Below, one piece after another: positions 1-64,000 of a DNA stretch of 64,000 nucleotides (the first letter of the stretch is position 1; each line of letters starts with the position of its first letter). This DNA is from Acidimicrobiales bacterium (lineage in GTDB: Bacteria > Actinomycetota > Acidimicrobiia > Acidimicrobiales > JAJPHD01). Made by a program: the position numbers and the translations under genes. Location: positions 118 through 64,117 of the forward strand of contig JAVKSL010000009.1 in assembly GCA_039583695.1 (NCBI GenBank). The letters are read 5' to 3'. The notes beneath the pieces are model-generated. The model searched no databases. It was not told the origin of the DNA and saw only the letters and a list, made by a program, of their open reading frames with translations.

Positions 1-479
1 CACGTCCTCCTCGCCCGCTTCGTCTCCTCGCGAGTCGTTCTGTCTTCGGGCACGAGCTTGAAGCGAACTGCGACCTGGCTCGGGGACTCGGCCAGCCCGG
101 CAGCCAGCAGCCGCTGATCGGCACTGACCAGCAGCATGCCCAGCGCGGAGGCCGTTGCCGCCCAACTGGCGTCGTAGAACGAGAGGTCGTGCTCGTGGGC
201 AAGCCTCGCCGCGAGCCGCAGCCACGCAGCGGTCATCACCAGGGGCGGACCGACGACAGCGCGCAGGTCGTCGAGCTGGTCGGCCACGTCGACCGCGCCC
301 CACCGCAGCGAGCGCACGAGCACGTTGCCGACCTCGTAGATCGCGAGGTCGAGGACGTGCGCGTCGACTTCGCCTGCGACCTGGGCCGAGCGTAAGGCGC
401 GGGCCTCTACTAGCTCACTCTCGCCTTCACTGTGGAACCACTTGATCAACACCGAAGTGTCGACCAGCAGGTGGGTCAC
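1..479 (-). CDS. vapC: PIN-domain toxin VapC (3' end outside window)
   Basis: Hand translation from GTG at 479 gives VTHLLVDTSVLIKWFHSEGE...LSFYDASWAATASALGMLLVSADQRL, which is PIN-like. GTGA start/stop overlap with the upstream RHH antitoxin. No stop before base 1, so it is absent from the ORF track. Confidence 0.75.
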   Translation of the reverse strand, partial: MTHLLVDTSVLIKWFHSEGESELVEARALRSAQVAGEVDAHVLDLAIYEVGNVLVRSLRWGAVDVADQLDDLRAVVGPPLVMTAAWLRLAARLAHEHDLSFYDASWAATASALGMLLVSADQRLLAAGLAESPSQVAVRFKLVPEDRTTREETKRARRT

Positions 480-712
480 CGGCGTGAGTCTCGATCAAGG
501 CGCACGAGATCAGCGGCGTCGAAGCGCCCAGAATCGCGAAAACGCTGCTCAGACCGTTCGATCGCTGCTTTGACACGCTCGGGGTCCCGGCGCGCCAACT
601 CGCGCCGGGCAGCGATCGAAAGAAGCGCGCTCCGGCTCGTCGAGCGTCGCGCGGCCTCGGCATCGAGCTCGGCCAGCAGGTCGTCGGCAATCGACACCAT
701 GACCTTGGACAT
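476..712 (-). CDS. vapB: ribbon-helix-helix antitoxin (VapB/CopG-like)
   Basis: ORF 476..778 trimmed to ATG 712 (MSKVMVSIADDLLAELDAEAARRSTSRSALLSIAARREL), an RHH-type N-terminus. 4-nt overlap with the vapC start. Confidence 0.8.
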   Translation of the reverse strand: MSKVMVSIADDLLAELDAEAARRSTSRSALLSIAARRELARRDPERVKAAIERSEQRFRDSGRFDAADLVRLDRDSRR

Positions 713-812
713 ACCGTCAGTATAGCCACTGGTATAGCTGTGGCCGGTCACGTTCGCATTGCGGGACGGCTGGACCACGCCTGACGTCCAGTGTTGACCG
801 TCGATCCGAGGT

Positions 813-1372
813 TCAGTCGGCCTCGGTTCGGGTTGCGGTGACGACGAGTGCGTTGTAGCCCACCGTAAAGCTACCTCCCGCTGCGTCGACCGCGGCTGCG
901 ATCCCGGCGAGCAGCTCGGCGAGCTTCGCCGCGGGGATCCGGGAGTGTCCGCCGAAGGTCGGGACGGTGTCGAGCCACTGGGCGCTCGTGTAGGAGCGCT
1001 CCCAGGGGAAGGTCCACTGCTCCGGCTCGGTGAAGCGCTGCGCCTGGCGGATGCCGGCGGCTGCTCTCTCGGTCAGCGGGGCGTAGGAGGCCGTCCCGCC
1101 GGGGGCTCCGCCCTGGAAGAACGGGAAGTCGGGCAGGACCTTGCGGTAGACGCCAGCGAAGCCCTGGGCGAGCTCGGGCGGGAACGACATCGCATTCCAG
1201 AACAATGCGATGCGGCCACCGGGGGCGAGGGCCCGTGCCGCCTTGGCGGCGCCGAGGTCGGGTCGACCCAGTGCCAGGCCTGCCCGGCGATCACGAGATC
1301 GAAGATCCGCCCCGCCGGGTCCCACTCCTCGAAGGTGGCGACCCGACGGTCCCGCAAACCTGCGCTGGTCAT
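813..1372 (-). pseudogene. class I SAM-dependent methyltransferase, N-terminally truncated and frameshifted
   Basis: Two overlapping ORFs in different frames (1073..1372 ...FDLVIAGQAWHWVDP; 813..1325 ...AAKAARALAPGGRIALFWN...) read together as the distal part of one methyltransferase. The frame switches near 1250-1260. No GxGxG SAM-binding segment upstream. Confidence 0.6.
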
Positions 1373-1425
1373 GAGCTAGCTAGGCATAGCTCACGGATGC
1401 GGAACGACTCGGTAGGATACCAATA

Positions 1426-1836
1426 ATGGAGTTCGATGCTGCGCGAAGCTTCCTGCGGAACCACCACCGGGCGGTGCTGTGCACCCGCCGGATCGACGGC
1501 TCGCCGCAGATGTCGGCTGTCGCCTGTGCGCTGGACGCAAACGGTCACGTCGTGGTGTCAACCAGACAGACCGCCATGAAGGTGCGCAACGTGGAGCGCA
1601 ACCCCGCGGTGTCGCTTTGCGTGCTCGCCGATGCGTTCTACGGGGAGTGGATCCAGCTGGACGGTCGAGCCGAGGTCGTGCGGCTTCCCGAGGCCATGGA
1701 GGGCCTCGTCGATTACTACCGCTCCGTCTCCGGAGAGCATCCCAACTGGGATGAGTACCGCCGGGCGATGCAGTCCGAGCGGCGGGTGCTGTTGCGCATC
1801 TCGATTGAGAGGGCGGGCCCGGACCGAAGCGGATGA
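1426..1836 (+). CDS. PPOX-class (F420-dependent type) oxidoreductase
   Basis: 136-aa ORF: FLRNHHRAVLCTRRIDGSPQMSAV...STRQTAMKVRNVERNPAVSLCV..., pyridoxamine 5'-phosphate oxidase-like split-barrel family. Confidence 0.85.
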   Translation: MEFDAARSFLRNHHRAVLCTRRIDGSPQMSAVACALDANGHVVVSTRQTAMKVRNVERNPAVSLCVLADAFYGEWIQLDGRAEVVRLPEAMEGLVDYYRSVSGEHPNWDEYRRAMQSERRVLLRISIERAGPDRSG

Positions 1837-2010
1837 CCCACCGGTCGGCCCGCCGGCCCTTTTCGCAGCCCTGACCGCCGTGCTCGCCAAGGCCAACGGC
1901 TGCCGATACCGGCATGGGCCCGCACTTTACATAACGACCCTTATCGGCGGATACGAGGGATGAGCGGAATCGGATCCAACTGGGGTGCGGTCGGGTGTTG
2001 GCGCCGCTAC

Positions 2011-2358
2011 TCATAGGTCCAGAAACGCTTGGAGGATCCGCCGGACGGCGGCCAGCTCGCCGGGTGTCACCGTGCCGAGACGGCGGCCAAGCCGCTGGTA
2101 TGCCACCGCCCGCGTGTCTTCGGGCCGACTGAAAGATGGAAGCTCGCTGAGCCCGGACGACTGCGAGATGATCGGGATCTGATGGCGCAGTCCACGGTCA
2201 CGGCTCGTGAGGGGTACTACGAACACGACAGCATGAGGCAGGGCTAGGTGCAGCGGTCCGGACACGATGATCACTGGTCGGTGGCCGGCCTGTTCCGGCC
2301 CTCTGACGGGGTTCAGGTCGGCGAGCCAGACGTCCCCGGTGCGCAACGGCTCGCTCAC
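2011..2358 (-). CDS. mazF: MazF/PemK-family endoribonuclease toxin
   Basis: GDVWLADLNPVRGPEQAGHRPVIIVS...VVPLTSR is the typical MazF/PemK pattern. 4-nt overlap with the upstream antitoxin ORF. Confidence 0.85.
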   Translation of the reverse strand: MSEPLRTGDVWLADLNPVRGPEQAGHRPVIIVSGPLHLALPHAVVFVVPLTSRDRGLRHQIPIISQSSGLSELPSFSRPEDTRAVAYQRLGRRLGTVTPGELAAVRRILQAFLDL

Positions 2359-2606
2359 CCGTGGCCCAGCCCGTCACCTGCGGTGTGATCCCACTCGGCC
2401 AGTTCGCCGACGTAGCTCTCCCACTCCTGGGGGTCGGCCTGGAGCCGGGTGTAGTCGGCCCGGACCCCCTCCCAGAAGCGGGCCTCCTCGGCCCTGTCGA
2501 GCGTCCGAGCCAGCTCGGCATCCAGCGTGAGGCTGTCTTGGTCGGCAAGCTTCTTGAGCCGGTCGCGGGTCATCGTCGAAACCTTGATGGTAGTCATGTT
2601 TGTCAT
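2355..2606 (-). CDS. MazE-like antitoxin (RHH-type)
   Basis: ORF 2355..2654 with likely start ATG 2606 or 2597 (MTNMTTIKVSTMTRDRLKKLADQ...). Acidic C-terminus. Translationally coupled to mazF. Confidence 0.7.
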   Translation of the reverse strand: MTNMTTIKVSTMTRDRLKKLADQDSLTLDAELARTLDRAEEARFWEGVRADYTRLQADPQEWESYVGELAEWDHTAGDGLGHG

Positions 2607-2702
2607 ACTCTTAGTATATCTCAGTGTGGCTTGACGAGGTTCGCCGGACCACAAGGTGTCGTCGCTAAACGGACACCCTCCTGGTTCGGAGACCGGGTGA
2701 GC

Positions 2703-2977
2703 CTAGCTGCGGTAGGCGTGGCTTCGATGGCGAATGGCCGTGACTTGCACCATCCGGGCAACGTCATCGATGAGGTACAGGACTCGGTAATCGCCGCGTC
2801 GGGCAGACCAAGCCGGATCAAAGGGTGGGCTCAGCGCTTTGCCGACCCGGCGAGGGTTGCCGAGCAGCGGGCCGGTGATGAATGCGTAGGCGGCCCGGCC
2901 ACTTTGGGCGGAAGGGCTTCAGCGAGCGAACGCGCCGCTGGCCGAGCGATCTGGAGGCGGTAGCGCTCACCGGTCAC
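2703..2977 (-). pseudogene. relE: RelE-family toxin, frameshifted
   Basis: Hand translation from GTG 2977 gives VTGERYRLQIARPAARSLAEALPPKVA. After a 1-nt frame change near 2890 it continues AAYAFITGPLLGNPRRVGKALSPPFDPAWSARRGDYRVLYLIDDVARMVQVTAIRHRSHAYRS*. Neither half reaches the 60-aa ORF-track cutoff. GTGA overlap with yefM. Confidence 0.7.
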
Positions 2978-3264
2978 CTTCTGGGCGGAAGGCGCCCCGC
3001 TCTTCGCATCGTCTCCGTCAGCTCCTTTTGGTCCATGCTCTCGCCCCGCTCGAGCGCGCCCATGCCCTCCAGGTGGTCACGGAGTAGCTCGGAGTCTCCG
3101 AGCACCGCGATTGTCTCTTGTAGGGCGTCGTAATCGTCGGCACCGAGCAGGACGGCGGCTCGCTGGCCGTTTCGCGTGATCTCGAAGCGTTCGTGGGTGG
3201 AGGCAGCCTCCTCGACAAGCTTGGAGAGCCGAACTCGTGCCTCGGCCACCGGAAGCGTGGTCAT
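2974..3264 (-). CDS. yefM: Phd/YefM-family antitoxin
   Basis: ORF 2974..3318 trimmed to ATG 3264: MTTLPVAEARVRLSKLVEEAASTHERFEITRNGQRAAVLLGADDYDALQETIAVL. Confidence 0.85.
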   Translation of the reverse strand: MTTLPVAEARVRLSKLVEEAASTHERFEITRNGQRAAVLLGADDYDALQETIAVLGDSELLRDHLEGMGALERGESMDQKELTETMRRAGRLPPRR

Positions 3265-3333
3265 GTACAGGATTATAGCGTCGTCGGCACGGCAGCGGCG
3301 GTTTCTGGTCAGTTGCATCCGAGCGCCTGGCGG

Positions 3334-3543
3334 CTAGGCCCTCGGGAACTCAGGTGGGCGTGGTGTGTGGCAACGCCGTCTGCCATCCACCCGTCGACGA
3401 TCCGGCGGCCCTGGCCGGGTTGCTGGCTCGGGGTCAGTGGGGAGACGCCACCGGTACCCGGGCACGGACACGACCTCGGCTCCGGCGTCGATCAGGACCT
3501 TCACCAGCTCCGGGCTCTTTATGCCGTGATCCTTCACGGCCAC
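3334..3543 (-). pseudogene. possible uroporphyrinogen-III synthase (HemD-like) internal fragment
   Basis: The 69-aa ORF begins MAVKDHGIKSPELVKVLIDAGAEVVSVPGYRW.LP.DPEP, resembling the middle of HemD-domain proteins. There is no N- or C-terminal context and the frame decays afterwards. Confidence 0.3.
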
Positions 3544-3573
3544 CCATCGATCCCGGAGTGGCTCAGCCAGGGG

Positions 3574-4389
3574 TCACGCCTGGCAGCGTGGGCAGAAGAA
3601 CGAGCTGCGGCCGGCAACCCTGACCCTCACTATCAGCGCCCCACACCGCAGGCACGACTGGCCTTCTCGTGCGTAGACGCGATGCGACGCTTGAAAGCCG
3701 CCCAGCTGGCCGGACAGGTCCCGGTACTGGGAGTCTGACAGCGATGAGCCGCGGGCCTCGATAGCCGCGGTGAGGACATCGACCATAGACTCCCCCAGTC
3801 GGCGAACCTCGGCGGACTGAAGGGACGAAGCAGCACGATCCCACCGCAAACGGGCGGCGTGCAGGATCTCGTCGGAGTAGATGTTCCCGATACCCGCGAC
3901 GAAGCGCTGATCCAAAAGCAAGGGCTTCAGGTGCCTGTCCGTGCCTGCCAAACCTCTCGCCAGCAGGCGGGCTCCGCCCGGCTCGAGCGGCTCAAAACCG
4001 AGGTGGGCCAGCTCGGGCACGCCGGCCCGGCTCACCCAGCTCTCGCCAAAGGTCCTCGGATCCACAAAGCGGAGCTCGGCTCCATCGGCGAAAGTGACCC
4101 TCAGATGAGTGTGCACCCTCACCGGCTCACAGGACTCCTGAGCCAGGAGGAGCTGTCCGCTCATGCCCAGATGCAGCACCCACACATCGCCACTGTCGAG
4201 AGAGCACAGGAGGTACTTGCCCCGCCGCCCCACACCGACCACCAACCGCCCCTCCAGTCGGGGAGCAAAGCTGGATACCTGACGCCGGACTGTCCGAGCG
4301 CCTGTTACCGAGACTGCTTCGACCCGCCAGCCACATACCCGTCCTTGCAGGTCACGTCGTAGGGTCTCGACCTCCGGTAGCTCAGGCAC
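3574..4389 (-). CDS. mutM: formamidopyrimidine-DNA glycosylase
   Basis: ORF 3574..4638 trimmed to GTG 4389 (VPELPEVETLRRDL, the Fpg N-terminus). C-terminal zinc finger ...CLRCG...FFCPRCQA. The upstream 83 codons of the ORF overlap rnc in another frame. Confidence 0.9.
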   Translation of the reverse strand: MPELPEVETLRRDLQGRVCGWRVEAVSVTGARTVRRQVSSFAPRLEGRLVVGVGRRGKYLLCSLDSGDVWVLHLGMSGQLLLAQESCEPVRVHTHLRVTFADGAELRFVDPRTFGESWVSRAGVPELAHLGFEPLEPGGARLLARGLAGTDRHLKPLLLDQRFVAGIGNIYSDEILHAARLRWDRAASSLQSAEVRRLGESMVDVLTAAIEARGSSLSDSQYRDLSGQLGGFQASHRVYAREGQSCLRCGALIVRVRVAGRSSFFCPRCQA

Positions 4390-5230
4390 CCGCGACGTCA
4401 GGCGCCATGGCAGCAGCCTCCGCGGCCGCCTCCCCAGCGTCACCCGAAGCTCCCGCTGTGCCCTTGGCACCCGCCGTGCCCTTGGCATCACCCGAAGCTC
4501 CCGCCGTGCCCTTGGCACCCGCCGTGCCCTTGGCACCCGGCTCCGCCTGCGCAGACATCGCCAGCCAGGCAACCTTCGCCGCAGCCTGCTCGGCCTGCTT
4601 TTTCGATCTTCCCTCACCCTGGCCCACAGCCACACCATCGACGATCACCAGGGCAAAGAACCTCTTGGCGTGATCGGGGCCCTCGTCTCGCAACTCGTAG
4701 TGCGGAAGCTGATCGACCCGGCGAGCCACCACCTCCTGCAGGCGGGTCTTGTAGTCCCGACATCCCGGGCCTGCCGCCGCGTCCACGATCCGACGTCGCA
4801 GCATCCTCATCACCAGGCTGGTCGCTGGCTTCCATCCCCCATCCAGGTAGACCGCTCCGATGACCGCCTCGGCCGCGTCAGCCAGGATCGACGGTTTCGC
4901 TCTTCCCCCGGAGGCGTCCTCGCCCTTGCCCAGCCTCAGCGCCGCGCCAAGATCCCATTCGATGGCCACCTCCGCCAGCGCATCCGCGCTCACCACCGAC
5001 GCCCGCACCATCGCCAGATCCCCCTCGGGGAGATCCGGGTACTTCCTGAAGATATGGTCGGTCACCACCTGGCCCAGCACGGCATCGCCCAGGAACTCCA
5101 GGCGCTCGTTCGACTCCTGACCGCCAGCCTCTGCGCACCACGAGCGATGGGCCACGGCCTGCGCCAGCAGCCGGGGCGCCTCGAAGGTGTAGCCCAGTCG
5201 CTCGGCCAAGGCTGCAAGCGGGTCGGCCAA
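4382..5230 (-). CDS. rnc: ribonuclease III with repeat-containing C-terminal tail
   Basis: RNase III signature NERLEFLGDAVL and a dsRBD (KTRLQE...GEGRSKKQAEQAAA). The tail carries AKGTAGAKGTAGASGD twice. Confidence 0.9.
   Translation of the reverse strand: MADPLAALAERLGYTFEAPRLLAQAVAHRSWCAEAGGQESNERLEFLGDAVLGQVVTDHIFRKYPDLPEGDLAMVRASVVSADALAEVAIEWDLGAALRLGKGEDASGGRAKPSILADAAEAVIGAVYLDGGWKPATSLVMRMLRRRIVDAAAGPGCRDYKTRLQEVVARRVDQLPHYELRDEGPDHAKRFFALVIVDGVAVGQGEGRSKKQAEQAAAKVAWLAMSAQAEPGAKGTAGAKGTAGASGDAKGTAGAKGTAGASGDAGEAAAEAAAMAPDVAGA
4441..4536. repeat. 2 x 48-bp in-frame tandem repeat in the rnc 3' end
   Basis: 4441-4488 and 4489-4536 are identical except at two positions. Each unit contains an 18-bp sub-repeat (gtgcccttggcacccgcc). 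Confidence 0.9.
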
Positions 5231-5252
5231 GGCTTCAGGCGAATCCGACTGC

Positions 5253-5585
5253 TCAGGAATCCTCGAGCCTGCCCATCACGTAGTCCACGGCGTCTCGGAC
5301 GCACTTGAGGTCCTCAAGGTCCTCGTCCTCAATACGGAATCCGTCGATCCGACCGCCCAGCTCCTCCTCCAGCGCCTCGACCAGCTCGATCAGGGCCAGT
5401 GAATCCGCATCCAGGTCCTCGGCGAACGAGGACCCCTCGGCAATCCCGGCCGGGTCGATCTCCAAGATGTCGCCCAGCTGGCTGCGCACCAATTCGAATA
5501 CCGCCTTGCGGTCCAAGGGCGCCGGGCCCAGGTCAGTCTCAGCTGGCACGTGACGCTCCGTCCGTGGTCGGGAATCTCGACTCAA
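5253..5585 (-). CDS. acpP: acyl carrier protein
   Basis: LDADSLALIELVEALEEE contains the DSL phosphopantetheine attachment motif. The true start may be internal (for example GTG 5549). Confidence 0.8.
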   Translation of the reverse strand: MSRDSRPRTERHVPAETDLGPAPLDRKAVFELVRSQLGDILEIDPAGIAEGSSFAEDLDADSLALIELVEALEEELGGRIDGFRIEDEDLEDLKCVRDAVDYVMGRLEDS

Positions 5586-5607
5586 ACGCTACCCAGCGCC
5601 GGCTCAT

Positions 5608-6636
5608 CTAGGTGCGCGCCACCGCGCGGCGGAGGTCCTCCACGATCCCGCCGGTCGCCAGCTCGTGGGCAACTCGAACTGCGTTGGCGACGGCCTCGAC
5701 AGAGGAGGACCCATGGCTGATGATGCAAACCCCGTCTACACCGAGCAACATGGCGCCTCCCTGGGAGTCAGGGTCCAGCTCCGCGGCCAGCGGTGCCAGG
5801 ACCGGTATCAGCACCTCAGCGGCCCGCCTGGTCTCCTCGTTGGTCGCCATGGCCGCAGCCATGGTGGAGACGAAGAAGCGCAGCCCACCCTCGAGCGTCT
5901 TGAGCGCTACGTTCCCGGTGAAGCCGTCGGTCACCACGACGTCGGCCACACAGCTCATCAAGTCCCGGCCCTCGACGTTGCCGATGAAGTTGATGTCGGA
6001 GCGCCCGGCCAGCAGGGCATGAGTCTCTTTGACCAGCGGAGTCCCCTTGGTCGCCTCCTCGCCAATGGACAGCAGGGCGACCCGTGGTTCGGACACCCCA
6101 TAGCGGCGCTTGGCGAACACGGTCCCCATCTGGGCGAACTGAACCAGCCACGCTGCGGTGCACTCGGCGTTGGCCCCAGCGTCCAGCAGCACCAGGGGCG
6201 TGGACCCAGGAATTGGGATCGGTGTGGCTATAGCTGGGCGGGCCACTCCAGGAAGCCTGCCCATGCGCAGCAAGGCGCTGGCCATCGTGGCCCCTGTGTT
6301 CCCCGCGCTGACCATGGCGCACGCCCTGCCGTCTCGAACCGCCTCCGCAGCCCTCAACAAAGAAGAGTCCTTCTTGCGCCGGACGCCCTGCGTCGGATCC
6401 TCTTCCATGCCGATCACCTCGCTGGCGGCCAGCACCTCCAGCGCGCCGGTTTCGCCGAGGGTGTCCGGCCGGCCAACCAGCATCACCGGCACGCCGTGCT
6501 CAGCGGCCGCCCGGAGCGCTCCGGCAACGACATCCCCCGGCGCCCGGTCCCCCCCCATGGCGTCGACCGCCACCGGCAGCACAATCGATACATCCGTTGG
6601 CCCGGCCCCGGTCGGCTCGGCGACGATGCTGGACAC
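5608..6636 (-). CDS. plsX: phosphate acyltransferase PlsX
   Basis: ORF 5608..6732 contains VAVDAMGGDRAP and other PlsX family features. Start set to GTG 6636, just downstream of the rpmF stop. Confidence 0.9.
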   Translation of the reverse strand: MSSIVAEPTGAGPTDVSIVLPVAVDAMGGDRAPGDVVAGALRAAAEHGVPVMLVGRPDTLGETGALEVLAASEVIGMEEDPTQGVRRKKDSSLLRAAEAVRDGRACAMVSAGNTGATMASALLRMGRLPGVARPAIATPIPIPGSTPLVLLDAGANAECTAAWLVQFAQMGTVFAKRRYGVSEPRVALLSIGEEATKGTPLVKETHALLAGRSDINFIGNVEGRDLMSCVADVVVTDGFTGNVALKTLEGGLRFFVSTMAAAMATNEETRRAAEVLIPVLAPLAAELDPDSQGGAMLLGVDGVCIISHGSSSVEAVANAVRVAHELATGGIVEDLRRAVART

Positions 6637-6641
6637 AGCGG

Positions 6642-6821
6642 CTAGCCGACCTCGACAGCTTGGCGGTTGTGGTACCACCCGCACGCCGGACAAACGACAT
6701 GGGGGACCTTGACCTGGCCGCAATGGGGGCACAAGCTCCGAGGGGCCGGCTCGAGCACCCAGTTGGAGGCCCGCCGGCTACGGCTCTTGGCCTTGGAGGT
6801 CTTCTTCTTGGGTACGGCCAT
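6642..6821 (-). CDS. rpmF: 50S ribosomal protein L32
   Basis: Not in the ORF track (59 codons). Hand translation from ATG 6821: MAVPKKKTSKAKSRSRRASNWVLEPAPRSLCPHCGQVKVPHVVCPACGWYHNRQAVEVG*. Has the L32 N-terminus and a CxxC..CxxC knuckle. Confidence 0.85.
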   Translation of the reverse strand: MAVPKKKTSKAKSRSRRASNWVLEPAPRSLCPHCGQVKVPHVVCPACGWYHNRQAVEVG

Positions 6822-6867
6822 CGCTGCCTACTTTCGGATCGCTGGGCATCGGTCAATCGGCATTCGG

Positions 6868-7332
6868 TCAATCGGAGAAAGGGCACCGGCATTCATCGAG
6901 GTTGCGGTCGCCCCCACAAGTTGGGCACAGCCCCCGACAGCCCGGCTGACACAGCGGAGCCAGCGGAAGCTCACACAGGATAGCGTCCCGAGCCATCGCT
7001 TCGAAGTCCACCTGCTCGCCCTCCAGCAGATAAGTCGACTCCGGGTCGCCATCGCTCTCGAACAGCTCCCTGACCTGTGCTCGAATCAGGCCCCCGGAGG
7101 GTCCCAGGCAGCGACGGCACTCCCCCACCCAGGCGGCGCTGACCACCCCGCTCACCATCACCCCCGGGTGCGCAGCCTCCAACACGACATCGACGCTGAC
7201 CTCGGCGCTGTCGGGGACCGTGCTGGAGCACACGACCAGGTCGGAGATCGGACCCGACAGGCGCTCACGCTGGCAGGCAGCCCCATGACGCAGGATGGGG
7301 GCGACGCTGACCGCGAAGGGCCGCTTCCTCAA
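6868..7332 (-). CDS. yceD: YceD/DUF177 family protein
   Basis: 154-aa acidic protein with a C-terminal Cys cluster (CQPGCRGLCPTCGGDRNLDEC). Sits in the conserved position directly upstream of rpmF. Confidence 0.8.
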   Translation of the reverse strand: MRKRPFAVSVAPILRHGAACQRERLSGPISDLVVCSSTVPDSAEVSVDVVLEAAHPGVMVSGVVSAAWVGECRRCLGPSGGLIRAQVRELFESDGDPESTYLLEGEQVDFEAMARDAILCELPLAPLCQPGCRGLCPTCGGDRNLDECRCPFSD

Positions 7333-7333
7333 C

Positions 7334-7432
7334 CGACAGTCGGGGGGCGACCCACAGTCGGGGGGCGACCCACAGTCGGTGGGCGACCCCCCGACAGCCC
7401 CCCAAAGAGGCGACCCCCCGACAGCCCCACAG
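7334..7432. repeat. intergenic G6/C6 repeat array (3 x 18 bp direct units plus 2 partly complementary units)
   Basis: acagtcggggggcgaccc at 7336-7353 and 7354-7371, with variant acagtcggtgggcgaccc at 7372-7389. Two units gcgaccccccgacagcccc follow. The gtcgggggg and ccccccgac cores are complementary. Confidence 0.85.
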
Positions 7433-7453
7433 AAGGGATGGTCCTAACCGTCC

Positions 7454-8074
7454 TCACCGGTCCTGGTCGAAGAAGGCATCCTCGGCCGCGGTATCGATGG
7501 GGAGCTGGCCCCCGACGCTGCCCGGGCCGCCCTGGTTCCTGGCCCGTCCGAACTCGTCGGGGGGACCGCCTTGCAGCTTCTCCCGTCCAGCCTGGACCAT
7601 CTTGGTCAACCGTTCCAACACGATCTCGAAGTTGGCCAGCTTGCGGTCACAGAACTGATCGGCCTCGTGGCGCAGCCGCCGGGACTCGACCTCGGCATCC
7701 TCGATGATCCGGTTGGCAGCCCGTTTGGCGTCCCGCACCACCTGGGTGCGCTGGACCATCCGCTCGGCCCGCCCCCGAGCCGACTCCACGATCTCCTCTC
7801 CCTCCCTTGTGGACTTCTCCAGCAGCTCAGCGCGCTCACGCAGGATCCACCGGGCATTGTGGAGGTCCTCGGGGAGGCGCAGGAGGGCTTCGGAGAGCAG
7901 CTCCAGGACCTCGTCCTTGCTGATGAGGACAGATGTGGAAAGAGGCATGGACTTGGCGTTGGAGATCACGTCGACCAGCCGGCGCAGCAGCACCTCGATG
8001 TCGATATCACTGCGTTGAGGGTCGTGACGGCTGGTCTCGATTCGCACAGACGGGGTGTCGGGGTTGTAGCTCAT
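7454..8074 (-). CDS. DivIVA-like/ATP synthase b-like coiled-coil protein (SepIVA-like)
   Basis: 206-aa coiled-coil protein (...MPLSTSVLISKDEVLELL...DQFCDRKLANFEIVLERL...). Composition and position between coaD and yceD resemble mycobacterial Rv2927c/SepIVA, from recalled similarity. Confidence 0.65.
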   Translation of the reverse strand: MSYNPDTPSVRIETSRHDPQRSDIDIEVLLRRLVDVISNAKSMPLSTSVLISKDEVLELLSEALLRLPEDLHNARWILRERAELLEKSTREGEEIVESARGRAERMVQRTQVVRDAKRAANRIIEDAEVESRRLRHEADQFCDRKLANFEIVLERLTKMVQAGREKLQGGPPDEFGRARNQGGPGSVGGQLPIDTAAEDAFFDQDR

Positions 8075-8553
8075 CGGGGTGGGAACCTCTCCTTGATACG
8101 GGCCGCCACAGGCGGCGGAACCAGTGCGCTGACATCGCCGCCCAGGCGCGCGACCTCGCGCAGCAACCTTGAGGCGATGAACGAATGCTCAGAGCTGGAG
8201 GCAATGAACAAGGTGTCGATCCCCGACAGGTGCTGGTTCATTTGCGCCATCTGCATCTCGTACTCGAAGTCGGAGACCGCTCGAAGGCCCTTCACGATGA
8301 AGCCCGCACCGACCTCTCTCGCCAGGGTGGCGACCAACCCGGTCATCGACACGATCCTCACCCGATCCAGGTGAGCCATGCACTCAGCCATCATCGCCTT
8401 GCGCTCGTCCAGGTCGAAGAGGGGCTGACCCTTCGCCGGGTTGCGCAGGACCGCCACCACCACGCCATCGAAGAGGCAGTGTGCCCGCTCGACGATCTCC
8501 GCGTGGCCGTCGTGATACGGGTCGAACGAGCCCGGGAAGAGGGCAATCGTCAC
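8071..8553 (-). CDS. coaD: phosphopantetheine adenylyltransferase
   Basis: MTIALFPGSFDPYHDGHAEIVERA (nucleotidyltransferase HxGH) and ...ISSSLLREV-like SRLLREVARLGGDVS. Confidence 0.92.
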   Translation of the reverse strand: MTIALFPGSFDPYHDGHAEIVERAHCLFDGVVVAVLRNPAKGQPLFDLDERKAMMAECMAHLDRVRIVSMTGLVATLAREVGAGFIVKGLRAVSDFEYEMQMAQMNQHLSGIDTLFIASSSEHSFIASRLLREVARLGGDVSALVPPPVAARIKERFPPR

Positions 8554-8583
8554 TCGGGGCCTTTCTTCGATATATGAACCTGG

Positions 8584-9150
8584 CTAAGGGCTGGGATGGC
8601 CGGCAGGACCGACCAGGCTCACCACGCTAGCCCCATAGGACCGGCTGCGGACGGATACCCAGCCGGGTGGGACCGCGACTGGACCCGCAGCCTCAGCCAC
8701 AACCAGGCCCCCCGGCACGACGAGTGGTCCGAGGTCCCTGAGAAGCCTGTCCCAGCCGTCGAAAGAATAGGGTGGGTCACAAAGAACCAGGTCGTATGAC
8801 CCGCCAGCACCTCCCGCCCGCAACCAGTCCACCACGTCGGAGCGCACCACAGTGCCCCGGCTAGCCAGCGGACCGAGAATTCCCAGGTTGGCCCTGATGG
8901 TCATTGCTGCCCGGCGGTCGGCATCCACGAAAGTCGCCTGAGCTGCGCCTCTCGACAGGGCCTCGATACCAAGCGCCCCACTCCCAGCGAATAGGTCGGC
9001 CACTCGGGCGCCCTCGACGCCCCCCCGGCTGGTGAGCATGTCGAATACCGCTTCTCTCACCAAGGTCCTGGTCGGTCGCGCCCTGCCACCGGAGGGCATG
9101 GTCAAACGGCGCCCGCGGGCCTCGCCCCCAACGACCCGCAGGGCGCTCAT
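8584..9150 (-). CDS. rsmD: 16S rRNA (guanine966-N2)-methyltransferase RsmD
   Basis: RVVGGEARGRRL..P....RPT...VREAVF..L, DLFAGSGALGIEALSRGA and the DPPY motif (LCDPPYSF). Confidence 0.88.
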   Translation of the reverse strand: MSALRVVGGEARGRRLTMPSGGRARPTRTLVREAVFDMLTSRGGVEGARVADLFAGSGALGIEALSRGAAQATFVDADRRAAMTIRANLGILGPLASRGTVVRSDVVDWLRAGGAGGSYDLVLCDPPYSFDGWDRLLRDLGPLVVPGGLVVAEAAGPVAVPPGWVSVRSRSYGASVVSLVGPAGHPSP

Positions 9151-9160
9151 GCCCCAAATC

Positions 9161-11320
9161 TTAGCTTTTCAGCAGGTAGTCCGTGTCCTCGGCCTCCAGG
9201 AACAGGCCCACCTCCGCCACCAGCACCGGGTGGACGTCCAGGCCGCCCTCCCCATCCACCAGGGAAAACGCCACCTCACGCGCCGTGGCCACGAGCTCGC
9301 GGTCCTCCCGCAGAGACGCCAGCTTCAGGTCACTGCGTCCCTGCTGGCGGGCACCGAGGATGGTGCCCTCACCGCGCAGGTCCAGGTCGATCTCTGCCAG
9401 CTCGAACCCATCGTCGTGGCGCTCGAGCGCCGCGAGACGCTCGGCCCCCTCCGCGGTGGATGCCTCGCCCAGAAGATAGCACCACGACGGGTTACCGCCC
9501 CGGCCCACCCGGCCCCTCAGCTGGTGCAGCTGGGCCATGCCGAAGCGGGCCGCATCCTCCACCACCATCACCGTTGCGTCGGGCACGTCCACACCCACCT
9601 CGATCACCGTCGTGGCGACCAGGACATCCAGGCGCCCGGCCCGAAAGTCCCCCATTACCGCCTCCCTGTCCCGCGCCGGGAGCTGGCCATGGAGCAGACC
9701 CAGGCGCAGCCCGGCGAACTCCTCCCTCCGCAGGCGGGCCTCCTCCTCCACCGCAGAGGCTGCCTCGATCCGCTCGGAGCCCTCGACCAGCGGGCACACC
9801 ACGTAAGCCCGGCGCCCGGCCGCCACCTCGGAGCGGACCCGCTCCCACGCGGCGGCCACCTCCATCGGACCACGGGCCCAGCACGTGGCCGCCGGGATCC
9901 GCCCCGGTGGGCGCTGGCGCATGACGCTCATATCGAGGTCGCCGAACACGGTCATGGCCGCGGTCCGGGGGATCGGAGTGGCGGTCATCACCAGCACATC
10001 CGGATCCGCGCCCTCGCGTCCCTTGGCGCGCAGGAGGTCCCGCTGCTCCACCCCGAAGCGGTGCTGCTCGTCGATCACCACCACGCCGAGAGAGGCAAAG
10101 CCCACCGACTCGGTGAGCAGGGCGTGGGTGCCAATCGCAATGTCGATTCGCCCGGCAGCCAGCTCGGCGGACAGGCGGGCCCGCTCGGCGGCGGTGTTAC
10201 GCCCAGCCACCAGCTCGACCCGCACAGGGCGCTCCCCGCTCAGGGTGTCTCCGTCGGCCACGACGAGTCCACCCACCAGCTCGCGCACACCCAGGTAGTG
10301 CTGCTCGGCCAGCACCTCGGTGGGAGCCATCAGGGCAGCCTGATACCCGCCGGCCACCCCGACCAGCATGGCGGCTACCGCCACCACGGTCTTGCCGGAG
10401 CCCACCTCGCCCTGCAGCAAGCGGTGCATCGGGTGCGGCCCGCCCAGGTCGCCGACGATCTCTGCCAGGGCCGCCTCTTGCGCTTGGGTGAAGGTGAAGG
10501 GCAGGTTCTGGCGAAATTGAGACAGCATCGCGTCGGTCGCCGCGCCCAGTGAGCCCTGTTGGTCGCCGTGCCGTATCCCTCGGGCGGCGCGCTCGGCAGC
10601 CCGCTTGCGCCCGACCACCTCGACCTGGAGGCGCAGAAGCTCATCGAACGCTAGCCGACGCCGGGCCTCGCCTGCCAGCTCCAGGGTGTCTGGCGCGTGG
10701 ATCTGGCGCATCGCGGTGGTCCGGTCCAGGAGGTTCAGGCCTTGGAGGTGGCTTCGGGGAACCGGGTCGGCCAGCTCCCCAGCCCGCTCCAGGGATTCGT
10801 GGACCCAGGCGCCCAGCTCCCAGCTGGTCAGGTCGGCCTTTTCGGATTGGGGATAGATGGGAACCACCCGGCCGGTGCGGCTCGTTCCGTCGGGATCCCC
10901 GTCGATGAGGTCCACCAAGGGATTGGTCATCTGCCGGCGACCCTGGAATAGCTCCAGCTTGCCGAAGAAAAGGGCCTGGCGTCCCGGACCAAGTTGCTTG
11001 GCTCGCCAGGACTGGTTGAAGAAGGTGACCCTCAGATATCCGGTCCCGTCGAACACATCCACCTCGACCAAGACGCGGCCCTGGTGGGTTCGCCTTGATT
11101 TGACCCTCCTTACGGTGGCGAGAACCGTGGCCTGCTCGCCGATCGTCATCGTGCCGATGGCAGCTTGGGCGGTACGGTCAACGTACCGGCGGGGGTAGTG
11201 GGTCAGCAGGTCCAGCACACTGCGGATCCCGAGGGCCTCGAGGGCGCGGAGCTTTGCGGCACCGACTCCTTTCAGCCGCTCGACACCGATGCGGTCCAGG
11301 GCGGCCAGGGTGCGGGCCAC
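9161..11320 (-). CDS. recG: ATP-dependent DNA helicase RecG
   Basis: 719 aa with an OB wedge region. Helicase motifs GEVGSGKT, DEQHRFGV, MTATPIPRT and QLHQLRGRVGRG. Confidence 0.95.
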   Translation of the reverse strand: MARTLAALDRIGVERLKGVGAAKLRALEALGIRSVLDLLTHYPRRYVDRTAQAAIGTMTIGEQATVLATVRRVKSRRTHQGRVLVEVDVFDGTGYLRVTFFNQSWRAKQLGPGRQALFFGKLELFQGRRQMTNPLVDLIDGDPDGTSRTGRVVPIYPQSEKADLTSWELGAWVHESLERAGELADPVPRSHLQGLNLLDRTTAMRQIHAPDTLELAGEARRRLAFDELLRLQVEVVGRKRAAERAARGIRHGDQQGSLGAATDAMLSQFRQNLPFTFTQAQEAALAEIVGDLGGPHPMHRLLQGEVGSGKTVVAVAAMLVGVAGGYQAALMAPTEVLAEQHYLGVRELVGGLVVADGDTLSGERPVRVELVAGRNTAAERARLSAELAAGRIDIAIGTHALLTESVGFASLGVVVIDEQHRFGVEQRDLLRAKGREGADPDVLVMTATPIPRTAAMTVFGDLDMSVMRQRPPGRIPAATCWARGPMEVAAAWERVRSEVAAGRRAYVVCPLVEGSERIEAASAVEEEARLRREEFAGLRLGLLHGQLPARDREAVMGDFRAGRLDVLVATTVIEVGVDVPDATVMVVEDAARFGMAQLHQLRGRVGRGGNPSWCYLLGEASTAEGAERLAALERHDDGFELAEIDLDLRGEGTILGARQQGRSDLKLASLREDRELVATAREVAFSLVDGEGGLDVHPVLVAEVGLFLEAEDTDYLLKS

Positions 11321-11326
11321 CGGTTC

Positions 11327-12964
11327 CTACTCGACGCTGAGCAGGTAGGGGTACATCGGCTGGCCTCCGTGGTGGATCTCGGCGGTGACTCTGGGCCTTT
11401 GTTCGGCCAGCCACTCCGTGATCCTGCGGGTGTCGGCCGGGCGGGCGCCCTCGCCCTCGATTAGTGTCACCAGCTCGTGGTCGTCGGTGCACAGCTTGGT
11501 CAGGAGGCCGCAGGCCGCTTCGGCAACGGTCGTGCCCACCACCTCGATGCGACCGCCGGACATGCCCAGCCAGTCGCCTTCGGCAATAGGCCCGGCTGCG
11601 GTGTCCGAGGCGCGCACGGAGCGGGTCACCGTGCCGGTGAGCACCCTGGCTGCGGCTGCGGCCATCGCCTTGGCGTTGTCCTGCGCGCTTGACTGGGGGT
11701 CGTACTCCATGAGGGCGGCAAAGCCCTCGCCCACTCCTTCGGTGGGAAGCACGACCACCGACTTGGGCGACATTGCGGCGGCCTGGCGGGCAACCGCGAC
11801 GATGTTGTCGTTGTTCGGCAGCACCAGCACCTGGTCGGCAGGGGCCGCCGCGATGGCCGCCAGAAGCTCGGCGGTGGAGGGGTTCATCGACTGGCCTCCG
11901 CGCACGATCTCGGTGACGCCGAGGGAGTGAAAGATGCGACTGATCCCTTCCCCGTTGGCCACCGCTACCACCGCAGTCACCGGGTCGGGTTGGAGGTCGG
12001 TGGCTTGCCCGCTGGTGGCCCCTTCGCGAACCCAGCGCTCCTCCTCGACCTGCTCGGCCAAGTCGCTCACCCGGATGTTGCGGGGCCGGCCAACGTCGAG
12101 CCCGGCCTCGATGGCTGCACCGATGTCGCCGGTGTGGATGTGACAGTTCCACAGCCCTCCCGTGCCGACCACGACTATCGAGTCACCCATCCCTTCCCAG
12201 CAGGACTTGAAGGCACCGATGAGGTCCTCGGGGGCCTCCAGCATGTACATGACCTCGTAGCGCAGGTCGCCGATGCCGCCCGGCGGAGGACCCGCCGGGG
12301 TGGGCTGGGCCGCCGGGGCTGGCGGGGATGGAGGGAGCGGGCGGGCGGCAACCACAGCCAGGAACGCATCGATGAGCAAGACAAGACCGGCCCCACCGGC
12401 ATCTACCACCCCGGCCCGGGCCAGCACCTCCAGTTGCTCAGGTGTGCGGGCCAGGGCTTCGGCGGCAGCGGCGCCGGCCTGGTCCAGGACCTCCACCATG
12501 CCGGCCCCATGCGTCGCCGCGGCACTGGCGGCGGCGGCGGCGGCGCTGGCCACGGTAAGGATGGTGCCCTCCACCGGCTTGCTGACCGCAGATCGGGCCG
12601 TGTCCGCCGCCTGGGTCAGGGCAACTGCCAGCTCGCCCGGTCCAACCTCGTCCAGGCCAGCGAAGGTGTCGCACATTCCCCGCAGCAGCTGCGACAGGAT
12701 CAGACCCGAGTTGCCCCGAGCGCCCATGAGTGCGCCGTGTCCGATGGCCCTGCAAGTGGCGGCCATCGACGCGTCAGACGGCGCCTCGTCCATCGCAGCC
12801 AGCACCGAGGAGACCGTGAGGGCCATGTTGGTTCCCGTGTCCCCGTCGGGCACCGGGTAGACGTTCAGCCTGTTGATAGCCTCGCGGTGGTCGTCGAGAA
12901 CCTCCCCGTAGCGGCGTAGCACGTCCCGCAGTGCGTCTGGCGTCAGGCGATCGAGCGCGTTCAT
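11327..12964 (-). CDS. yloV: DAK2 domain fusion protein YloV
   Basis: 545 aa. N-terminal Dak2 phosphatase-like motifs (VYPVPDGDTGTNM) plus a C-terminal DegV-like half. Conserved neighbour of recG and rpmB. Confidence 0.9.
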   Translation of the reverse strand: MNALDRLTPDALRDVLRRYGEVLDDHREAINRLNVYPVPDGDTGTNMALTVSSVLAAMDEAPSDASMAATCRAIGHGALMGARGNSGLILSQLLRGMCDTFAGLDEVGPGELAVALTQAADTARSAVSKPVEGTILTVASAAAAAASAAATHGAGMVEVLDQAGAAAAEALARTPEQLEVLARAGVVDAGGAGLVLLIDAFLAVVAARPLPPSPPAPAAQPTPAGPPPGGIGDLRYEVMYMLEAPEDLIGAFKSCWEGMGDSIVVVGTGGLWNCHIHTGDIGAAIEAGLDVGRPRNIRVSDLAEQVEEERWVREGATSGQATDLQPDPVTAVVAVANGEGISRIFHSLGVTEIVRGGQSMNPSTAELLAAIAAAPADQVLVLPNNDNIVAVARQAAAMSPKSVVVLPTEGVGEGFAALMEYDPQSSAQDNAKAMAAAAARVLTGTVTRSVRASDTAAGPIAEGDWLGMSGGRIEVVGTTVAEAACGLLTKLCTDDHELVTLIEGEGARPADTRRITEWLAEQRPRVTAEIHHGGQPMYPYLLSVE

Positions 12965-13021
12965 CCGGATCGGATGCTAACCTCGCTACTTCTCAGTTTC
13001 CGCTAGCGAGGGGTTCACGCA

Positions 13022-13216
13022 ATGGCAGCTGTTTGCGAGGTGTGCGGCAAGCACCCGTCATTTGGCATGAGCATCAGCCACTCCCACCGCCGCACCAAGC
13101 GGCGCTGGGATCCGAACATCCAGCGGGTTCGGGCCGTGGTGAACGGCTCGGTGCGCCGCCTGCACGTGTGCACGTCCTGCATCCGCGCTGGCAAGGTGGT
13201 CAAACCCGCCCGCTAG
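13022..13216 (+). CDS. rpmB: 50S ribosomal protein L28
   Basis: [37 protein letters not shown]... Confidence 0.92.
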
Positions 13217-13277
13217 CGGGATCAGGCGAAGCGGTTACAGCTAGCCCGCTCCGACCATCTCAGGGGACCGGCGGACC

Positions 13278-13997
13278 TCAGGGCACCAGGATGCGGCCGC
13301 ATTGGTCGCACGTGGCCACCTCGTCGGAGCCAAGACGACGTAGGCGCTCACGTTCGGCGGCGGGGAGGGCCAGGTGGCAGCCATCACAGGACCCGTTATG
13401 GACCTTGGCCACGCCAATGCCTCCCAGACGCACCCGCAGGCCTTCATAGCGGTTGGCCAGGACCACGGGCAGGCTGGCGACCAGCTTCTGGCGCGCAGCC
13501 CGCTCGACCGCCGCCTCAGCCTCGATCACCAGCTCGGCCGCGCCGAGGGCATCCATCAGACGGGCCTGCTGGGCTTCCATCGCTGCTCGGCTCTGAGCCA
13601 GGTCCTCCAAGCGAGCATCCAGGGGCTCGCCCTCTTCCATCGCCTCAAGCAGCCGATCCTCCACCACCCCTCGCCGACGGCGAAGGGACTCGGCCTCCGC
13701 AGCCATTGCTGAGAGCTCCCGGGACGCTGAGACGCTACCCCCATACAACCGTCCCTCGATCTCGGCTATGCGGGCACCGATGGCGTCTGCCTCCGCCTCC
13801 AGCTGACCTTGGCGATCAGCCAGGTTCTCCCGGTCGATGCGCGCCATCCCCTCGGAAAGCGCAGTCATCGCCAGCTCGGACATGAGGGCGACTATCGCGG
13901 CACGCTCGGGAAGGTTGTCCCGGCGGTGAGCCAGGCGGTCCAGCGCCAGGTCGTGACCCTGCAGCGCCAGCAGCGCGTCGAGGTCGGCGCCCCCCAC
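13278..13997 (-). CDS. coiled-coil protein with C-terminal C4 zinc ribbon (COG1579-like)
   Basis: 239-aa protein with a long coiled coil, then CDGCHLALP....ATCDQCGRILV. The start codon abuts the PBP stop. Confidence 0.75.
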   Translation of the reverse strand: MGGADLDALLALQGHDLALDRLAHRRDNLPERAAIVALMSELAMTALSEGMARIDRENLADRQGQLEAEADAIGARIAEIEGRLYGGSVSASRELSAMAAEAESLRRRRGVVEDRLLEAMEEGEPLDARLEDLAQSRAAMEAQQARLMDALGAAELVIEAEAAVERAARQKLVASLPVVLANRYEGLRVRLGGIGVAKVHNGSCDGCHLALPAAERERLRRLGSDEVATCDQCGRILVP

Positions 13998-16406
13998 CTA
14001 GCCTCCCCGGGCAGTGGTGGCAGTGGTGGCAGTGGTGGCAGTGGTGGCAGTGGTGGCAGTGGTGTCAGTGGTGTCATGGCAGAAGATCCCCGAAGGCGTC
14101 GAGGTGCAAGTCACCCCGGCCGGGTTGGGAAATGTCGTGGTGGTCACACCGGGCGGCAGCGTCGAGGTGGTGGAAACCGGGGGTTGGCCCGGGTAGGTGG
14201 TGGTGGTGCTGAGGATCTCGCCTGGATAGGTGGTGGTGGTCTGGAACCCCGGGAACGTGGTGACGCTGGTTGATGACGATGTCGGGGTGGTCGTGCAAGT
14301 GGTCGCGGGCGCGGCCCCCGGCGTGGTCGAGCTGGTGGACGCCGGGGTCGTTGCAGTGCAGGTGGTGGTCGGAGTGCTGGGCGGGGGGGGCGGGGCAACG
14401 TTTGTGGGGACGGCCTGACCGTATTTTCCAGACACGTCGATAGAAGGTGGCGGAAGGTACTTGCCCGGGCCCACGGGTCCAGGCGCCGGGAACTGGAGGA
14501 CTGGCTGACCCGCGAGCGCCGCGGCCATGAAGTCATGCCAGATCTTGGTTGGGTAGGTCCCTCCGTAGACATCCTCTGGCGTTGCGGGGGGTCGCATGGC
14601 TGCGTTCCCGTTGGGGTCCCCCATCCACACGACAGTTGCCAGCTGGGGCGTATATCCATCGAACCAGGCGTTGGTGTAGCTGTCGGTGGTTCCCGTCTTC
14701 CCAGCTGCAGGCCGCCCCGGGAGCTGCGCTGCGGTGCCGGTTCCCCTCGCGATTACCTGGGTCAGCACGCTGTCTGCCACGGCCGCATCCTCGGGCGAGA
14801 CCACTTGTTGACCTTGCCCCGGAGGCGCTATCAGCACCTTTCCGTCAGGGCCTACCACACGGTCGATGAAGGTCGGCTGATGATAAACCCCGTTGTCTGC
14901 CACCGTGGCGTAAGCGCCAGCCATGGCTATCGGCTCCACTCCCTCGCCACCGATGATGAGGGACGGGTAGGTGGGGTTGGGCACGGTGACGTGCATGATC
15001 GCAGCCTGGTTCACCACCGACGGCAGTCCCAGGTCCAGGCCAAGGCGAAGGTATGCGCAGTTGATCGAGTCGGCTGTCGCCGTGGTCAACGATATGATGT
15101 CGGTGCCCGTCAATCCTTCGGCGTTGTTGGCCTTGTATACCCCTGGGATCGGCCCCGCGAGGCCCGGGTCGCTGAAGTAGCAGGGGGAGCTACCGTCAAT
15201 CGTGTCGTCGATGCTGTAACCCTGGGTGATCGCGTCCAGGAGGGTGAACAGCTTGAACGACGAGCCAGGTTGGCGGCCACCGTTGCCCCCGAGCCCTGTG
15301 ACCACGTCAAAGCCCGCGGTGGTGGAGTTGTTCCCCGGAACCAATGCCCGCACCTCCCCATTCGCCGGGTCGATGGCCACCAGCGCGGCAGTGAACTCGC
15401 CCCCGGTGTCAGGGAGCCCCTGGGCCACGGCGGCATCTGCCGCGGTCTGCATGGTTGGGTTGAGGGTCGTGTAGATCGACAGCCCACCACCGAAGATGGC
15501 GTTGTAACGGTCCTGTGGGGTGGCGCCAAGGGCAGGATTGCCCTCCAAGGCCTTGACTACCTCCTCGAGGAAGGTCGACTGGCCCGGCGGCCCGCCCGGG
15601 ATGTGGACGGTGTGAATGCTCGTGGGCAGGGTCTGGGCCTCCGCGGCTGAGGCCTGAGCCGAGGAGATGCTGCCATCGGTGAGCATCTGGCTGATGGCCA
15701 GATTGCGCCGGCTCAGGGCGCTGGCTGGGTGGATGATCGGGTCGTAGCCCCCGGGATCCTCGATCATCGCGGCAAGAAGGGCGGACTGAGCCAGGTTGAG
15801 CTGGCTGGCATCCTCGTTGAAGTAGGCATACGCGGCGGCCCCGACCCCGTAGGCTCCGTTGCCGAGATAGATCGTGTTGAGGTAGCGCTCCAGGATCTGA
15901 TCCTTGCTCATCTGCTTGGCGAGCCTGAGCGAAAGGATCGCATCTTTGATCTTGCGGCCAAAGGTGCGCTTGGGTGTCAGCACTGTCTCCTTGATGAGCT
16001 GCTGGGTGATCGTGGAGCCACCCTGGAGACCGCCGCCGCCGCCCAAGTCTGCCTTGGCCGCCCGCAGGATCGAGGAAAGGTCAATGGGACTCTGCGTAAA
16101 GAAGCCGCGATCCTCCACGTCCAGGATCGCAGTCACAGCAATCGGCGCCACTTGGGCCAAGGTGACCGGTCGCCGGAAGTCCGAGTCCTGCAGAACCGCC
16201 ATGAGCTGGCCGTTCGCGTTGTAGACCTTTGACGGAAGCGTCAAAGACTTGAGCTGGACCGGGACAGAGGTGTTCACCTTCAGCACCCCGCCCAGCGCCG
16301 GGGCGAAGGGCAACAGCAGCGAGGCCAACAGCCCCAAGCCCAAGCCTCCGGCGAGGATGAGCAGGAGCGCTTGGGCAAACCCAGGGTTCCGGGTGACGGC
16401 TCTCAC
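13998..16406 (-). CDS. class A penicillin-binding protein (transglycosylase/transpeptidase) with Thr/Pro-rich tail
   Basis: N-terminal TM helix. GT51 motifs (EDRGFF, GGSTITQQL). Transpeptidase motifs (GSSFKLF, KTGTT). The last ~160 aa are Thr/Pro/Ser-rich and end in TTA repeats. Confidence 0.9.
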   Translation of the reverse strand: MRAVTRNPGFAQALLLILAGGLGLGLLASLLLPFAPALGGVLKVNTSVPVQLKSLTLPSKVYNANGQLMAVLQDSDFRRPVTLAQVAPIAVTAILDVEDRGFFTQSPIDLSSILRAAKADLGGGGGLQGGSTITQQLIKETVLTPKRTFGRKIKDAILSLRLAKQMSKDQILERYLNTIYLGNGAYGVGAAAYAYFNEDASQLNLAQSALLAAMIEDPGGYDPIIHPASALSRRNLAISQMLTDGSISSAQASAAEAQTLPTSIHTVHIPGGPPGQSTFLEEVVKALEGNPALGATPQDRYNAIFGGGLSIYTTLNPTMQTAADAAVAQGLPDTGGEFTAALVAIDPANGEVRALVPGNNSTTAGFDVVTGLGGNGGRQPGSSFKLFTLLDAITQGYSIDDTIDGSSPCYFSDPGLAGPIPGVYKANNAEGLTGTDIISLTTATADSINCAYLRLGLDLGLPSVVNQAAIMHVTVPNPTYPSLIIGGEGVEPIAMAGAYATVADNGVYHQPTFIDRVVGPDGKVLIAPPGQGQQVVSPEDAAVADSVLTQVIARGTGTAAQLPGRPAAGKTGTTDSYTNAWFDGYTPQLATVVWMGDPNGNAAMRPPATPEDVYGGTYPTKIWHDFMAAALAGQPVLQFPAPGPVGPGKYLPPPSIDVSGKYGQAVPTNVAPPPPPSTPTTTCTATTPASTSSTTPGAAPATTCTTTPTSSSTSVTTFPGFQTTTTYPGEILSTTTTYPGQPPVSTTSTLPPGVTTTTFPNPAGVTCTSTPSGIFCHDTTDTTATTATTATTATTATTARGG
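14011..14073. repeat. 7 x 9-bp in-frame tandem repeat (gcagtggtg) at the PBP 3' end
   Basis: Six perfect units at 14011-14064 plus variant tcagtggtg at 14065-14073. Encodes (TTA)n/TTD on the minus strand. Confidence 0.9.
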
Positions 16407-16492
16407 GACACCACCAAGCGTACTCCCAACGAGTGCCGCGTGGTGGGCACCGGACCGCAGGACCGTGCTCGCCAGCGCTCAGCTCAGCCGGC

Positions 16493-16888
16493 TCAGCCCT
16501 GCACGCGCTGGCGATCCGGTGCGATATGCAGGAAAACCCTCTCGCTTTGGATCATGACCGGGTCGTAGTCGTGACCCGTGTATTTGTTGGACAGGCGGTC
16601 TATATGGGTCCTGGCTTGGTCCCCGTGAGTCACGCCGGTGACCCGGCCCCGGACCTCGGCGTAGCGATAGGGGTTACTCGCATCCCAGATGGCCAGGGTG
16701 ACCCGGGGGTCGCGCTCGACGTCCAGGAACTTCTGTCGGTGCTGCTCAGTGTTGACCAGCAAGTGTGAGTCGTCACAGTCGACCCACACGATGTTGGTCT
16801 GGGGCTGGCCGTCGGGGAGCAGGGTGGTGAGGGCGGCAAAGTTCGGCGCTTGGGCGAGCGCCTTCACGTCTTGGTTGATCATGGCCAC
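16493..16888 (-). CDS. PPOX-class (F420-dependent type) oxidoreductase
   Basis: 131 aa: APNFAALTTLLPDGQPQTNIVWVDCDDSHLLVNTEQHRQKFLDVERDPRVTLAIWD. Confidence 0.85.
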   Translation of the reverse strand: MAMINQDVKALAQAPNFAALTTLLPDGQPQTNIVWVDCDDSHLLVNTEQHRQKFLDVERDPRVTLAIWDASNPYRYAEVRGRVTGVTHGDQARTHIDRLSNKYTGHDYDPVMIQSERVFLHIAPDRQRVQG

Positions 16889-16902
16889 TACGGTATCGGC
16901 TC

Positions 16903-17604
16903 ATGTGTGGGCGCTTCGCGGCCAGCGCGTCTGCCGCCCGGCTGACCGAGCGGTTCGGGCTCGACGCGGTGGCACCGGAGGTCGCCGAGATCGCACCCAG
17001 CTGGAACGTGGCTCCCGGCACTCGGATCCTGGCGGTGCTGCACCGCGATGGCCTGCGCACGCTCGAGGTCCTTCGGTGGGGCCTGGTGCCTTGGTGGGCC
17101 AAGTCTCCTGCTGCGGGCGCCAGGATGATCAACGCCCGGGCCGAGACCCTGGAAAGCTCTGGCGCCTACCGGGGTCCCCTGGCCCGTAGACGGTCGATCA
17201 TCCCGATGGACGGCTTTTACGAGTGGCGACGCCAGGTCGCCGCCGGGGACCGCCGGGCCCCGGGAGGGCGCCAGCCCTACTACTTCAGCGCGCCCGGCGG
17301 CGAGCCCCTGGCGGTGGCCGGGCTATGGGACGCCTGGCGTGACCCCGCAGGTAGCTGGTTGCTGAGCGCCACCATCGTCACCACTTCCGCGCGTGCCCCT
17401 ATTGCCGGGATCCATGATCGGATGCCGGTATTGCTGGACTCCGACAGCGTCGAGGCATGGCTGGACTGCGACCATGTTGGGGCCGCCGGCGCGGCCGCGA
17501 TCCTGGCCCGGGCCACGCAGCCCCTCGAGGCCTGGCCCGTGGACCGGGCAGTCAACCGCGTTGCCAACGACTCCCCCGAGCTGGTGAGGCCCTTACCCAG
17601 TTAG
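16903..17604 (+). CDS. SOS response-associated peptidase (SRAP/YedK family)
   Basis: N-terminal MCGRF (catalytic Cys2), then NVAPG...RWGLVPWWAK...INARAETL...IPMDGFYEW. Confidence 0.88.
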   Translation: MCGRFAASASAARLTERFGLDAVAPEVAEIAPSWNVAPGTRILAVLHRDGLRTLEVLRWGLVPWWAKSPAAGARMINARAETLESSGAYRGPLARRRSIIPMDGFYEWRRQVAAGDRRAPGGRQPYYFSAPGGEPLAVAGLWDAWRDPAGSWLLSATIVTTSARAPIAGIHDRMPVLLDSDSVEAWLDCDHVGAAGAAAILARATQPLEAWPVDRAVNRVANDSPELVRPLPS

Positions 17605-17616
17605 CTTGACCTGGAC

Positions 17617-18822
17617 ATGGTGGCTCTCGCCCTGGTGCTCCTCGCGGTAGCGGTGGCGGCTGCGGCCCTCAGGCCCCTCGGTCTGGCCAAGTGGGTGGTA
17701 GCGGTCGCTGCCGCCGCGGTGGAGCTGGCCGTCGGTCTGATCGGTCCATCCGCAGCGCGCGATGCCCTCGGACCGCTCGCACCAGCTATCGGATTCTTGC
17801 TGGCTGCGATCCCCCTGGCGGTGCTGGTGGACAGCGTGGGATTCTTCGAGTCCCTGGCAATGGTCATGTCTCGTGGTCGCCACATGGTTGGCTGGCTCTG
17901 GGTCCTGGCCGCGCTGGTCACCACCGTGTTGAACCTCGATGCCTCGGTGGTCCTGCTCACTCCCCTTTACGTGCGAATCGCCAGACGCACCGGCATCGAT
18001 CCCTTGACCCTTGCGTTCCAGCCGGTCCTGCTGGCGATGCTGGCATCCTCGGCCCTGCCGGTGTCCAACCTCACCAACCTGATCGCGGTGGCACATAGCG
18101 GGGCGAGCCCGGTCGAGTTCCTGGTTCACCTCGGGCCACCGTCGTTGCTGGCGACAACCGTTGGATACGCGTGCTACCGCTGGGTCCTGAAGCCCGGTGC
18201 GCCGACGCCGATCGAGCGCAGCGCACCCGATAAGAGGGCGCTTCTCCTGGGTGCCAGCCTGGTCGGCGCGGTCCTGGTGGGGTTCGTCGTCGGGCCTCCT
18301 AACGGGGTGCAGCCGTGGATGATCGCGCTGGGCGCCGACGTCGTGATGCTGGGTCTGATTGGTCGGGACGCATCGGGGATCCGCAGGGCGCTCAGGGCCA
18401 TTCCCTGGGGCACAGCGGCACTGGCCGCGGCACTGGGGGTACTCGCCTACGCGGTCAGCTCACAGCTTCCGATTGCCCAGTACATAAGGGGCAACGGACC
18501 TGGCTCCCTGGTTCGAGCAATCGGCCTGGCAGCCCTGGCTGCCAACGGGGCCAACAACCTCCCGGCCCTGCTCGTAGCGATACCCGCGCTGCCCAGCCAT
18601 CCCAGCTCCCAGCTCTGGGCCGTCCTCCTGGGAGTGAACATGGGTCCGGTCGTCCTGGCAACCGGCGCCCTGGCCAGCCTGCTCTGGCTTGACTGCCTTG
18701 GCCGGCTCGGGGTCGAGGTGAGGCCCCTGGACTTCTCCCGCGTCGGCACCAAGGTCGGCCTCCCCGCCCTGGTTCTGGCTGCCGGCCTGCTCGTCGGGCT
18801 CGCCAGCCTGCACGTGCCTTGA
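17617..18822 (+). CDS. ArsB/NhaD-superfamily permease
   Basis: 401-aa polytopic membrane protein: LNLDASVVLLTPLY...SSALPVSNLTNLIAV. Confidence 0.7.
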   Translation: MVALALVLLAVAVAAAALRPLGLAKWVVAVAAAAVELAVGLIGPSAARDALGPLAPAIGFLLAAIPLAVLVDSVGFFESLAMVMSRGRHMVGWLWVLAALVTTVLNLDASVVLLTPLYVRIARRTGIDPLTLAFQPVLLAMLASSALPVSNLTNLIAVAHSGASPVEFLVHLGPPSLLATTVGYACYRWVLKPGAPTPIERSAPDKRALLLGASLVGAVLVGFVVGPPNGVQPWMIALGADVVMLGLIGRDASGIRRALRAIPWGTAALAAALGVLAYAVSSQLPIAQYIRGNGPGSLVRAIGLAALAANGANNLPALLVAIPALPSHPSSQLWAVLLGVNMGPVVLATGALASLLWLDCLGRLGVEVRPLDFSRVGTKVGLPALVLAAGLLVGLASLHVP

Positions 18823-18826
18823 AGGC

Positions 18827-20224
18827 TCAGCCGCCGCGCCGCAGGCGGGCCAGCTTGCGCCCCACCTTCAAGTAGCAGTCGCCGGAGCGCCCACCGAGGC
18901 GCCGGCGAACCACAGTGCCAATGGGCTCGAGGACCTCCTCGACGCTGAGGGCCAGCTGCTCGCTCTCACCACCTGCCTCGACGACCAGGCGCACGGCCGT
19001 CTGCCCTGCGAGGCGTCGTACCTCCCCATTGCTCTTGGCCCAGCCGAGCTGCCTTATCGCCTCCATGACACTGGCCTCCAGATCGGTCACGCTGGGTAGC
19101 GCGTCCAGCTGGCCGAACACCCGCTGGGAGAACTGTGCTGCAAACTCCGACCTGGCCCGCATCGCTGCGTCGACGCCGTGAAGCGCCGCAGTCACCTCGC
19201 ACGCCAGCACGCGCTTCCGCTCCATCGGGTGCAGGGTCCCAGCCTCGACCAGCTCGCCCAGCAGAGCCAGCTCCGGATCGGTCCACTCGCTTAGCGCGGC
19301 GAACCAAGCCGGCACCAGGCGGTCCGGGATCGACATCACCTGCCCGAAGACCTCCCCCGGAGGCGACTCCAACGCCACGTAGTTGCCCCCGGACTTGCTC
19401 ATCTTGGCCCCGGTCCCGTCGGTGCCCTCGATGAGCGGCGTGGCCACCACGACCTCAGGAGCCTGACCGCAGATCTCCATCACCTTGCGGCACATTCCCA
19501 TGTTGAGCAGCTGGTCGATCCCCCCGATCTCGACGTCGCAAGCCACCTCCACAGAGTCCAGCGCCATGGCCACCGAGTAGAGCAGCTCCGCCACCGACAG
19601 GCCGGCCCCGGCGGCCAGCCGGATGCGGAAATCCTCCCGCTGCAGCGACATCGAGACGGGGATCTTGGAGGTTATCTCGATCAGGCGGGGCAGGGTCACC
19701 CTCGTCAACCAGTCCCCGTTGTGGCGGAGCTGCGCCCGCTCGAAATCGAAGAACGGGCTCACCTGACTCCGGTAGGTGGCCAGGTTGGCCGCGATCTCCC
19801 CGTCACTGAGCGGCGGGCGCTCCTCGGACCGCCCTGATGGGTCCCCGATCTTGGCGGTCACGTCGCCGACGATCAGGACCACCTGGTGACCCATGCGGCT
19901 CAGGCGGCTTAGGATCAACATGGGCACGGCATGGCCCAGGTGCACCTCGTGGCCGGTAGGATCGATGCCCAGCTTGGCTACGAATGAGCACTGCTTCGCC
20001 TCAGCCGCCGCGACCCGCTCAGCCAGTGCGTCCGCCCCAGGCACCACCCGCGCGGACCGCCCGGCGATCAGAGCGGCTTGCTCGACTGGCGAGAGGTCGG
20101 ACAGGTCCAGGTTCCGACGCTCGGTGGTCAGGCCCAACAGCTCGCGCAGGTCGCCCTCGGCGGCCAGGTCGGCCCGGGCCAGCAAGGCGCTGACAGCCGC
20201 GACGGACTGGGAGAGACGGCTCAT
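18827..20224 (-). CDS. tyrS: tyrosine--tRNA ligase
   Basis: Class I HIGH-like HLGH, IGDPSGRSEER, GGIDQLLN and KMSKS (AKMSKSGGNYV). C-terminal S4-like region. Confidence 0.88.
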   Translation of the reverse strand: MSRLSQSVAAVSALLARADLAAEGDLRELLGLTTERRNLDLSDLSPVEQAALIAGRSARVVPGADALAERVAAAEAKQCSFVAKLGIDPTGHEVHLGHAVPMLILSRLSRMGHQVVLIVGDVTAKIGDPSGRSEERPPLSDGEIAANLATYRSQVSPFFDFERAQLRHNGDWLTRVTLPRLIEITSKIPVSMSLQREDFRIRLAAGAGLSVAELLYSVAMALDSVEVACDVEIGGIDQLLNMGMCRKVMEICGQAPEVVVATPLIEGTDGTGAKMSKSGGNYVALESPPGEVFGQVMSIPDRLVPAWFAALSEWTDPELALLGELVEAGTLHPMERKRVLACEVTAALHGVDAAMRARSEFAAQFSQRVFGQLDALPSVTDLEASVMEAIRQLGWAKSNGEVRRLAGQTAVRLVVEAGGESEQLALSVEEVLEPIGTVVRRRLGGRSGDCYLKVGRKLARLRRGG

Positions 20225-20260
20225 CGGAGGCCCGAGCCTAAGGGGCCGACGCTGGGGCCT

Positions 20261-21268
20261 TTACCCGCCAATCTGGCTCATGCTGCGGGCCGGGCGGATG
20301 AAGTTGACCCGACCAATGCTGTGACCGGCCCATTTGGTCCCCACGGCCCCCTTCACGGCTGCGGCCAAGTCGTCGTCCGAGCCGCCCGAGCGCATGACCG
20401 AACGCAGGTCCTGCTCCTCGGTCGAGAACAGGCACGTGCGCAGCTGTCCCTCCGCCGTCACCCGGATCCGATCACAATCGCCGCAAAACGGCCTGGTGAC
20501 CGACGGGATCACGCCGATCTCTCCCCCACCGTCGCGGTAGCGGTAGCGAGAGGCGGGCTCCGACCCGTGGCTGACCGGCTCCAGGGGGAACACGGCGTCG
20601 ATGGCAGCCAGGGTTTCCGCCGCTGGGACCACCTTGTCCATGCTCCACGTCCCCGAGGCGTCGAGCGGCATGTACTCGATGAAGCGAGGTTGCACCCCCC
20701 GCTCGCGCCCGAAGTGGGCAAAGTCCACCGCCTCGTCGTCGTTGAGCCCCCGGATCATCACCACGTTCAGCTTGACCGGGGAGAACCCGGCCTCCAGCGC
20801 CGCGTCGATCCCCTCCAGCACACGGGCCAGCCCGTCCCGGCGAGCCAGCGCCACAAAGCGATCGGCGCGCAACGAGTCACAGCTGATGTTGATCCGCCCG
20901 AGCCCCGCGGCTGCAAGATCAGCAGCCAGCAGCGGAAGCGTGACCCCGTTGGTGGTCAGCGCCAGGTCCACCCGGCGCCCGGTCTCCGGCACGACCAAAC
21001 CCGAGAGCATCGACACCAGCAGCGGCAGGCGTGCCCGGACCGTCGGCTCCCCCCCGGTCAGGCGCACCCCTTCGAAGCCGAAGCGCTCCACGCACACCCG
21101 GGCCAGCCGCTCGATCTCCTCGAAGCTGAGCAGCTCAGCGCGGTCCAGCCAGGTCATGCCCTCGGCCGGCATGCAGTACGTGCAGCGGAAGTTGCACCGA
21201 TCGGTTATCGAGATCCGCAGGTCCCGGACAGTCCGGCCAAACGGATCAACGAGGGCGGTGGCGGCCAT
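20261..21268 (-). CDS. moaA: GTP 3',8-cyclase MoaA
   Basis: Radical SAM CNFRCTYC motif (RISITDRCNFRCTYCMP) and the C-terminal Cys cluster FCGDCDRIRVTAEG. Confidence 0.92.
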   Translation of the reverse strand: MAATALVDPFGRTVRDLRISITDRCNFRCTYCMPAEGMTWLDRAELLSFEEIERLARVCVERFGFEGVRLTGGEPTVRARLPLLVSMLSGLVVPETGRRVDLALTTNGVTLPLLAADLAAAGLGRINISCDSLRADRFVALARRDGLARVLEGIDAALEAGFSPVKLNVVMIRGLNDDEAVDFAHFGRERGVQPRFIEYMPLDASGTWSMDKVVPAAETLAAIDAVFPLEPVSHGSEPASRYRYRDGGGEIGVIPSVTRPFCGDCDRIRVTAEGQLRTCLFSTEEQDLRSVMRSGGSDDDLAAAVKGAVGTKWAGHSIGRVNFIRPARSMSQIGG

Positions 21269-21396
21269 CGGTCAATGCTACTCATCAAGGTGGGACTACC
21301 CGATCCTGCTACTCGGCTGAGGTAGAGGTCACGCACCCCGCAAGAGCGTGCGCGGGGCACGGGTGGGAGCCGCACCAAGGCATGTTCCGAAGGTCA

Positions 21397-22626
21397 TTAG
21401 GGGCTCAGCAGCCAGATCCTGACCGTGCCGCCAGGTGGGACCCCATCTCCGTCGGGGATCAGGGCCAGGGCGTTGGCCAGGGCCATGGCGAAGAGCTGGT
21501 GGGACTGCTGGCTGCCAGTGGGGACCACGTGGTGGCGGCCGTCGGCGCCGTATGTGGCCAGAACCCGGTTGAGGTGGAGCTTGCCGTCCGGGCGCCGGGG
21601 CAGGCCGGCATCCGCGATGGCGTCCACAGCGGGCCGGCCCAGGCTAGTGTGGCCCATCATGGCTCGCAACGCCGGGCGGGCGAAGCACTCGAAGCTGACC
21701 ATGCACGAGACCGGGTTGCCAGGCAGGCCGAACACAGGCTTCCCCCCGACCACCCCGAAGGCGAAGGGCTTCGCCGGGCGGATCGCCACCTGCATCCAGC
21801 GCATGGTGCCCCCGGTCAGGCGGTCGAGCACCGCCTTGGTCCAGTCGAAGTCCCCCATGCTCACCCCGCCGCTGGTAATCACCGCGTCGGCGCTTGCCAG
21901 ACCCCGCACGATTGCCGCGCCGATCTCCTCCTCGGTGTCGCGGGCCGTGCCCATGTCCAGGGCAGTGCAGCCAGCTTGGCGGAGCAGGGCCAAAAGGGTG
22001 GCCCGGTTGGTCTCGCGGATCTGGCCGGGCTGGATGGGCCCCGGGGAGCTCACCAGCTCGTCGCCGGTCGAGAGCACAGCCACCCGGGCCTTCGGGTGGA
22101 CCGCGACGCGGTCGTAACCCAGGCTGGCCAGCACGCCGAGGTGTCCCGGACCGAGCTCGGTGCCCGCGGGGAAGACCTGCTGGCCGGCAGCGAGGTCGTC
22201 TCCGGGGGGGCGGATGTGGTTGCCGAGGGGCACCGCCTTGGACACCAGCACGCCGTCGTCGCCCGCTCGCTCTGTGAGCTCGACCATCACGACCGCATCC
22301 GCTCCAGGCGGGACCGGGGCCCCGGTCATTATGCGCACTGCCTGGCCCGGGCCTACCTCGCAGGTGGGGACCGCGCCCGCTGCCAGGGTGGCCACGACCT
22401 CGAGGCGAACCGGGTTCTCAGGGGTAGCGTAGGCGAGGTCCTCCGCACGAACGGCGTAACCGTCCATGGCCGTGTTGGCGAAGGCGGGCACGGGCTCGGT
22501 GGCCGTGATCGCCTCGGTGGTGACGCAGCCCAAGGCGTCGGCCAGGCTCAGGCGGCGGGCCGGGAGCGGGTGGCAGGCGTCGAGGACGAAACGGACGGCC
22601 TCGTCGAGGGGGACGAGGCCGCTCAT
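21397..22626 (-). CDS. moeA: molybdopterin molybdenumtransferase MoeA
   Basis: 409 aa: MDGYAVR, SGGVSMGDFD, LPGNPVS. The ATG overlaps the galU stop (ATGA). Confidence 0.9.
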   Translation of the reverse strand: MSGLVPLDEAVRFVLDACHPLPARRLSLADALGCVTTEAITATEPVPAFANTAMDGYAVRAEDLAYATPENPVRLEVVATLAAGAVPTCEVGPGQAVRIMTGAPVPPGADAVVMVELTERAGDDGVLVSKAVPLGNHIRPPGDDLAAGQQVFPAGTELGPGHLGVLASLGYDRVAVHPKARVAVLSTGDELVSSPGPIQPGQIRETNRATLLALLRQAGCTALDMGTARDTEEEIGAAIVRGLASADAVITSGGVSMGDFDWTKAVLDRLTGGTMRWMQVAIRPAKPFAFGVVGGKPVFGLPGNPVSCMVSFECFARPALRAMMGHTSLGRPAVDAIADAGLPRRPDGKLHLNRVLATYGADGRHHVVPTGSQQSHQLFAMALANALALIPDGDGVPPGGTVRIWLLSP

Positions 22627-23564
22627 ATGTCTGGCGATTCGATGTCTGGCGATTCGATGTCTGGCGATTCGATGTCTGGCGATTCGATGTCTGGCGAGTT
22701 CACAAGCTCGATCAGGACCTTGCGAAATGCCGGCCCCAGGTCGGGGCGGCGCAGCGCCAGCGCCACGGTTGCCCGAAGAAAGTCCAGCTTGTTACCGGTG
22801 TCGTAGCGCCCCTTCTGGAAGGTGTACCCATACACGGTCTGGGTCTGGAGCAGGATGCGAATGCCGTCGGTGAGCTGGATCTCGCCCCCGCTGCCCGGGC
22901 TCACCTCCGCCAGTGCGGCGAAGATCTCCGGGGTGAACACGTAGCGGCCCATCACCGCCAGGTTGGAGGGAGCCTCGGTGGGGAGAGGCTTCTCCACGAT
23001 GTCGTCGATGCGGACCAGGCTCGGCTCGACGGGCTCCACGTGCGCGCAGCCGTAGTTGGAGATCTGGGCGGGCTCCACGGCGCTGAGCGCGACCACTGAG
23101 CGCCCGTGGCGCCCGAAGGCGGACAGCATCGACTCCAAGACCTCCTCCTCCGGGTCCATGATGTCGTCGGCGAGCAGGACCACGAAGGGCTCGCTGCCGA
23201 CGTGCTGGGCCGCGATGGAGATGGCGTGGCCAAGCCCTTTTGGCTCGCGCTGGCGCACGTAGTGGATGTCGGCCATATCGGCGATCCGGCGCACCTGGGC
23301 CAGCTCCTCTGTCTTACCCGCGGCCAGGAGGTGGTGCTCCAGCTCGAAGGATTGGTCGAAGTGGTCCTCCAAGGCTCGCTTGCCCCGGCCGGTGATGATG
23401 AGGATGTCCCGGATGCCAACCCGTACCGCCTCCTCCACCACGTACTGGATGCAGGGGGTGTCGACGAGGGGAAGCATCTCTTTGGGCTGCGCCTTGGAAG
23501 CGGGTAGGAAGCGGGTCCCCAGTCCTGCGGCAGGAATGACTGCCTTGCGCACTGCGGTGGTCAC
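22623..23564 (-). CDS. galU: UTP--glucose-1-phosphate uridylyltransferase with SPDIE-repeat tail
   Basis: VRKAVIPAAGLGTRFLPASKAQPKEMLPLVD. The maximal ORF extends to ATG 23624, but that leaves only 7 bp to the divergent fmdB gene, so GTG 23564 is preferred. The C-terminus is (SPDIE)x4-5. Confidence 0.88.
   Translation of the reverse strand: MTTAVRKAVIPAAGLGTRFLPASKAQPKEMLPLVDTPCIQYVVEEAVRVGIRDILIITGRGKRALEDHFDQSFELEHHLLAAGKTEELAQVRRIADMADIHYVRQREPKGLGHAISIAAQHVGSEPFVVLLADDIMDPEEEVLESMLSAFGRHGRSVVALSAVEPAQISNYGCAHVEPVEPSLVRIDDIVEKPLPTEAPSNLAVMGRYVFTPEIFAALAEVSPGSGGEIQLTDGIRILLQTQTVYGYTFQKGRYDTGNKLDFLRATVALALRRPDLGPAFRKVLIELVNSPDIESPDIESPDIESPDIESPDI
22627..22697. repeat. 4.7 x 15-bp in-frame tandem repeat (atgtctggcgattcg) at the galU 3' end, abutting the moeA start
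   Basis: Perfect units at 22627-22641, 22642-22656, 22657-22671 and 22672-22686, then 11 nt of a fifth unit. The moeA ATG (22624-22626) lies immediately adjacent. Confidence 0.9.
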
Positions 23565-23631
23565 GGCCCGTAGTCTAGGTGGGGCGCGCGAGCCGCCGCC
23601 GAGCCAGACCCTCAGGGAGGTCATCGATTAC

Positions 23632-24105
23632 ATGCCGACGTACGAGTACGCCTGCACAACTTGTGGAATGCACATCGACGTGTTCCAGTCTTTTGCCGAA
23701 GCCCCGCTCACGACGTGTGCCAGCTGCGGAGGGGACCTGCGCAAGGTCTTCTCCCCGGTGGGCATAGCCTTCAAGGGCACCGGCTTCTACCGCAACGACA
23801 GCCGGGCCAGTGCCGGGGCCTCCAAGGCGGGGGCGGTCAAGGGTTCGGGGTCCGGCTCCGGCGACGGTGGGTCCGCCGGGTCCGGCTCCGGCGACGGTGG
23901 GTCCGCCGACGGTGGGTCCGCCGGGTCCGGGTCCGGCGACGGTGGGTCGGCCGGATCGGGCTCGGGCCCCGCCAAGGCAGGTGGCACCAACGGCAGGAGC
24001 GCCAGAGGAGGCGACTCCAGCTCTGGCGGGTCAAACGGCAGCGTATCCAAGACACCAGGCACCCGGTCCTCGGAGTCAGGGACCAAGAGCGCCATCTCCA
24101 AGTAG
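23632..24105 (+). CDS. FmdB-family zinc-ribbon protein with Gly/Ser-rich repetitive tail
   Basis: MPTYEYACTTCGMHIDVFQSFAEAPLTTCASCGGDLRKVFS (CxxC..CxxC), then about 100 aa of G/S/D-rich low complexity. Confidence 0.88.
   Translation: MPTYEYACTTCGMHIDVFQSFAEAPLTTCASCGGDLRKVFSPVGIAFKGTGFYRNDSRASAGASKAGAVKGSGSGSGDGGSAGSGSGDGGSADGGSAGSGSGDGGSAGSGSGPAKAGGTNGRSARGGDSSSGGSNGSVSKTPGTRSSESGTKSAISK
23848..23952. repeat. imperfect 30-bp tandem repeat in the fmdB tail
   Basis: gggtccggctccggcgacggtgggtccgcc at 23848-23877 and 23878-23907, a half unit, then a variant at 23923-23952. Encodes GSGSGDGGSA. Confidence 0.8.
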
Positions 24106-24110
24106 AGCTA

Positions 24111-24130
24111 CTCAGGCCTTGTAGCCTGAG
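24111..24130. terminator. candidate bidirectional terminator hairpin between convergent fmdB and pmbA
   Basis: Perfect 7-bp stem ctcaggc/gcctgag with a 6-nt loop, starting 6 nt after the fmdB stop. No U-tract. Confidence 0.35.
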
Positions 24131-24196
24131 GGTGACATCCGTCGCCCGACCTTAGACCAGTGGAGACGTTGCTGCACGATGGACCAACGACGGCAC

Positions 24197-25555
24197 TCAG
24201 GCGCCGCTGAGGCTCACGTCCGCAATCGCTAGGGTCACCCCGGCGGCAATGCCGGGACCCCACTCGAGGTCGCCCCCGACTGCCACCACGTCTCGCAGCA
24301 TCCGCTGGATCGTCGAGGCTATGGTGACCTCCCGGACCGGCTCAGCCAAGCTCCCGTCCCGGATCATGAGTCCCTCGGCGCCAACCGAGAAGTCCCCGCT
24401 GATCGGGTTCACCCCCGAATGCACTCCCGTGATCGACTGGACCAGCATCCCCTCACCCACGGCCGCCATGACCTCGGCCTGCGACAACGCGCCCGGCTGG
24501 AGCGACAGTGCCTGGCACCCAACCCCGGGCGCGCTGCGAAACCCACCCCTCACCGCCGAGGCGGTAGAGGCCTTCCCGGCCCTCCGTCCAGCGTAGGAGT
24601 CGTAGACGAACCCGCGGAGCACGCCGTCGGAGATGAGCACGTTGCGACGGCAAGCCAGGCCCTCGCCGTCATGCGTGCTAGCGCCGAAGGCCGCGGGGTC
24701 GGTGGGGTCGTCGATGAGGGTGAGCGTGCCCACCCCCACCGATTCGCCCAGCCGGTCGGCGAACAGGGAGCGCCCCTTCTCGACGGACTCTCCCGAGAGG
24801 GTCCCCGCCAGGATCCCCAGCAGCGTCGTCGTCACCCGCCGGTCCAGGACCACGGTGAGCCGCCCCGAAGCAGCCTTGCGCGCCCCCAGCATCCGTGTGG
24901 ATCGCTCCACCGCCTCGCTCGCTGCGCGTGCCAGGTCAAGGTGCCCCGGGCCCCGGCCCACGGTGTAACCGCTGGCAGTCTGGGTCTCCTCGCCCTCCCC
25001 GGCGATGGCAGAGGCAGCCAGGTAGCAGCCGGTCCCCCTGGAGGTGACGGCTATGCCTGTCGTGCTGGCAATGGCCGCCTCCCCGGAGCCGTCCCCGTAG
25101 TCAGCCGACTGGACCGCGCGGATGCGGCCATCGCCGCGTCTGACGGCCGCCTCCAGCTCCAGCGCCATGGCCACCTTGGCCTCGGTCGCCAGTGAGGCCA
25201 GCTCGTCGGACCAAAGGTCCAGTGGCGCCGCCGCCACCCCGTCTGGTCCAGTCAGGCCGACGTGTGGATCGGGGGTGGCGAAGGCGGCATTGTCCCGAGC
25301 CTCGGCGAGCGTCTCGGCGAGCACGTCATCGGCGAGCGAGCCGGCGTAGGCAAAGCCCTGGCGCCGGCCGAGAAGGACCCGGATGCCCACGCCCGAGGAC
25401 TCCGCGGACGAAAGGTACTCCACCTCGCCCTCGTAAGCCCGGATGTCGGTGCTTCGGGAACGAGAGACGTACGCCTCCACCCCCTCGCCGTCTCGTGCCC
25501 AGCCCACAATGCGCTCGGCGATGGCCGCCAGCTCCGCGCAGCTGCCCTCAGGCAC
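24197..25555 (-). CDS. pmbA: TldD/PmbA-family metalloprotease, PmbA (TldE)-like subunit
   Basis: 452 aa with PmbA_TldD family features (...GVNPISGDFSVGAEGLMIRDG...). No HExxxH. Paired with tldD directly upstream. Confidence 0.85.
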   Translation of the reverse strand: MPEGSCAELAAIAERIVGWARDGEGVEAYVSRSRSTDIRAYEGEVEYLSSAESSGVGIRVLLGRRQGFAYAGSLADDVLAETLAEARDNAAFATPDPHVGLTGPDGVAAAPLDLWSDELASLATEAKVAMALELEAAVRRGDGRIRAVQSADYGDGSGEAAIASTTGIAVTSRGTGCYLAASAIAGEGEETQTASGYTVGRGPGHLDLARAASEAVERSTRMLGARKAASGRLTVVLDRRVTTTLLGILAGTLSGESVEKGRSLFADRLGESVGVGTLTLIDDPTDPAAFGASTHDGEGLACRRNVLISDGVLRGFVYDSYAGRRAGKASTASAVRGGFRSAPGVGCQALSLQPGALSQAEVMAAVGEGMLVQSITGVHSGVNPISGDFSVGAEGLMIRDGSLAEPVREVTIASTIQRMLRDVVAVGGDLEWGPGIAAGVTLAIADVSLSGA

Positions 25556-25589
25556 CGGCCGTCATCCCGCGATGGCGGCGCAGCCGCCC

Positions 25590-27023
25590 TCAGGCACCGG
25601 CCGTGCCCCCTACCGTCACTCCGGTAATCCGCAGGGTCGGCTGCCCGCAGCCCACCGGCACCGACTGGCCGTCCTTGCCGCAGGTGCCGGGGCACATGGC
25701 AAAGTCGCTGGCCACCACGTCGATCCGGCTCAGCACGTCGGGGCCGTTGCCGATCAGGTTGGCGTCGCGCAGGGGCTCGGTGATGTGGCCCCCCTCGATC
25801 AGATACGCCTCGGTCATGCCGAACACGAAATCACCCGTGGCGGTGTTCACCTGTCCCCCACCCAGCTTTGCCACGTAGACCCCGTAAGGGGTCTGGGCGA
25901 CCACTTCCTCGGGGTCCTCGGCGCCCGCCAGCAAGAAGGTGTTGGTCATGCGCACCATCGGCAGATGCTGGTAGCTCTGGCGGCGCCCGTTGCCCGAGGA
26001 AGCCCGGCCCTCCTGGTGCGCCCGCAGCCAGTCCCACATGTAATCGGTGAGCACCCCGTTCTCGATCAGCACGCTGCGCTGGGCCGGGCGCCCCTCGTCG
26101 TCCACTGCGCAGGTGCCCCACTCGCGCCCCACCGTGCCGTCGTCCACCAGGGTAACCAGCGGGCTGGCCACCGCCTCGCCCACCCGTCCGGTGTACACCG
26201 AGGAGTCCTTGACTATGTGGTCCGCCTCCAAGCCATGCCCGCAGGCCTCGTGAAACAGGATGCCCCCGGTGCCCCCCTTGATCACCACCGGCAGCACACC
26301 GCTCGGGGCCGGGCGCGCCGACAGCTTGGCGACAGCTCGCCGGGCCGCCTCCCGGGCCACCCACTCCACGTCCACCCCGCCGCCAACCGCCGGGTCGAAC
26401 AGCTCGAAGCCGACTGTGTTGGCCACCGACTCGAAACCGCTCTGCATCCCGGTATCGCCCACCGCCACGCACGACACCGCCAGCCTGGTCCGCACCTGGT
26501 CGTCGCCCGCCAGCAACCCGTCACTGTTGGCCACCATCATCCGCCGGTGGCTGTCGCCGTAGGCGACCGAGACCTGGCGGATCGACCCCCCCGCCGAGCG
26601 GGCCGCTTCGTCGGCGCGCAAAAGCAGCTCCACCTTGGAAGCCTTGGCCACGTCGCTCGGGTACACGGTGACCTCGTCCGAGGCCAGCCTCCTGTCCGAC
26701 GGGCTCCCGAGCGCCACGCTGCGCTGGCCCCCTTGCTTACCTCGCGCGACCGCCGCGGCAGCTTCGGCAGCTCTGAGCAGCCCGGGCTCAGAGAGGTCCG
26801 CGGTGTGCGCAAAGCCTGTCGTCTCCCCCACCACCACGCGGATCCCGGCCCCACGGTCGCGCCCCGAAGCCAGCTCCTCCACCCTTGTATCGTCGAGCGA
26901 GGCCGACGTAGCCCGTCGGTCCTCCGCGAACAGCTCGGCGAAGTCCCCGCCGTTGCGCAGGGCGCCAGCCAGGACGCGCTCGACGACACCAGGATCCACC
27001 AGGGGTGCGGCCTCGACCATCAC
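25590..27023 (-). CDS. tldD: metalloprotease TldD
   Basis: 477 aa with the HEACGHGLEADH metal-binding motif and ...GQVNTATGDFVFG.... Confidence 0.88.
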   Translation of the reverse strand: MMVEAAPLVDPGVVERVLAGALRNGGDFAELFAEDRRATSASLDDTRVEELASGRDRGAGIRVVVGETTGFAHTADLSEPGLLRAAEAAAAVARGKQGGQRSVALGSPSDRRLASDEVTVYPSDVAKASKVELLLRADEAARSAGGSIRQVSVAYGDSHRRMMVANSDGLLAGDDQVRTRLAVSCVAVGDTGMQSGFESVANTVGFELFDPAVGGGVDVEWVAREAARRAVAKLSARPAPSGVLPVVIKGGTGGILFHEACGHGLEADHIVKDSSVYTGRVGEAVASPLVTLVDDGTVGREWGTCAVDDEGRPAQRSVLIENGVLTDYMWDWLRAHQEGRASSGNGRRQSYQHLPMVRMTNTFLLAGAEDPEEVVAQTPYGVYVAKLGGGQVNTATGDFVFGMTEAYLIEGGHITEPLRDANLIGNGPDVLSRIDVVASDFAMCPGTCGKDGQSVPVGCGQPTLRITGVTVGGTAGA

Positions 27024-27024
27024 C

Positions 27025-27837
27025 TCACCGTAGCTGGCCTGGTCCAGCGAGCACCACCGTGTCCCCGGCCACCAGCGCCAGCTCGGACTCCGAGCGGACC
27101 TGCTCGCCGTTCAGCAACACCTCGCCACCCAGGCCCGCCCCTGCCAGATCCGCAGCGCCCCCCAGGGTGGAGGCCCTCACCAGGACCCGCCGGCCTGCGT
27201 GCTCCACCGCCACCTCGGGCTCGGGCCGCTCCAGCGCGGCAGCGTACTCGTCCGGACGGTTCAAGTTGTGGATCGACTCCAGCTCGGGGTCCAGCGCCGC
27301 CACCTGCAGGTCGCCCAGCAGCCACCTCTCATCGGCCAGCCGGGTGGTGCAGCGCTCGAAGAGCGCCGAGACCCGACCCCGACCTCCGGCCAGAAGAGCG
27401 TCGACCTCGGCCAGCACCGACGGCCGGTACGCAGCGGCGAGGGGCTGCTGAAAGCCCCCCACAACGGGGGCACACGCCTCGAATCCCCCAGAGCACCCCT
27501 CGAGCACCCGACGCACGAAGGCCGGATGGAGAAATGGAGCATCTGTGCAGCAGACAAATGTGCCCTCGCACCTCCCGCGCGCCGCCGCCAGGCCAGCGGC
27601 GATCCCCGCCAGCGGCCCCTTGCCGGGCACGGCGTCGGTCACCACCCGGGTCCCGGCAGGAAGGCCGCCGAGCACCTGTCCCGGCGCGGCCACCACGATG
27701 ACCGGACCGTCCACTGCGCGGGCGACGATGCTCACCACCCGGCCCAGCAGGGTCGAGCCGTGCCAGGGAAGCGACGCCTTGTCGAGCCCCATCCTCGACG
27801 AGCGGCCGCCCGCCAGCACTATCCCCGCGCTGATCAA
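27025..27837 (-). CDS. mobA: molybdenum cofactor guanylyltransferase MobA with ~75-aa C-terminal extension (possible beta-grasp MoaD/ThiS-like domain)
   Basis: TTG start. MISAGIVLAGGRSSRMGLDKA...GPLAGI...CCTDAPF...HNLNRPDEY covers a full MobA. The extra tail reads ...VLVRASTLGG...VLLNGEQVRSESELALVAGDTVVLAGPGQLR. 4-nt overlap with the crtZ stop. Confidence 0.8.
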   Translation of the reverse strand: MISAGIVLAGGRSSRMGLDKASLPWHGSTLLGRVVSIVARAVDGPVIVVAAPGQVLGGLPAGTRVVTDAVPGKGPLAGIAAGLAAARGRCEGTFVCCTDAPFLHPAFVRRVLEGCSGGFEACAPVVGGFQQPLAAAYRPSVLAEVDALLAGGRGRVSALFERCTTRLADERWLLGDLQVAALDPELESIHNLNRPDEYAAALERPEPEVAVEHAGRRVLVRASTLGGAADLAGAGLGGEVLLNGEQVRSESELALVAGDTVVLAGPGQLR

Positions 27838-28307
27838 CTCTCCGCCAGCACCCTCATTTGAGCGGGGACGATGGGAAACAGCATCCCGTACGGCTCACCC
27901 CCGTAGAGATGATGAAAGCGGTGAGCCTCCTTGAGGCGTTCGAGCACCGCCACCCGCGGCGGGCGACCAAGCCGGGCATGGATATAGACGTCGTGCACCA
28001 GGCCGTACGCCGCCCCATACGCAGTGACCCCGCAACCGACGCTCAGCAGTGCGCGGAGCGACGAGCGGCGGCTCCCCGCGGCCATGGCGAGCACAGTGAG
28101 GGTGGCGAAGATGCACGGGAAGGCGTCATTGGCCTCCAGCGCCCCTGCCCGAGCCTCAAGCTCGGCGCCCCTGCCCTCGTGGTGACTGCGGTGGGCCACC
28201 CAGCCCACCCCGTGCATCACCCAACGGTGAGCCGCGTAGGTCGCGGGCTCCATGGCCAAGAAGCTGCCGATCCCGGCCAGGACGCTCTGCCTCATCTCTC
28301 GGCCCAT
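27834..28307 (-). CDS. crtZ: beta-carotene hydroxylase (CrtZ-type)
   Basis: C-terminal 157 aa of ORF 27834..29216. His boxes AHRWVMHG..WVAHRSHH, LVHDVYIH and AHRFHH. Aligns by eye with recalled Pantoea CrtZ. Start coordinate taken from the ORF-track frame (MGREMRQ...). Confidence 0.8.
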   Translation of the reverse strand: MGREMRQSVLAGIGSFLAMEPATYAAHRWVMHGVGWVAHRSHHEGRGAELEARAGALEANDAFPCIFATLTVLAMAAGSRRSSLRALLSVGCGVTAYGAAYGLVHDVYIHARLGRPPRVAVLERLKEAHRFHHLYGGEPYGMLFPIVPAQMRVLAES

Positions 28308-28328
28308 GCTATCCCCGCCGGCCCGCCC

Positions 28329-28385
28329 TCGATCTCGCCAGCGGTTGCACTTAGGCCCCTTTTTGGGGTCAAACCGCGATAACTC
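28329..28385. repeat. 57-bp direct repeat, copy 1 (identical to 32232-32288)
   Basis: ctcgatctcgccagcggttgcacttaggcccctttttggggtcaaaccgcgataact. Lies just upstream of the crtZ start. Confidence 0.9.
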
Positions 28386-28498
28386 CAGCATCTCTGGTGC
28401 CGGACTTCCGAAGCGGTTGCACTTAGCCCGCTTCAACAGCCCTGCTGCTAGATCTCGCAAGCAGTCGTGCTTGGCCACCTGTGCGGTGTTGCCTGGGC

Positions 28499-29473
28499 TC
28501 AGGTAGGCCCACCGCCTTTGAGCGTCGCGCTGGCACGAGGTGCCAAAATCGGCACGGGCCGCCTCCCCCCCCAGCTCATCAGCTCCGCCTGGATACTCGG
28601 GTCGACAACATCGCGGACGCGATCTGCCAGCAGGTAGGCCGATAGGGCGACGAGGCCGACGGCGAGTCCCGGGATGACCATCAACCATGGATCGCGCGCC
28701 TGGTAAGGCTCGGCAGCGCTCAGCATGTTGCCCCACTCCGGGGTCGGCGGGTTGACGCCGAGCCCAAGAAACGAGAATGACGCCACGCCGAGCAGGGCTC
28801 CGGCAAAGTCGAGGCCGAAGTACACAGTTAGCTCTCCTCGTACCCCTCGAAGGATATGGTGAACCATGATCCGCCCCCGAGTCGACCCAATGGCTCGGGC
28901 CGCATCGACGAAAGGCTGTTCCCGCAGGATCAGCACTCGTGCCCGTACGACTCGTGCGTATCCAACCCACCACGTGCTCACCATCGCGAGTATCAGGTTT
29001 CCAAAGCCCGGCCCCAGCACCGCGAGGATCGCAAATGCCACGAGGATGGCGGGCAGTGCCATGACCGAGTCCACGATGCGCATCATGAGGGTGTCGAGGA
29101 TGCCGCCGGTATAGCCGACCACGACGCCTATACCCGATCCAACCACCGCCGCCGCGACGGCCACGACCAAGGCGGCCCCCAGGCTCGCCCTGCCGCCATA
29201 CAGGAGACGGCTCCACTCGTCCCGGCCGAGCCAGTCGGTGCCCAACAGGTGTGACCAGCTCGGACCCGCGAAGCGCTGCATCACGTCGACCCTGTCGGGG
29301 TTGTAAGTGTGCAGGTATGGAGCGAGGAGGACAACGCTCCCCACGAGGGTGAGCGCCCCCACTGCGAACGCTCCGTGCGGGCTGCCGACGACGAGCCTGA
29401 AGGCGCGCGGTCTCCTCAGACTGACTCCGCTGACAGCTAGCCGCGTTCTCCTGGCTGTTACGAGGACGCTCAT
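28499..29473 (-). CDS. ABC transporter permease (DppC/OppC-like)
   Basis: 324 aa. BPD-transporter EAA-type region ...AARAIGSTRGRIMVHHILRGV.... Confidence 0.85.
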   Translation of the reverse strand: MSVLVTARRTRLAVSGVSLRRPRAFRLVVGSPHGAFAVGALTLVGSVVLLAPYLHTYNPDRVDVMQRFAGPSWSHLLGTDWLGRDEWSRLLYGGRASLGAALVVAVAAAVVGSGIGVVVGYTGGILDTLMMRIVDSVMALPAILVAFAILAVLGPGFGNLILAMVSTWWVGYARVVRARVLILREQPFVDAARAIGSTRGRIMVHHILRGVRGELTVYFGLDFAGALLGVASFSFLGLGVNPPTPEWGNMLSAAEPYQARDPWLMVIPGLAVGLVALSAYLLADRVRDVVDPSIQAELMSWGGRRPVPILAPRASATLKGGGPT

Positions 29474-29475
29474 GG

Positions 29476-30420
29476 CTATCCGACCGCCCTGCCTAGCCGG
29501 ACGCGAGGGTCCAGCAGCGGGTACGCGAGGTCCACGGCAAGGTTGACGACAAGGAACACTGTCCCCGCCAGCAGGATGAGCCCCTGGATCAGCGGGTAGT
29601 CTCGATCAAAGATCGCGGTGATGGTGAGCTGCCCCACACCCGGCCACGCGAAGATCTCTTCGACGATCACGGTACCGAGCATCAATCCCCCTGTGATCGA
29701 GCCCGCGAGGGTGACCACGACGGCGAGCGCGTTCGGCAGGGCGTGGCGGATCACGACGGCCGGCGTCGAGAGCCCCTTGGCACGTGCGGTGCGCACGAAG
29801 TCCTCACCCAGCACCTCGAGCAGGCTGGCCCGCATCACCCGCGAAAGTACGGCCATCGGTCCAAGCGCAAGCGTAAGCACGGGCAAAAACATGCTCGCGA
29901 GCCCGGCCTCGCCGACTGCGGGCAGCACGCGCAGCCGTACCGCGAACACCTCGATCAGGAGCAGACCCACCCAGAAGGAGGGAAACGACGCACCGGTGAG
30001 CGACATCACGCGAACCAGGTGGTCAAGGGGTGAGTCCCGCCAGAGCGCGGCAACGCTTCCCAGGGCCACTCCGCCGAGCAACGCCAGAGCTGCCGCCGGC
30101 AACGCCAATCGCAAGGTCGTCGGCAGCCGGTGCCCGATCTCCGTGACCACCGGCTCCCCCGTAAAGAAGGACGTCCCGAGGTTCCCGGTCACCACCCCTC
30201 CGAGCCAGTGCTCGTAGCGGATCAGGAAGGGGGCATCCAGGCCCCATTTACGCTCCTGCTGGACCACCTGAGCGGCCGTAGGCTCCTGACCCAGGCGCTG
30301 GAACAGGTAGGTCTCGACGGGATTGCCCGGAGCCAACGTCGTAAGGCCATAGGTGGCCAGGCTGAGCAGGAACAGGCTCGGCACGAACAGCAGCACGCGC
30401 CGGAGCGCGTAGCGCCACAC
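29476..30420 (-). CDS. ABC transporter permease (DppB/OppB-like)
   Basis: 314 aa: MWRYALRRVLLFVPSLFLLS...FVRTARAKGLSTPAVVIRHALPNAL. Confidence 0.88.
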   Translation of the reverse strand: MWRYALRRVLLFVPSLFLLSLATYGLTTLAPGNPVETYLFQRLGQEPTAAQVVQQERKWGLDAPFLIRYEHWLGGVVTGNLGTSFFTGEPVVTEIGHRLPTTLRLALPAAALALLGGVALGSVAALWRDSPLDHLVRVMSLTGASFPSFWVGLLLIEVFAVRLRVLPAVGEAGLASMFLPVLTLALGPMAVLSRVMRASLLEVLGEDFVRTARAKGLSTPAVVIRHALPNALAVVVTLAGSITGGLMLGTVIVEEIFAWPGVGQLTITAIFDRDYPLIQGLILLAGTVFLVVNLAVDLAYPLLDPRVRLGRAVG

Positions 30421-30461
30421 GGCCGGCTAGAGCGCTGCCGGGCGACGCGGGAGGGTTCCGC

Positions 30462-32126
30462 TCATCGCAGGTACACCTTGGTCCAGAGCTGGCTGGTTTC
30501 CGACGGGTGCAGCACCAGCCCGCCGACGGCCGGCTTCATGGCTGCCACGCGCCACAGCCCGGCATAGGCGATGACGATCGCATCGTCATACACCAGGGTG
30601 TTCATGAGCTCGGCCGAGTCGTGCTGGATTGCCGGTATGTCGCTGGCCGCCAGCGTCGTCTCGACCATGGCGTCAAAGCTGGCCCCGGGAGCGACCAGCG
30701 CCACAGCCGGGGACTTGGACTTGCTGTAGAACCGCAGCACGGGAAGGAAAGACGGGTCGGCGTCGTTCTGGTTGGGCAGCTCAAGGTCGATGTCGAACTT
30801 GCCCGCCTTTCGCAGGGCGCCATAAGAGGTGAAGTCGGGAACGTTATGGATAATCACCTCTATGCCGACCGCCTTGGCGCTCGACTGGATGAACTCCATG
30901 GCGGACAGATCGATCGTGGGCCAGCCGATCAATGCAAGGGACACGCGGCGGCCTCCCTTCGAGCGGATACCATCCGTACCAGCTGCATAACCATTTTGGT
31001 CCAGCAGTGCCGTCGCTTTGGCGTGACTGTAGTGGACGGCCTTGATGTACTTGGCGGCGGATCCGAGCACCGACAGGGGGCCCATTGCCGGGTCAGGGGT
31101 GGCGACCCCGGTCAGGACGTCGGCCGCAAGCTTCTCGCGACTTATGCTCAACGACAGGGCATGACGTAGGACGGGGTCGGACAGCAGGTCGTACGGGGCT
31201 TTGCCATGTATGTTCAAATAGCCCAGCAGCGTCTCCCCGACGCCCGAGTGGGTAGATGTCAACCCATACGTCGAAAGGCTCGACAGGCTGCTCGGCGGCG
31301 GGTCTAGCGTCACATCGACCTGGCCTGAGCGCAGGGCGAGCAGGCGCGCGTTCGGATCGGAGACAAACAGGGCCGTGAGGGTCGAGACCATTGCCGGTTC
31401 TCCCCAGTAGTCCTGAACCCGGGTCACGACGACCTTCTCATTTGGGGTGTAACTGCTTGCTGCGAAAGGACCGGTGCCCATCCCGTCGCTCGCCTGCGTG
31501 CCGTTCTTCATGATGCTGAGCTCAGGGTGAACAATCTGCAGCGGCAGATGAAGATTGGGTCCGGTGGGAGTGATGTCGACCGTGAGGCTGTCGAGAGCGC
31601 GCGCCGAGTCGTGCCCGATCATCGAGAACGAGCCCTGACCCCCTTGGGCGGCTCTGTTCATGGAGTACACCACGTCGGCGGAGGTCAGGGGTGACCCGTC
31701 GTGGAAACGGACGCCCGGGCGCAGGTGGAACCGCCATGTGTTGGGCGGGCGCAACTCCCATGACCGTGCAAGCGACGGCACCAAGCCGAATGTGTGGTCC
31801 ATATGGATCAAGGTGTCGAAGACGTTGACGTTGAACGGATATTGGTAGGTCGTAGACTTGACGCCGCTGCCTGACTCGGGCCACTGATCGGCCCCCGCCG
31901 CCATGGTTAGTGTCCCAAGGGTTCCCTTTGGGTGCTCTGCCGCCGAGTGGGCAGCAGGAGAGCCTCCGCAGGCAGCCAGCACGCCACCCCCCACGGCGGC
32001 TGTCACGGCAAGCCGAGCTCCTTGCTTCAAGAACTCACGGCGTGACTGCACCTGACCCGAACCAAGACTGGTCTTCGACCCAAGGCCCACGGTGCTCTGC
32101 TTAGCCTCGGCGATGGCATCGGACAT
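30462..32126 (-). CDS. ABC transporter substrate-binding lipoprotein, family 5 (peptide/nickel type)
   Basis: 554 aa. Tat-like signal SRREFLKQGARLAV..VLAAC (lipobox) and SBP_bac_5-like body. Confidence 0.85.
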   Translation of the reverse strand: MSDAIAEAKQSTVGLGSKTSLGSGQVQSRREFLKQGARLAVTAAVGGGVLAACGGSPAAHSAAEHPKGTLGTLTMAAGADQWPESGSGVKSTTYQYPFNVNVFDTLIHMDHTFGLVPSLARSWELRPPNTWRFHLRPGVRFHDGSPLTSADVVYSMNRAAQGGQGSFSMIGHDSARALDSLTVDITPTGPNLHLPLQIVHPELSIMKNGTQASDGMGTGPFAASSYTPNEKVVVTRVQDYWGEPAMVSTLTALFVSDPNARLLALRSGQVDVTLDPPPSSLSSLSTYGLTSTHSGVGETLLGYLNIHGKAPYDLLSDPVLRHALSLSISREKLAADVLTGVATPDPAMGPLSVLGSAAKYIKAVHYSHAKATALLDQNGYAAGTDGIRSKGGRRVSLALIGWPTIDLSAMEFIQSSAKAVGIEVIIHNVPDFTSYGALRKAGKFDIDLELPNQNDADPSFLPVLRFYSKSKSPAVALVAPGASFDAMVETTLAASDIPAIQHDSAELMNTLVYDDAIVIAYAGLWRVAAMKPAVGGLVLHPSETSQLWTKVYLR

Positions 32127-32231
32127 GTCTCTTCCTCTCTCACGGGTCGCTGAGCTCGCTCCTCGGGGCCAATATATCTCAATTTGCTAGACAGAGAAGG
32201 TATAGATGCGCTTGACATATACTGATTGAGG

Positions 32232-32288
32232 CTCGATCTCGCCAGCGGTTGCACTTAGGCCCCTTTTTGGGGTCAAACCGCGATAACT
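32232..32288. repeat. 57-bp direct repeat, copy 2 (identical to 28329-28385)
   Basis: Same 57-mer. Includes the last 5 codons and stop of crtYd (gttatcgcggtttga on the minus strand). Confidence 0.9.
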
Positions 32289-32593
32289 TCGCTTGGCCGG
32301 CGCCGCTCCCAGGCGGCTATCGCCGAGGTGACCAGGGCAAAGCCGTATGCGAAGTCCTCGAGCGGGATCCCGGGCCAGAGTCGCGTCCCCAAAATCTGCG
32401 CGGGGTCATAGCTGACTATCGGATCGGAGGTCTTGGCCAGCCATCCATCGACGGCCACCTGGAAACCCGCCACTATCGCCAACGAGATCCAATAGGACCG
32501 GCGTCTGAAGATGCCGCTGCGCCACCACGCCGCCTCGCAGGCCACGACACCAGCAGCCGCACCGAGGGCCGCGACGGTGTACTCACGCATCAA
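32273..32593 (-). CDS. crtYd: lycopene cyclase domain protein (heterodimeric CrtYd-type)
   Basis: 106-aa membrane protein ...GIPLEDFAYGFALV... of the lycopene_cyc domain type. Overlaps its partner gene by 11 nt. Confidence 0.75.
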   Translation of the reverse strand: MMREYTVAALGAAAGVVACEAAWWRSGIFRRRSYWISLAIVAGFQVAVDGWLAKTSDPIVSYDPAQILGTRLWPGIPLEDFAYGFALVTSAIAAWERRRPSEVIAV

Positions 32594-32900
32594 AGATCCG
32601 CCGGACCGCCTCGAGGGTAAGGATGGCGCAGGTGGGGATCACCACAAAGAATGCCAGCTCCTCGACCGGCAGGTGCCCGGGCAGGTCCCACCCGGTGGTC
32701 GTGCGAGGGTTGAAGCTCCAGTGACCCCGGGCAATTGCCGCCAGGTCCCAGGCAACGAACACCGCCACCGTCGGGCCCAGCGCGCTTGCGAGCCGGACCG
32801 GCTGGCGCCAGACCTTCGCTCCCAGGCACGCTTCCAGGGGCGCGGTCACCGCGGCGCAGGCCGCCACCAGGCCCAGGTACTGGAATTGGGAGCGCCTCAT
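32583..32900 (-). CDS. crtYc: lycopene cyclase domain protein (heterodimeric CrtYc-type)
   Basis: 105-aa membrane protein ...LPVEELAFFVVIP... (PxEE-type motif). Confidence 0.75.
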   Translation of the reverse strand: MRRSQFQYLGLVAACAAVTAPLEACLGAKVWRQPVRLASALGPTVAVFVAWDLAAIARGHWSFNPRTTTGWDLPGHLPVEELAFFVVIPTCAILTLEAVRRIFDA

Positions 32901-32981
32901 TGGCCGAGAGTACCGACGCGTACCGAGGCATCTGCCGGTAGACTCGGGCTGCGACGTACGACTCAGAGGGAGGCGAGCGAA

Positions 32982-33512
32982 TTGTCAGATAGCAACCGCG
33001 CTGACTTCGATCTCTTCGACGGCCAAGCCGTGTACTCGCCCCCCGGCGAACGGGGCCGGCACCGGGGAACGATCCGAGCCTCCGACGCCGATCGGGAGGC
33101 CGCTGCAGCTGCGCTGCGCCGCCACTACGCCACCGGGCGCCTGGACTCCGACGAGCTCAGCGAGCGCCTGAGCGCGGCCTACGCCGCCCGCACGCACGGC
33201 AGCCTGGACCAGCTGTTCGTCGACCTGCCAGCCGTACCTCCGCCGGCTCCCGCCCCCTACGTCCCCGCCCAGGTGCCGCGGCGGTGCGGACGCCGGTCGT
33301 GCCTGCCGGCGCTGGTGTTGCTGGGGATGTTCTGGGGCCTGGCTTCCGCCGGCCGCAGCGGGGTGGACCCAGTACTGGCTGGCTTCCTGGGGTTCGTCAC
33401 CATCTGCTTCTTGGTGCCCTTGGTGCTGGTTCGCTGGCTGCGCTCCACGGGAGCCCTCCGGGCTTTTCACGAGGCGGGCCGCCACTGGTCCTCTCGCCGC
33501 TCCCGCTGGTAG
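32982..33512 (+). CDS. DUF1707-type membrane protein
   Basis: ORF 32511..33512 trimmed to TTG 32982, preceded by gagggagg. IRASDADREAAAAALRRHYATGRLDSDELSERLSAAYAART is DUF1707-like, followed by two hydrophobic helices. Confidence 0.6.
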   Translation: MSDSNRADFDLFDGQAVYSPPGERGRHRGTIRASDADREAAAAALRRHYATGRLDSDELSERLSAAYAARTHGSLDQLFVDLPAVPPPAPAPYVPAQVPRRCGRRSCLPALVLLGMFWGLASAGRSGVDPVLAGFLGFVTICFLVPLVLVRWLRSTGALRAFHEAGRHWSSRRSRW

Positions 33513-33536
33513 GCCCGCAACCCGGCGGTTGGTTAG

Positions 33537-34202
33537 CTAGTGCGGGAGGCGGTCCAGGCTGACGACCCCTCCATCGACCATGACCTCGACCTTGCCCGTC
33601 CCGGCCACCCGCCACAACCCGTCGGGCTCACGGATCAGCGCGGTGCGCTCCTCGATCCCCACCAGCACCAGGCCCGGTGCCGCGAGATGCACGGTTCTGC
33701 ACACGCGGTGGTCAGACCAGCCGGGAAAGTGCGAGATCACCGCCAAGTTCTCGACGAGCCCCAGGCCCAAGGTGAAAGCTCCGCCGCGGGGGTCGACCAT
33801 TGGATCGGTGAGCACCATTGCCCCCGCAGACGAACCGGCGATGATCGCCCCTCCCGCCCAGGCCTGGCGCAGCGCTTCCCAACAAGCACTGCCCTTGAGC
33901 ACCGATCGCAGATGCAGGGGCGATCCGCCGCTCAGGTAGACGAACCTGGCGCCCCGAATCGCCTCGGCATTGGCCGGGTCCCCGGCGTCGGCGCGGCTGA
34001 GCACCATCAGACCCCGAGCCTGAGCCCCCAGGCCCCCAAACCAGCGTTGCGCCCAGGCAACCGCCAGCTCGGGGCGCTCGTAGGCGGCCGCGGTCGGCAG
34101 GACCAGCACCTCTCCCCCAGCGCGCTCGGCCAGCTCGGCGTCAAAGCTGCAGCCCTCACGCCACTCGCCCCCACCGACCAGGGCAACCGTGCCAGACATC
34201 AT
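33537..34202 (-). CDS. peptidase S51/cyanophycinase-like (class I glutamine amidotransferase-like fold)
   Basis: 221 aa: VALVGGGE...FVYLSGGSPLHL...GGAIIAGSSAGAMVL. Confidence 0.65.
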   Translation of the reverse strand: MMSGTVALVGGGEWREGCSFDAELAERAGGEVLVLPTAAAYERPELAVAWAQRWFGGLGAQARGLMVLSRADAGDPANAEAIRGARFVYLSGGSPLHLRSVLKGSACWEALRQAWAGGAIIAGSSAGAMVLTDPMVDPRGGAFTLGLGLVENLAVISHFPGWSDHRVCRTVHLAAPGLVLVGIEERTALIREPDGLWRVAGTGKVEVMVDGGVVSLDRLPH

Positions 34203-34250
34203 CGTGACGCTAGCGCGCGCTAGGGTGGGCGCCGCCGGAGCAGGAGGTGA

Positions 34251-35609
34251 GTGCTGAGCACCGTTATCGCTGGTCGTGAGTGGAAGCTGAGGTGGGGCGC
34301 ATCCGACAAGATTTCTAAGAGGCTTGTCGTCCTCCTCACCCTGATCGGCTTGGTTGGCGCCGGAGCGGCCATCGGCGTCACGCTCTACCGCCTCAGCCTG
34401 CAGGATCTGGGGGGGCCGAACGGTACGTTCGACCTGCGGGTCTACATGGCCGGAGCCCGGGCAGTGCGGGCGGGGCGGGACCTGTATGGCGCCGGGTTCG
34501 CCGCCGTCAGCCCACGGGGTTTTCCCTTCACTTACCCGCCGTTCGCCGCCATCGTGCTGGTACCGCTGTCGTACCTCGGGATCGCTCCGCTGGCGTGGGG
34601 TTGGGAGATCGTGACGTTCGCCGTCCTGGCCGGGTGCGTGAGCCTGGCGTTCGGACCCCTGCGTGACCGCCTCGGCTCGCCGTTCACCGTCCTTGTGCTG
34701 AGCGCCGTGGCGTTGCTGGCGCGTCCCGTGTACGACGACCTGTTGCTGGGCCAGGTGGACGTGCTGCTCATGGGGGCGGTGATGTTTGCCTGCTCGAGCA
34801 GGGTGTCACGGCCCTGGCGAGCCACCCTGGTTGGTTTGGCCGCGGCGATCAAGGTGGTGCCAGGGATCTTTATCGTCTACCTGCTCCTTGCCAGGCGGTG
34901 GCGCATGGCTTGGGCGGCGATCGGTGCCTGGACCGGGGCCACAGCCCTTGGCTTCGCCCTCCGACCACAGTCGTCGCTGCTCTACTACGGGCACCTGCTG
35001 TGGGAGCCAGGCCGGCCGGGATCCCCGACCTCCTTCCTCAACCAGTCGGTATGGGGGATGGTGGAAAGGGCGCACCTGGGCAGCTTGCAGCTTGCCGTCA
35101 TCGCGCTCGCAGTGGCGCTCCTGGCCGTTGTGGGCTTGGGTCGAGCCATTTCGGCGTGGCGCCACGGTCACACTGTTGCCGCCGCGGTGCTGGTCGGGCT
35201 GGTGGGTGTGCTGGCCTCGCCGATCTCGTGGATTCACGAGCTTGTTTGGCTGGTTCCCGCGGTCGGTGTCCTGCTCGGTGATGCCCGGCGCGCCCTCCGG
35301 GGGGACCTGCTGCGGCGGAGGGTGGCCGCGCTGGTCCTCGCGGGCTTGCTCTGGGCCAGCTTGCCCTACGTTGGCCACGATCTCGGCCACGGCGCGCTCG
35401 CGCAGCTGCTGACGGACACCTACGGCCTGGCGGCGGCGGCCCTGGTCCTGGCTGGGATCGGGGAGCGGGGAGCGGCCGAGGGGGACCGTGGGTCTGTCTG
35501 TGCCGACGCCGGGTCAGTGGCGAGGCCAGATCGGCAAGCAGCGGTCAGCCAGGGTGCCGAGGGCGTAGGTGGGGTAGCAACCCTGGAGCAGGCCCCGGCA
35601 CCGCTCTGA
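34251..35609 (+). CDS. GT87/DUF2029-family membrane glycosyltransferase (mannosyltransferase-like)
   Basis: 452-aa polytopic protein: DLRVYMAGARAVRAGRDLYG...FPFTYPPFAAIVLVPL. The 3' end overlaps the convergent gene by about 95 nt, so the true stop or frame at the end is uncertain. Confidence 0.75.
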   Translation: MLSTVIAGREWKLRWGASDKISKRLVVLLTLIGLVGAGAAIGVTLYRLSLQDLGGPNGTFDLRVYMAGARAVRAGRDLYGAGFAAVSPRGFPFTYPPFAAIVLVPLSYLGIAPLAWGWEIVTFAVLAGCVSLAFGPLRDRLGSPFTVLVLSAVALLARPVYDDLLLGQVDVLLMGAVMFACSSRVSRPWRATLVGLAAAIKVVPGIFIVYLLLARRWRMAWAAIGAWTGATALGFALRPQSSLLYYGHLLWEPGRPGSPTSFLNQSVWGMVERAHLGSLQLAVIALAVALLAVVGLGRAISAWRHGHTVAAAVLVGLVGVLASPISWIHELVWLVPAVGVLLGDARRALRGDLLRRRVAALVLAGLLWASLPYVGHDLGHGALAQLLTDTYGLAAAALVLAGIGERGAAEGDRGSVCADAGSVARPDRQAAVSQGAEGVGGVATLEQAPAPL

Positions 35610-36593
35610 CCACGCCAACGCCGCGGGTGTCGAGATTCGCCGGTGGACCTGCAGGAGGCCCCCCTCGAACACCCGGTACTCGGCCCAGCTTCCCGGGAAG
35701 TCCTTGACGCACGCCACCTCGATCCAGGGCAGCGAGCCAGTGGCCGCGAAGTGCCGGACCAGGTTGCGGTGCGTGTGCCCGGCTGCATATGCGACAATGG
35801 CCGGGCGGCGAGCCACCACCTCGACCAGGCGCTCGGAGTCGGTCGGCGCAATGCCGAAGTAGTCGTCGGGGCGTCCGGGCGAGCCCGGGTCCCAGGGCGG
35901 ATGGTGGCCGAGCACCAGCACTGGCTCCGTGGCGTTCCGAGCCACCTCGTCGAGCCAGTCCAGCTGGGCTCCTGACAGGATTCCCCCGGCCCTTCCGGCC
36001 ACGCTGGTGTCGAGGATGGCGAGGGTCAGTCCCGGAACGCTGACAGCCTGGATGGGAGGTCCGAGCAGCGGGTGCTCCGGGTCGACCACGTCGTGGTTTC
36101 CGAGGCAGGTAAACAGGCGATCACCCAGAGCCGGGCGGAAGCACGCCTCGAAGGCAGCCAGCTGGGTAGGCAGACCTGCGGCGGTGAGGTCTCCTTTGGC
36201 TACCACGGCGGCCGGGTCGAGCGCGGCAATCTCCGCGGCGGCGGCGGCGCTCATGGTCTCGGTGTATGGAGCCTCGCCCGGGCCAACCCCGATCCCGGGG
36301 ATGTGGTTGGGACTATCGGCTGGCCCAACGGCGCCACAGACGGTCTCGCCGATGTGGGTGTCGTTGATCGTGCAGACCGTGGCCAGGCGCTCACCCGGAG
36401 GCCGGGGAAGGGTCCGGGCACGCAGGCCGGCGACCTCGACCACCTCATCGGGTGCCAGACCGTCGCGGCGCAGGACCTGGGCAGGGTCGGTCGGTGTGGC
36501 CCGAAGGTGGACCACCACCTCGTCGTCGGCCAGCGTGGTTAGCTCGGGCGTGTGCGCTCCTGTTTGTCGTGGAGACCCGTCGTGGAGACCCAA
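35514..36593 (-). CDS. metallophosphoesterase
   Basis: Calcineurin-like motifs INDTHIG, GDLT, GNHD, GHHPP and GHTHRN. Confidence 0.85.
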   Translation of the reverse strand: MGLHDGSPRQTGAHTPELTTLADDEVVVHLRATPTDPAQVLRRDGLAPDEVVEVAGLRARTLPRPPGERLATVCTINDTHIGETVCGAVGPADSPNHIPGIGVGPGEAPYTETMSAAAAAEIAALDPAAVVAKGDLTAAGLPTQLAAFEACFRPALGDRLFTCLGNHDVVDPEHPLLGPPIQAVSVPGLTLAILDTSVAGRAGGILSGAQLDWLDEVARNATEPVLVLGHHPPWDPGSPGRPDDYFGIAPTDSERLVEVVARRPAIVAYAAGHTHRNLVRHFAATGSLPWIEVACVKDFPGSWAEYRVFEGGLLQVHRRISTPAALAWSERCRGLLQGCYPTYALGTLADRCLPIWPRH

Positions 36594-36711
36594 ACCGAAC
36601 CTACGACGCTGGCGGGCTCGCGAGCAAGTGCTTGGCCTAGCCAGTAGACCTTGCTGTGTTGACTGCTCCCACCGCTAAAGCCGCGGGCTTCCCGCCCCGC
36701 AGCCCATTCCG

Positions 36712-37269
36712 GTGAGCAACCCGAGCCAGCGGCCCACGCCACCTGCGGGAATGCCACGTCGGGGGTTCTGGGTGGGCCCCGTTCCGGTGGAGTGGACCCT
36801 GGCCCTGCGCCAGGCGGTGCTCGGGATTCCCGGCGCTCCCCGACCGCTCGTCCTCCCCGGTGACGACGAGCCGACGACGGTGGCCTTCGCGGCCATCGAC
36901 CCGGCCGGCGAGGTGCTGTCGGTCGTGCGGGTCTCCAGGGAGGCGCCACCCTTTTCGACCGAGGACCTTTGCCTGGCGGGGACACCTTCGCATCGCATCC
37001 GTGGCATGGCAACCCGTCCCGAGGCGCGCAATCGTGGCGTCGGATCGGCGGTGCTCGGCGCGGCCATCGACCATGTCAGCGACCTGGGTGGAGGTTTGCT
37101 CTGGTGCAACGCCCGCATCCCGGCAGTCAGCCTGTACGAGCGGGCTGGGTTCACGACACGCGGCCAGGCCTGGGTCGATCCCATCTACGGCCCGCACATC
37201 GTCATGTGGCGGCAGGTGCCACCCGCTGGAGCGCCACCCGAGCCAGGAGCGCCCGCACCCTGCGCCTAG
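36712..37269 (+). CDS. GNAT-family N-acetyltransferase
   Basis: RIRGMATRPEARNRGVGSAVLGAAIDH is acetyl-CoA binding motif A. Confidence 0.85.
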   Translation: MSNPSQRPTPPAGMPRRGFWVGPVPVEWTLALRQAVLGIPGAPRPLVLPGDDEPTTVAFAAIDPAGEVLSVVRVSREAPPFSTEDLCLAGTPSHRIRGMATRPEARNRGVGSAVLGAAIDHVSDLGGGLLWCNARIPAVSLYERAGFTTRGQAWVDPIYGPHIVMWRQVPPAGAPPEPGAPAPCA

Positions 37270-37431
37270 CCTGGCCGAGCCCAGCCGAATCAGGGTAAGG
37301 GCCTGGCAGAGAACAACCTGGGCGGCGGGCACAACTATAGCCCTGATGAGGACCGCATTTGGGTGGCTTCGCCGCCCGGGTTGTTCTCGTACAGGCCCTG
37401 ACGCCCGCCGGCCGCGATCCTGCGACCCGGC

Positions 37432-37650
37432 TCACCAAGTGGGAGGGGGCCAGACCAAGGGCACGGTTGCCGCCCAGCTCAGAGCCGGTTCGACCCAAGG
37501 GCGCCCGGAGAAGCGCCATGCCGTAGGCCGGGGAGAGCACGGCTCGACACGGGGCACATCTGGACGGGGCCAGCACGCCTCGACCGCGGCCACGATGGCT
37601 GCCAGCGCTCCAGGGTCCGGGGAGCCCGCCTCAGAGGGGTAGGTTGCCAT
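37432..37650 (-). CDS. acyl-CoA carboxylase epsilon subunit (AccE-like)
   Basis: ORF 37432..37674 trimmed to ATG 37650. ...PGALAAIVAAVEACWPRP...PTAWRFSGRPW resembles actinobacterial epsilon subunits. Lies directly downstream of the beta subunit. Confidence 0.5.
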   Translation of the reverse strand: MATYPSEAGSPDPGALAAIVAAVEACWPRPDVPRVEPCSPRPTAWRFSGRPWVEPALSWAATVPLVWPPPTW

Positions 37651-39190
37651 GCTTGCGCTTGGGCAGCTCGGCACGCTTGGAGGCCAGCATCGCCAGGCTG
37701 CGGATCAGGACCCGGCGGGTTTCGGCGGGTTCGATGACGTCGTCTATGTAGCCCCGCTCAGCCGCCACGTAGGGATTGGCGTACCGGGCGGCGTAGTCCT
37801 CCACCAGCTCGGCCCGGCGCTTGGCCGAATCACCGGCCTGGGCCAGCTCGCGGCGATTCACTATCTCCACCGCGCCCTGGGGACCCATGACCGCCAGCTC
37901 GGCCGAGGGCCACGCATATGCCAGGTCTGCGCCGATCGACTTGGAGCTCATGACGACGTAGGCGCCACCGTATGCCTTGCGGGTGACCACCTGGATCATC
38001 GGCACGCTCGCCTCGCAAAACGCATAGAGCAGCTTTGCCCCGTGGCGGATGATGCCGCCATGCTCCTGGCCCGTGCCCGGCATGAAACCGGGGACGTCGA
38101 CGAAGGTGACGATCGGGATCCCGAACGCGTCGCACGTGCGCACGAAGCGAGCGCCCTTCTCCGAGCTGTCGATGTCGAGGACCCCGGCCAGCACGGCGGG
38201 CTGGTTGGCCACGATCCCCACCACCCGCCCGTCGAGGCGGGCAAAGGCGCAGATGAGGTTGCGGGCCCAGTGGGCGAAGTACTCAACGTAGGTGCCCTCG
38301 TCAAGGACCGAGGTGATCACCGAATGCATGTCGTAGGGCTGGTTGGGGCTGGCTGGCATGAGCTCGGCCAGTTCGGGGGTGGCCCGGGTCGGGTCGTCAC
38401 ACGGCTCGACGACAGGTGGCGACTCCAGGTTGTTGGCCGGCAGGTAGGACAGCAGCCGGCGCACGTCGTCCAGGCACGCCTTCTCGTCGGGGGCCACGAA
38501 GGTGGCGACACCGGACTTGGTGGCGTGGCTCATCGCCCCGCCCAGCGCCTCGAGGCTCACGTCCTCCCCGGTGACCGTCTTGACCACGTCAGGGCCGGTG
38601 ATGAACATGTGCGAGGTCTGCGCGACCATGAAGATGAAGTCGGTCATCGCCGGGCTGTAAACCGCGCCCCCAGCACAGGCGCCCAGGATGACCGAGATCT
38701 GAGGGATGACTCCGGACGAGGCAGCATTCCTGCGGAATATGCCTCCGTAGTAATGCAGCCCCACCACCCCCTCCTGGACCCGCGCGCCTCCGCCGTCGTT
38801 CAGCCCGATCAGCGGGACCCCCACCGAGGCAGCCAGGTCCATGACCTTGTGGATCTTCTCGCCGGATACCTCCCCGAGCGAGCCCCCCATCACCGTGGGG
38901 TCCTGGCTGAACACGCACACCTGGCGGCCGTCGATGGTGCCGAAGCCGGTGACCACCCCGTCGGTGTAGGGCCGGGAGTCCTCCATGCCCATCCCCTGCG
39001 AGCGGTGACGGGCCAGCATGTCCAGCTCCTGGAACGAGCCTTTGTCCAGCAGGTGCTCCAGGCGTTCCCGGGCTGTCATCTTGCCCCTGGAGCGCTGCCG
39101 CTCGATGGCCCGCGGCGAGCCCGCCTGCAGCGCCTCGGTCCGGCGGGCGGCCAGATCGGCCAGGCGAGCGCTCATCGGGTTGTCGGGCAT
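37631..39190 (-). CDS. acyl-CoA carboxylase carboxyltransferase (beta) subunit (PccB/AccD5-like)
   Basis: 519-aa carboxyl_trans domain: GKMTARERL..LLD.GSF.E, GGSLG, GGARVQEG, VGIVANQP.... Confidence 0.92.
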   Translation of the reverse strand: MPDNPMSARLADLAARRTEALQAGSPRAIERQRSRGKMTARERLEHLLDKGSFQELDMLARHRSQGMGMEDSRPYTDGVVTGFGTIDGRQVCVFSQDPTVMGGSLGEVSGEKIHKVMDLAASVGVPLIGLNDGGGARVQEGVVGLHYYGGIFRRNAASSGVIPQISVILGACAGGAVYSPAMTDFIFMVAQTSHMFITGPDVVKTVTGEDVSLEALGGAMSHATKSGVATFVAPDEKACLDDVRRLLSYLPANNLESPPVVEPCDDPTRATPELAELMPASPNQPYDMHSVITSVLDEGTYVEYFAHWARNLICAFARLDGRVVGIVANQPAVLAGVLDIDSSEKGARFVRTCDAFGIPIVTFVDVPGFMPGTGQEHGGIIRHGAKLLYAFCEASVPMIQVVTRKAYGGAYVVMSSKSIGADLAYAWPSAELAVMGPQGAVEIVNRRELAQAGDSAKRRAELVEDYAARYANPYVAAERGYIDDVIEPAETRRVLIRSLAMLASKRAELPKRKHGNLPL

Positions 39191-39440
39191 AGGTTGATCA
39201 GGCTACCGAACGCGGTGCCCAGCTGAGTCCAGGTTCTCGTGCGCTCCGCTGCGGTCCGTCCTACCGCCGTTGACCCGTGTGCTCGACGGCGCCGCCCTTG
39301 TCTCGCTGGAACGCAACGAGCGGGCAATGTGGGTAAGGCTGAAGGCATGTGAGCTGGTTCCCCGAGCGCGTCGGTAGGGTCGCAAGCGGATGGTGCGTGG
39401 GCACAAGAGCGCGCCAGCGCCGACTCAATTTCTCAAATTC

Positions 39441-40448
39441 TCAGATCCCGGTTCTCTCGGCTCGGGGTTGGGCCGGGTCGTAGCGATACGGCATCAGGGC
39501 GCCGGGGGGGATCGTGCCCAGGCGACCGGCCTGGAAGTCCTCGAACGCAGTGGCCAGCTGGGCCCGGGTATTCATGACGAACGGACCGTACATCTCCACC
39601 GGCTCGCGGATCGGTCGACCGCCTAGCACCAGGGCATCCAGGCTCTCGGAGGCTTGCAGGGCCAGCCAGTCGCCCGCGCCGAGCACGGCCAGCTGCCCGG
39701 AGCTCAGCACAACGCCCGCGCTGCCCATCGCTCCAGCGCCCGCCAGGATGTAGACCAGCGCGTTGAAGCCCGGATTCCAGGGCAGCCGCAGCGCTGCGCC
39801 GGGCGCGAGGGTGGCATGCACCAGCGCCATGGGCGAGTGCGTCGAGCCGGGGCCAGTGTGCCCACCCACGTCCCCCGCGATCACGCGTAGCAGCGCTCCC
39901 CCGTCGGGCGAGGACACCAGGGTCACCTGGTCGGCCTCGATGCCCTGGTAAGCAGGGGGGATCATCTTGTCTTTGGCCGCCAGGTTCACCCACAGCTGGA
40001 TGCCGTGGAACAGCCCGCCGGATACCACCAGGGCCTCAGGCGGGGTCTCGATGTGCAAGATGCCGCCACCTGCGGTCATCCACTGGGTGGCCCCGTCGGT
40101 TATCAGGCCCCCTCCGCCATGGGAGTCCTGGTGGGCGAAGGTACCGTCGATCATGTAGGTCACCGTCTCGAAGCCTCGGTGGGGGTGCCAGGGGGTCCCC
40201 TTGGGCTCGCCCGGGGCGTAGCTCACCGAGCCCATCTGGTCCATGTGGACGAAGGGGTCGAGCCTGGCGAGGGGCACCCCGGCGAAGGCCCGATGCACTG
40301 GGAAGCCCTCGCCCTCGAGACCCGTAGGCGCGGTCGTGACCATCTCAACCGGTCGCTCCAGGCTGTCGGGAGGGGGTGGGTCCAGCCTGGGAAGGGTAAG
40401 GGGGTCAGCTGTGACTGCAGGCATGGTCAGTGAAACGATACGGCACAT
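39441..40448 (-). CDS. pirin-family protein
   Basis: GFPVHRAF..., HPHRGFETVTYMIDGTFAHQDSHGG is the cupin metal site. 335 aa. Confidence 0.88.
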   Translation of the reverse strand: MCRIVSLTMPAVTADPLTLPRLDPPPPDSLERPVEMVTTAPTGLEGEGFPVHRAFAGVPLARLDPFVHMDQMGSVSYAPGEPKGTPWHPHRGFETVTYMIDGTFAHQDSHGGGGLITDGATQWMTAGGGILHIETPPEALVVSGGLFHGIQLWVNLAAKDKMIPPAYQGIEADQVTLVSSPDGGALLRVIAGDVGGHTGPGSTHSPMALVHATLAPGAALRLPWNPGFNALVYILAGAGAMGSAGVVLSSGQLAVLGAGDWLALQASESLDALVLGGRPIREPVEMYGPFVMNTRAQLATAFEDFQAGRLGTIPPGALMPYRYDPAQPRAERTGI

Positions 40449-40496
40449 CTTCTTGTTCCCTGTATCCGGCCCAAATCAGTATATTTCAAACAAAGC

Positions 40497-41103
40497 GGTA
40501 GTATTTGCCCCTTGCGCTCTCAGCGCCGGCGGGTCAGAATGCAGGGGCAGTCAAGGAGCAGGACCCACTTCCCCTTGGTCGACAGCTATTCGGCGCTGGC
40601 AGGTCGCTGGCGCCGGGGACGGAGGTTGGGAACCTGGGCGTGGGCGAGGCCACAGCGGGGAGCTGGCGCTCGCCGCTGGTCAAGATCGAGCGATCGGTCC
40701 AATAGCGGGCGAAGGCGGCCTCGCTGGACATGGCCGCCCCGGGTGGTCCGGACGCCCTCCGGGGCCGAATCGACGAGGAGGTAGCCCGCTGGTCGGCCGA
40801 TCATGCCAGGGGGCTCCGTCCCTTCGACCTCGCCGACCCGGACCTCGTGGCCCTGCGGGTCTATCGCAACCTCGCCGGATATGGCCCGCTGGAGTCGCTT
40901 CTCGAGGATCCCGACGTCTGGGAGATCGCCGTGAACGGCCCCGAGGAAGATCTTCGTCCGGCGGCATACCGGTCGCTCGGGCTACCACGATGAGGCCTTC
41001 CACGACGACGACCACGTCCTGCGCATCCTCACCAAGATCGTCGATGACTCCACGGCCTCGCACCGCAAGCTCGACCCTGCCGAGGGCCTCCAGGACGCCC
41101 AGC
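40497..41103. repeat. diverged direct repeat, copy A (homologous to 58191-58792)
   Basis: Colinear by-eye alignment with the region upstream of and inside cpaF. Both copies end with caggacgcccagc. Confidence 0.85.
40640..41103 (+). pseudogene. cpaF/tadA-like ATPase, 5' fragment with in-frame stop and frameshift
   Basis: ...GEATAGSWRSPLVKIERSVQ*RAKAASLDMAAPGG...DPDVWEIAVNGPEE, then a frameshift, then ...SGYHDEAFHDDDHVLRILTKIVDDSTASHRKLDPAEGLQDAQ. TAG at 40703-40705 where the intact copy has GAG. 1-nt insertion near 40945. Confidence 0.85.
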
Positions 41104-41185
41104 AGTTCTGGCCCACGATCCGCAGCGGATCCCGCTCCGGGCAACAGGGGGCGAACGGCTGGCTGGGCCCTACTTGGGGATCTGC

Positions 41186-41519
41186 GTCGACAGCCAGAAA
41201 CGGGTGGCCCGCAGGCTCGAGAAGCACTCGCCACCGATCCGGTGCCGGCTGTTCGGTGGCTCGCGTCGCTCCGAGGCGAACAGCCTCCGCCTGCGCCTCC
41301 GCCTCGTCGAGGTCATCCACGGCAAGGTCGAGATGCATCTGCTTGGGCGCATCACCGCCAGGCCACGTCGGAGGTTCGTAGCCCTCGACCTGCACAGCGG
41401 CAAGCCATCCCCGGTCGGTCTTCACCGCGACGAACGCGTCGCTCGTGAAGGCAACCGCCCCGCCGAGCAGCTCGGCCCAGAACTCCCCGAGGATGCTCGG
41501 AGACGAGCAGTCAAACGCT
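41186..41519 (-). pseudogene. VOC/glyoxalase-family gene lacking a start codon
   Basis: Hand translation gives ...IAFDCSSPSILGEFWAELLGGAVAFTSDAFVAVKTDRGWLAAVQVEGYEPPTWPGGDAPKQMHLDLAVDDLDEAEAQAEAVRLGAT...RVLLEPAGHPFLAV. No ATG, GTG or TTG upstream before the junction with the sigma fragment. Confidence 0.55.
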
Positions 41520-42276
41520 ATGGACCCGGGCGAAACAGAAGATCGCCGCGGCGAAGGTGCCCTACCGGGTGCCCGAGGACAGCGACCTGCCCGAGCGGCT
41601 CGGCGACGTGCTGACGGTGCTGTTCCTCGTCTTCAACGAGGGCTACCTCGCCACGGGCGACGGCGATCCGGTTCGTGCCGAGCTCACCGACGAGGCCATC
41701 CGACTGACGCGGATCCTGCGCCAGTTGCTCCCCGAGGAGCCGGAGGTCGCCGGCCTGCTCGGACTACTGGTGCTCATCGAGGCACGGCGTGAGGCTCGTG
41801 TGCGCAACGGGCACCTGGTCCCCCTCGACGAGCAGGACCGCGCCGGCTGGGACCTTGCGCTGATCGCCGAGGGCCACGACCTGGTCCGCTGGTGCCTCGC
41901 CATCAACCGACCCGGCCGCTACCAGATCCTCGCCGCGATCAACGCCGTCCACACCGACGCCCCCACGGCGAGCGACACCGACTGGTCGCAGGTGGTCGCG
42001 CTCTACGACCAGCTGACCCGGCTCGATCCCTCACCGATCGTCGCGCTCAACCGCGCGGTCGCGATCGCCGAGCTCGACGGCCCGGGTGTCGCCCTCGCGC
42101 TGGTCGAGCGGCTGCCGCTCTCCGGCTACCACGCATGGCATGCCACTCGTGCCGAGATGCTCCGCAGGCTCGGCCGCAACGCCGAAGCAAGAAAGGCGTA
42201 CGACGCTGCGATCGCCGCCACCCAGAACTCCGCCGAACGCGCCTACCTGAGCACCAAGCGCGGCGAGCTGGGCTGA
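41515..42276 (+). pseudogene. ECF-type sigma factor with C-terminal TPR-like domain (COG4941-like), N-terminal half missing
   Basis: ...RAKQKIAAAKVPYRVPEDSDLPERLGDVLTVLFLVFNEGYLA...INAVHTDAPTASDTDWSQVVALYDQL.... The sigma region 2 and most of region 4 are absent. The reading frame is closed at 41446-41448. Confidence 0.65.
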
Positions 42277-42524
42277 GCTGAGTGGTCCCACGGTTCGGGT
42301 ATCTGGCCGACGGCACTCGTCGTTCACACCGATGACGCTGTCCCAGTCCGCCAAGTAGCTGGACCGGGTCGCAGCGCTCGCGACCATCTCGCTACGGCAC
42401 GAACGATAGTTCGGTCACCGTTGACCCAAAGGTGGTTGCTCGTACGAGGCGGTCGGTGTACCGGCGACGAGTCCGATAATTGGCACCCGGTTTCTTCTGA
42501 CCGGCTCGCCTACGTAGAGTCAGC

Positions 42525-43073
42525 ATGGTGGGGTCCCCGCAGACGCTGAGTGAAACCGACCGACGTCGTGTCGCTGCATGGGCCGCTGACTGTGCCCAGC
42601 GGGTTCTCGGGCTGTTCGAGGTTGAGGCGCCAGATGATGGTCGCCCTCGGGCTCTCATCGCCCGGACCCGCGCGTTCGCCCAAGGAGAGCTGAACACGGC
42701 GGAGGAGATCCGCCGTCGGTTTGTCGGTGGCGTCGGTGCTGGTGATGTGAAGTCTCTCGCCGCAGCGGCCGCTGCCCGAGCCGCCGGACAGGCCGTCGCC
42801 ATCTGCCATATGGGCGCGCATGCACTGGGGGCCGCCGCTTATGCCGCCAAGGCTGCCAGCCTTGGGGACCCGAACCGGCCAGAAGCCGTCGAAGACGAGG
42901 TCCGCTGGCAGCTCGACCACATGTCTGCGGAGGTTCGCGCCGCTCTGCGAACCCTTCCGCCTATCGGTCAGAACTCGTCGGGTCCCCTTGGGCCAGGGCT
43001 TCTCGCATCGGGCCAACTCGGCATGATCGTCCGCCACCTCCAAGCGGGTCTCAGCCAGCTCGAACAAAACTGA
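42525..43073 (+). CDS. conserved hypothetical alpha-helical protein (recalls putative immunity-protein, Imm5-like family)
   Basis: 182-aa ORF: LSETDRRRVAAWAADCAQRVLGLFE...DGRPRALIARTRAFAQGEL...AAAAARAAGQAV.... The family assignment is from memory only. Confidence 0.55.
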   Translation: MVGSPQTLSETDRRRVAAWAADCAQRVLGLFEVEAPDDGRPRALIARTRAFAQGELNTAEEIRRRFVGGVGAGDVKSLAAAAAARAAGQAVAICHMGAHALGAAAYAAKAASLGDPNRPEAVEDEVRWQLDHMSAEVRAALRTLPPIGQNSSGPLGPGLLASGQLGMIVRHLQAGLSQLEQN

Positions 43074-43212
43074 CCCGAGGTCCCAGAACCGGGGTGTCGA
43101 GCGACACGCTCGATGAACATCGACGAGGTGTCTTCCGGAAGTGGTGGTGTCGAACACCTCGACGCCCACCACGCTCGGGTCGGCCCGCACTGCGATCCGG
43201 CTACGAGCGCGC

Positions 43213-43746
43213 TCATCGTGTTGGCCACCAGCCGTGCTGCCCCGGGTAGGGGCCTGGACGACCGCGACTCCTCTCTCCGTGGCGGCAGGATTCAGGGGAC
43301 GGAGGGTGCCCAGAGCTCGCTGGCGTCGCCAGCGGCGAGGCAGTCGCGATAAGCGCTGATCTTGTAGTGTAGTCGATGAGCTTGAGGTTCTCTTCGATCT
43401 TGTCAAGCTTGGCTTTGACGAGGGCGCGGTGGGACTCCATGAGGGCGCGTCGTTCGTCTTCGTTCCCACTCCCGACGGCGACGAGCGCGGCGTAGCGCCG
43501 GATCGTCCTTATGGGCATGCCGGTGGTGCGTAGCCTCGTGCAGATCTCGATCCATTCGAGGTGCGCCTCGTGGTAGCGGCGCCGACCGGCGTGGTTGCGT
43601 TCCACTGTGGTCACGATCAAGCCGGCCCGCTCGTAGTAGCACAGGGTGTGGACGCTGACTCCGCTGCGGGCCGCCGCCTCACCGATGGTCAGGGCCTCCC
43701 CTGGTTCTGGCCGGGGGAGTGTTTGCGGAGCCTTGACTTCTGGCAC
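43213..43746 (-). CDS. MerR-family transcriptional regulator (3' end altered by a 5-bp duplication)
   Basis: LTIGEAAARSGVSVHTLCYYERAGLI is the MerR HTH. A tandem gtagt-gtagt at 43364-43373 shifts the frame. Without it the ORF would end ...LIDYKISAYRDCLAAGD...VP* at 43292. Confidence 0.8.
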   Translation of the reverse strand: MPEVKAPQTLPRPEPGEALTIGEAAARSGVSVHTLCYYERAGLIVTTVERNHAGRRRYHEAHLEWIEICTRLRTTGMPIRTIRRYAALVAVGSGNEDERRALMESHRALVKAKLDKIEENLKLIDYTTRSALIATASPLATPASSGHPPSPESCRHGERSRGRPGPYPGQHGWWPTR

Positions 43747-44108
43747 GCTCTAAATCGTACGCTTCGCCTCATGGGCATGCCCTGGCTCCCAAGCTCGCTT
43801 CGCCAACGGGACTTCGCGCTGTTCTGGGCGCGTTTCTGGACCCTTCAGGCCTACCGAGCAGCGGACGGCGAGGATGGGCGGCGAAGAACTCGGCGGCCAC
43901 GTCCGGCGTAGAGCTTGAGGTACCGGCCGGCGGTCAGTCCCGGCGATGTTCCCAGCGGAACTAGCGCGCCGCGGCCAGCATCCCGGCGGCGCCACACGCC
44001 GCCATGATCCCCACGTCGCCCCACGCGTAGCCACCGCGGAACGGGAGCACCGACGCCACCTGGGTGAGCAGCAAGTCTCGCTGACCCGTCCCGCCGACAG
44101 GCGGATCG

Positions 44109-44564
44109 CTATCCGGACGCTGGCTCTGACACCCGCGCTGGCAGGTCGAGGAGCCGGCGGAGAGTGCTGTCTCCGACCTTGCTGGCGAAGTGCCGCCCTA
44201 CGGCGTCGACGAAGGCCGGTTGGGCGGCGTCGAACACCTTGCACCCCTCGGGGCTGAGGGTGGCGTAGACGGTCCGTCGGTCGCTCGGGTCGCGCTCGCG
44301 GGCGAGCAGGCCCCGCTCCTCAAGCCGGTCGACGGTCTTGGTCACCGCGCTCTTGGCGACACCGAGCGCCCCAGCGATCTCGACCATCCGCAGCCGCCGC
44401 CCCGCTGCCATAGCCACCTGGCAGAGCACCAGGTTCTCGGCGAGGGTCAGGCCGACCTTGGCCTGCAGGTCCCGGTTGATCAGGACCCGGACCCGATCGA
44501 CGACATCGCAGAGCCCCATCCACGCCTGGAGCCCCTCGGGCCGTTCGTTCGACGCATTGGACAC
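44109..44564 (-). CDS. MarR-family transcriptional regulator
   Basis: 151-aa winged helix: ...LRMVEIAGALGVAKSAVTKTVDRLEERGLLARERDPSDRRTVYATLSPEG. Confidence 0.88.
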   Translation of the reverse strand: MSNASNERPEGLQAWMGLCDVVDRVRVLINRDLQAKVGLTLAENLVLCQVAMAAGRRLRMVEIAGALGVAKSAVTKTVDRLEERGLLARERDPSDRRTVYATLSPEGCKVFDAAQPAFVDAVGRHFASKVGDSTLRRLLDLPARVSEPASG

Positions 44565-44841
44565 GACTCCCAGCCTACCTCATGGGTTGACAGGAGAACG
44601 ATTTTCCCTATAGTGTATGCTAGATAACCATCGTCTGGAGAACGGAGTGTGAGATGGATGCAGACCACACAGCGCCCTGGAGGCCGCTTGAGCGGGCAGG
44701 ACGCGCCGCTGCCCGATACCAGGCGAGGCGGGATGAGATCGAGCCGCTCATCGCACTCCTGGTCGACATCGCCGTTCTCGGTGCCTTGCTGGCCAGATGC
44801 GGCCCCACCCGCGGGCCGCAAACCCCGGTGGGGTGCTAAAG

Positions 44842-45213
44842 ATGAGCGTGTTCTCTCCAGCCGAGCTCGCCTACCTGGCCGAGCGCCGCCTCGGTCGCCT
44901 CGCCACCATCGACCGGGGCGGCCGGCCACACGTGGTGCCCCTCGGCTGGTCCTACAACCCGGACCTCGACACCATCGACGTCGGAGGGCGGGACTTCTCC
45001 CGGACCAAGAAGTTCCGTAACGCCCGGGCCAACCCCAAGGTCACCCTGGTGATCGATGACGTCCTGCCTCCCTGGCGGCCACGGGCGGTCATGGTCCGCG
45101 GGGACGCCGAGACCCTCGATGCGGCCACCGGCCACGGCGGCGAGGTGCTCGGGCCGATCATCCGCATCCACCCCGTTGAGGTCCTGAGCTGGGGCCTCGA
45201 CGCCGGCTCCTAG
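44842..45213 (+). CDS. PPOX-class (F420-dependent type) oxidoreductase
   Basis: ORF 44797..45213 trimmed to ATG 44842: MSVFSPAELAYLAERRLGRLATIDRGGRPHVVPLGWSYN...KFRNARANPKVTLVIDD. Confidence 0.85.
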   Translation: MSVFSPAELAYLAERRLGRLATIDRGGRPHVVPLGWSYNPDLDTIDVGGRDFSRTKKFRNARANPKVTLVIDDVLPPWRPRAVMVRGDAETLDAATGHGGEVLGPIIRIHPVEVLSWGLDAGS

Positions 45214-45248
45214 ACCCAAACCCGCTCCTCACCACAAAAGGAGCTTCC

Positions 45249-45884
45249 ATGTCCCACGAACCCATGTCTTCCGCACCCTCACGACAGGCAACATCGGCCA
45301 CCCGGGCCGGCGGCACTGCAGGCGCCGTCACGGCTGCAGTCGCCGTCTGGCTCGTCGCCCGCTACGGCGCCGGGGTGGCGCTGCGCCAACCCGCCTTCAG
45401 CGCCAGAGGGCACCCTGCACACCTGGCGGTCGGTTTCGTGATCGTCGTCTCCACGGTGGCATCACTTGCCGGATGGGGCGTCGCTGGCCTGTTCGGACGC
45501 GCCGCGCACCACCCCCGGATCACCTGGGTGATCATCGCCACGGTTGCAACCGCGCTCTCGTTGTCACTGCCGCCTTCTGGCCACGGGATCACCTCCACGC
45601 AACGTCTCGCCCTTGCCTGCATGCACCTCGCCCTCGCAGCCGTGCTGGTCCCGGCGTTCGCGGCGAGCCTCCCGACGCGGCGCCGCTCGGCGCGAGACCC
45701 AGCCAGAGCCCTCCCCCACAGGCGCAACCACCCAGCGTCGCGCTGCAAGCCCCCACGGATCCGACCGGAGCTCGGCGGCGATCTCGCGAAAGTCCTGGTA
45801 GAGCAGGCGCGACAAGCGAGTGTCCCCCACACTGGGGGAAGAGGTCCAGTTCAGGTGACGGCCCGGTTCCAGCCGGTGGTGTAG
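45249..45884 (+). CDS. hypothetical membrane protein (3' end probably not native)
   Basis: Good RBS (aaaggag, 7 nt upstream of the ATG). Three or four hydrophobic helices in the first ~140 aa. The Arg/Pro-rich tail after ~45690 overlaps a gene fragment on the other strand and looks like read-through past a deletion junction. Confidence 0.5.
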   Translation: MSHEPMSSAPSRQATSATRAGGTAGAVTAAVAVWLVARYGAGVALRQPAFSARGHPAHLAVGFVIVVSTVASLAGWGVAGLFGRAAHHPRITWVIIATVATALSLSLPPSGHGITSTQRLALACMHLALAAVLVPAFAASLPTRRRSARDPARALPHRRNHPASRCKPPRIRPELGGDLAKVLVEQARQASVPHTGGRGPVQVTARFQPVV

Positions 45885-45914
45885 ACGCCGAAGGCGTCGA
45901 GGATCTCCCGCCGG

Positions 45915-46013
45915 AAGGTCGTGGGCCGCGAGCAGGTCTGGCTCGGTGAGGGCTCGCCACACCGCTTCAGGCGGGTGCTTGAGGAATGCGTCGGTGTCGA
46001 TGGCGTCGGTCAA
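45915..46013 (-). pseudogene. SRPBCC (Aha1/START-like) gene, only the first ~30 codons recognisable
   Basis: TTG 46013 overlaps the arsR stop. LTDAIDTDAFLKHPPEAVWRALTEPDLLAA matches the N-terminus of the family (compare the intact paralog at 47657..48145). The sequence afterwards is unrelated. Confidence 0.5.
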
Positions 46014-46342
46014 TGCTGATCCTCCAACACTTCCAACGCATCCCGTAGGGCGTCCAGCCGTGCCCTCCAGAATCGCTCGTAGTGGGTGAGCCATTGCTCG
46101 ACCTCCCGCAGCGGCTTCGCGTTGAGCTGGTAGCGACGTTCCCGCCCTACGCGCTCCTCGCTGACCAAAGACGCTTCCTTGAGGATCCGCAGGTGCTGGG
46201 AGACGGCTGGACGACTGATGGAGAATCCGGCAGCGATGTCCCGTACCGGCAGCGGCCCGCCCGTCAGCGTGGCAAGAAGTGCGCGCCGGACGGGGCTGGC
46301 GATGGCAACGAAGACATCGACCCGCTCCTCTTGGTCAAGCAT
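46010..46342 (-). CDS. ArsR/SmtB-family transcriptional regulator
   Basis: ASPVRRALLATLTGGPLPVRDIAAGFSISRPAVSQHLRILKEASLV. Confidence 0.88.
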   Translation of the reverse strand: MLDQEERVDVFVAIASPVRRALLATLTGGPLPVRDIAAGFSISRPAVSQHLRILKEASLVSEERVGRERRYQLNAKPLREVEQWLTHYERFWRARLDALRDALEVLEDQH

Positions 46343-46711
46343 CAGCAGAAGTCTCTTGTAAGACGATGCCGTTGCCGTCTGGGTCGTCGAAGGTGACGAA
46401 ACGTCCCCACGGCTGCTCCTGGATCCCTCCCTTGATGACTACCCCCTTGGCGGTGAGATCGGCCACATCGCTATCGAGGTCGTCGGTCTCGAGCACCGTG
46501 CCCTTCACCGAACCTGCGGGCATGGTGGGAAACCAGGTGACCAAGGTGATCGCCGTCTGAGCTCCCTTCGGGGCGACCTGTACCCATCGGGCATCTGGTC
46601 CCATTGGGTTGTCCCGAGCAGGTCGAAGCCGAGCACGTCCACGTAGAAATCCCGGGCAAGATCCTGGTCGCGGACCGGAAGTGACAGCAGCTGGATGTGA
46701 GTGATTGCCAT
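46335..46711 (-). pseudogene. VOC/glyoxalase-family gene with a 1-nt frameshift
   Basis: ORF 46505..46873 gives MAITHIQLLSLPVRDQDLARDFYVDVLGFDLL.... ORF 46335..46721 gives ...DNPMGPDARWVQVAPKGAQTAITLV...QEQPWGRFVTFDDPDGNGIVLQE in another frame. The junction is near 46615-46625. Confidence 0.7.
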
Positions 46712-46896
46712 ACCTGTACAATAGGTAAGCAAGGTCTTACGTGTCAAGGGTACCTCCGTCATGCTCCAGGCCCCCGATCGCCTCGCGGCCTCGCTGTGCG
46801 GCACTGCGGGCGACGCCGACCTGCAGACAACTCGACAAACGCTCACGTGCCTCGCCACGATGCCCAACGACATTGCCTGACCCCAATGGCCCGTCC

Positions 46897-47175
46897 GTGA
46901 CGGCTCAGCGGGTAGCCGCCTACCGACTGGGCTTCAGTCGTCTGGCCGTGCCCATCGACGACGGCGACCCCGATGCCGACGACCGCTTGGCCGCCGACGC
47001 GGCGGACGGTGTCGTCGTCGATCATGGCAGCCGAATGGGTCGGCATCTGCAAGCGCGCTCCCGCTTCTTCGATCGCGTGACCGTCAACGCCCTTGAGGGC
47101 AATGTGACCCAGATCATCGTCGTCGGTGGCCGGTTACGACGGCCGCACCTTCCGCTACGGCGCGCCAGAGGTGTG
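46897..47175 (+). pseudogene. SAM-dependent (leucine carboxyl-type, TIGR00027-like) methyltransferase fragment, frameshifted and truncated
   Basis: VTAQRVAAYRLG...RSRFFDRVTVNALEGNVTQIIVVG, then in another frame AGYDGRTFRYGAPEV, then homology is lost. Confidence 0.5.
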
Positions 47176-47342
47176 TTGTGGCGGCTCCGACGTCGCCGTG
47201 CCGCTTCAAGCTTCGGCCAACTGCGCTCTGCCCGGCGATCCAGAGCAGTGAAGGCCGCCACCTGGTTGCCGCCTCGGACTCAGCGAGCCAGCGCTCGCTG
47301 GCGCAGTTGACAGCTCTGTTGGTAAGTGTAGACTGACGGTCC

Positions 47343-47660
47343 ATGGTAGCTTACCGATCTTCGGCGTTGCTGGCGTTGGGTGATCCCACCCGCCTGGCAA
47401 TCTTGGAGCGGCTGGCGGACAGCCCGCTTGCAGTGGTCGATCTCACCAAGGATCTGCCGGTCAGCCGTCCAGCGGTGTCGCAGCACCTGCGTGTGCTCAA
47501 AGACGCCGGATTGGTCATCGACGAGGCCGTGGGCAACCGTCGCATCTACCGGATCGACCCCGACGGTCTGGCCGCCCTGCGAGACCAGCTTGACCGATTC
47601 TGGGGCAAAGCCATGACCGCCTACAAGGCGACCGTCGAAGGATCCAGCGAGGAGAAATGA
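47343..47660 (+). CDS. ArsR/SmtB-family transcriptional regulator
   Basis: LGDPTRLAILERLADSPLAVVDLTKDLPVSRPAVSQHLRVLKDAGLV. Confidence 0.9.
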   Translation: MVAYRSSALLALGDPTRLAILERLADSPLAVVDLTKDLPVSRPAVSQHLRVLKDAGLVIDEAVGNRRIYRIDPDGLAALRDQLDRFWGKAMTAYKATVEGSSEEK

Positions 47661-48145
47661 TGAGCCAGCAACCATCTTCTACCAGTGTTCGCCATTCGGT
47701 TGTGGTCGACGCTCCGATCGACAGGGCGTTCAAGACCTTCATCGAGGACTTCGGCCGCTTCAAGCCGCCCGAGCACAACATGCTCGGGGTGGACATCGCC
47801 GAGACCGTCTTTGAGCCTCGCGTCGGCGGGTCCCTCTACGACCGTGGCGTCGATGGCAGCGAATGCCGTTGGGGTCGCGTCCTCGCTTACGAGCCTCCCC
47901 ATCGAGTGGTCGTCAGCTGGGACATCAGCCCCTCCTGGCAGATCGAGACGGATCTCGATAACACGAGCGAGGTCGAGGTGCGTTTCGTTACCGAGGCGCC
48001 GGGGCAAACCCGGGTCGAGCTGGAGCATCGCAACCTGGAGCGACACGGCCAAGGCTGGGAGGGTGTCCGGGAGGGAGTGGACGGCGAGCAGGGCTGGCCC
48101 CTTTACCTTCGTCGCTACGCCGACCTGTTTATGGCCGAGGGTTGA
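47657..48145 (+). CDS. SRPBCC (Aha1 domain) family protein
   Basis: 162 aa. 4-nt overlap with arsR. VRHSVVVDAPIDRAFKTF...VVVSWDISPSWQIE...RVELEHRNLERHG. Confidence 0.85.
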   Translation: MMSQQPSSTSVRHSVVVDAPIDRAFKTFIEDFGRFKPPEHNMLGVDIAETVFEPRVGGSLYDRGVDGSECRWGRVLAYEPPHRVVVSWDISPSWQIETDLDNTSEVEVRFVTEAPGQTRVELEHRNLERHGQGWEGVREGVDGEQGWPLYLRRYADLFMAEG

Positions 48146-48810
48146 TGCCGGCGACTTATACGCATCGGGCAGCTGGCAGCAACGGCTCCGTAGACGCGAT
48201 GGCAATGGCCCGCGAGGAACGGACCGAGATGGCCGACTTCCTGGCCTCGTTGCGATCAGAGCAGTGGGATCAGGAGAGCCTCTGCCGGGGGTGGCGTCTC
48301 CGAGACGTCGCGGCGCACGTCGTCAGTTACGAGGAGCACGGTTGGGTCGACCTGGCCACGCGGCTGGCGAAGGCTCGCCTTCGTCCGGGTCGAGTAAACG
48401 AGGTGGCGCTGGCCGAGTACGCGGCGCTTGAACCGCAGATGCTGGTGGCGTTCTTGCGCGAGCACCTCACGCCCCGTGGTGCTACCGCGCGGTTCGGCGG
48501 CCGGGTTGGACTGGTCGATGCCCTCATCCACCATCAGGACATGCGCCGTCCGCTCGGCATGCCACGAAAGATCCCTCCCGAGCGGTTTGCGTGCGCGCTG
48601 CCGTTCGCGGTGACGGCTCCACCGCTGCGGGGGTTCTGGAACGCCCGCGGCGTCCGACTGGTGGCTACCGACCTCGACTGGACGTGGGGAAGAGGACCCG
48701 AAGCCCGAGCTCCAGCCGAAGCGGTGCTCATGGTCCTCGCAGGGCGGCACGGCGTGGCTGATGAACTCACCGGTCCGGGAGCGTCGATCCTTCAGCAGCG
48801 GCTTGGGTGA
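48142..48810 (+). CDS. maleylpyruvate isomerase-family mycothiol-dependent (DinB-like) enzyme
   Basis: ...ERTEMADFLASLRSEQWDQESLCRGWRLRDVAAHV.... TIGR03083-like N-terminal domain. Start may be ATG ~48199. Confidence 0.8.
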   Translation: MMPATYTHRAAGSNGSVDAMAMAREERTEMADFLASLRSEQWDQESLCRGWRLRDVAAHVVSYEEHGWVDLATRLAKARLRPGRVNEVALAEYAALEPQMLVAFLREHLTPRGATARFGGRVGLVDALIHHQDMRRPLGMPRKIPPERFACALPFAVTAPPLRGFWNARGVRLVATDLDWTWGRGPEARAPAEAVLMVLAGRHGVADELTGPGASILQQRLG

Positions 48811-49112
48811 GCGGCGCCGACACTTATGTTGCGACTACGTCCTCCAGACAGGAGGAGCCCGGGCACGCGCGACCGAGGTGCGGACCTGGTTAGTGACAGA
48901 GGTTCAGCAGGTTCAGAGGAAACGCACTGACGCGACACTATCGCCGACGGCCAACGGCGCCAGGATCCGGAACGGCGGCGTGCTACGATCGGGAGTGGCA
49001 CCTGGAGGGCGCCACCGGGTCCGCGGGAAGGACTGAGTCCACCTCCGAATCACCCTCCTGTGGCCTCTTCCTCGGCCTGAGCAGCGGACCGCAGGCGCAG
49101 GAGGGAGACACC

Positions 49113-49385
49113 ATGTCCACTTCGCTTCCCGAGCGCACCGATCTCGAACAGCTGCGCCGCCAGGCCAAGGAGCTGCGCGACGCCGCGGCGCGTCGCTCTC
49201 GGGCGTTCACCAGGCCGGTTACCGTTGCCAACGCCATGGCCGAGCGTCCTGCACCTTGTGGTTGGCCGGGAACGGCGGAAACAGCGGAAGCTTTCGTGAT
49301 CGGCACTCGCCGCCTGGAGCTGGCGTCCGTGTCGGTCGCGGGCAACCCCAACGCCATTGCCGCCATCGTGAAAGCGAACCGGTAA
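49113..49385 (+). CDS. hypothetical protein (possibly a decayed gene)
   Basis: Strong RBS (aggaggga) 6 nt upstream of the ATG. The N-terminus MSTSLPERTDLEQLRRQAKELRDAA looks like a conserved actinobacterial N-terminal motif. The rest is unconvincing. Confidence 0.35.
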   Translation: MSTSLPERTDLEQLRRQAKELRDAAARRSRAFTRPVTVANAMAERPAPCGWPGTAETAEAFVIGTRRLELASVSVAGNPNAIAAIVKANR

Positions 49386-49427
49386 CAGCCAGCTCCGGCG
49401 AGCCGTGAAAGACATCCTGGTGTGCCC

Positions 49428-49745
49428 CAGCCGGATCGCCAGTCGGGTGCTGGCTGTGACACGCGCGCTGGCAGGTCGAGGAGCTGGCGGAGAGCGGCGT
49501 CTCTGACCTGGCCGGCGATGTGTCGCTCTACGGCGTCGACGAAGCCTGGCTGGGTGGCCGCGAAGGCCTTGCGCCCTCGGGGCTGAGGGCGGCGTAGACG
49601 GTCCGTCGGTGGCTCGGGTCGCGCTAAAGGGTGAGCAGGCCACGCTACTCCAGCCGGTCGACGGTCTTGGCCACCGCGCTCTTGGCGACACCGAGCGCCC
49701 CGGCGATCTCGACCATCCGCAGCTGGCGACCCGATCCGTCGCCCG
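49428..49745 (-). pseudogene. MarR-family regulator paralog, 5'-truncated with in-frame stops
   Basis: Aligns by eye with 44095-44420. The sense translation reads ...RMVEIAGALGVAKSAVAKTVDRLE*RGLLTL*RDPSHRRTVYAALSPEG, with TAG codons where the intact copy has E and E. Confidence 0.8.
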
Positions 49746-49801
49746 CAAGGGATCGTCGACCGTACCCCGGCTAGATCTTTGTCGCCGGGCATGATTGCAA
49801 T

Positions 49802-50383
49802 GTGGACGCGGAGACGGTTGCGATCTACGAAGCCAACGCGGATCGTTGGGCCGCCCGGCGCGGAGTGGCAGGTGACGAGCTTGCCGCCGCGTTCCGATCG
49901 CGGGTGGGCGCCAGCTTGGTCCTCGACGCAGGCTGTGGCGCCGGTCGTTACCTCGGTCAGCTCGGCGCAGACGCGGTCGGCTTGGATGCCGCAGTTGCGA
50001 TGCTCGGGCTGGCCCGCCGGAGCCAGACCCCGCTCGTCGGGGGCGACTTGGAGCGCCTGCCGTTTAGAACCGGCGTGTTCGCTGGTGTCTTCGCCCGTCA
50101 CTCCTACCTGCACCTTCCGAAGGATCGGTTGGTCCCGGCGCTCGGGGAGGCCCGCAGAGTGCTTCGCCTAGGAGGCCTGATTCTGGTCTCGATGATCTCT
50201 GGTGGTAGCCAGGGGCGTCAGCTTCCCGGTGACGACTTCCCGGGTCGATGGTTCTCGCTGTGGGGCGAAGCGGAGCTGCTCGACGCGATCAGCGCCGCCG
50301 GCTTCGACGCCGTCACTGCGGTTGTCTACGAGCGTGGGTGGGGGGACCCAGACATCGTCGTCACTGCCAGCTGGCCCCGGTGA
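49802..50383 (+). CDS. class I SAM-dependent methyltransferase
   Basis: VLDAGCGAGRYL (motif I), ...FAGVFARHSYLHL..., LRLGGLILVS. Confidence 0.85.
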   Translation: MDAETVAIYEANADRWAARRGVAGDELAAAFRSRVGASLVLDAGCGAGRYLGQLGADAVGLDAAVAMLGLARRSQTPLVGGDLERLPFRTGVFAGVFARHSYLHLPKDRLVPALGEARRVLRLGGLILVSMISGGSQGRQLPGDDFPGRWFSLWGEAELLDAISAAGFDAVTAVVYERGWGDPDIVVTASWPR

Positions 50384-50580
50384 GGGTCGCCAAGGGTCGG
50401 GAATCGGACGTGGAACGCTGGGGACAGCCGTGGGGTTACCTACCCCGGTGCCTCGCCGCCGGAAACGATTCGGCCAGTATGAGGGTCGTCCCGGGTCTCG
50501 TTCGCTGAAGCCCAACCCCCTACGGCGGCCGCCCGCGGTCGAGGTGGGCGAACAACATGTTCGCACCGCAGGGGATCGGC

Positions 50581-50930
50581 CTACCGGCGACCGATCTCCA
50601 TGCCCCAGTGCTCGGCAATCAACCCAGCGGCGTCTAACCGCAGCGCTTCGACGGTCTGTCGCTCGACCGGCACGCCACTTCGGTCCCTGCCGCGCCAGGA
50701 CAGCACCGCAACACCGAGATCATCCGTCCAGGCGGCCTCAGTTGCAACGCGCAGCGAGCTCGCCAAGGCTGCGCCGAGCGCCAGCCACTACGGCGGCGCA
50801 CTCTTGCGGTCCGATGAGCTCTGAGCCTTCCGGCCGCTGGTGGTCCAGGTTGTCCACGCTAAAGATCGCGCAGGCCGCTCGAACCTCGCCGCTCGAGAAG
50901 CATCGGCCATCCTCGATCGTAGGCGACAAG
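50581..50930 (-). pseudogene. possible NTF2/SnoaL-like gene, frameshifted
   Basis: ORFs 50738..51040 (...EVRAACAIFSVDNLDHQRPEGSELIGPQECAAVVAG...) and 50581..50766 (...AAWTDDLGVAVLSWRGRDRSGVPVERQTVEALRLDAAGLIAEHWG) are in different frames. The latter has the typical SnoaL-like C-terminus. Confidence 0.35.
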
Positions 50931-52203
50931 ACAGGCGCAAGGTCAGTTGCGCGCAGGCGTAGCGAGTTCGGCGGGCGGGAACGTCCGGGCGCCAGGAAGC
51001 CCTGTCGTTCGCATCGGCGCGGCTCAGGTCGATCCTGCACGTCTCGGTGGTCGTCGCTTGCGGCGTCCTTACGCGGAACCTCCTGCGGACAAGCGGCAGC
51101 CGCCGGTCAGGCGAACATGTGCGCGTCCCGTAGCGGGATCGTCGGCGGGCCAACGATGGTAAGCGCTGGCTACCATCGTTGGCGAGGATTCCACGTTCGC
51201 ACACGTGCTGGTGGTGGTCGCTTTCGATCCTTGGCACCCAGAACGATCCTTCCGGTACGCCTTGGAGCAACGTCCCGGCCGGAGCCGCATGCATGCAGAT
51301 CGACGGTGCGGCATGCGGGACGAGGGCGGCCGTCAGCACGGAACGGGAGCACCGAACGTCCACCTCACAAGGGAGGCCGGTGGTACAGAACGACAGGCTC
51401 GACCGGCGGCCGCCGCACGCTGCGACCGAAGCGGCGATCTGCACCCTCGATCTGCTGGGCCAGCCTGGCGCAGAACGCGCGTTCGCGCGATGCCGCCCCG
51501 CCGACATCCGTCCCCACAGCTCCTGGTGGGAGACCGTAGGCCATCGTGGCGCTGTTCGCCATCAGGTCGACCGACCCGGTCGGTAGCCGACTTGGACCTA
51601 GTTGGGCTGAAGGACAGGTATCAGAATGAACTTATTCGGGGGTCGGGTGGCCTGGAGAGTCGCGGTGCGGACGAAGCAGCTGAGTGAAGATGCCGCTGGA
51701 TGAGTGCGTGACTATGACAGAGACTGCGGCTCGGCTCGGAATCCCCCGTGGCGGGCCGGGGGCGAGCCTGTGCGACCGGGGAGCCTGAACTACCGGCCAG
51801 CCGGGGCAACCTGGGCCTCGCCAGAGGCCAGAACTATTGGAGCTATTGGCCGAGATGGCCGCCAACTGCGGCGAGTGTTTCGCTCTGCTGTGCCCGGCGG
51901 GTGGCTGGTGGTGGTGACCAAGAAGATGCGCCGGGCCGGCCGGCTGGTCGATCTGGCCGGGATCACGAGCCGCCTTGGCGCGGGAGGCGGGCTGGGCCTA
52001 CGTGCAGCGCGCGCCTTCGCCGGGACCATGCACGCCTACCGCAGTGCCCGGCGAGCCCGCCAAAGCGTGATCAACCAGAGGACGGCTATGCCGCCATCCA
52101 TCCCGCACGACGCACGACGAACGGCCTACGGCGACGTGAAAGAGCCGGCGAGGCACTGGGTCATCACCGATAGACGATCCACTACCGGACGGCCCGAAGG
52201 CAA

Positions 52204-52350
52204 TCAGGCCGACCGCTGGAACACGGATACGACCGTCGGTCGGCCCAGGTTGGCACGGCTCGCCTTGACTTGCTCAGGCAGCTCGTCGGGGGTCTCGTAG
52301 GTTTCGGCTGTTGCGCCCTCCTCGGCCAGCAGGTTGTCGATCTTGCTCAT
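52204..52350 (-). CDS. small acidic protein, putative partner (antitoxin-like) of the upstream disrupted ORF
   Basis: ATG 52350 inside ORF 52204..52413: MSKIDNLLAEEGATAETYETPDELPEQVKASRANLGRPTVVSV.... ATGA overlap with the upstream ORF's stop. ggagaggagga SD. Confidence 0.4.
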   Translation of the reverse strand: MSKIDNLLAEEGATAETYETPDELPEQVKASRANLGRPTVVSVFQRSA

Positions 52351-52652
52351 GCATCCTCCTCTCCGTAGAGGTGTCGGTCTCGTTGGTTCGCCCTCCATGC
52401 GTTGGCACCCCACCAGTCCCCGTCAGGCTGTTCTGCCAGCTCGGCGGCAGGGTCGACCAGGATCACGGTGAGCACCGTGCCGGCGGTGACCGAGTAGCCG
52501 ATTGCTCTCACGGCGTGGCCGGATCAGCTGGCGGGGTCAGGCGTCAACCAGATGGCGTGCTCGTCGGCGACCGCCACGGCGGCCCATCCGGGCTCGACAG
52601 CGTGGCGCGTACTGATGCAACCGGCCCGCTTGCTCCAGTCGATTCGAAGCAC
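52347..52652 (-). pseudogene. ~100-aa ORF interrupted by one in-frame TGA (toxin-like small protein, family not identified)
   Basis: Hand translation from GTG 52652: VLRIDWSKRAGCISTRHAVEPGWAAVAVADEHAIWLTPDPAS*SGHAVRAIGYSVTAGTVLTVILVDP...DWWGANAWRANQRDRHLYGEEDA*. TGA at 52524-52526 is in the same frame on both sides. Confidence 0.4.
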
Positions 52653-52781
52653 GCCTACAGCTTACTACAAACACCTACGCTGGCTGTACGCAGCCCTATC
52701 CCCTTCCGGCGATGCATGAACTGCGCGTGCGTCAGTGTGCTACCCGACCAAGGGCGCCCGCCATCGTGACGAACACGTGTG

Positions 52782-52811
52782 CGTCCCGCTAACCGATGGG
52801 TCAGCGGGACG
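52782..52811 (-). terminator. candidate terminator hairpin downstream of vapC
   Basis: Perfect 9-bp stem cgtcccgct/agcgggacg with a 12-nt loop, about 30 nt past the vapC stop. No U-tract. Confidence 0.4.
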
Positions 52812-52839
52812 GCCCGCACCGGGAGCGAGTCCAGCTGGC

Positions 52840-53244
52840 TTATGGTTCCCGCCGAACTACGGGGAGCCCCGCGATCTTTGCGTCGAGGCGGTCAAAGCTG
52901 AGAAGGCCATCTAGGTGTCGTTGCTCCACCAACGCGACCAGGTAGGCATCGGGCCAGTCCATGTTCCGTTGCCCATAATGCTCCAACGTTCGACGCAGGA
53001 GCGCTTCGTTGTCGACGGCGACGGAGGCTAACGACAGGGTGGCTTCGACGAGGCGAGCCACCTCGTGCCTGGGCCGGGCATAGGGGCCCTGAAGGACATA
53101 GACGATCTCGGTCAAGGTGAGGTCGGTGAGCACCAGGCTGCGGGGCGGAGCCTCGGTTAGAGCCGAGGTGGCCCGGGCAGCCATCTCGGGTGGCTGCCCG
53201 GTGAAGTGGCGGAGGACCACGTTCGCATCAAGGGCTTCGCGCAT
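52840..53244 (-). CDS. vapC: PIN-domain toxin VapC
   Basis: ORF 52840..53325 trimmed to ATG 53244: MREALDANVVLRHF...LTDLTLTEIVYVL...DWPDAYLVALVEQRHLDGLLSFD. Overlaps the antitoxin stop. Confidence 0.8.
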   Translation of the reverse strand: MREALDANVVLRHFTGQPPEMAARATSALTEAPPRSLVLTDLTLTEIVYVLQGPYARPRHEVARLVEATLSLASVAVDNEALLRRTLEHYGQRNMDWPDAYLVALVEQRHLDGLLSFDRLDAKIAGLPVVRREP

Positions 53245-53516
53245 CACCCCGAGAGATTGTCGTGACGCTCCGCCTGTGCTGACCACGCCGCTTCGCGAAG
53301 GTTCGGCCAGTCTGCGCCCGTCCACTCAGCGGGGATGGGCACCGAGCCAGCCAGGGCCACGAAGTCCGCCGCCTTGCGTAGCTGGGCGTGAGGAGTGCCA
53401 CGCCCAGGGTCCACTTCGAAGATCACGTCGTCGCCCGGTTCGAGGTCCAAGGCTCGACGGACCGCTGCGGGGATCGTTACCTGGCCTTTGGCCGTGATCC
53501 TGCTTGCTACTTCCAT
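53244..53516 (-). CDS. AbrB/MazE/SpoVT-family antitoxin
   Basis: MEVASRITAKGQVTIPAAVRRALDLEPGDDVIFEVD is the SpoVT-AbrB looped-hinge-helix motif. Confidence 0.82.
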   Translation of the reverse strand: MEVASRITAKGQVTIPAAVRRALDLEPGDDVIFEVDPGRGTPHAQLRKAADFVALAGSVPIPAEWTGADWPNLREAAWSAQAERHDNLSG

Positions 53517-53616
53517 GCTCCTTACCATAGTGCCTAGTAAGGCTCTACCGTATCGTAAGGAGATGTCGGCCAGCTTCCCAGTGGAGGGTCGACGAGTGAG
53601 ACAGGCGCCGGAGCGA

Positions 53617-54225
53617 TCAGTCGGTCGACAGCGAGGGCCATCGCTGCTGGGCCCAATCGAGCCACGCTCGCCCTGAGCGACACCCTGGTGGGTCGTCGCA
53701 GTCGGTGCCAGCCATCTCTTCCACGTCAGGGACCTCGAACTGGTTCCTCCACCGGTCGAGATCCGAAGCGGTCATGGGGAAGGTCTCTTGAGGCGCCTGC
53801 CGCCAGCGTTGTTCGATGCGGGCCAGCTGGGTCGTCCGATCCACCGGTATGTAGACCAGCTGAAAGCAGCCATGCTCCTGCTCGACCAGCCAACGCAGCG
53901 CCGACCGCTCATCCCTGGCCCAGCAGCCGAAGTCCAACACGACGTTCGTGCCCAACCGGAGCAGCTGCAACGCGAGGGTGATGAGGCGTCCCTCCAGCAC
54001 GTCGCGCTTGCCACCGGCCTCGGACTCGCCGAACAACGGGATCATCCACTCGTCCGGGGTGAGCCGCAGCGCGGCATGTTCGTCCGCCAATCGCTTGGCC
54101 ACCATCGTCTTGCCGGCGCCGGGCAGGCCGACGACCAAGTAGAGGCTGGCCACAACCTCATCCTGCCACCACCAACCTGGCCTGTGCTGCCGTCGGAGGC
54201 GCGCTCGTTGGGGCATGGCCTTCAA
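53617..54225 (-). CDS. P-loop ATPase/kinase (AAA_33 / zeta-toxin-like fold)
   Basis: LYLVVGLPGAGKTMVAKRLA (Walker A) and ...NVVLDFGCW... (Walker B-like). Start may be GTG ~54156. Confidence 0.7.
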   Translation of the reverse strand: MKAMPQRARLRRQHRPGWWWQDEVVASLYLVVGLPGAGKTMVAKRLADEHAALRLTPDEWMIPLFGESEAGGKRDVLEGRLITLALQLLRLGTNVVLDFGCWARDERSALRWLVEQEHGCFQLVYIPVDRTTQLARIEQRWRQAPQETFPMTASDLDRWRNQFEVPDVEEMAGTDCDDPPGCRSGRAWLDWAQQRWPSLSTD

Positions 54226-54792
54226 GGAGCGGCCTTGTGTCCATCTTGCTCTCGGAGGATCTGATCGAACTCGGATCGCTCGACCGCTGCCCGCAGCATG
54301 TCACTTGCAGACCTGCTTCGCGATGCCCGCCAGCGCCGCAGAGACAGGCCCCGACTCCGGCGAGCTGAAGTCGGTACGCATTGACACCACCGGTTACCGC
54401 CCGGCGCGTGGGCTCTACCGCTGGCCATGGAGCTGGTCGGCCGTGTGGACAAGTCCTTACGGCGGTCGCGCCTGCCATAAGACCCTCACCCGGACGGCAG
54501 TCGGCCAGTACGGCATCGGCGGTTGTGGCATGAGCATCATCAGCGGCATATGACATACGTCCGATGGGGTGAGCTTGCCGCTTTAGGGCTTCGGTGAGCT
54601 ATTAGCTGCCGGTCCCGCCATGCGCCTACTCGCCTCCAAACACTGACGCTGGTTCCAAACCCCCGGGCGTCAGGCGTACTGCGCCCCGAAAGCCGTGCGA
54701 ATCAGCCAAAAAGCGCTGCCGGTCTTCTCCGCTGGACTGCAGCCGCTGGCCGGTGATGCTCACCGTCCTGCAGTGACCGCTGACCGCGCCCT

Positions 54793-55671
54793 TCACATGT
54801 TCGAGCTGTCCGCTGGTACCCCGCGCGGCGCAGGCGGAGCGCCGCCGTCCTTCTCGGCCGGCGTTGTGCAGCTCACCCCCAGCGTGTAAGCCGTCATCGA
54901 CAGCGAGCCGTAGGCGTAGCCGTCGATGAGCACGGAGACGGCCTCGTCGCCAGCGCCGGCGAGTCCGGCTAAATACAGGGCGGGGATGAAGTGATCCGGC
55001 GTTGGCACCGCGCTGCGGTAGTCGGTGTGGGCGTCCAACGTCGGGAACTCTGTGGGCGAGGTGAGCATCGTCTGCTTGGCTCCCTCGTTGAACCGCTGCG
55101 CCCAGTCAAACCCGTCGTCCTTGAGCGACGGGTCCACCTCCCGCAGGTTGTGCACCACGTTGCCGCTAGCCACCACCAGCACGTCACGCTCGCGCAGGGG
55201 CGCGAGTTTCGCGCCGAGCTTGAGGTGGTAGTCGAAGTCCCTCTCGGCGTTGATGCTCAGCTGCACAACCGGGATCGAGGCGTCCGGAAACGCATGGACC
55301 AGCACCGACCAGGTCCCATGGTCGATGCCCCAGCTATCCAAATCAGCGCCGACCCAAGTCGGCTTGGCAATGTCGGCCACCTCGTCGTACAGCTCCGGCA
55401 ACCCTGGAGCGGGGTACTGGACGTCGAGAAGCTCCTGCGGGAAGCCGTAGAAATCGTGGATGGTGCGTGGCCGCGGCATTGCCGTGACGGCGGTCGCGTT
55501 GACATACCAGTGCGCGCTGATCACCAGGATCGCCCGGGGGCGTGGCACCGCCTGCCCGAAGGCACGCCAGGCCGCGGTGTACCGGTTCACCTCGAGGGCA
55601 TTCATCGGGCTGCCGTGGCCGAAGAACGCCGCCGGCATAAGAGTCCGGGTCTCACCAATGCAAACGCTCAT
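54793..55671 (-). CDS. 4,5-DOPA dioxygenase extradiol-like (class III extradiol dioxygenase, YgiD family)
   Basis: ORF 54793..55944 trimmed to ATG 55671 (aggag RBS): MPAAFFGHGSPMNA...ILVISAHW...DHGTWSVL...SGNVVHNL.... Confidence 0.85.
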   Translation of the reverse strand: MSVCIGETRTLMPAAFFGHGSPMNALEVNRYTAAWRAFGQAVPRPRAILVISAHWYVNATAVTAMPRPRTIHDFYGFPQELLDVQYPAPGLPELYDEVADIAKPTWVGADLDSWGIDHGTWSVLVHAFPDASIPVVQLSINAERDFDYHLKLGAKLAPLRERDVLVVASGNVVHNLREVDPSLKDDGFDWAQRFNEGAKQTMLTSPTEFPTLDAHTDYRSAVPTPDHFIPALYLAGLAGAGDEAVSVLIDGYAYGSLSMTAYTLGVSCTTPAEKDGGAPPAPRGVPADSSNM

Positions 55672-56858
55672 GCCAAACTCCTGTCTATCCGACCGTACGG
55701 GCAGCCCTACCAGTGGCGCCTGATGGCAACGCGGCCCTGGCCGCCGTCCTGCGCGGCAGGCTAACAGGCGCAGGGCCGAGGGGTCGGTGCTCGTTTCCGG
55801 TCCCGCGGCGGTCTCTGGCCGACGACGGGCGAGACGGCCTGTATCCCGCTCGCAAACGGCCCCGGTCGCCTGGCGGGGTTCGAGGTGGCGGACCGACACC
55901 TGACCGCGCTCACGGCCTCTGTGGGCAGCCCGGTTGCCCGGCACTGCATCGCCTAGTCGCGATCACCCAATGCTCAGGGCGCGAGCACGGTGTAGGACCT
56001 CATCGCCCGGCAGGGACGTCTGCGATGCGGCTGACCGCCGACGATGCTGACGTTGGGGCGGCGAGCTGGTCGAGCCCGTTGGCCGGCACGGCCCTCGGGC
56101 ACTCCGGCCGATGAGCACCCATCGGACGTGCCTGGTGTCAATGAGACCAGTCGAGCCTGGACGTCATACCCTGCAAGTCCGCAATGGCCGAAACTCGAGC
56201 AGCACTCAAACCTTCGACGCCGCAGAGGGCGAGATCGTCGCTTTGCCATTGACACTTTCCGATGCAGTTCCCAGCGTCCGCCCCCTTGCGATTGAGCACG
56301 AATACGCGAGATCGCCGCGCGTCATCGCCTCGTCGCCGATCCTCCCGAGTGGTCGTCGCTCGTGGGTCGCAAGGCGCTCCGAGACGCGGCGCGTGCCCGG
56401 TACATCGAGGCTTGTCGATGGTCCAGCTCGGCTAGAAGACCGTTCCTTCCTCCGGCGTGTTGGGACGTCTTCGCGTGGGAGCTGGTCCGAGACGCCGCAG
56501 AAGCCGCGGCCGCCGAGCAGAAGGTGAGCGTCGGCACCATCAGCAGTTGCGCGCTCGTGTTCGTCGTCGAGGGGAGCTGGTCTCGCCCGGCGTGGCGTTG
56601 TGCTCGGTAGCTGCGGCAACAGACGCTGGCACAACGACGGCGATCCTCCGCGAGGTGTTCTAGTTGTCGCTCCCAGCCTCCTGATCACTGCTCGCAACGG
56701 AACCGAGACCTACTGAGAACACTGGATTGCTTGGTGGCGGACCGCGTGCTCAGCCAAATCCTATTAGGCCTACGACGCCTCCCGCCACGGTGGTGCTGTC
56801 CGCCTCGCCGCCCAGATCGCCCCCGCTGGGGTGGCACCTGCGTCGGCGATCCTGACGC

Positions 56859-57230
56859 CTATTGGCTCTTCTCTTGTTGCTCGGTCTCGATCAGGCGCGC
56901 CGCCGCGGCTCGATACACGGCGTGCTCGTCGCGGGCAGCGATGACCAATACGTCTCTCGTGGTGTTGTCGACCTGCCGATGCCGGTAGACGACGCGAAAG
57001 CGCTGAGGATGGCGGCCGGCGATGTCGAACTTTACGCGGGCCAAGCCATGTAAATCGGCGCTGACCCGGCGTTCACCCAGCTCCTTGCCGGTGATGCGGC
57101 CGTGGGCTAGGTCCGCGAGAGTCCCCTGGATAGCGTCGAAGACCTCGGGATCGAGGGTCCGCAGGTCGTCGCTGATGTCGCGGTGGAACGTCAGGCGGAA
57201 GCGAGGAGGGCGCTCGGCTCCACGGCTCAC
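56859..57230 (-). CDS. RelE/ParE-family toxin
   Basis: 123 aa. 4-nt overlap with the upstream Phd-like ORF. ...LHGLARVKFDIAGRHPQRFRVVYRH...DVLVIAARDEHAVY. Confidence 0.7.
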   Translation of the reverse strand: MSRGAERPPRFRLTFHRDISDDLRTLDPEVFDAIQGTLADLAHGRITGKELGERRVSADLHGLARVKFDIAGRHPQRFRVVYRHRQVDNTTRDVLVIAARDEHAVYRAAAARLIETEQQEKSQ

Positions 57231-57508
57231 CCCTGTCGGTCAGCTCGCAGGGCACCGATGAGGTCGTTCACAGCGGCGTGACTGAGCCGCTGGCCGTCGT
57301 TGCTGGCCAGCCGACGTCGGGCCAGCTCGATGTCAAAGTCGTCCTCCGCCTCCTCCAGCAGCTTTTCCCAGACGTCGACCGGGACGATCACGCCCTGAGC
57401 ACGCCGGTGCGAGCCGAAGTAGACCGGTTCTCCCTCGCCAGCGTCGAAAGACCTGGCGATGCGGTGGAGCGCCTCACGGGCCTCGCCGACGGTGATGACC
57501 TCAACCAT
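57227..57508 (-). CDS. Phd/YefM-like antitoxin
   Basis: MVEVITVGEAREALHRIARSF...EPVYFGSHRRAQGVIVPVDVWEKLLE. Confidence 0.7.
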   Translation of the reverse strand: MVEVITVGEAREALHRIARSFDAGEGEPVYFGSHRRAQGVIVPVDVWEKLLEEAEDDFDIELARRRLASNDGQRLSHAAVNDLIGALRADRQG

Positions 57509-58190
57509 GGGAGCTATCGTATCGGAAGTCGTACGGGTAGCGGTACTGATCCTTGATTGTGGCTGATCTTCTCGGCGACCCAGTTGGCCAACGGGCTACG
57601 CGATCCGCCCAGGCCGGAGGTGGTGCTGGGCGGCAGAGTGTCCGTATAGGCCGCCCGATGAACCGTCCCGGTCAGGGGGCGTCAACTGCAACAGCCGCTT
57701 CATCCCGGTCGGCTTCATCTTCGAGCAACCTGGCCGGAGCGAGTACCGGGATCCTTGTAGGAGCAGGCACTGCGTCGCCCGACCGCCAGGTCCATGGGCC
57801 GCCCAGAAGGTCCTAGTCTGGTACCCCGTCCTCCTCGCCGCGGGTCTCGCCAGACGAGTACCGAACGACGGTTATGGCATCGCCGCCACCGAGTGCGCTC
57901 GTGGAGCCGGGGTCCCGAAGGCGGGCGGGGCTGAGGCACTCATAACGACGCCGACCGGCGGCTCAACCCGGCCGTCCCGCCTACAAGCGCCCAGCTTGCT
58001 TGCTTCAGCACACATCGGGTCTGCCGCTGCCGTCGGGCACAGGACCATCGGCGTCAAGCCGTCGCAGTTGGGGATCCTCTGACCGAGCCTGCCTGAGGCC
58101 GGCAGGCGCGCTGGCACTTCTCGGCCGGAGTGAGCTTGGAAGCTCGGTTCGGCGTGCAAAAGTCGCAAAACAGCGCATTTCGGACATACC

Positions 58191-58792
58191 CGTATGATTT
58201 GCCACTTGCACGACAGGACAGATTGAGGCAGACTGGCTCCAGTACGACCCACTTCCCCCGTGGCTCAACGGCATAGGTGGTCGCCGGTCCTGCGCTGGCG
58301 CCCGGTGAGAAAGGGTGTGGCTCTTGCGTGTGGGCGAGGCCACAGCGGGGAGCTGGCGCTCGCCGCTGGTGGAGATCGAGCGTGCGGTCCAGGAGCGGGC
58401 GAAGGCGGCCTCGCTGGACATGGCCGCCCCAGGTGGTCCGACCGCCCTGGCAGCTCTGGTCGGCGAGGAGGTCGCCTGCTGGTCGGCAGACCACGCCCGG
58501 GGGCTGCGAGCATTCGACCTGGCCGACCCGGACCTGGTCGCCGGGCGGGTCTACCGAAACCTGGCGGGCTACGGCCCGCTGGAGGCCCTGCTGGACGACC
58601 CCGACGTGTGGGAGATCTCGGTCAACGCTCCCGACGAGATCTTCGCCCGCCGCCATACAGGGCGCTCGGGCTACCACGACGAGGCCTTCCACGACGACGA
58701 CCACGTCCTGCGCACGCTCACCAAGCTGGTGGACGATTCGACCGCCTCCCACCGCAAGCTGGACCCAGCCGAGGGCCTGCAGGACGCCCAGC
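58191..58792. repeat. diverged direct repeat, copy B (homologous to 40497-41103)
   Basis: Covers ~125 bp upstream of cpaF plus its first ~160 codons. Confidence 0.85.
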
Positions 58793-59757
58793 TGGACACC
58801 GGGGCCCGGCTCCACGTTGTCCATTCAGATATCGGTAGAGGCGGACACCTGCTGGTGAACATCCGCAAGTTCACTGGGCTGCCCATCCGGAGCCTGGACG
58901 AGCTGGTGGAGCGGGACACGCTGAGCGCGAACGCGGCACGAGCGCTGCGAGCTTGTGTCGCCGCCCGGCTCTCGATCCTGTTCGCCGGGGCACCAGGCAG
59001 TGGCAAGACCACCATGCTGGCTTGCTGCGCCGCCGAGCTGGACCCCGCGCTGCGGGTGGTGGTGGCCGAGGAGGTCTTCGAGTGTGACCTGTCGCTGCCC
59101 AACGTGGCGCACATGCAGACTCGCCCGGCGCGGGCCGACCGGACGGAGGTGGACCTGCGTCGGCTGGTGGCTGGATTCTTGCGAATGGCCCCCGATGTGG
59201 CGATCGTCGGGGAGGTGCGCGACACCGGCGAGGCGCTGCCGCTCCTGCTCACCCTCTCGTCGGGAGTCACGGGCTTCACCACGATCCACGCTGGATCCGC
59301 CCGCCAAGCCCTCACCCGGCTGCGCTTCATCTGCCAGCTGGGCCGGCAAGGTGCTGGAGAGCTGCCACTGTGGGCGCTTTCGGCTCTGGTGAGCGAGGCG
59401 GTCGATGTGGTGGTCCACTCCCGGCGCACCCCAAGTGGGGTGGAGGTGAGCGAGATCGTGGCCGTGGAGGACCTCCAGTCGGGTCCCGAGTCCACCGCGT
59501 TCACCGTGACCGAGCTGTTCAGCCGACCGGGCTTCGGCGCGCCGCTGGCATGGAGCGGGAACCTGCCTGTGCGGGCCGGAGCCGCGATCGGGGCTGCCGG
59601 GTACGACCTGTGTGAACTGTTCGACCCTGGGGAGACCCGAGCGGCTGGGGCGCGACGCCCGCTGCATCGGGTCGACCTCGAGGGCTCGCCCGCCAGCGGC
59701 GGCTCCGCTCAGGTGCGCCAGATCGGCCGGCCCCGCAGCTGGGGCGGCGACCGATGA
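58315..59757 (+). CDS. cpaF: CpaF/TadA-family secretion ATPase (type II/IV secretion NTPase)
   Basis: 480 aa. Walker A GAPGSGKTT, VVVAEEVFE (Asp box/Walker B region), IVGEVRD, TTIHAGSA (His box). Confidence 0.88.
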   Translation: MWLLRVGEATAGSWRSPLVEIERAVQERAKAASLDMAAPGGPTALAALVGEEVACWSADHARGLRAFDLADPDLVAGRVYRNLAGYGPLEALLDDPDVWEISVNAPDEIFARRHTGRSGYHDEAFHDDDHVLRTLTKLVDDSTASHRKLDPAEGLQDAQLDTGARLHVVHSDIGRGGHLLVNIRKFTGLPIRSLDELVERDTLSANAARALRACVAARLSILFAGAPGSGKTTMLACCAAELDPALRVVVAEEVFECDLSLPNVAHMQTRPARADRTEVDLRRLVAGFLRMAPDVAIVGEVRDTGEALPLLLTLSSGVTGFTTIHAGSARQALTRLRFICQLGRQGAGELPLWALSALVSEAVDVVVHSRRTPSGVEVSEIVAVEDLQSGPESTAFTVTELFSRPGFGAPLAWSGNLPVRAGAAIGAAGYDLCELFDPGETRAAGARRPLHRVDLEGSPASGGSAQVRQIGRPRSWGGDR

Positions 59758-60623
59758 GCGTGATAGTGACGCTGGTTGCGGCGTACGGCGCCTTTCTGGT
59801 CTGGAGCGCGGTCTTCACGGGCTGGCGGGGCGTCGGGCCAGGACCCGCCCGCTTGCGCGGGGCCGGCCCGAGGTGGCTTGGCCGTCGATGGTTCGTGACC
59901 CAAGGAGTCCCGGCGCGCGAGCTGGCGGGCGCGGTGAGCCTGCTGGGGGTCATGGGCTTCGCGGCCGGCTTGGCGATCTTCGGGGCCCCGTTCCCGGCCT
60001 TGGCAGCCGGGGGGTTGGCTGCCTGTGTTCCCGTAGGCGCTTACCGGGCCCGGGCCCAGCGGCGCATGAGCGAGGCTCGAGCTGGATGGCCGCGGATGCT
60101 CGAAGCGATGCGGGTCCAGATCGGGGCGCTCGGCCGCTCGATCCCCCAAGCCCTCTTCGAGGCCGGGCGCGAGGGCCCTGCCGAGCTTCGAGGCGCTTTC
60201 GCCGCCGCCGAGAGGGAGTGGTTGGTGTCGACCGACTTCGCCCGCACCGTCGCGGTGCTCAAGGACGCACTGGCCGACCCCACCGCCGATGCCGCGTGCG
60301 AGACCCTCCTCGTGGCTCACGAGGTCGGGGGCGCCGACGTGGACAAGCGCCTGGCTGCGCTGGTGGAGGACCGCACCGCCGAAATCCAGGCGCGACGTGA
60401 CGCCCTCGCGCAGCAGGCCGGCGCTCGCTTTGCCCGGCGCTTCGTCGCCGTGGTCCCCATCGGCATGGCCCTGGCCGGCATCTCGATCGGCACCGGCCGC
60501 GAAGCCTTCGGGACCCCCCTCGGTCAGGTCCTGGTGCTGATCGGGCTGGCGGCAATGGCCGGGTGCTGGGTGTGGGCTGGGCGGCTCATGCGCATCCCGG
60601 ACACCGAGCGGGTCTTGCGATGA
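59754..60623 (+). CDS. tadB: TadB-like type II secretion F-family membrane protein
   Basis: 289 aa. 4-nt overlap with cpaF. N-terminal TM helix, cytoplasmic helical domain, C-terminal TM helices. Confidence 0.75.
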   Translation: MSVIVTLVAAYGAFLVWSAVFTGWRGVGPGPARLRGAGPRWLGRRWFVTQGVPARELAGAVSLLGVMGFAAGLAIFGAPFPALAAGGLAACVPVGAYRARAQRRMSEARAGWPRMLEAMRVQIGALGRSIPQALFEAGREGPAELRGAFAAAEREWLVSTDFARTVAVLKDALADPTADAACETLLVAHEVGGADVDKRLAALVEDRTAEIQARRDALAQQAGARFARRFVAVVPIGMALAGISIGTGREAFGTPLGQVLVLIGLAAMAGCWVWAGRLMRIPDTERVLR

Positions 60624-61528
60624 CCAGGCTGTGGGCACTGTCCGGCATCGCCGCCTGGGTGGGCGTCACCCTGCTCCTCGGCGAGTCGCGCCGTTTTACT
60701 CGACCGAGCCTCACCGAGCGACTTCGTCCGTACGCCCCGGGCACTCCCGGGAACGGTCCCCGCGACCCATTCTCGGTGGCCACGATCAAAGAGCTCCTGG
60801 GGCCACTTGCCACCGACCTCGGCGAGAGGCTCGCCCGGTGCTTCGGAGTTGGCGAAGAATTGGGTCGTCGTCTGGCACGCATCCACTCCCCACTCGATCT
60901 CAGCGCTTTCAGGCTTAGCCAGCTCGGGTGGGCTCTGGCGGGATTCGGGCTTGGAGCGGTGATCGACCTGGTCGGCGCTCCTCCTGTGGTCCTTGGCCTG
61001 CTCGGTGTGCTGGGCACACCCCTGCTGGTGTTCCTGGTCATCGAGCAACGCCTGGCCTCGGCTTCCAAGGCCTGGCAGCGCCGGCTGACCCTGGAGCTTC
61101 CCGTGGTCGCCGAGCAACTGGCGATGCTGATCGGCGCTGGCTACTCCCTCGGAGCTGGACTGGCCCGCCTTGCCGAAAGGAGTCATGGTGTGGCTGGCGC
61201 GGACCTGGCGCGGCTGTGCGGGCGTATACGCCATGGCCTGTCGGAGTCGGCTGCCCTGGCAGAGTGGGCCGAAGTAGCGGACGTGGAGTGTCTTCGGCGA
61301 CTGATCCCCATCCTGGCGCTGCACTCCGAGGCACCTGAGCTCGGCCGGCTCATCTCTGAGGAGGCCCGCTCGATGAGGCGCGATGTCGGTCGCTCCCTGG
61401 TCGAGATGATGGAGCGCCGCGCCCAGCAAGTGTGGATCCCGGTAACCGTTGCGGCCCTGGTGCCAGGCGTGATCTTCCTGGCCATCCCCTTCATTCAGGC
61501 ACTACGTGCCTTCTCGTTGGGTCCGTAG
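60620..61528 (+). CDS. tadC: TadC-like type II secretion F-family membrane protein
   Basis: ATG 60620 overlaps the tadB stop (ATGA). ...LELPVVAEQLAMLIGAGYSLGAGLARLA... is the T2SSF-type motif. Confidence 0.75.
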   Translation: MTRLWALSGIAAWVGVTLLLGESRRFTRPSLTERLRPYAPGTPGNGPRDPFSVATIKELLGPLATDLGERLARCFGVGEELGRRLARIHSPLDLSAFRLSQLGWALAGFGLGAVIDLVGAPPVVLGLLGVLGTPLLVFLVIEQRLASASKAWQRRLTLELPVVAEQLAMLIGAGYSLGAGLARLAERSHGVAGADLARLCGRIRHGLSESAALAEWAEVADVECLRRLIPILALHSEAPELGRLISEEARSMRRDVGRSLVEMMERRAQQVWIPVTVAALVPGVIFLAIPFIQALRAFSLGP

Positions 61529-61564
61529 AGGACCCCTCTTGCCAACAAAGAAAGGTAGGTCGTC

Positions 61565-61786
61565 ATGAGCGACGCAATCATCAGGGCATGGCTGTTCGGA
61601 CAAGCGGTGGGCGCCTGGCTGCAGGACCGAATCAACCCAGGTGAAGAGGGTGAGGGAGTCATCTCCGCATGCATCGCGGTGCTTATTATGGCCTTCTTGG
61701 GAGTTGGCTTGTGGTTGGCGTTTCGGTCCATACTCGGCAGCGCGACGACAAGCGTCAGCAACCAGGTCGCCAAGATCGGATCCTGA
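61565..61786 (+). CDS. small Flp-like/DUF4244-like putative pilin
   Basis: 73 aa with a charged N-terminal part, then a single hydrophobic helix GVISACIAVLIMAFLGVGLWLAF. Its position immediately after tadC matches actinobacterial tad loci. Confidence 0.5.
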   Translation: MSDAIIRAWLFGQAVGAWLQDRINPGEEGEGVISACIAVLIMAFLGVGLWLAFRSILGSATTSVSNQVAKIGS

Positions 61787-61797
61787 GGTCGGCGGCG

Positions 61798-62199
61798 GTG
61801 AGTGGCCCAGGTCGCGATGAGGGCGGCACCGGCCTCATCGCGAGCGTCGTGGGGGTGGCGGTCTTTCTGATATTGCTGTTGCTCGCCGTGCAGGTGATCT
61901 TCGATCTGTACGCCCGCTCGGCGGTGACGGCGGCCGCCCTGGATGCAGCCAGCGCGGTCGCGGGGTCCGACGGCAGGGCCACACCCGCTGCGCAGGCCGA
62001 CGCCGTAGCCAACGCCCGAGCGATCCTCGGACGCTACGGGGCCCGCGCCAGCTTTGCCTGGCAGATCACCCCCAACAAGGTGGAGCTGACCGTGTCGGTT
62101 AGCAACCCCAGCGTGCTTCCAAGCTTCGCCGCGACAGGGCTCGGCCTGAGCCAGCTAACTCGGAGCGTCGTGATGAACAGAGAAAGGGTGAGGCCATGA
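61798..62199 (+). CDS. TadE-like protein
   Basis: GTG 61798 inside ORF 61669..62199: VSGPGRDEGGTGLIASVVGVAVFLILLLLAVQV.... TadE-type N-terminal helix. Confidence 0.65.
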   Translation: MSGPGRDEGGTGLIASVVGVAVFLILLLLAVQVIFDLYARSAVTAAALDAASAVAGSDGRATPAAQADAVANARAILGRYGARASFAWQITPNKVELTVSVSNPSVLPSFAATGLGLSQLTRSVVMNRERVRP

Positions 62200-62699
62200 G
62201 GCAAAGGACTCTCAGGTCCCTCAGGCCCCTGGGAGAAAGGTCTCGACGCCGACCCCTGCAAAGCGGAGGAGAGGCAGGTCAGCTCGGTGGCCTGGAGGCA
62301 CTGATCTTCGGGGTCCTCGTCTTCGTGTTCGGGACCCTGGTGATCGCCAACGCATGGGGAGTGCTCGACGCCAAGCTGGCGGTGTCCGCTGCCGCCGCCA
62401 ACGCGGCCAGGGCCTTCGTGCAGGACGAGGCGGCTGAGCCAGCCGCGGCGGCCAGGACCGCCGCCTCGCAGACCCTCTCGGACTCTGGGCGCAGCCTCGC
62501 TCGCATGACCCTGAGCATCACCGGGACGCCATCGCGGTGCGGCTCGGTCGTGGCCCTGGTCCGCTATCGAGTGCCGCTCATAGCTGTTCCCCTGCTCGGG
62601 GGCTTCGGCCACAGCTTCACCGTGGCCTCCACCCACACCGAGGCGCTCGACCCGTACCGTAGCGGCCTTCCTGGGGAGGCTGCGTGCTCACCCGGGTGA
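62196..62699 (+). CDS. TadE-like protein
   Basis: ...EAGQLGGLEALIFGVLVFVFGTLVIANAWGVLDAKLAVSAAA.... 4-nt overlap with the preceding gene. Confidence 0.6.
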   Translation: MRQRTLRSLRPLGERSRRRPLQSGGEAGQLGGLEALIFGVLVFVFGTLVIANAWGVLDAKLAVSAAAANAARAFVQDEAAEPAAAARTAASQTLSDSGRSLARMTLSITGTPSRCGSVVALVRYRVPLIAVPLLGGFGHSFTVASTHTEALDPYRSGLPGEAACSPG

Positions 62700-63169
62700 G
62701 GGGCATCGGGCTTTGCCGGCACGACGAGCAGGGCAGCGCCTTGTTCCTGGTGCCAGCCGCAGTCCTGGTGCTGGCGGTCCTGGGCGCCATAGCCGTGAAT
62801 GCCGGTGCCGCGTTCCTCGCACAGCACGAGCTGGCTATCGACGCCCAGACCGCCGCCGATGACGCCACCGGGCAGCTCGCCGCCTCCGCCTTCTACCACC
62901 GGGGCGCCCTCTTTGTCGATAGGGCGACCGCTACCCGAGTCGCTCAGGCATCGATCGCCGCCCAGAGCCTCAGCGGTGTGAGGCTCGACGGCCCGGTCCG
63001 AGTCACCGTGCAGGGCGCCCAGGTCTGCGTCTCGCTCACCGGCAAGGTCCCGGTCATCTTCGGCGCCAGGCTCCCGGGGGTAACAAGATGGATCGCGGTC
63101 TCAGCTCACTCGACGGCGACCGCCGCTGGATACCTCGGCTCCAGCGTGCCGCCTCGGACCCTCTGCTAG
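62684..63169 (+). CDS. TadE/TadG-like pilus-assembly protein (Rv3654c-like)
   Basis: ...DEQGSALFLVPAAVLVLAVLGAIAVNAGAAFLAQHELAIDAQTAADDA.... Confidence 0.55.
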   Translation: MLTRVRGIGLCRHDEQGSALFLVPAAVLVLAVLGAIAVNAGAAFLAQHELAIDAQTAADDATGQLAASAFYHRGALFVDRATATRVAQASIAAQSLSGVRLDGPVRVTVQGAQVCVSLTGKVPVIFGARLPGVTRWIAVSAHSTATAAGYLGSSVPPRTLC

Positions 63170-63189
63170 TCCAAGAAAGGAGCCGCAAA

Positions 63190-63951
63190 GTGTCCCTTGA
63201 TACCCCCTTGGAGCTTGCCCCCCCGAGGCGGGCTGGGCCGCAAATTGGCCCAGTACTTGGGCTCCTCGGCTGGGTCCTCCTCCTGGGCGGCCTGCTCGGC
63301 GGCCTGCACCTGCTGGGTCGCGGGGCTCTTGCCATGCCTCCCCTGATGCACCCATCGCGCTGGCCGAGATGGGCGATCGAGCGAGGAGCGCTTACAGCCG
63401 CATTCGCCCTCTTGCGCTGCGGCGCTGAGCTGGTGGCCGCCTACCTGCTCCTCACGACCCTGGGCGGCCTGGGCGCCCGCCTCGCGGGACTGGCACGGGC
63501 CGCGCGCGTGCTCGACAGGCTCAGCCTGCCTGCGCTGAGCAAGCTGCTCAGCGCAGTGGCCGGCGTCTCGCTTGCCACTGCGCTGAGCGCGGGGCCCGTG
63601 ACCGAAGCAGCCTGGGGCGCGCCCGCGGCCCAGGCTGCGCCCGCCAACTGGTCCATCCCCCTCATGCGGGTGGTCGGGGCGGGCGCACCGCCCCGAGCAT
63701 TCACACCGGCCCGGGCTGCCGCCCAGCGCAAGTCAACCGCCCCTGCGCGCACCTGGACGGTATCGCCGGGCGACAACCTTTGGAGCATCGCGGCGACGAC
63801 CCTTGCGGACCGCCGACACCGACCACCAACCGACGCCGAAGTAGCCGTCTATTGGCAACGACTCATAGCGGAGAACCGGACCCGTTTAGCGAGCCCGGAG
63901 GTACCAGAGCTGATCTTTGCCGGCCAGGTGTTCGTCCTTCCGCCCATCTGA
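63190..63951 (+). CDS. membrane-anchored protein with C-terminal LysM domain
   Basis: GTG 63190 preceded by aaaggag. Two or three TM helices. C-terminus TWTVSPGDNLWSIAATTL....IFAGQVFVLPP is LysM-like. Confidence 0.65.
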   Translation: MSLDTPLELAPPRRAGPQIGPVLGLLGWVLLLGGLLGGLHLLGRGALAMPPLMHPSRWPRWAIERGALTAAFALLRCGAELVAAYLLLTTLGGLGARLAGLARAARVLDRLSLPALSKLLSAVAGVSLATALSAGPVTEAAWGAPAAQAAPANWSIPLMRVVGAGAPPRAFTPARAAAQRKSTAPARTWTVSPGDNLWSIAATTLADRRHRPPTDAEVAVYWQRLIAENRTRLASPEVPELIFAGQVFVLPPI

Positions 63952-64000
63952 GGAGCCGCTAGGACCCGCCGGTCCGTCAGACTACGCGTACGTTCTGCGC

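Follow-up and report, generated by a model that had tools for sequence, protein, structure and literature searches.

An importer operon between crtYd and crtZ of an Acidimicrobiales bacterium and the perfect 57-bp direct repeat that flanks it

Is the perfect 57-bp direct repeat that flanks an ABC-importer cassette between the carotenoid genes crtYd and crtZ the scar of that cassette's insertion? The question is raised by an Acidimicrobiales locus contained in a stretch of 64,000 nucleotides, called the window here; all genes of this region lie on the minus strand (Table 1). In an earlier, sequence-only reading it was proposed that the cassette had entered a compact crtYc-crtYd-crtZ operon with duplication of the junction, or had been gained by illegitimate or site-specific recombination.

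The genes crtYc and crtYd are adjacent, encode about 100 amino acids each, and their products carry one CarR domain apiece with TIGR03462 above cut-off in both, which is the arrangement of the heterodimeric lycopene cyclase CrtYc/CrtYd; the exact CrtYd protein is also encoded on the Logan contig L001. The crtZ-like gene probably encodes a CrtZ, as judged from its FA_hydroxylase fold, its histidine boxes (H27, H32, H39, H42, H43, H105, H110, H129, H132 and H133 are invariant in alignment A1) and its carotenoid linkage, being adjacent to crtYcd in about 45 loci, and its homologs carry the JGI name beta-carotene 3-hydroxylase. The MobA-like gene, the downstream operon partner of crtZ, is kept in relatives.

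Domain matches bore out the claim that the intervening DNA encodes only a solute-binding protein (SBP) and two permeases, with no mobility gene among them. The N-terminus of the SBP features a twin-arginine motif (SRREFLK) and a lipobox-like LAAC sequence, and its closest homologs stand at 91%, 79% and 59%. As in the NikABCDE and Opp-type importers, a family-5 SBP is combined with NikB- and NikC-like permeases and the top NCBIfam matches are nickel/cobalt models, but none of the equivalog cut-offs for NikA, NikB and NikC is reached (173 versus 600, 329 versus 350 and 256 versus 300 bits, respectively); the importer is nickel/peptide-like. Neither the cassette nor any of its homologous contexts (L016, L018, L019 and L020) contains an ATPase gene (NikD/NikE), and the ATPase must therefore come from elsewhere. 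The composition of the cassette is foreign-looking, with a GC content of 0.646 against 0.70–0.71 and a GC3 of 0.77–0.84 against 0.83–0.90. Its leader had been described as AT-rich and promoter-like; the former holds, whereas a sigma-70 consensus scan gave no match in the window leader. The L016 orthologue contains a perfect TTGACA-17-TATAAT. The window leader has a -10-like TATATT (32171–32176) and a decayed -35 CTTCTC (32194–32199) at 17-nt spacing. Since the consensus scan returned no match, the leader is regarded as a putative promoter only, and crtZ would be transcribed by read-through from crtYc and/or from this putative cassette promoter.

Table 1. Positions of the carotenoid genes, the importer cassette and the repeat units in the window
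Feature	Positions	Strand	Description
MobA-like nucleotidyltransferase	27025–27837	-	PF12804; MobA models below cut-offs; overlaps crtZ stop
crtZ-like carotene hydroxylase	27834–28307 (or start 28295 as in relatives)	-	FA_hydroxylase family; PF04116 8e-10, above cut-off
57-mer copy 1	28328–28384	-	last full array unit; non-coding here; 100% identical to copy 2
Partial repeat unit at cassette 3' boundary	28385–28437 (~49 nt to 28433)	-	holds core AAGCGGGCTAAGTGCAACCGCT (28412–28433)
Older, degenerate copy of the 3' half of a unit	28448–28474	-	CCAAGCACGACTGCTTGCGAGATCTAG, 20/27 to CTAAGTGCAACCGCTGGCGAGATCGAG; conserved in L016
ABC permease, NikC/Opp2C-like, 324 aa	28499–29473	-	PF00528; NF045474 256 bits, cut-off 300
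ABC permease, NikB/Opp2B-like, 314 aa	29476–30420	-	PF00528 and PF19300; NF045470 329 bits, cut-off 350
Family-5 SBP, NikA/Opp5A-like, 554 aa	30462–32126	-	PF00496 9e-65; NF045468 6e-51, below cut-off
AT-rich cassette leader	32127–32231	-	GC 0.495, flanks 0.70–0.71
57-mer copy 2	32232–32288	-	first unit of crtYd-tail array; holds core AAGGGGCCTAAGTGCAACCGCT (32244–32265)
crtYd, lycopene cyclase subunit, 105 aa	32273–32590	-	ATG start; PF18916 2e-10; TIGR03462 5.7e-17
crtYc, lycopene cyclase subunit, 105 aa	32583–32900	-	TIGR03462 CarR_dom_SF 6.7e-20; PF18916 weak; synteny with relatives

The direct repeat itself is as had been reported: the 57-mer occurs exactly twice in the window, 57/57 identical with 0 mismatches, where the chance expectation is 0. 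Its geometry required small corrections. Copy 2 lies where it had been placed, copy 1 is one base off from the 28329–28385 given for it, and the start-to-start distance is 3904 and not 3903. Copy 2 does contain the crtYd stop codon (TGA, 32273–32275), preceded by four complete codons (V-I-A-V) and one base of a fifth in place of the five codons claimed. Copy 1, said to sit about 20 bp upstream of crtZ, ends 20 nt before the first in-frame ATG (28307) and 32 nt from the ATG at 28295, the start that aligns with relatives. Evidently the sequence comes from a metagenome-type assembly, and the 57-mer is a branch point in short-read graphs, as expected if a mis-join or a collapsed bubble had put a transporter contig between the crt genes. 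The chance of such an artefact is nevertheless close to negligible, as the repeat is shorter than the read length and reads span it. The Logan unitigs L001, L098 and L099, from two independent sequencing runs, are exact substrings of the window and end exactly k-1 = 30 nt inside each copy, which is the behaviour of a true repeat and not of a mis-join, and a single JGI contig of a sister lineage (L016) crosses both junctions with a flanking repeat of only 15–22 nt.

In about 45 Acidimicrobiales species representatives crtYc, crtYd and crtZ are contiguous with no SBP or permease nearby, as they also are in relatives at 81–88% CrtZ identity; L002–L008 and L100 are contiguous as well. It follows from the contiguity in these related loci that the cassette is a derived insertion, as proposed, which splits an ancestral compact unit. 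The closest cassette-free relative (L002–L005) has 2.6–3 tandem copies of the crtYd-tail unit and no cassette, with three unit cores and, in L002, a TRF period of 71 x 2.6; both units and cassette are missing from L006 and L100, and L026 has other genes at the junction. The sister lineage represented by L016, at about 87% nucleotide identity to the window lineage, has its cassette at this site too, but the number of units differs, there being two units on the left of the cassette and half a unit on the right in both L016 and L017. The window, L016 and L017 have the left junction GATCGAG/CCT...TCAGTATATGT and the right junction GGGCTGTTG/AAGCG.GCTAAG in common. Alleles with and without the cassette occur together in a single metagenome (sample 3300054703), in which the flanks of L016 and L004 are 100% identical, over 125 + 89 nt only and at the ends of a graph 'bubble' contig that are identical by construction. 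As to whether the 57-mer belongs to a dispersed family, it is confined to the crtYd-crtZ junction: neither the rest of the window nor 1.2 Mb of related loci nor the scans of metagenomes and viruses yielded further copies of it or of the unit; more copies may possibly exist elsewhere in the genome, outside the sequence searched. The genome and the crtYd-crtZ junction are both prone to tandem repeats.

The borders of the cassette do not coincide with those of the 57-bp pair. Between copy 1 and the boundary lies the partial unit, whose core can form the stem-loop ttGAAGCGG-GCTAAGTGCAA-CCGCTTCgg (28409–28437), and the spacer that follows this unit is orthologous to the L002 inter-unit spacer; on the other side, the core in copy 2 directly precedes the cassette side. 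What bounds the cassette directly is an older imperfect repeat of 22 nt with 2 mismatches, extendable to 25/34, the core AAGSGSSCTAAGYGC of which occupies this position in both the window lineage and L016. All three window cores read CTAAGTGCAACCGCT, whereas those of L016 and L002 begin with CTAAGCGC; this agreement within one genome would point to concerted evolution. Virtual excision at the cores yields a two-unit array collinear with L002. Because the inter-unit spacers of L002 and L016 differ, the three-unit allele of L002 did not arise from L016 by a simple deletion in one step. Elsewhere in the window, at 13231–13257, the core hairpin has a near-twin.

The age of the cassette can be compared with that of the repeat. 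Between the window and L016 the cassette genes have dS values of 0.27, 0.14 and 0.17, and 14 flanking genes have values of 0.18–0.48; the cassette values fall towards the lower limit of those for the flanks. Between the window 57-mer and the orthologous L016 unit, identity is about 85%. For copies made at the time of insertion about 8–18 differences are expected and 0 are observed, the probability of 57/57 identity being 3e-4 to 1e-8 for d = 0.14–0.32. As the cassette dS is comparable to that of the flanks, the 57/57 identity would stem from recent gene conversion or re-duplication. Instead, the cassette might have passed from one lineage to the other once they had separated, or have been inserted independently in each at a preferred site.

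The main proposal of the sequence-only reading, a 57-bp target-site duplication made in one event by transposition or another mechanism, draws on the facts that a direct repeat flanks foreign-looking DNA and that removal of the insert together with one copy brings back the ancestral order of genes. It is contradicted by the units present in tandem in the cassette-free L002–L005, by the partial unit that keeps copy 1 from adjoining the boundary, and by an identity greater than the age of the insert would allow. No transposase is present in the cassette or in the syntenic flanks, no terminal inverted repeats were found among the inverted repeats, and 57 bp is far above known target duplications, those of IS elements and transposons being 2–14 bp and abutting the insert, while copy 1 is about 49 nt off the boundary. 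We consider this origin highly improbable. Scarcely better placed is a site-specific module, in which the units or the core hairpin would be att-, attC- or dif-like sites for a recombinase encoded elsewhere (an integron integrase, Xer or other) and the operon a true mobile cassette. The core AAGSGSSCTAAGYGC is found on both cassette sides in two lineages and can form a 7–9-bp stem-loop, the presence/absence polymorphism has apparently precise borders, and integron cassettes and pdif modules also lack a mobility gene. Against this, neither the cassette nor the syntenic 22 kb nor 20 ORFs of the window-specific region contain an integrase or transposase, nor a tyrosine recombinase among the ORFs scanned; by inspection the unit contains no integron cores (RYYYAAC/GTTRRRY) and no 28-bp dif-like 11-6-11 palindrome, its palindromic features being GCGGTT/AACCGC 25 nt apart and short hairpins; the core does not recur at any other place in the 1.2 Mb of related DNA; the cassette homologs at other loci (L018, L019 and L020) have neither such sites nor flanking repeats; and the hairpin sequence is not kept between lineages, with a fold z-score of -1.1. 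It is quite improbable that the units or the stem-loop core AAGCGG-GCTAAGTGCAA-CCGCTT act as recombinase sites, or that repeats template excision and re-integration via a circular intermediate; if true, Acidimicrobiales would have an undescribed shuttling of promoter-bearing operons at a defined intergenic site with no cassette-borne mobility gene.

Integration of the Campbell type has more in its favour and is still unlikely. Here a cassette circle with one unit, for example from excision between flanking units in a related genome, would recently have undergone homologous recombination, in the window lineage, with the unit downstream of crtYd, and perfect direct repeats would result automatically. 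Such an event would account for the 57/57 identity despite an old cassette family, and agrees with how L001 and L098 are connected in the de Bruijn graph (either repeat-cassette-repeat or an empty site plus a circle), with the occurrence of both alleles together in the sister population and with the existence of empty sites that have units. A single crossover in the 57-mer does not, however, explain the whole anatomy, given the partial unit between copy 1 and the boundary and its spacer orthologous to that of L002; the circular form was not observed; and the divergence of the cassette from L016 tracks that of host genes, which indicates a cassette resident in the lineage and not newly arrived.

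Sequence comparison therefore leads us to favour, as the probable history, that the cassette was inserted long ago into an unstable minisatellite and is nowadays lost or exchanged through homologous recombination. The sequences show the anatomy of the locus, the derived state, age and polymorphism of the cassette, the lack of mobility genes and, within what was searched, that of dispersal; the recombination mechanisms are inferred from them. The two 57-mers would be two units of a small tandem array, found at this locus and in this lineage only and seeded by the crtYd 3' end and the sequence just downstream. The importer operon, consisting of the SBP, two permeases and its own AT-rich leader with no ATPase gene, would have entered the array in an ancestor of the window and sister lineages, with the core or its immediate vicinity as the point of entry; the probable route is illegitimate or microhomology-assisted recombination, which would have left the short flanking repeat that is now imperfect. 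The array may have been in place before the operon arrived, or may have grown out of a target duplication made on its arrival. Afterwards the number of units would have shifted by slippage or unequal crossing-over, and gene conversion would have kept the units of each genome alike; the perfect 57-bp pair may be a recent product of these changes. As the cassette lies between direct repeats and also between conserved genes, RecA-type recombination between units could delete it and homologous recombination in the flanks could replace or restore it, and both alleles would thereby coexist in one population.

Among known systems, the minimal mobile elements (MMEs) of Neisseria (Saunders & Snyder 2002), as described in PMC3787668 and PMC1797815, resemble the present locus in several respects. 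A small three-gene cassette with no mobility genes lies between conserved genes and is present or absent in the closest relatives, the content between the same flanking genes being variable (L016 versus L004, window versus L002), and exchange by homologous recombination in the flanks is plausible. In contrast to those MMEs, natural transformation and flank-mediated exchange would apply to the Acidimicrobiales cassette by analogy, the variation is of presence or absence and not of alternative cassettes (yet L026 has different genes at the junction), and the site is embedded in a tandem-repeat array, which is outside the MME definition.

The array itself resembles the MIRU-type intercistronic VNTRs of mycobacteria, reportedly described by Supply and colleagues in 1997. 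Tandem units of 60–72 bp (within the 40–100 bp of MIRU-like VNTRs) are in a single orientation between co-oriented genes of one actinobacterial operon, the stop codon of the preceding gene falls within the first unit, and the copy number varies among close relatives, with different numbers in the window, L016 and L002. The MIRU family is scattered across dozens of loci, whereas the crtYd-tail unit was found at one locus in the sequence searched, and a small coupled ORF structure is not demonstrated for it; we know of no MIRU arrays that carry gene cassettes. Integron cassettes and the pdif modules of Acinetobacter have no recombinase of their own and are bounded by short repeated sites capable of forming hairpins, as is the importer module, which differs from them in that no IntI or other recombinase, attC cores or 28-bp dif-like sites are found nearby, in that it comprises three genes with their own leader in place of one promoterless ORF, and in that its sites do not recur elsewhere.

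As an instance of gene-content variation mediated by repeats, the locus is instructive but in essence ordinary. It cautions that a perfect direct repeat around foreign DNA need not be an insertion scar, the repeat identity here being younger than the insert and a probable outcome of concerted evolution in the array. The 57-mer breaks short-read assemblies exactly at this site, and junction reads or PCR across crtYd-crtZ offer a simple marker for cassette gain and loss in metagenomes. For uncultured Acidimicrobiales it provides a natural example of an accessory operon in an unstable intergenic minisatellite, polymorphic in a population with no mobile-element machinery. Where the cassette is present crtZ is separated from the cyclase genes, and if read-through is imperfect, the balance of hydroxylated carotenoids could shift.

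The cassette that separates crtYd from crtZ comprises, by gene annotation of the region, one family-5 SBP gene and two ABC permease genes (NikB-like PermB and NikC-like PermC), as the sequence-only reading had described it. The 57-mer (CTCGATCTCGCCAGCGGTTGCACTTAGGCCCCTTTTTGGGGTCAAACCGCGATAACT) that flanks it occurs in exactly two copies in the 64-kb window, where the chance expectation is 0, with a copy-to-copy spacing of 3904. Copy 2 lies where it had been placed, and copy 1 is shifted leftward by one base from the position first assigned to it; the TGA stop of crtYd does fall within copy 2, preceded there by four codons of the gene and not five. The distance of about 20 bp between copy 1 and crtZ holds, with 20 nt from the end of copy 1 to the first crtZ ATG, and the leader is indeed AT-rich, against GC contents of 0.646 in the cassette and 0.70–0.71 in the flanks. 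Protein look-up matched CrtYd with an ATG start and gave no match with a TTG start. The crtYc-crtYd-crtZ genes (within 24197–32900) do not adjoin crtE, crtB or crtI; they are tightly packed and share their orientation with tldD/pmbA and with a mobA-like nucleotidyltransferase gene overlapping the stop of crtZ, an order kept in L002, a cassette-free relative, and in part at the locus L022.

Features of the crtYd–crtZ region (window positions)
Feature	Position	Strand	Remarks
crtYc	32583–32900	minus	
crtYd	32273–32590	minus	last four codons and TGA within 57-mer copy 2
57-mer copy 2	32232–32288		
Cassette leader	32127–32231		GC 0.495
Family-5 SBP gene	30462–32126	minus	
Permease gene (first)	29476–30420	minus	
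Permease gene (second, PermC)	28499–29473	minus	
57-mer copy 1	28328–28384		
crtZ-like FA_hydroxylase gene	27834–28307	minus	
mobA-like gene, then tldD, pmbA	beyond crtZ-like gene	minus	

The repeat-flanked structure is genuine. Logan unitigs from two runs (L001, 37176–32259; L098, 32261–28355; and L099) are exact substrings of the window and stop exactly 30 nt (k-1) within the 57-mer copies, so that L098, at 3907 nt, consists of 3847 unique bases plus 30 plus 30; these exact matches, with their k-1 ends inside the copies, exclude an assembly artefact.

Comparison with uninterrupted relatives bears out the claim that the cassette is a derived insertion. CrtZ homologs assign the window to Acidimicrobiales, and its closest relatives share its gene order: Metallophos, GT87, Peptidase_S51 and a divergent DUF1707 gene, then crtYc-crtYd-crtZ-NTP_transf_3-TldD-PmbA. 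crtYd adjoins crtZ, with no SBP or permease gene between them, in the closest cassette-free relatives (L002–L005, with CrtZ 87–88% identical) and in the further relatives L006–L008, and the two genes also abut in L100, a third close lineage. Of 77 loci recovered by scanning species-representative genomes, which include no member of the window's species or of the L002 lineage, about 45 have CrtYc-CrtYd-CrtZ contiguous and none has an SBP or permease near crtZ.

In L002–L005 the crtYd–crtZ gap measures 181 bp and contains three tandem copies of AGCTATCGCGGTT[T/A]G[C/G]CCCCAAAAAGCGCGCTAAG...., described by TRF as period 71 × 2.6. The presence of this crtYd-tail unit there and its absence from L006 and L100 date the array to the ancestor shared by the window and L002 lineages. 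Among SBP homologs the closest (P0121, 91% identical) is carried by L016 and L017, contigs of a sister lineage with the cassette; in L016 the crtYd tail is followed by two units, then the cassette, a half unit and crtZ. The cassettes of the window and L016 are 91.7% identical over 3879 nt, from the left unit to the right core, and share both the left junction (...GATCGAG/CCT...TCAGTATATGT, with the slash marking the boundary) and the right junction (...GGGCTGTTG/AAGCG.GCTAAG...). In a unit-level alignment, a short repeat whose core is AAGSGSSCTAAGYGC directly bounds the cassette in both lineages; in the window its two copies are AAGGGGCCTAAGTGCAACCGCT and AAGCGGGCTAAGTGCAACCGCT, extendable to 25/34 (counted by hand), and in L016 it is a perfect 15 nt. 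Copy 1 of the window sits one unit (72 nt) past this boundary, and a degenerate, still older copy of the 3' half of the unit is found at 28448–28474. Excision in silico between the two cores gives a two-unit array that is collinear with that of L002, 83% identical to it and shorter by one 62-nt unit.

The dS between window and L016 is 0.27 for the SBP, 0.14 for PermB and 0.17 for PermC, comparable to the 0.18–0.48 (median ~0.32) between window and L002 over 14 flanking genes, which suggests that the cassette has resided at this site for roughly the time since the two lineages separated, perhaps somewhat less. The unit itself changes, that of L016 being ~85% identical to the window 57-mer; copies as old as the insertion would be expected to show ~8–18 differences, and the probability of observing none is 3e-4 to 1e-8. 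All three window cores are CTAAGTGCAACCGCT and those of L016 and L002 are CTAAGCGC...., so that variants are homogenised within each genome. Taken with the missing differences, this homogenisation points to recent gene conversion or re-duplication inside the array as the best explanation of the perfect 57-mer pair. The proposal that the 57-mer is a duplication made by the insertion is not supported by these comparisons: the units are already tandem where there is no cassette, copy 1 stands off the boundary, and the copies are too alike for the age of the cassette.

Neither the unit core nor the junction core was found outside the crtYd–crtZ locus in a search of the window, 1.2 Mb of related Acidimicrobiales DNA, a metagenome collection and viral contigs; seven metagenome matches to the unit core were all due to chance, having flanks without similarity, and the viral contigs gave 0. 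Across these sets the 57-mer is thus not a dispersed repeat. The remark of the sequence-only reading that no mobility gene is present also stands, as no transposase or recombinase was detected in the cassette, along the 22 kb of synteny with L002, in ten other window ORFs or in 20 ORFs from a ~17-kb window-specific region. A plasmid search with the whole cassette returned just short matches to a conserved permease motif (67–71%). Models of an integron attC and of a dif-like site were rejected by inspection, and it is very improbable that the core hairpin, for all that the core bounds the cassette in both lineages, is a genuine recombination site.

At the RNA level, an Rfam scan of 27.5–33.2 kb gave one chance match and no RNA family, the fold of the 57-mer is without significance (z = -1.1), and no terminator was found at either copy. 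A conserved riboswitch or attenuator was ruled out because the hairpins differ between lineages (CCCCAAAAAGGGG vs CGCGCTAAGCGCG). Two near-twin stem-loops, with stems of 7–9 bp and an 11-nt loop (GCTARSTGYAA), lie immediately downstream of minus-strand genes, one at 13231–13257 (minus; cGGAGCGG-GCTAGCTGTAA-CCGCTTCg) after a CT398-like/Zn-ribbon gene and the other at 28409–28437 (ttGAAGCGG-GCTAAGTGCAA-CCGCTTCgg) after PermC. No third copy was found in the window or related loci, and the pair may represent a small intergenic hairpin element specific to this genome.

The cassette-bearing L016 and the cassette-free L004 both derive from JGI sample 3300054703, and in the sequence flanking the variable part (125 nt and 89 nt) their identity is 100%. 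L016 acts as an alternative branch of an assembly bubble, and the two alleles thus behave as coexisting in this sample. Since the inter-unit spacers differ, the L004 array is no one-step deletion derivative of L016, and several rearrangements would lie between the two alleles.

The best NCBIfam matches of the cassette products are to nickel/cobalt-type NikA/Opp5A, NikB/Opp2B and NikC/Opp2C, all under the equivalog cut-offs, and the SBP carries both a lipobox-like LAAC and a twin-arginine motif. No ATPase gene lies beside the SBP and two-permease module in the window, in L016 or at the other loci with cassette homologs (L018, L019 and L020), so the nik/opp-type module appears to be conserved in a form that lacks an ATPase gene, and its ATPase presumably comes from elsewhere in the genome. 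These distant relatives are plain three-gene operons, flanked in L018 (79%) by prs and an unrelated nucleotidyltransferase gene and adjoining glyoxalase, flavodoxin and MerR genes in L019 and L020 (59%). None of them has flanking repeats or the core, and no conserved ends were found around the L018 and L019 homologs. The NTP_transf_3 gene neighboring the L018 homolog was considered as the window's mobA-like gene and rejected as a different gene. The L016 leader contains a perfect TTGACA-17-TATAAT (265–293), unusual for a genome of ~70% GC; its window orthologue is CTTCTC-17-TATATT, with a decayed -35, and a sigma-70 consensus scan of the window leader gave 0 matches. With no terminator predicted from PermC to crtZ, transcription of crtZ probably occurs by read-through.

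The crtYd–crtZ gap is also enlarged in other Acidimicrobiia lineages, with unrelated tandem arrays (86 bp × 2.1 and 54 bp × 1.9; 7537–7998) in a 514-bp gap in L029 and reverse-strand ORFs, one PPOX/F420-type-like by eye, in L026 (7150–8000), and this junction seems to be repeatedly susceptible to change. Short tandem repeats, often perfect, are numerous in the window, among them those at 22627–22697, 14010–14073, 23848–23953, 4440–4539 and 7332–7389; examples are ATGTCTGGCGATTCG × 4.7, 100% identical, where the MoeA and NTP_transferase genes meet, and, at the 3' end of a PBP gene, a 9-bp × 7.1 array. Tandem duplication thus appears to be a general tendency of the genome. The window-specific region (41103–58293), missing from the otherwise syntenic L002 contig, lies between Pirin-side genes and a T2SSE ATPase gene and encodes DUF6596/TPR, MerR, MarR, PNPOx-like, DUF6069, AHSA1-like, MDMPI_N/DinB-like, methyltransferase, PIN-domain, AAA_33 and LigB-like products.

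The crtYd–crtZ locus does not show the defining features of IS or transposon insertions, integron cassettes or Xer/pdif modules. MIRU units are dispersed genome-wide; the array is an intercistronic VNTR of similar form, but the crtYd-tail unit lacks that dispersal. The minimal mobile element, as defined in Neisseria, varies in content between conserved flanking genes in closest relatives and has no mobility genes (PMC3787668, PMC1797815), and the crtYd–crtZ locus likewise varies in content between conserved genes, with no mobility genes found. By this analogy the locus functionally behaves like a minimal mobile element set within an intercistronic VNTR, and overall it represents a well-resolved yet essentially ordinary repeat-associated gene-content polymorphism.

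Follow-up and report, generated by a model that had tools for sequence, protein, structure and literature searches.

At icd, phage 21 and e14 bring a replacement end of the gene with them and the displaced native end is retained as a pseudogene with mainly synonymous differences; an integrase and a defined core are involved, and it is the 3' end of icd that is replaced. The definition of homology-facilitated illegitimate recombination (HFIR) goes back to Streptococcus, Acinetobacter and Pseudomonas, and E. coli has been used to test it; the experimental events were mostly about 1 kb in size (PMC3240628). HFIR has also been proposed as the cause of the displaced gene ends and the orphan immunity genes at T6SS and Rhs loci of Vibrio cholerae (PMC5361080). 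A third described outcome is the Campbell-type integration of a circle with a 5' gene fragment by a single crossover, as with a suicide plasmid ('SCO' class, PMC3240628).

The locus described here lies in a 64,000-nt stretch of an Acidimicrobiales contig, which as a whole is referred to as the window; the contig ends about 0.85 kb to the right of it. As at icd, the direct repeats correspond to an intact hybrid gene and a displaced fragment with mostly synonymous differences and the target is functional, whereas here the search for an integrase was negative, the promoter and the 5' end are the replaced parts and the foreign DNA probably reaches further than the repeat. The final architecture is the same as that of the suicide-plasmid outcome, but the reciprocal mosaic predicted for the repeat was not seen and the two homologous stretches share only 84% identity. 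The affected operon, with cpaF as its first gene, is a tad locus of the kind typical of actinobacteria; in contrast to a widespread colonization island, however, the inserted DNA would represent cargo upstream together with a new leader and 5' end, and not the tad island itself. With HFIR the locus would share a conserved gene as one-sided homology anchor, an illegitimate joint at the other end, the gain of foreign cargo and the retention of the displaced old gene end as an orphan, none of which requires a recombinase; it differs in the size of the insert, which is about 17 kb compared to about 1 kb in the experiments (PMC3240628), and in that the orphaned part comprises a promoter and 5' end instead of a 3' end. 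The features of the locus are listed in Table 1.

Table 1 Features of the pirin/cpaF region, with positions in the window, strand and the basis or characteristics of each assignment.
Feature	Position	Strand	Basis or characteristics
pirin	39441..40448	-	Pfam Pirin and Pirin_C; divergently adjacent to cpaF leader
Leader A, putative native pirin/cpaF intergenic region	40449..40639	+	Alignments, distance matrix
Copy A, 5' 154 codons of the putative resident cpaF	40640..41103	+	TAG, +1 frameshift, cut at codon 154
Left junction	41103..41104		cpaF codon 154 joined to unrelated DNA near the 3' end of a minus-strand glyoxalase gene
Putative inserted accessory tract, ~17.05 kb	41104..58157		Pfam on candidate ORFs, six-frame gap scans, composition
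Leader B, promoter/5'UTR of intact cpaF	58158..58329	+	Alignments, distance matrix
cpaF/tadA ATPase, intact	58330..59757	+	PF00437 on P0001; codons 1-154 (to 58792) are copy B
tadB and tadC, T2SSF-type platform proteins	59754..61528	+	Pfam; PF00482 on tadC

The first-pass annotation had described a diverged direct repeat of about 600 bp, not recently duplicated, whose copies end on a common 13-mer before unrelated flanks. Indeed, local alignment of 40562-41103 with 58246-58792 gave 452 identical positions out of 537 (84%) with a score of 586, compared to at most 34 for shuffled sequence, and MAFFT as well as the repeat-search families D1, D3 and D5 were concordant with this alignment of copies A and B. 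Upstream of 40562 and 58246 the similarity is weaker and patchy and can be followed through the promoter and leader back to about 40468 and 58158; the repeat measures 0.54-0.63 kb. Both copies end with the 13-mer CAGGACGCCCAGC (41091-41103 and 58780-58792), past which the sequences are unrelated; CAGGACGCCCAGC marks a true breakpoint in copy A only, since copy B is an uninterrupted gene at this position. The chance of an identical run of 13 nt at about 86% identity is, by our own arithmetic, about 14%, and identical runs of 34-41 nt are present inside the repeat.

Copy A is dead, as had been proposed from the sequence: it carries an in-frame TAG at 40703-40705, which is codon 22 if the GTG at 40640 is taken as the start, and a frameshift due to one additional base at about 40937-40948. 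The divergence between copies A and B is of the type left by selection, with a dN of 0.077, a dS of 0.59 and a dN/dS ratio of 0.13, and the substitutions are distributed 16/8/49 over the three codon positions. As claimed, the duplication is not a recent one. The dS is on par with that between cpaF orthologues of different species, with 0.58 for copy B versus L054 and 0.52 for copy B versus L061. Over the codon positions, the changes private to copy A are split 2/3/13, from which we conclude that copy A died recently; an internal MarR repeat in the insert, in contrast, shows a split of 16/9/14. Taken together, the dN/dS ratio, the orthologue-level dS and the codon-position spectra indicate two once-functional alleles that were recently brought together. 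These values rule out a divergence in place with a neutrally evolving truncated copy. Of the two origins that had initially been offered, a segmental duplication followed by decay is thus rejected, and a long-immobilised island is a poor fit in view of the low level of neutral decay in copy A.

Relatives were obtained from a protein search with contig look-ups (L060-L064) and from a genome-collection scan (L054). Among 5.8 billion proteins the best CpaF match reaches 84% identity, neither the recipient nor the donor has a close relative in the databases, and no exact database record was found for the CpaF of the window (from 58315) or for its pirin. The genome-collection scan with CpaF yielded 59 loci, among which only L054 exceeds 72% identity, with one tad locus of this type per related genome. 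None of the 59 loci carries pirin or any gene of the insert within 10 kb, and none has a second partial cpaF copy, a comparison of low power given that no close relatives are in the databases. The context of the tad locus differs between relatives, with pirin in L064, glgP in L054 and VapBC in L061. In L062, conjugative genes are located beside the tad locus.

The empty site that the first-pass annotation had suggested looking for, with pirin beside cpaF, was found in L064. There, positions 3-131 encode pirin residues 8-50 (43 residues, 84% amino acid identity), in divergent orientation next to a complete cpaF-tadB-tadC; in L063, a partial pirin-like sequence is located upstream of cpaF. The empty site of L064 supports the view that copy A represents the displaced native promoter and 5' end of cpaF, and that the stretch from 41104 to about 58160 represents an insertion.

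On the other side of this stretch, copy B leads, as claimed, into an intact cpaF, whose product comprises 475 aa from the GTG at 58330 or 480 aa from 58315. A CpaF/TadA T2SSE ATPase followed by TadB and TadC, in synteny with the 59 related loci, identifies a Tad/Flp pilus locus; cpaB/cpaE-like genes, which were found upstream in L062 and L061, are absent from the window. Leader B is of foreign affinity and groups with the leaders of L061 (85% identity, distance 0.15) and L064 (77%, 0.23), compared to about 58% identity and a distance of 0.42 to leader A, which retains the conserved blocks TTTGCCnCTTGC and CCACTTCCC, bears 10 inserted nt and differs by about 40% from all other leaders. In tadB and tadC, on the other hand, the lineage of the window is the outgroup to L061, L064 and L054, which suggests that these two genes are probably native to the resident chromosome, and from the differing affinities of leader B and tadB/tadC we conclude that the cpaF locus is a mosaic. 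The leader motif TTTGCCNCTTGCN{35,52}CCACTTCCC gave 45 matches in metagenomes, which we ascribe to chance since none of them encodes CpaF or pirin. A structured RNA in the conserved leader was also considered and dropped, as there was no Rfam match and the covariation term of RNAalifold was positive, i.e. penalising.

The insert encodes, in this order, a glyoxalase, a 5'-truncated DUF6596/TPR sigma-factor tail, an Imm5-like protein, MerR, MarR, PNPOx, DUF6069, ArsR, a frameshifted glyoxalase, a second ArsR, AHSA1, MDMPI_N, a MarR fragment, a methyltransferase, a VapC/VapB pair (PIN and MazE), an AAA_33 kinase and a LigB dioxygenase. A TetR_C-like fragment and a Phd-like antitoxin stayed below the Pfam cutoff, both being weak matches, and 2.5 kb (50350-52860) are without a Pfam domain in any frame. 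Regarding the cargo that had been listed from the sequence alone, MerR and the two ArsR regulators were recovered by Pfam, while the two MarR regulators correspond to one intact gene and one fragment; of the three or four toxin-antitoxin modules, VapBC was recognised and otherwise only the weak Phd-like match, and several truncated or frameshifted genes are present, so that neither the number of modules nor that of about ten broken genes was reproduced exactly. The suggested comparison of composition revealed an atypical insert, with a GC3 of 0.778 compared to 0.830 in the backbone (p=0.005) and a raised tetranucleotide distance, in line with a probable foreign origin of the inserted DNA. The statement that no integrase, recombinase or relaxase is recognisable holds: neither Pfam searches of about 40 candidate ORFs nor six-frame scans of all gaps lacking a domain between 41104 and 58330 gave a recombinase, relaxase or transposase domain. 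A tRNA was looked for and not found, no relics of a second tad locus were found inside the insert, and no plasmid is similar to the insert, plasmid matches being confined to single genes.

Left of copy A, pirin is the last gene of a 40-kb backbone of core genes, all of which are intact. The glyoxalase frame crosses the left junction and runs through about 40 codons of antisense cpaF to a stop at 40982-40984, and this tail of the ORF matches antisense cpaF in other loci. As the glyoxalase motif ...GHPF... is located about 35 codons before the junction, the gene is likely to be complete or nearly so. With cpaF cut in the middle of its codon series and abutting the end of another gene, 41103/41104 is a joint of the illegitimate type. 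Concerning the right end, the share of sites unique to the lineage of the window rises along the locus from about 14-22% to about 40% (permutation p<0.004). In change-point analyses, the best-fit breakpoints mostly fall at 58.9-59.9 kb, i.e. downstream of 58792 (dlnL 3.5-7.6 versus 58792), in a manner dependent on the taxon set, and a change-point analysis of cpaF only was not significant (p ~0.14-0.25). The foreign-like tract appears to continue past 58792, a statistically soft signal, and the right homologous crossover is probably located somewhere at about 58.9-59.9 kb; alternatively, the heterogeneity of the locus could reflect gene-specific rate differences instead of recombination. A comparison of the dS affinity of the N- and C-terminal parts of CpaF to L054 and L061 had no power to separate them.

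From this arrangement we infer which way the DNA moved, how it recombined and where the right crossover took place, as follows. Ancestrally, pirin would have been located divergently beside cpaF-tadB-tadC, as in L064. A distinct, though related, lineage would then have contributed at least 17-18 kb of DNA, consisting of an accessory-gene cluster followed by the donor cpaF leader and 5' coding region, which recombined into the pirin/cpaF site. A homologous crossover in the part of cpaF downstream of the repeat would have resolved the right end, and the left end would have been joined illegitimately within the resident cpaF at codon 154 (41103/41104), which would have stranded the resident promoter and the first 154 codons as copy A and left the operon to be driven by the imported leader B via a mosaic, intact cpaF. 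Such a capture of foreign DNA by cpaF-anchored homologous recombination with an illegitimate left join would fall into the HFIR class, and we give it about an even chance of being correct.

The same final arrangement, i.e. cargo flanked by a truncated left copy and a right copy that is intact and carries its own promoter, is matched exactly by a Campbell-type single crossover, in which circular or recircularised foreign DNA with the 17-kb cargo, the leader and the first 154 cpaF codons would have integrated through a RecA-dependent crossover in about 0.6 kb of homology, thereby duplicating the homology and truncating the left copy. Conjugation experiments in E. coli most often ended in a partial duplication of the anchor gene (PMC3240628), and the identical runs within the repeat would have been available as substrate. 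However, no reciprocal mosaic was found, copy A being in no alignment window of the repeat closer to L061 than copy B, although a crossover in the last ~90 nt of the repeat is still compatible with this test; moreover, beyond 58792 the copy B gene still seems to behave like foreign DNA, and 84% identity over 0.6 kb is a poor substrate for recombination. We regard this explanation, which is a close variant of HFIR and essentially the model of the first-pass annotation minus the integrase, as rather unlikely. Of that model, in which an element recombined in cpaF and displaced the native 5' end, the insertion and the displacement of the native end as copy A are borne out by L064, while nothing points to a discrete element that brought only the first 154 codons and crossed over at the 13-mer. 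An element of a tyrosine or serine recombinase that targeted cpaF, supplied a replacement promoter and 5' end by a crossover at or near CAGGACGCCCAGC and lost its integrase afterwards would be the mirror image of phage 21/e14 at icd. Direct repeats at both ends, a cpaF kept intact by an element-borne gene end, a repeat that is sharp on the right and fuzzy on the left, the empty site in L064 and the island-like cargo of toxin-antitoxin modules and regulators would all suit such a degraded island, and the many decayed genes make a deletion of the integrase conceivable. Nevertheless, we consider it unlikely: the candidate ORFs and six-frame gap scans contained no recombinase or relaxase domain, no second copy was found in relatives or plasmids (with low power in the absence of close relatives), the recent death of copy A clashes with a long-decayed element, the 13-mer is no more than expected by chance and the left end abuts a gene end, which is not typical of an att arm.

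A deletion from codon 154 of cpaF(A) to the glyoxalase in a chromosome with two resident tad loci, one on the pirin side and one xenologous or anciently paralogous, would have taken out the rest of locus A and would account for the truncation of copy A with no need for a special mode of integration, and tad loci are known from the widespread colonization island literature to move horizontally. This appears clearly improbable, since tadB and tadC after copy B behave as an outgroup, unlike leader B, other tad relics are missing from the window and each related genome yielded a single locus of this type. That the metagenome assembly fused two related organisms at 41103/41104 might be suspected for a single metagenomic contig of 64.85 kb without close relatives, but a join at shared sequence predicts one hybrid cpaF and not a fragment, 17 kb and a full gene; in addition, copy A carries a nonsense codon and a frameshift while the backbone genes are all intact, and the sequence past the junction is unrelated to cpaF, which renders a chimera very improbable. 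It is also very improbable that the 17-kb tract is a (recently) mobile island, which homes to cpaF via a targeting and repairing cassette of promoter plus 5' cpaF and is moved by host recombination or by an undescribed recombinase family encoded at 50.35-52.86 kb; the conjugative genes beside the tad locus of L062 hint at tad loci as possible sites of repeated insertion in this group.

The locus is an ordinary scar of horizontal transfer and represents no new mechanism, system or kind of mobile element. As a practical rule, the dN/dS ratio together with the codon-position spectrum can distinguish a displaced allele from a duplicate that decays, with the MarR repeat serving as an internal contrast. 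Read as HFIR, the locus would provide a natural example of a conserved operon start used as a homology anchor for the capture of a large block of foreign accessory genes, which left a datable orphan consisting of the old promoter and 5' end and exchanged the regulatory leader of the operon for a foreign one, and it would indicate that such capture events occur in uncultured Acidimicrobiia-like actinobacteria.

Pairwise alignment confirmed the diverged direct repeat of the cpaF 5' end that the first-pass annotation had described, with 452 of 537 positions identical (84%) and a local alignment score of 586, compared to at most 34 for shuffled sequences; a MAFFT alignment and the repeat-finding families D1, D3 and D5 concur. 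Further upstream, a patchy likeness reaches back to ~40468 and 58158, respectively. Indeed, copy A is dead, as had been claimed, carrying a nonsense codon and an extra base, and copy B opens an intact reading frame of 475-480 codons with PF00437, behind which lie tadB, tadC and small genes of the tad set. The shared terminal 13-mer with unrelated flanks was likewise recovered: CAGGACGCCCAGC forms the last bases of both copies, which is a true breakpoint in copy A alone, copy B running on as a gene. The coordinates of these and further features are compiled in the table.

Features of the cpaF locus, of the inserted tract and of related loci (L054, L061, L063 and L064, cpaF loci of relatives).
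Feature	Coordinates	Details
Left flank	1-40.4 kb	Core chromosomal genes: RNase III, PlsX, RecG, FakA, class A PBP, class I tRNA synthetase, MoaA, MoeA, TldD/PmbA, peptide ABC transporter, GT87, carboxyltransferase, pirin
Leaders A and B	40468-40639; 58158-58329	
Leaders of relatives	L054:6560-6745; L061:2890-3057; L063:2300-2454; L064:228-395	
Aligned repeat	40562-41103; 58246-58792	
Copy A	40640-41103 (+)	GTG start at 40640
Copy A nonsense codon	40703-40705	TAG, codon 22
Copy A frameshift	~40937-40948	One extra base
Glyoxalase frame	40985-41632 (minus)	No stop before the left junction (41103/41104)
Insert	41104-58157	In order: glyoxalase, 5'-truncated DUF6596/TPR sigma-factor tail, Imm5-like, MerR, MarR, PNPOx, DUF6069, ArsR, frameshifted glyoxalase, ArsR, AHSA1, MDMPI_N, MarR fragment, methyltransferase, VapC/VapB, AAA_33 kinase, LigB dioxygenase
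DUF6596/TPR gene	41449-42276	
Intact MarR gene, 3' 98 codons	44098-44404 (minus)	Forms a second diverged direct repeat within the insert, with the MarR 3' fragment
ArsR inverted repeat	46146-46218; 47461-47533	73 nt, 75% complementarity
MarR 3' fragment	49428-49733	5.33 kb from intact MarR, 86.6% identical; two stop codons, 1-nt indel
445-aa ORF	50202-51539	Spurious-looking by codon statistics
Tract without Pfam domain	50350-52860	2.5 kb, six frames
VapC/VapB of insert	52840-53771	
Copy B	58330-58792	First 154 codons of intact CpaF/TadA ATPase (P0001, PF00437)
Pirin of L064	L064:3-131	Residues 8-50, opposite strand
VapC/VapB of L061	L061:2218-2897	

The substitutions between copies A and B are distributed over codon positions 1, 2 and 3 as 16/8/49, and the peptides are identical at 134 of 154 residues once the frameshift of copy A is repaired. 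According to Nei-Gojobori estimates (dN 0.077, dS 0.59, dN/dS 0.13), the copies are as divergent from each other as copy B is from orthologues of other species (dS 0.58 for L054 and 0.52 for L061), from which we conclude that they represent diverged alleles and not a decayed duplicate. The changes unique to copy A in a six-sequence alignment show a spectrum of 2/3/13, which points to purifying selection acting on this copy through almost all of the time since the two separated and to a recent inactivation. Segmental duplication followed by decay, which the first-pass annotation had offered as an alternative, was rejected based on the dN/dS ratio and both spectra. The insert itself provides an internal contrast to the cpaF pair, since the substitutions between the intact MarR gene and its fragment are shared evenly among the three codon positions (16/9/14), as a duplicate decaying neutrally should show.

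An uninterrupted version of the site was found among the relatives. In L064, whose CpaF (P0004) is 78% identical, a complete cpaF-tadB-tadC set is preceded, at a distance of ~240 nt, by a pirin gene (84% identity over the encoded part), an arrangement that corresponds to the surroundings of copy A without the interruption, and L063 carries a partial pirin-like sequence (56-64% to residues 188-305) ~0.8 kb upstream of its cpaF. The upstream neighbour is glgP in L054 and a VapBC pair in L061. Hence pirin next to cpaF is the ancestral state in at least a part of the group, copy A is the native 5' end that stayed at its site, and the tract from 41104 to ~58160 was inserted; the proposed layout with a displaced native 5' end is thus borne out by the empty site in L064. 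VapC and VapB of L061, directly upstream of the leader nearest to that of copy B, are 48% and 34% identical to those of the insert.

The inserted genes are atypical in the composition comparisons that had been suggested, with a GC3 of 0.778 versus 0.830 for the backbone (p = 0.005) and a tetranucleotide composition further from the backbone, to whose values the tad genes come close again. The label "mobile element" found no support: six-frame scans of the gaps lacking domains (48.8-49.8, 50.35-52.86, 55.94-56.88 and 57.56-58.33 kb) detected no integrase, relaxase or transposase and yielded solely the MarR fragment, the window contains no tRNA gene, and no plasmid matched more than single genes of the insert. 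Two Pfam hits of sub-cutoff score correspond to a TetR_C-like fragment and a Phd-like antitoxin. The 2.5-kb tract without Pfam domains has a weak coding signal and may represent either degraded sequence or genes of an unknown kind. Sigma-70 region 2/4 domains are expected N-terminal to DUF6596; the DUF6596/TPR protein is devoid of them, and the 5' end of its gene, with which the oppositely oriented glyoxalase gene overlaps, marks another breakpoint inside the insert. The ArsR paralogues lie on opposite strands, on either side of the frameshifted glyoxalase. At the left junction, the first glyoxalase frame continues for ~40 codons into antisense cpaF, and, if expressed, the protein would have a chimeric C-terminal tail.

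About 170 nt upstream of cpaF are conserved in a narrow clade, comprising a TAnnnT box and TTTGCCnCTTGC, followed by GGCAnACTG and CCACTTCCC at ~80 nt from the start codon. More distant loci, as far as checked, lack this leader; in L062, one of them, cpaF is immediately preceded by a gene. The leader has neither an Rfam match nor support from covariation and probably serves as a promoter/5'UTR. Leader B is closest to that of L061 (distance 0.15) and L064 (0.23) and ~0.40-0.42 away from leader A, L054 and L063; leader A is ~0.37-0.44 away from every other leader. For the cpaF 3' end and tadB/C, the window lineage is an outgroup to L061, L064 and L054, and the fraction of lineage-unique sites that belong to it increases from ~14-22% to ~40% along the locus (permutation p < 0.004). 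The best-fit breakpoints vary with the taxon set, mostly between 58.9 and 59.9 kb, and 58792 is disfavoured (ΔlnL 3.5-7.6). Since the test is not significant within cpaF alone and gene-specific rate differences could contribute to the signal, the evidence for a switch downstream of 58792 is soft. No reciprocal switch was found inside the repeat, copy B being at least as close to L061 as copy A in every alignment window.

These observations fit a capture of foreign DNA by anchoring in cpaF homology, an event that would be homology-facilitated illegitimate recombination (HFIR) as defined previously (PMC3240628). The right end would result from homologous recombination in cpaF and the left end from an illegitimate join to the resident gene at codon 154, which would have cut off the native promoter and 5' end from the rest of the gene and put the operon under the imported leader B. 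Displaced gene ends, as in copy A, are also present in Vibrio T6SS and Rhs loci, for which HFIR has been proposed (PMC5361080). The main rival is that a fragment carrying the 5' part of cpaF recircularised and integrated by a single crossover, an event that leads to partial duplication of the anchor gene (PMC3240628) and would give the same architecture; however, the switch should then lie within the repeat or at its end, a position not favoured by the data.

A site-specific island whose integrase has since been lost, comparable to phage 21 and e14 in their target gene icd, is possible, but the defining gene is missing and no sister copies were seen in relatives or plasmids. Two resident loci, one of them truncated by a deletion, fit poorly, as this would leave unexplained why leader B and tadB/C differ in affinity, and no other tad relics were found in the window. 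The window covers nearly the whole of one 64,853-bp metagenomic contig, and the closest CpaF proteins (78-84% identical) derive from Acidimicrobiales, Acidimicrobiia and Actinomycetota MAGs. An assembly chimera is nevertheless unlikely, because joining two sequences at a shared stretch would be expected to give another structure, and because the inactivating mutations of copy A are genuine, with the backbone genes being intact.

L062 (GCA_039583615.1, JAVKSQ010000001.1, 10001-21401; CpaF 74% identical) provides a second example of a tad locus that foreign DNA has disrupted. Its operon comprises SAF/RcpC, a 444-aa protein, cpaF and ~228 codons of tadB, with tadC missing, and right behind the tadB remnant begin genes characteristic of conjugative elements, for a TraG/TrwB coupling protein and for a TrwC relaxase, then HicA and DruA.

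The cpaF insertion thus adds one more case to an already known type of event, useful as a worked example and no surprise.
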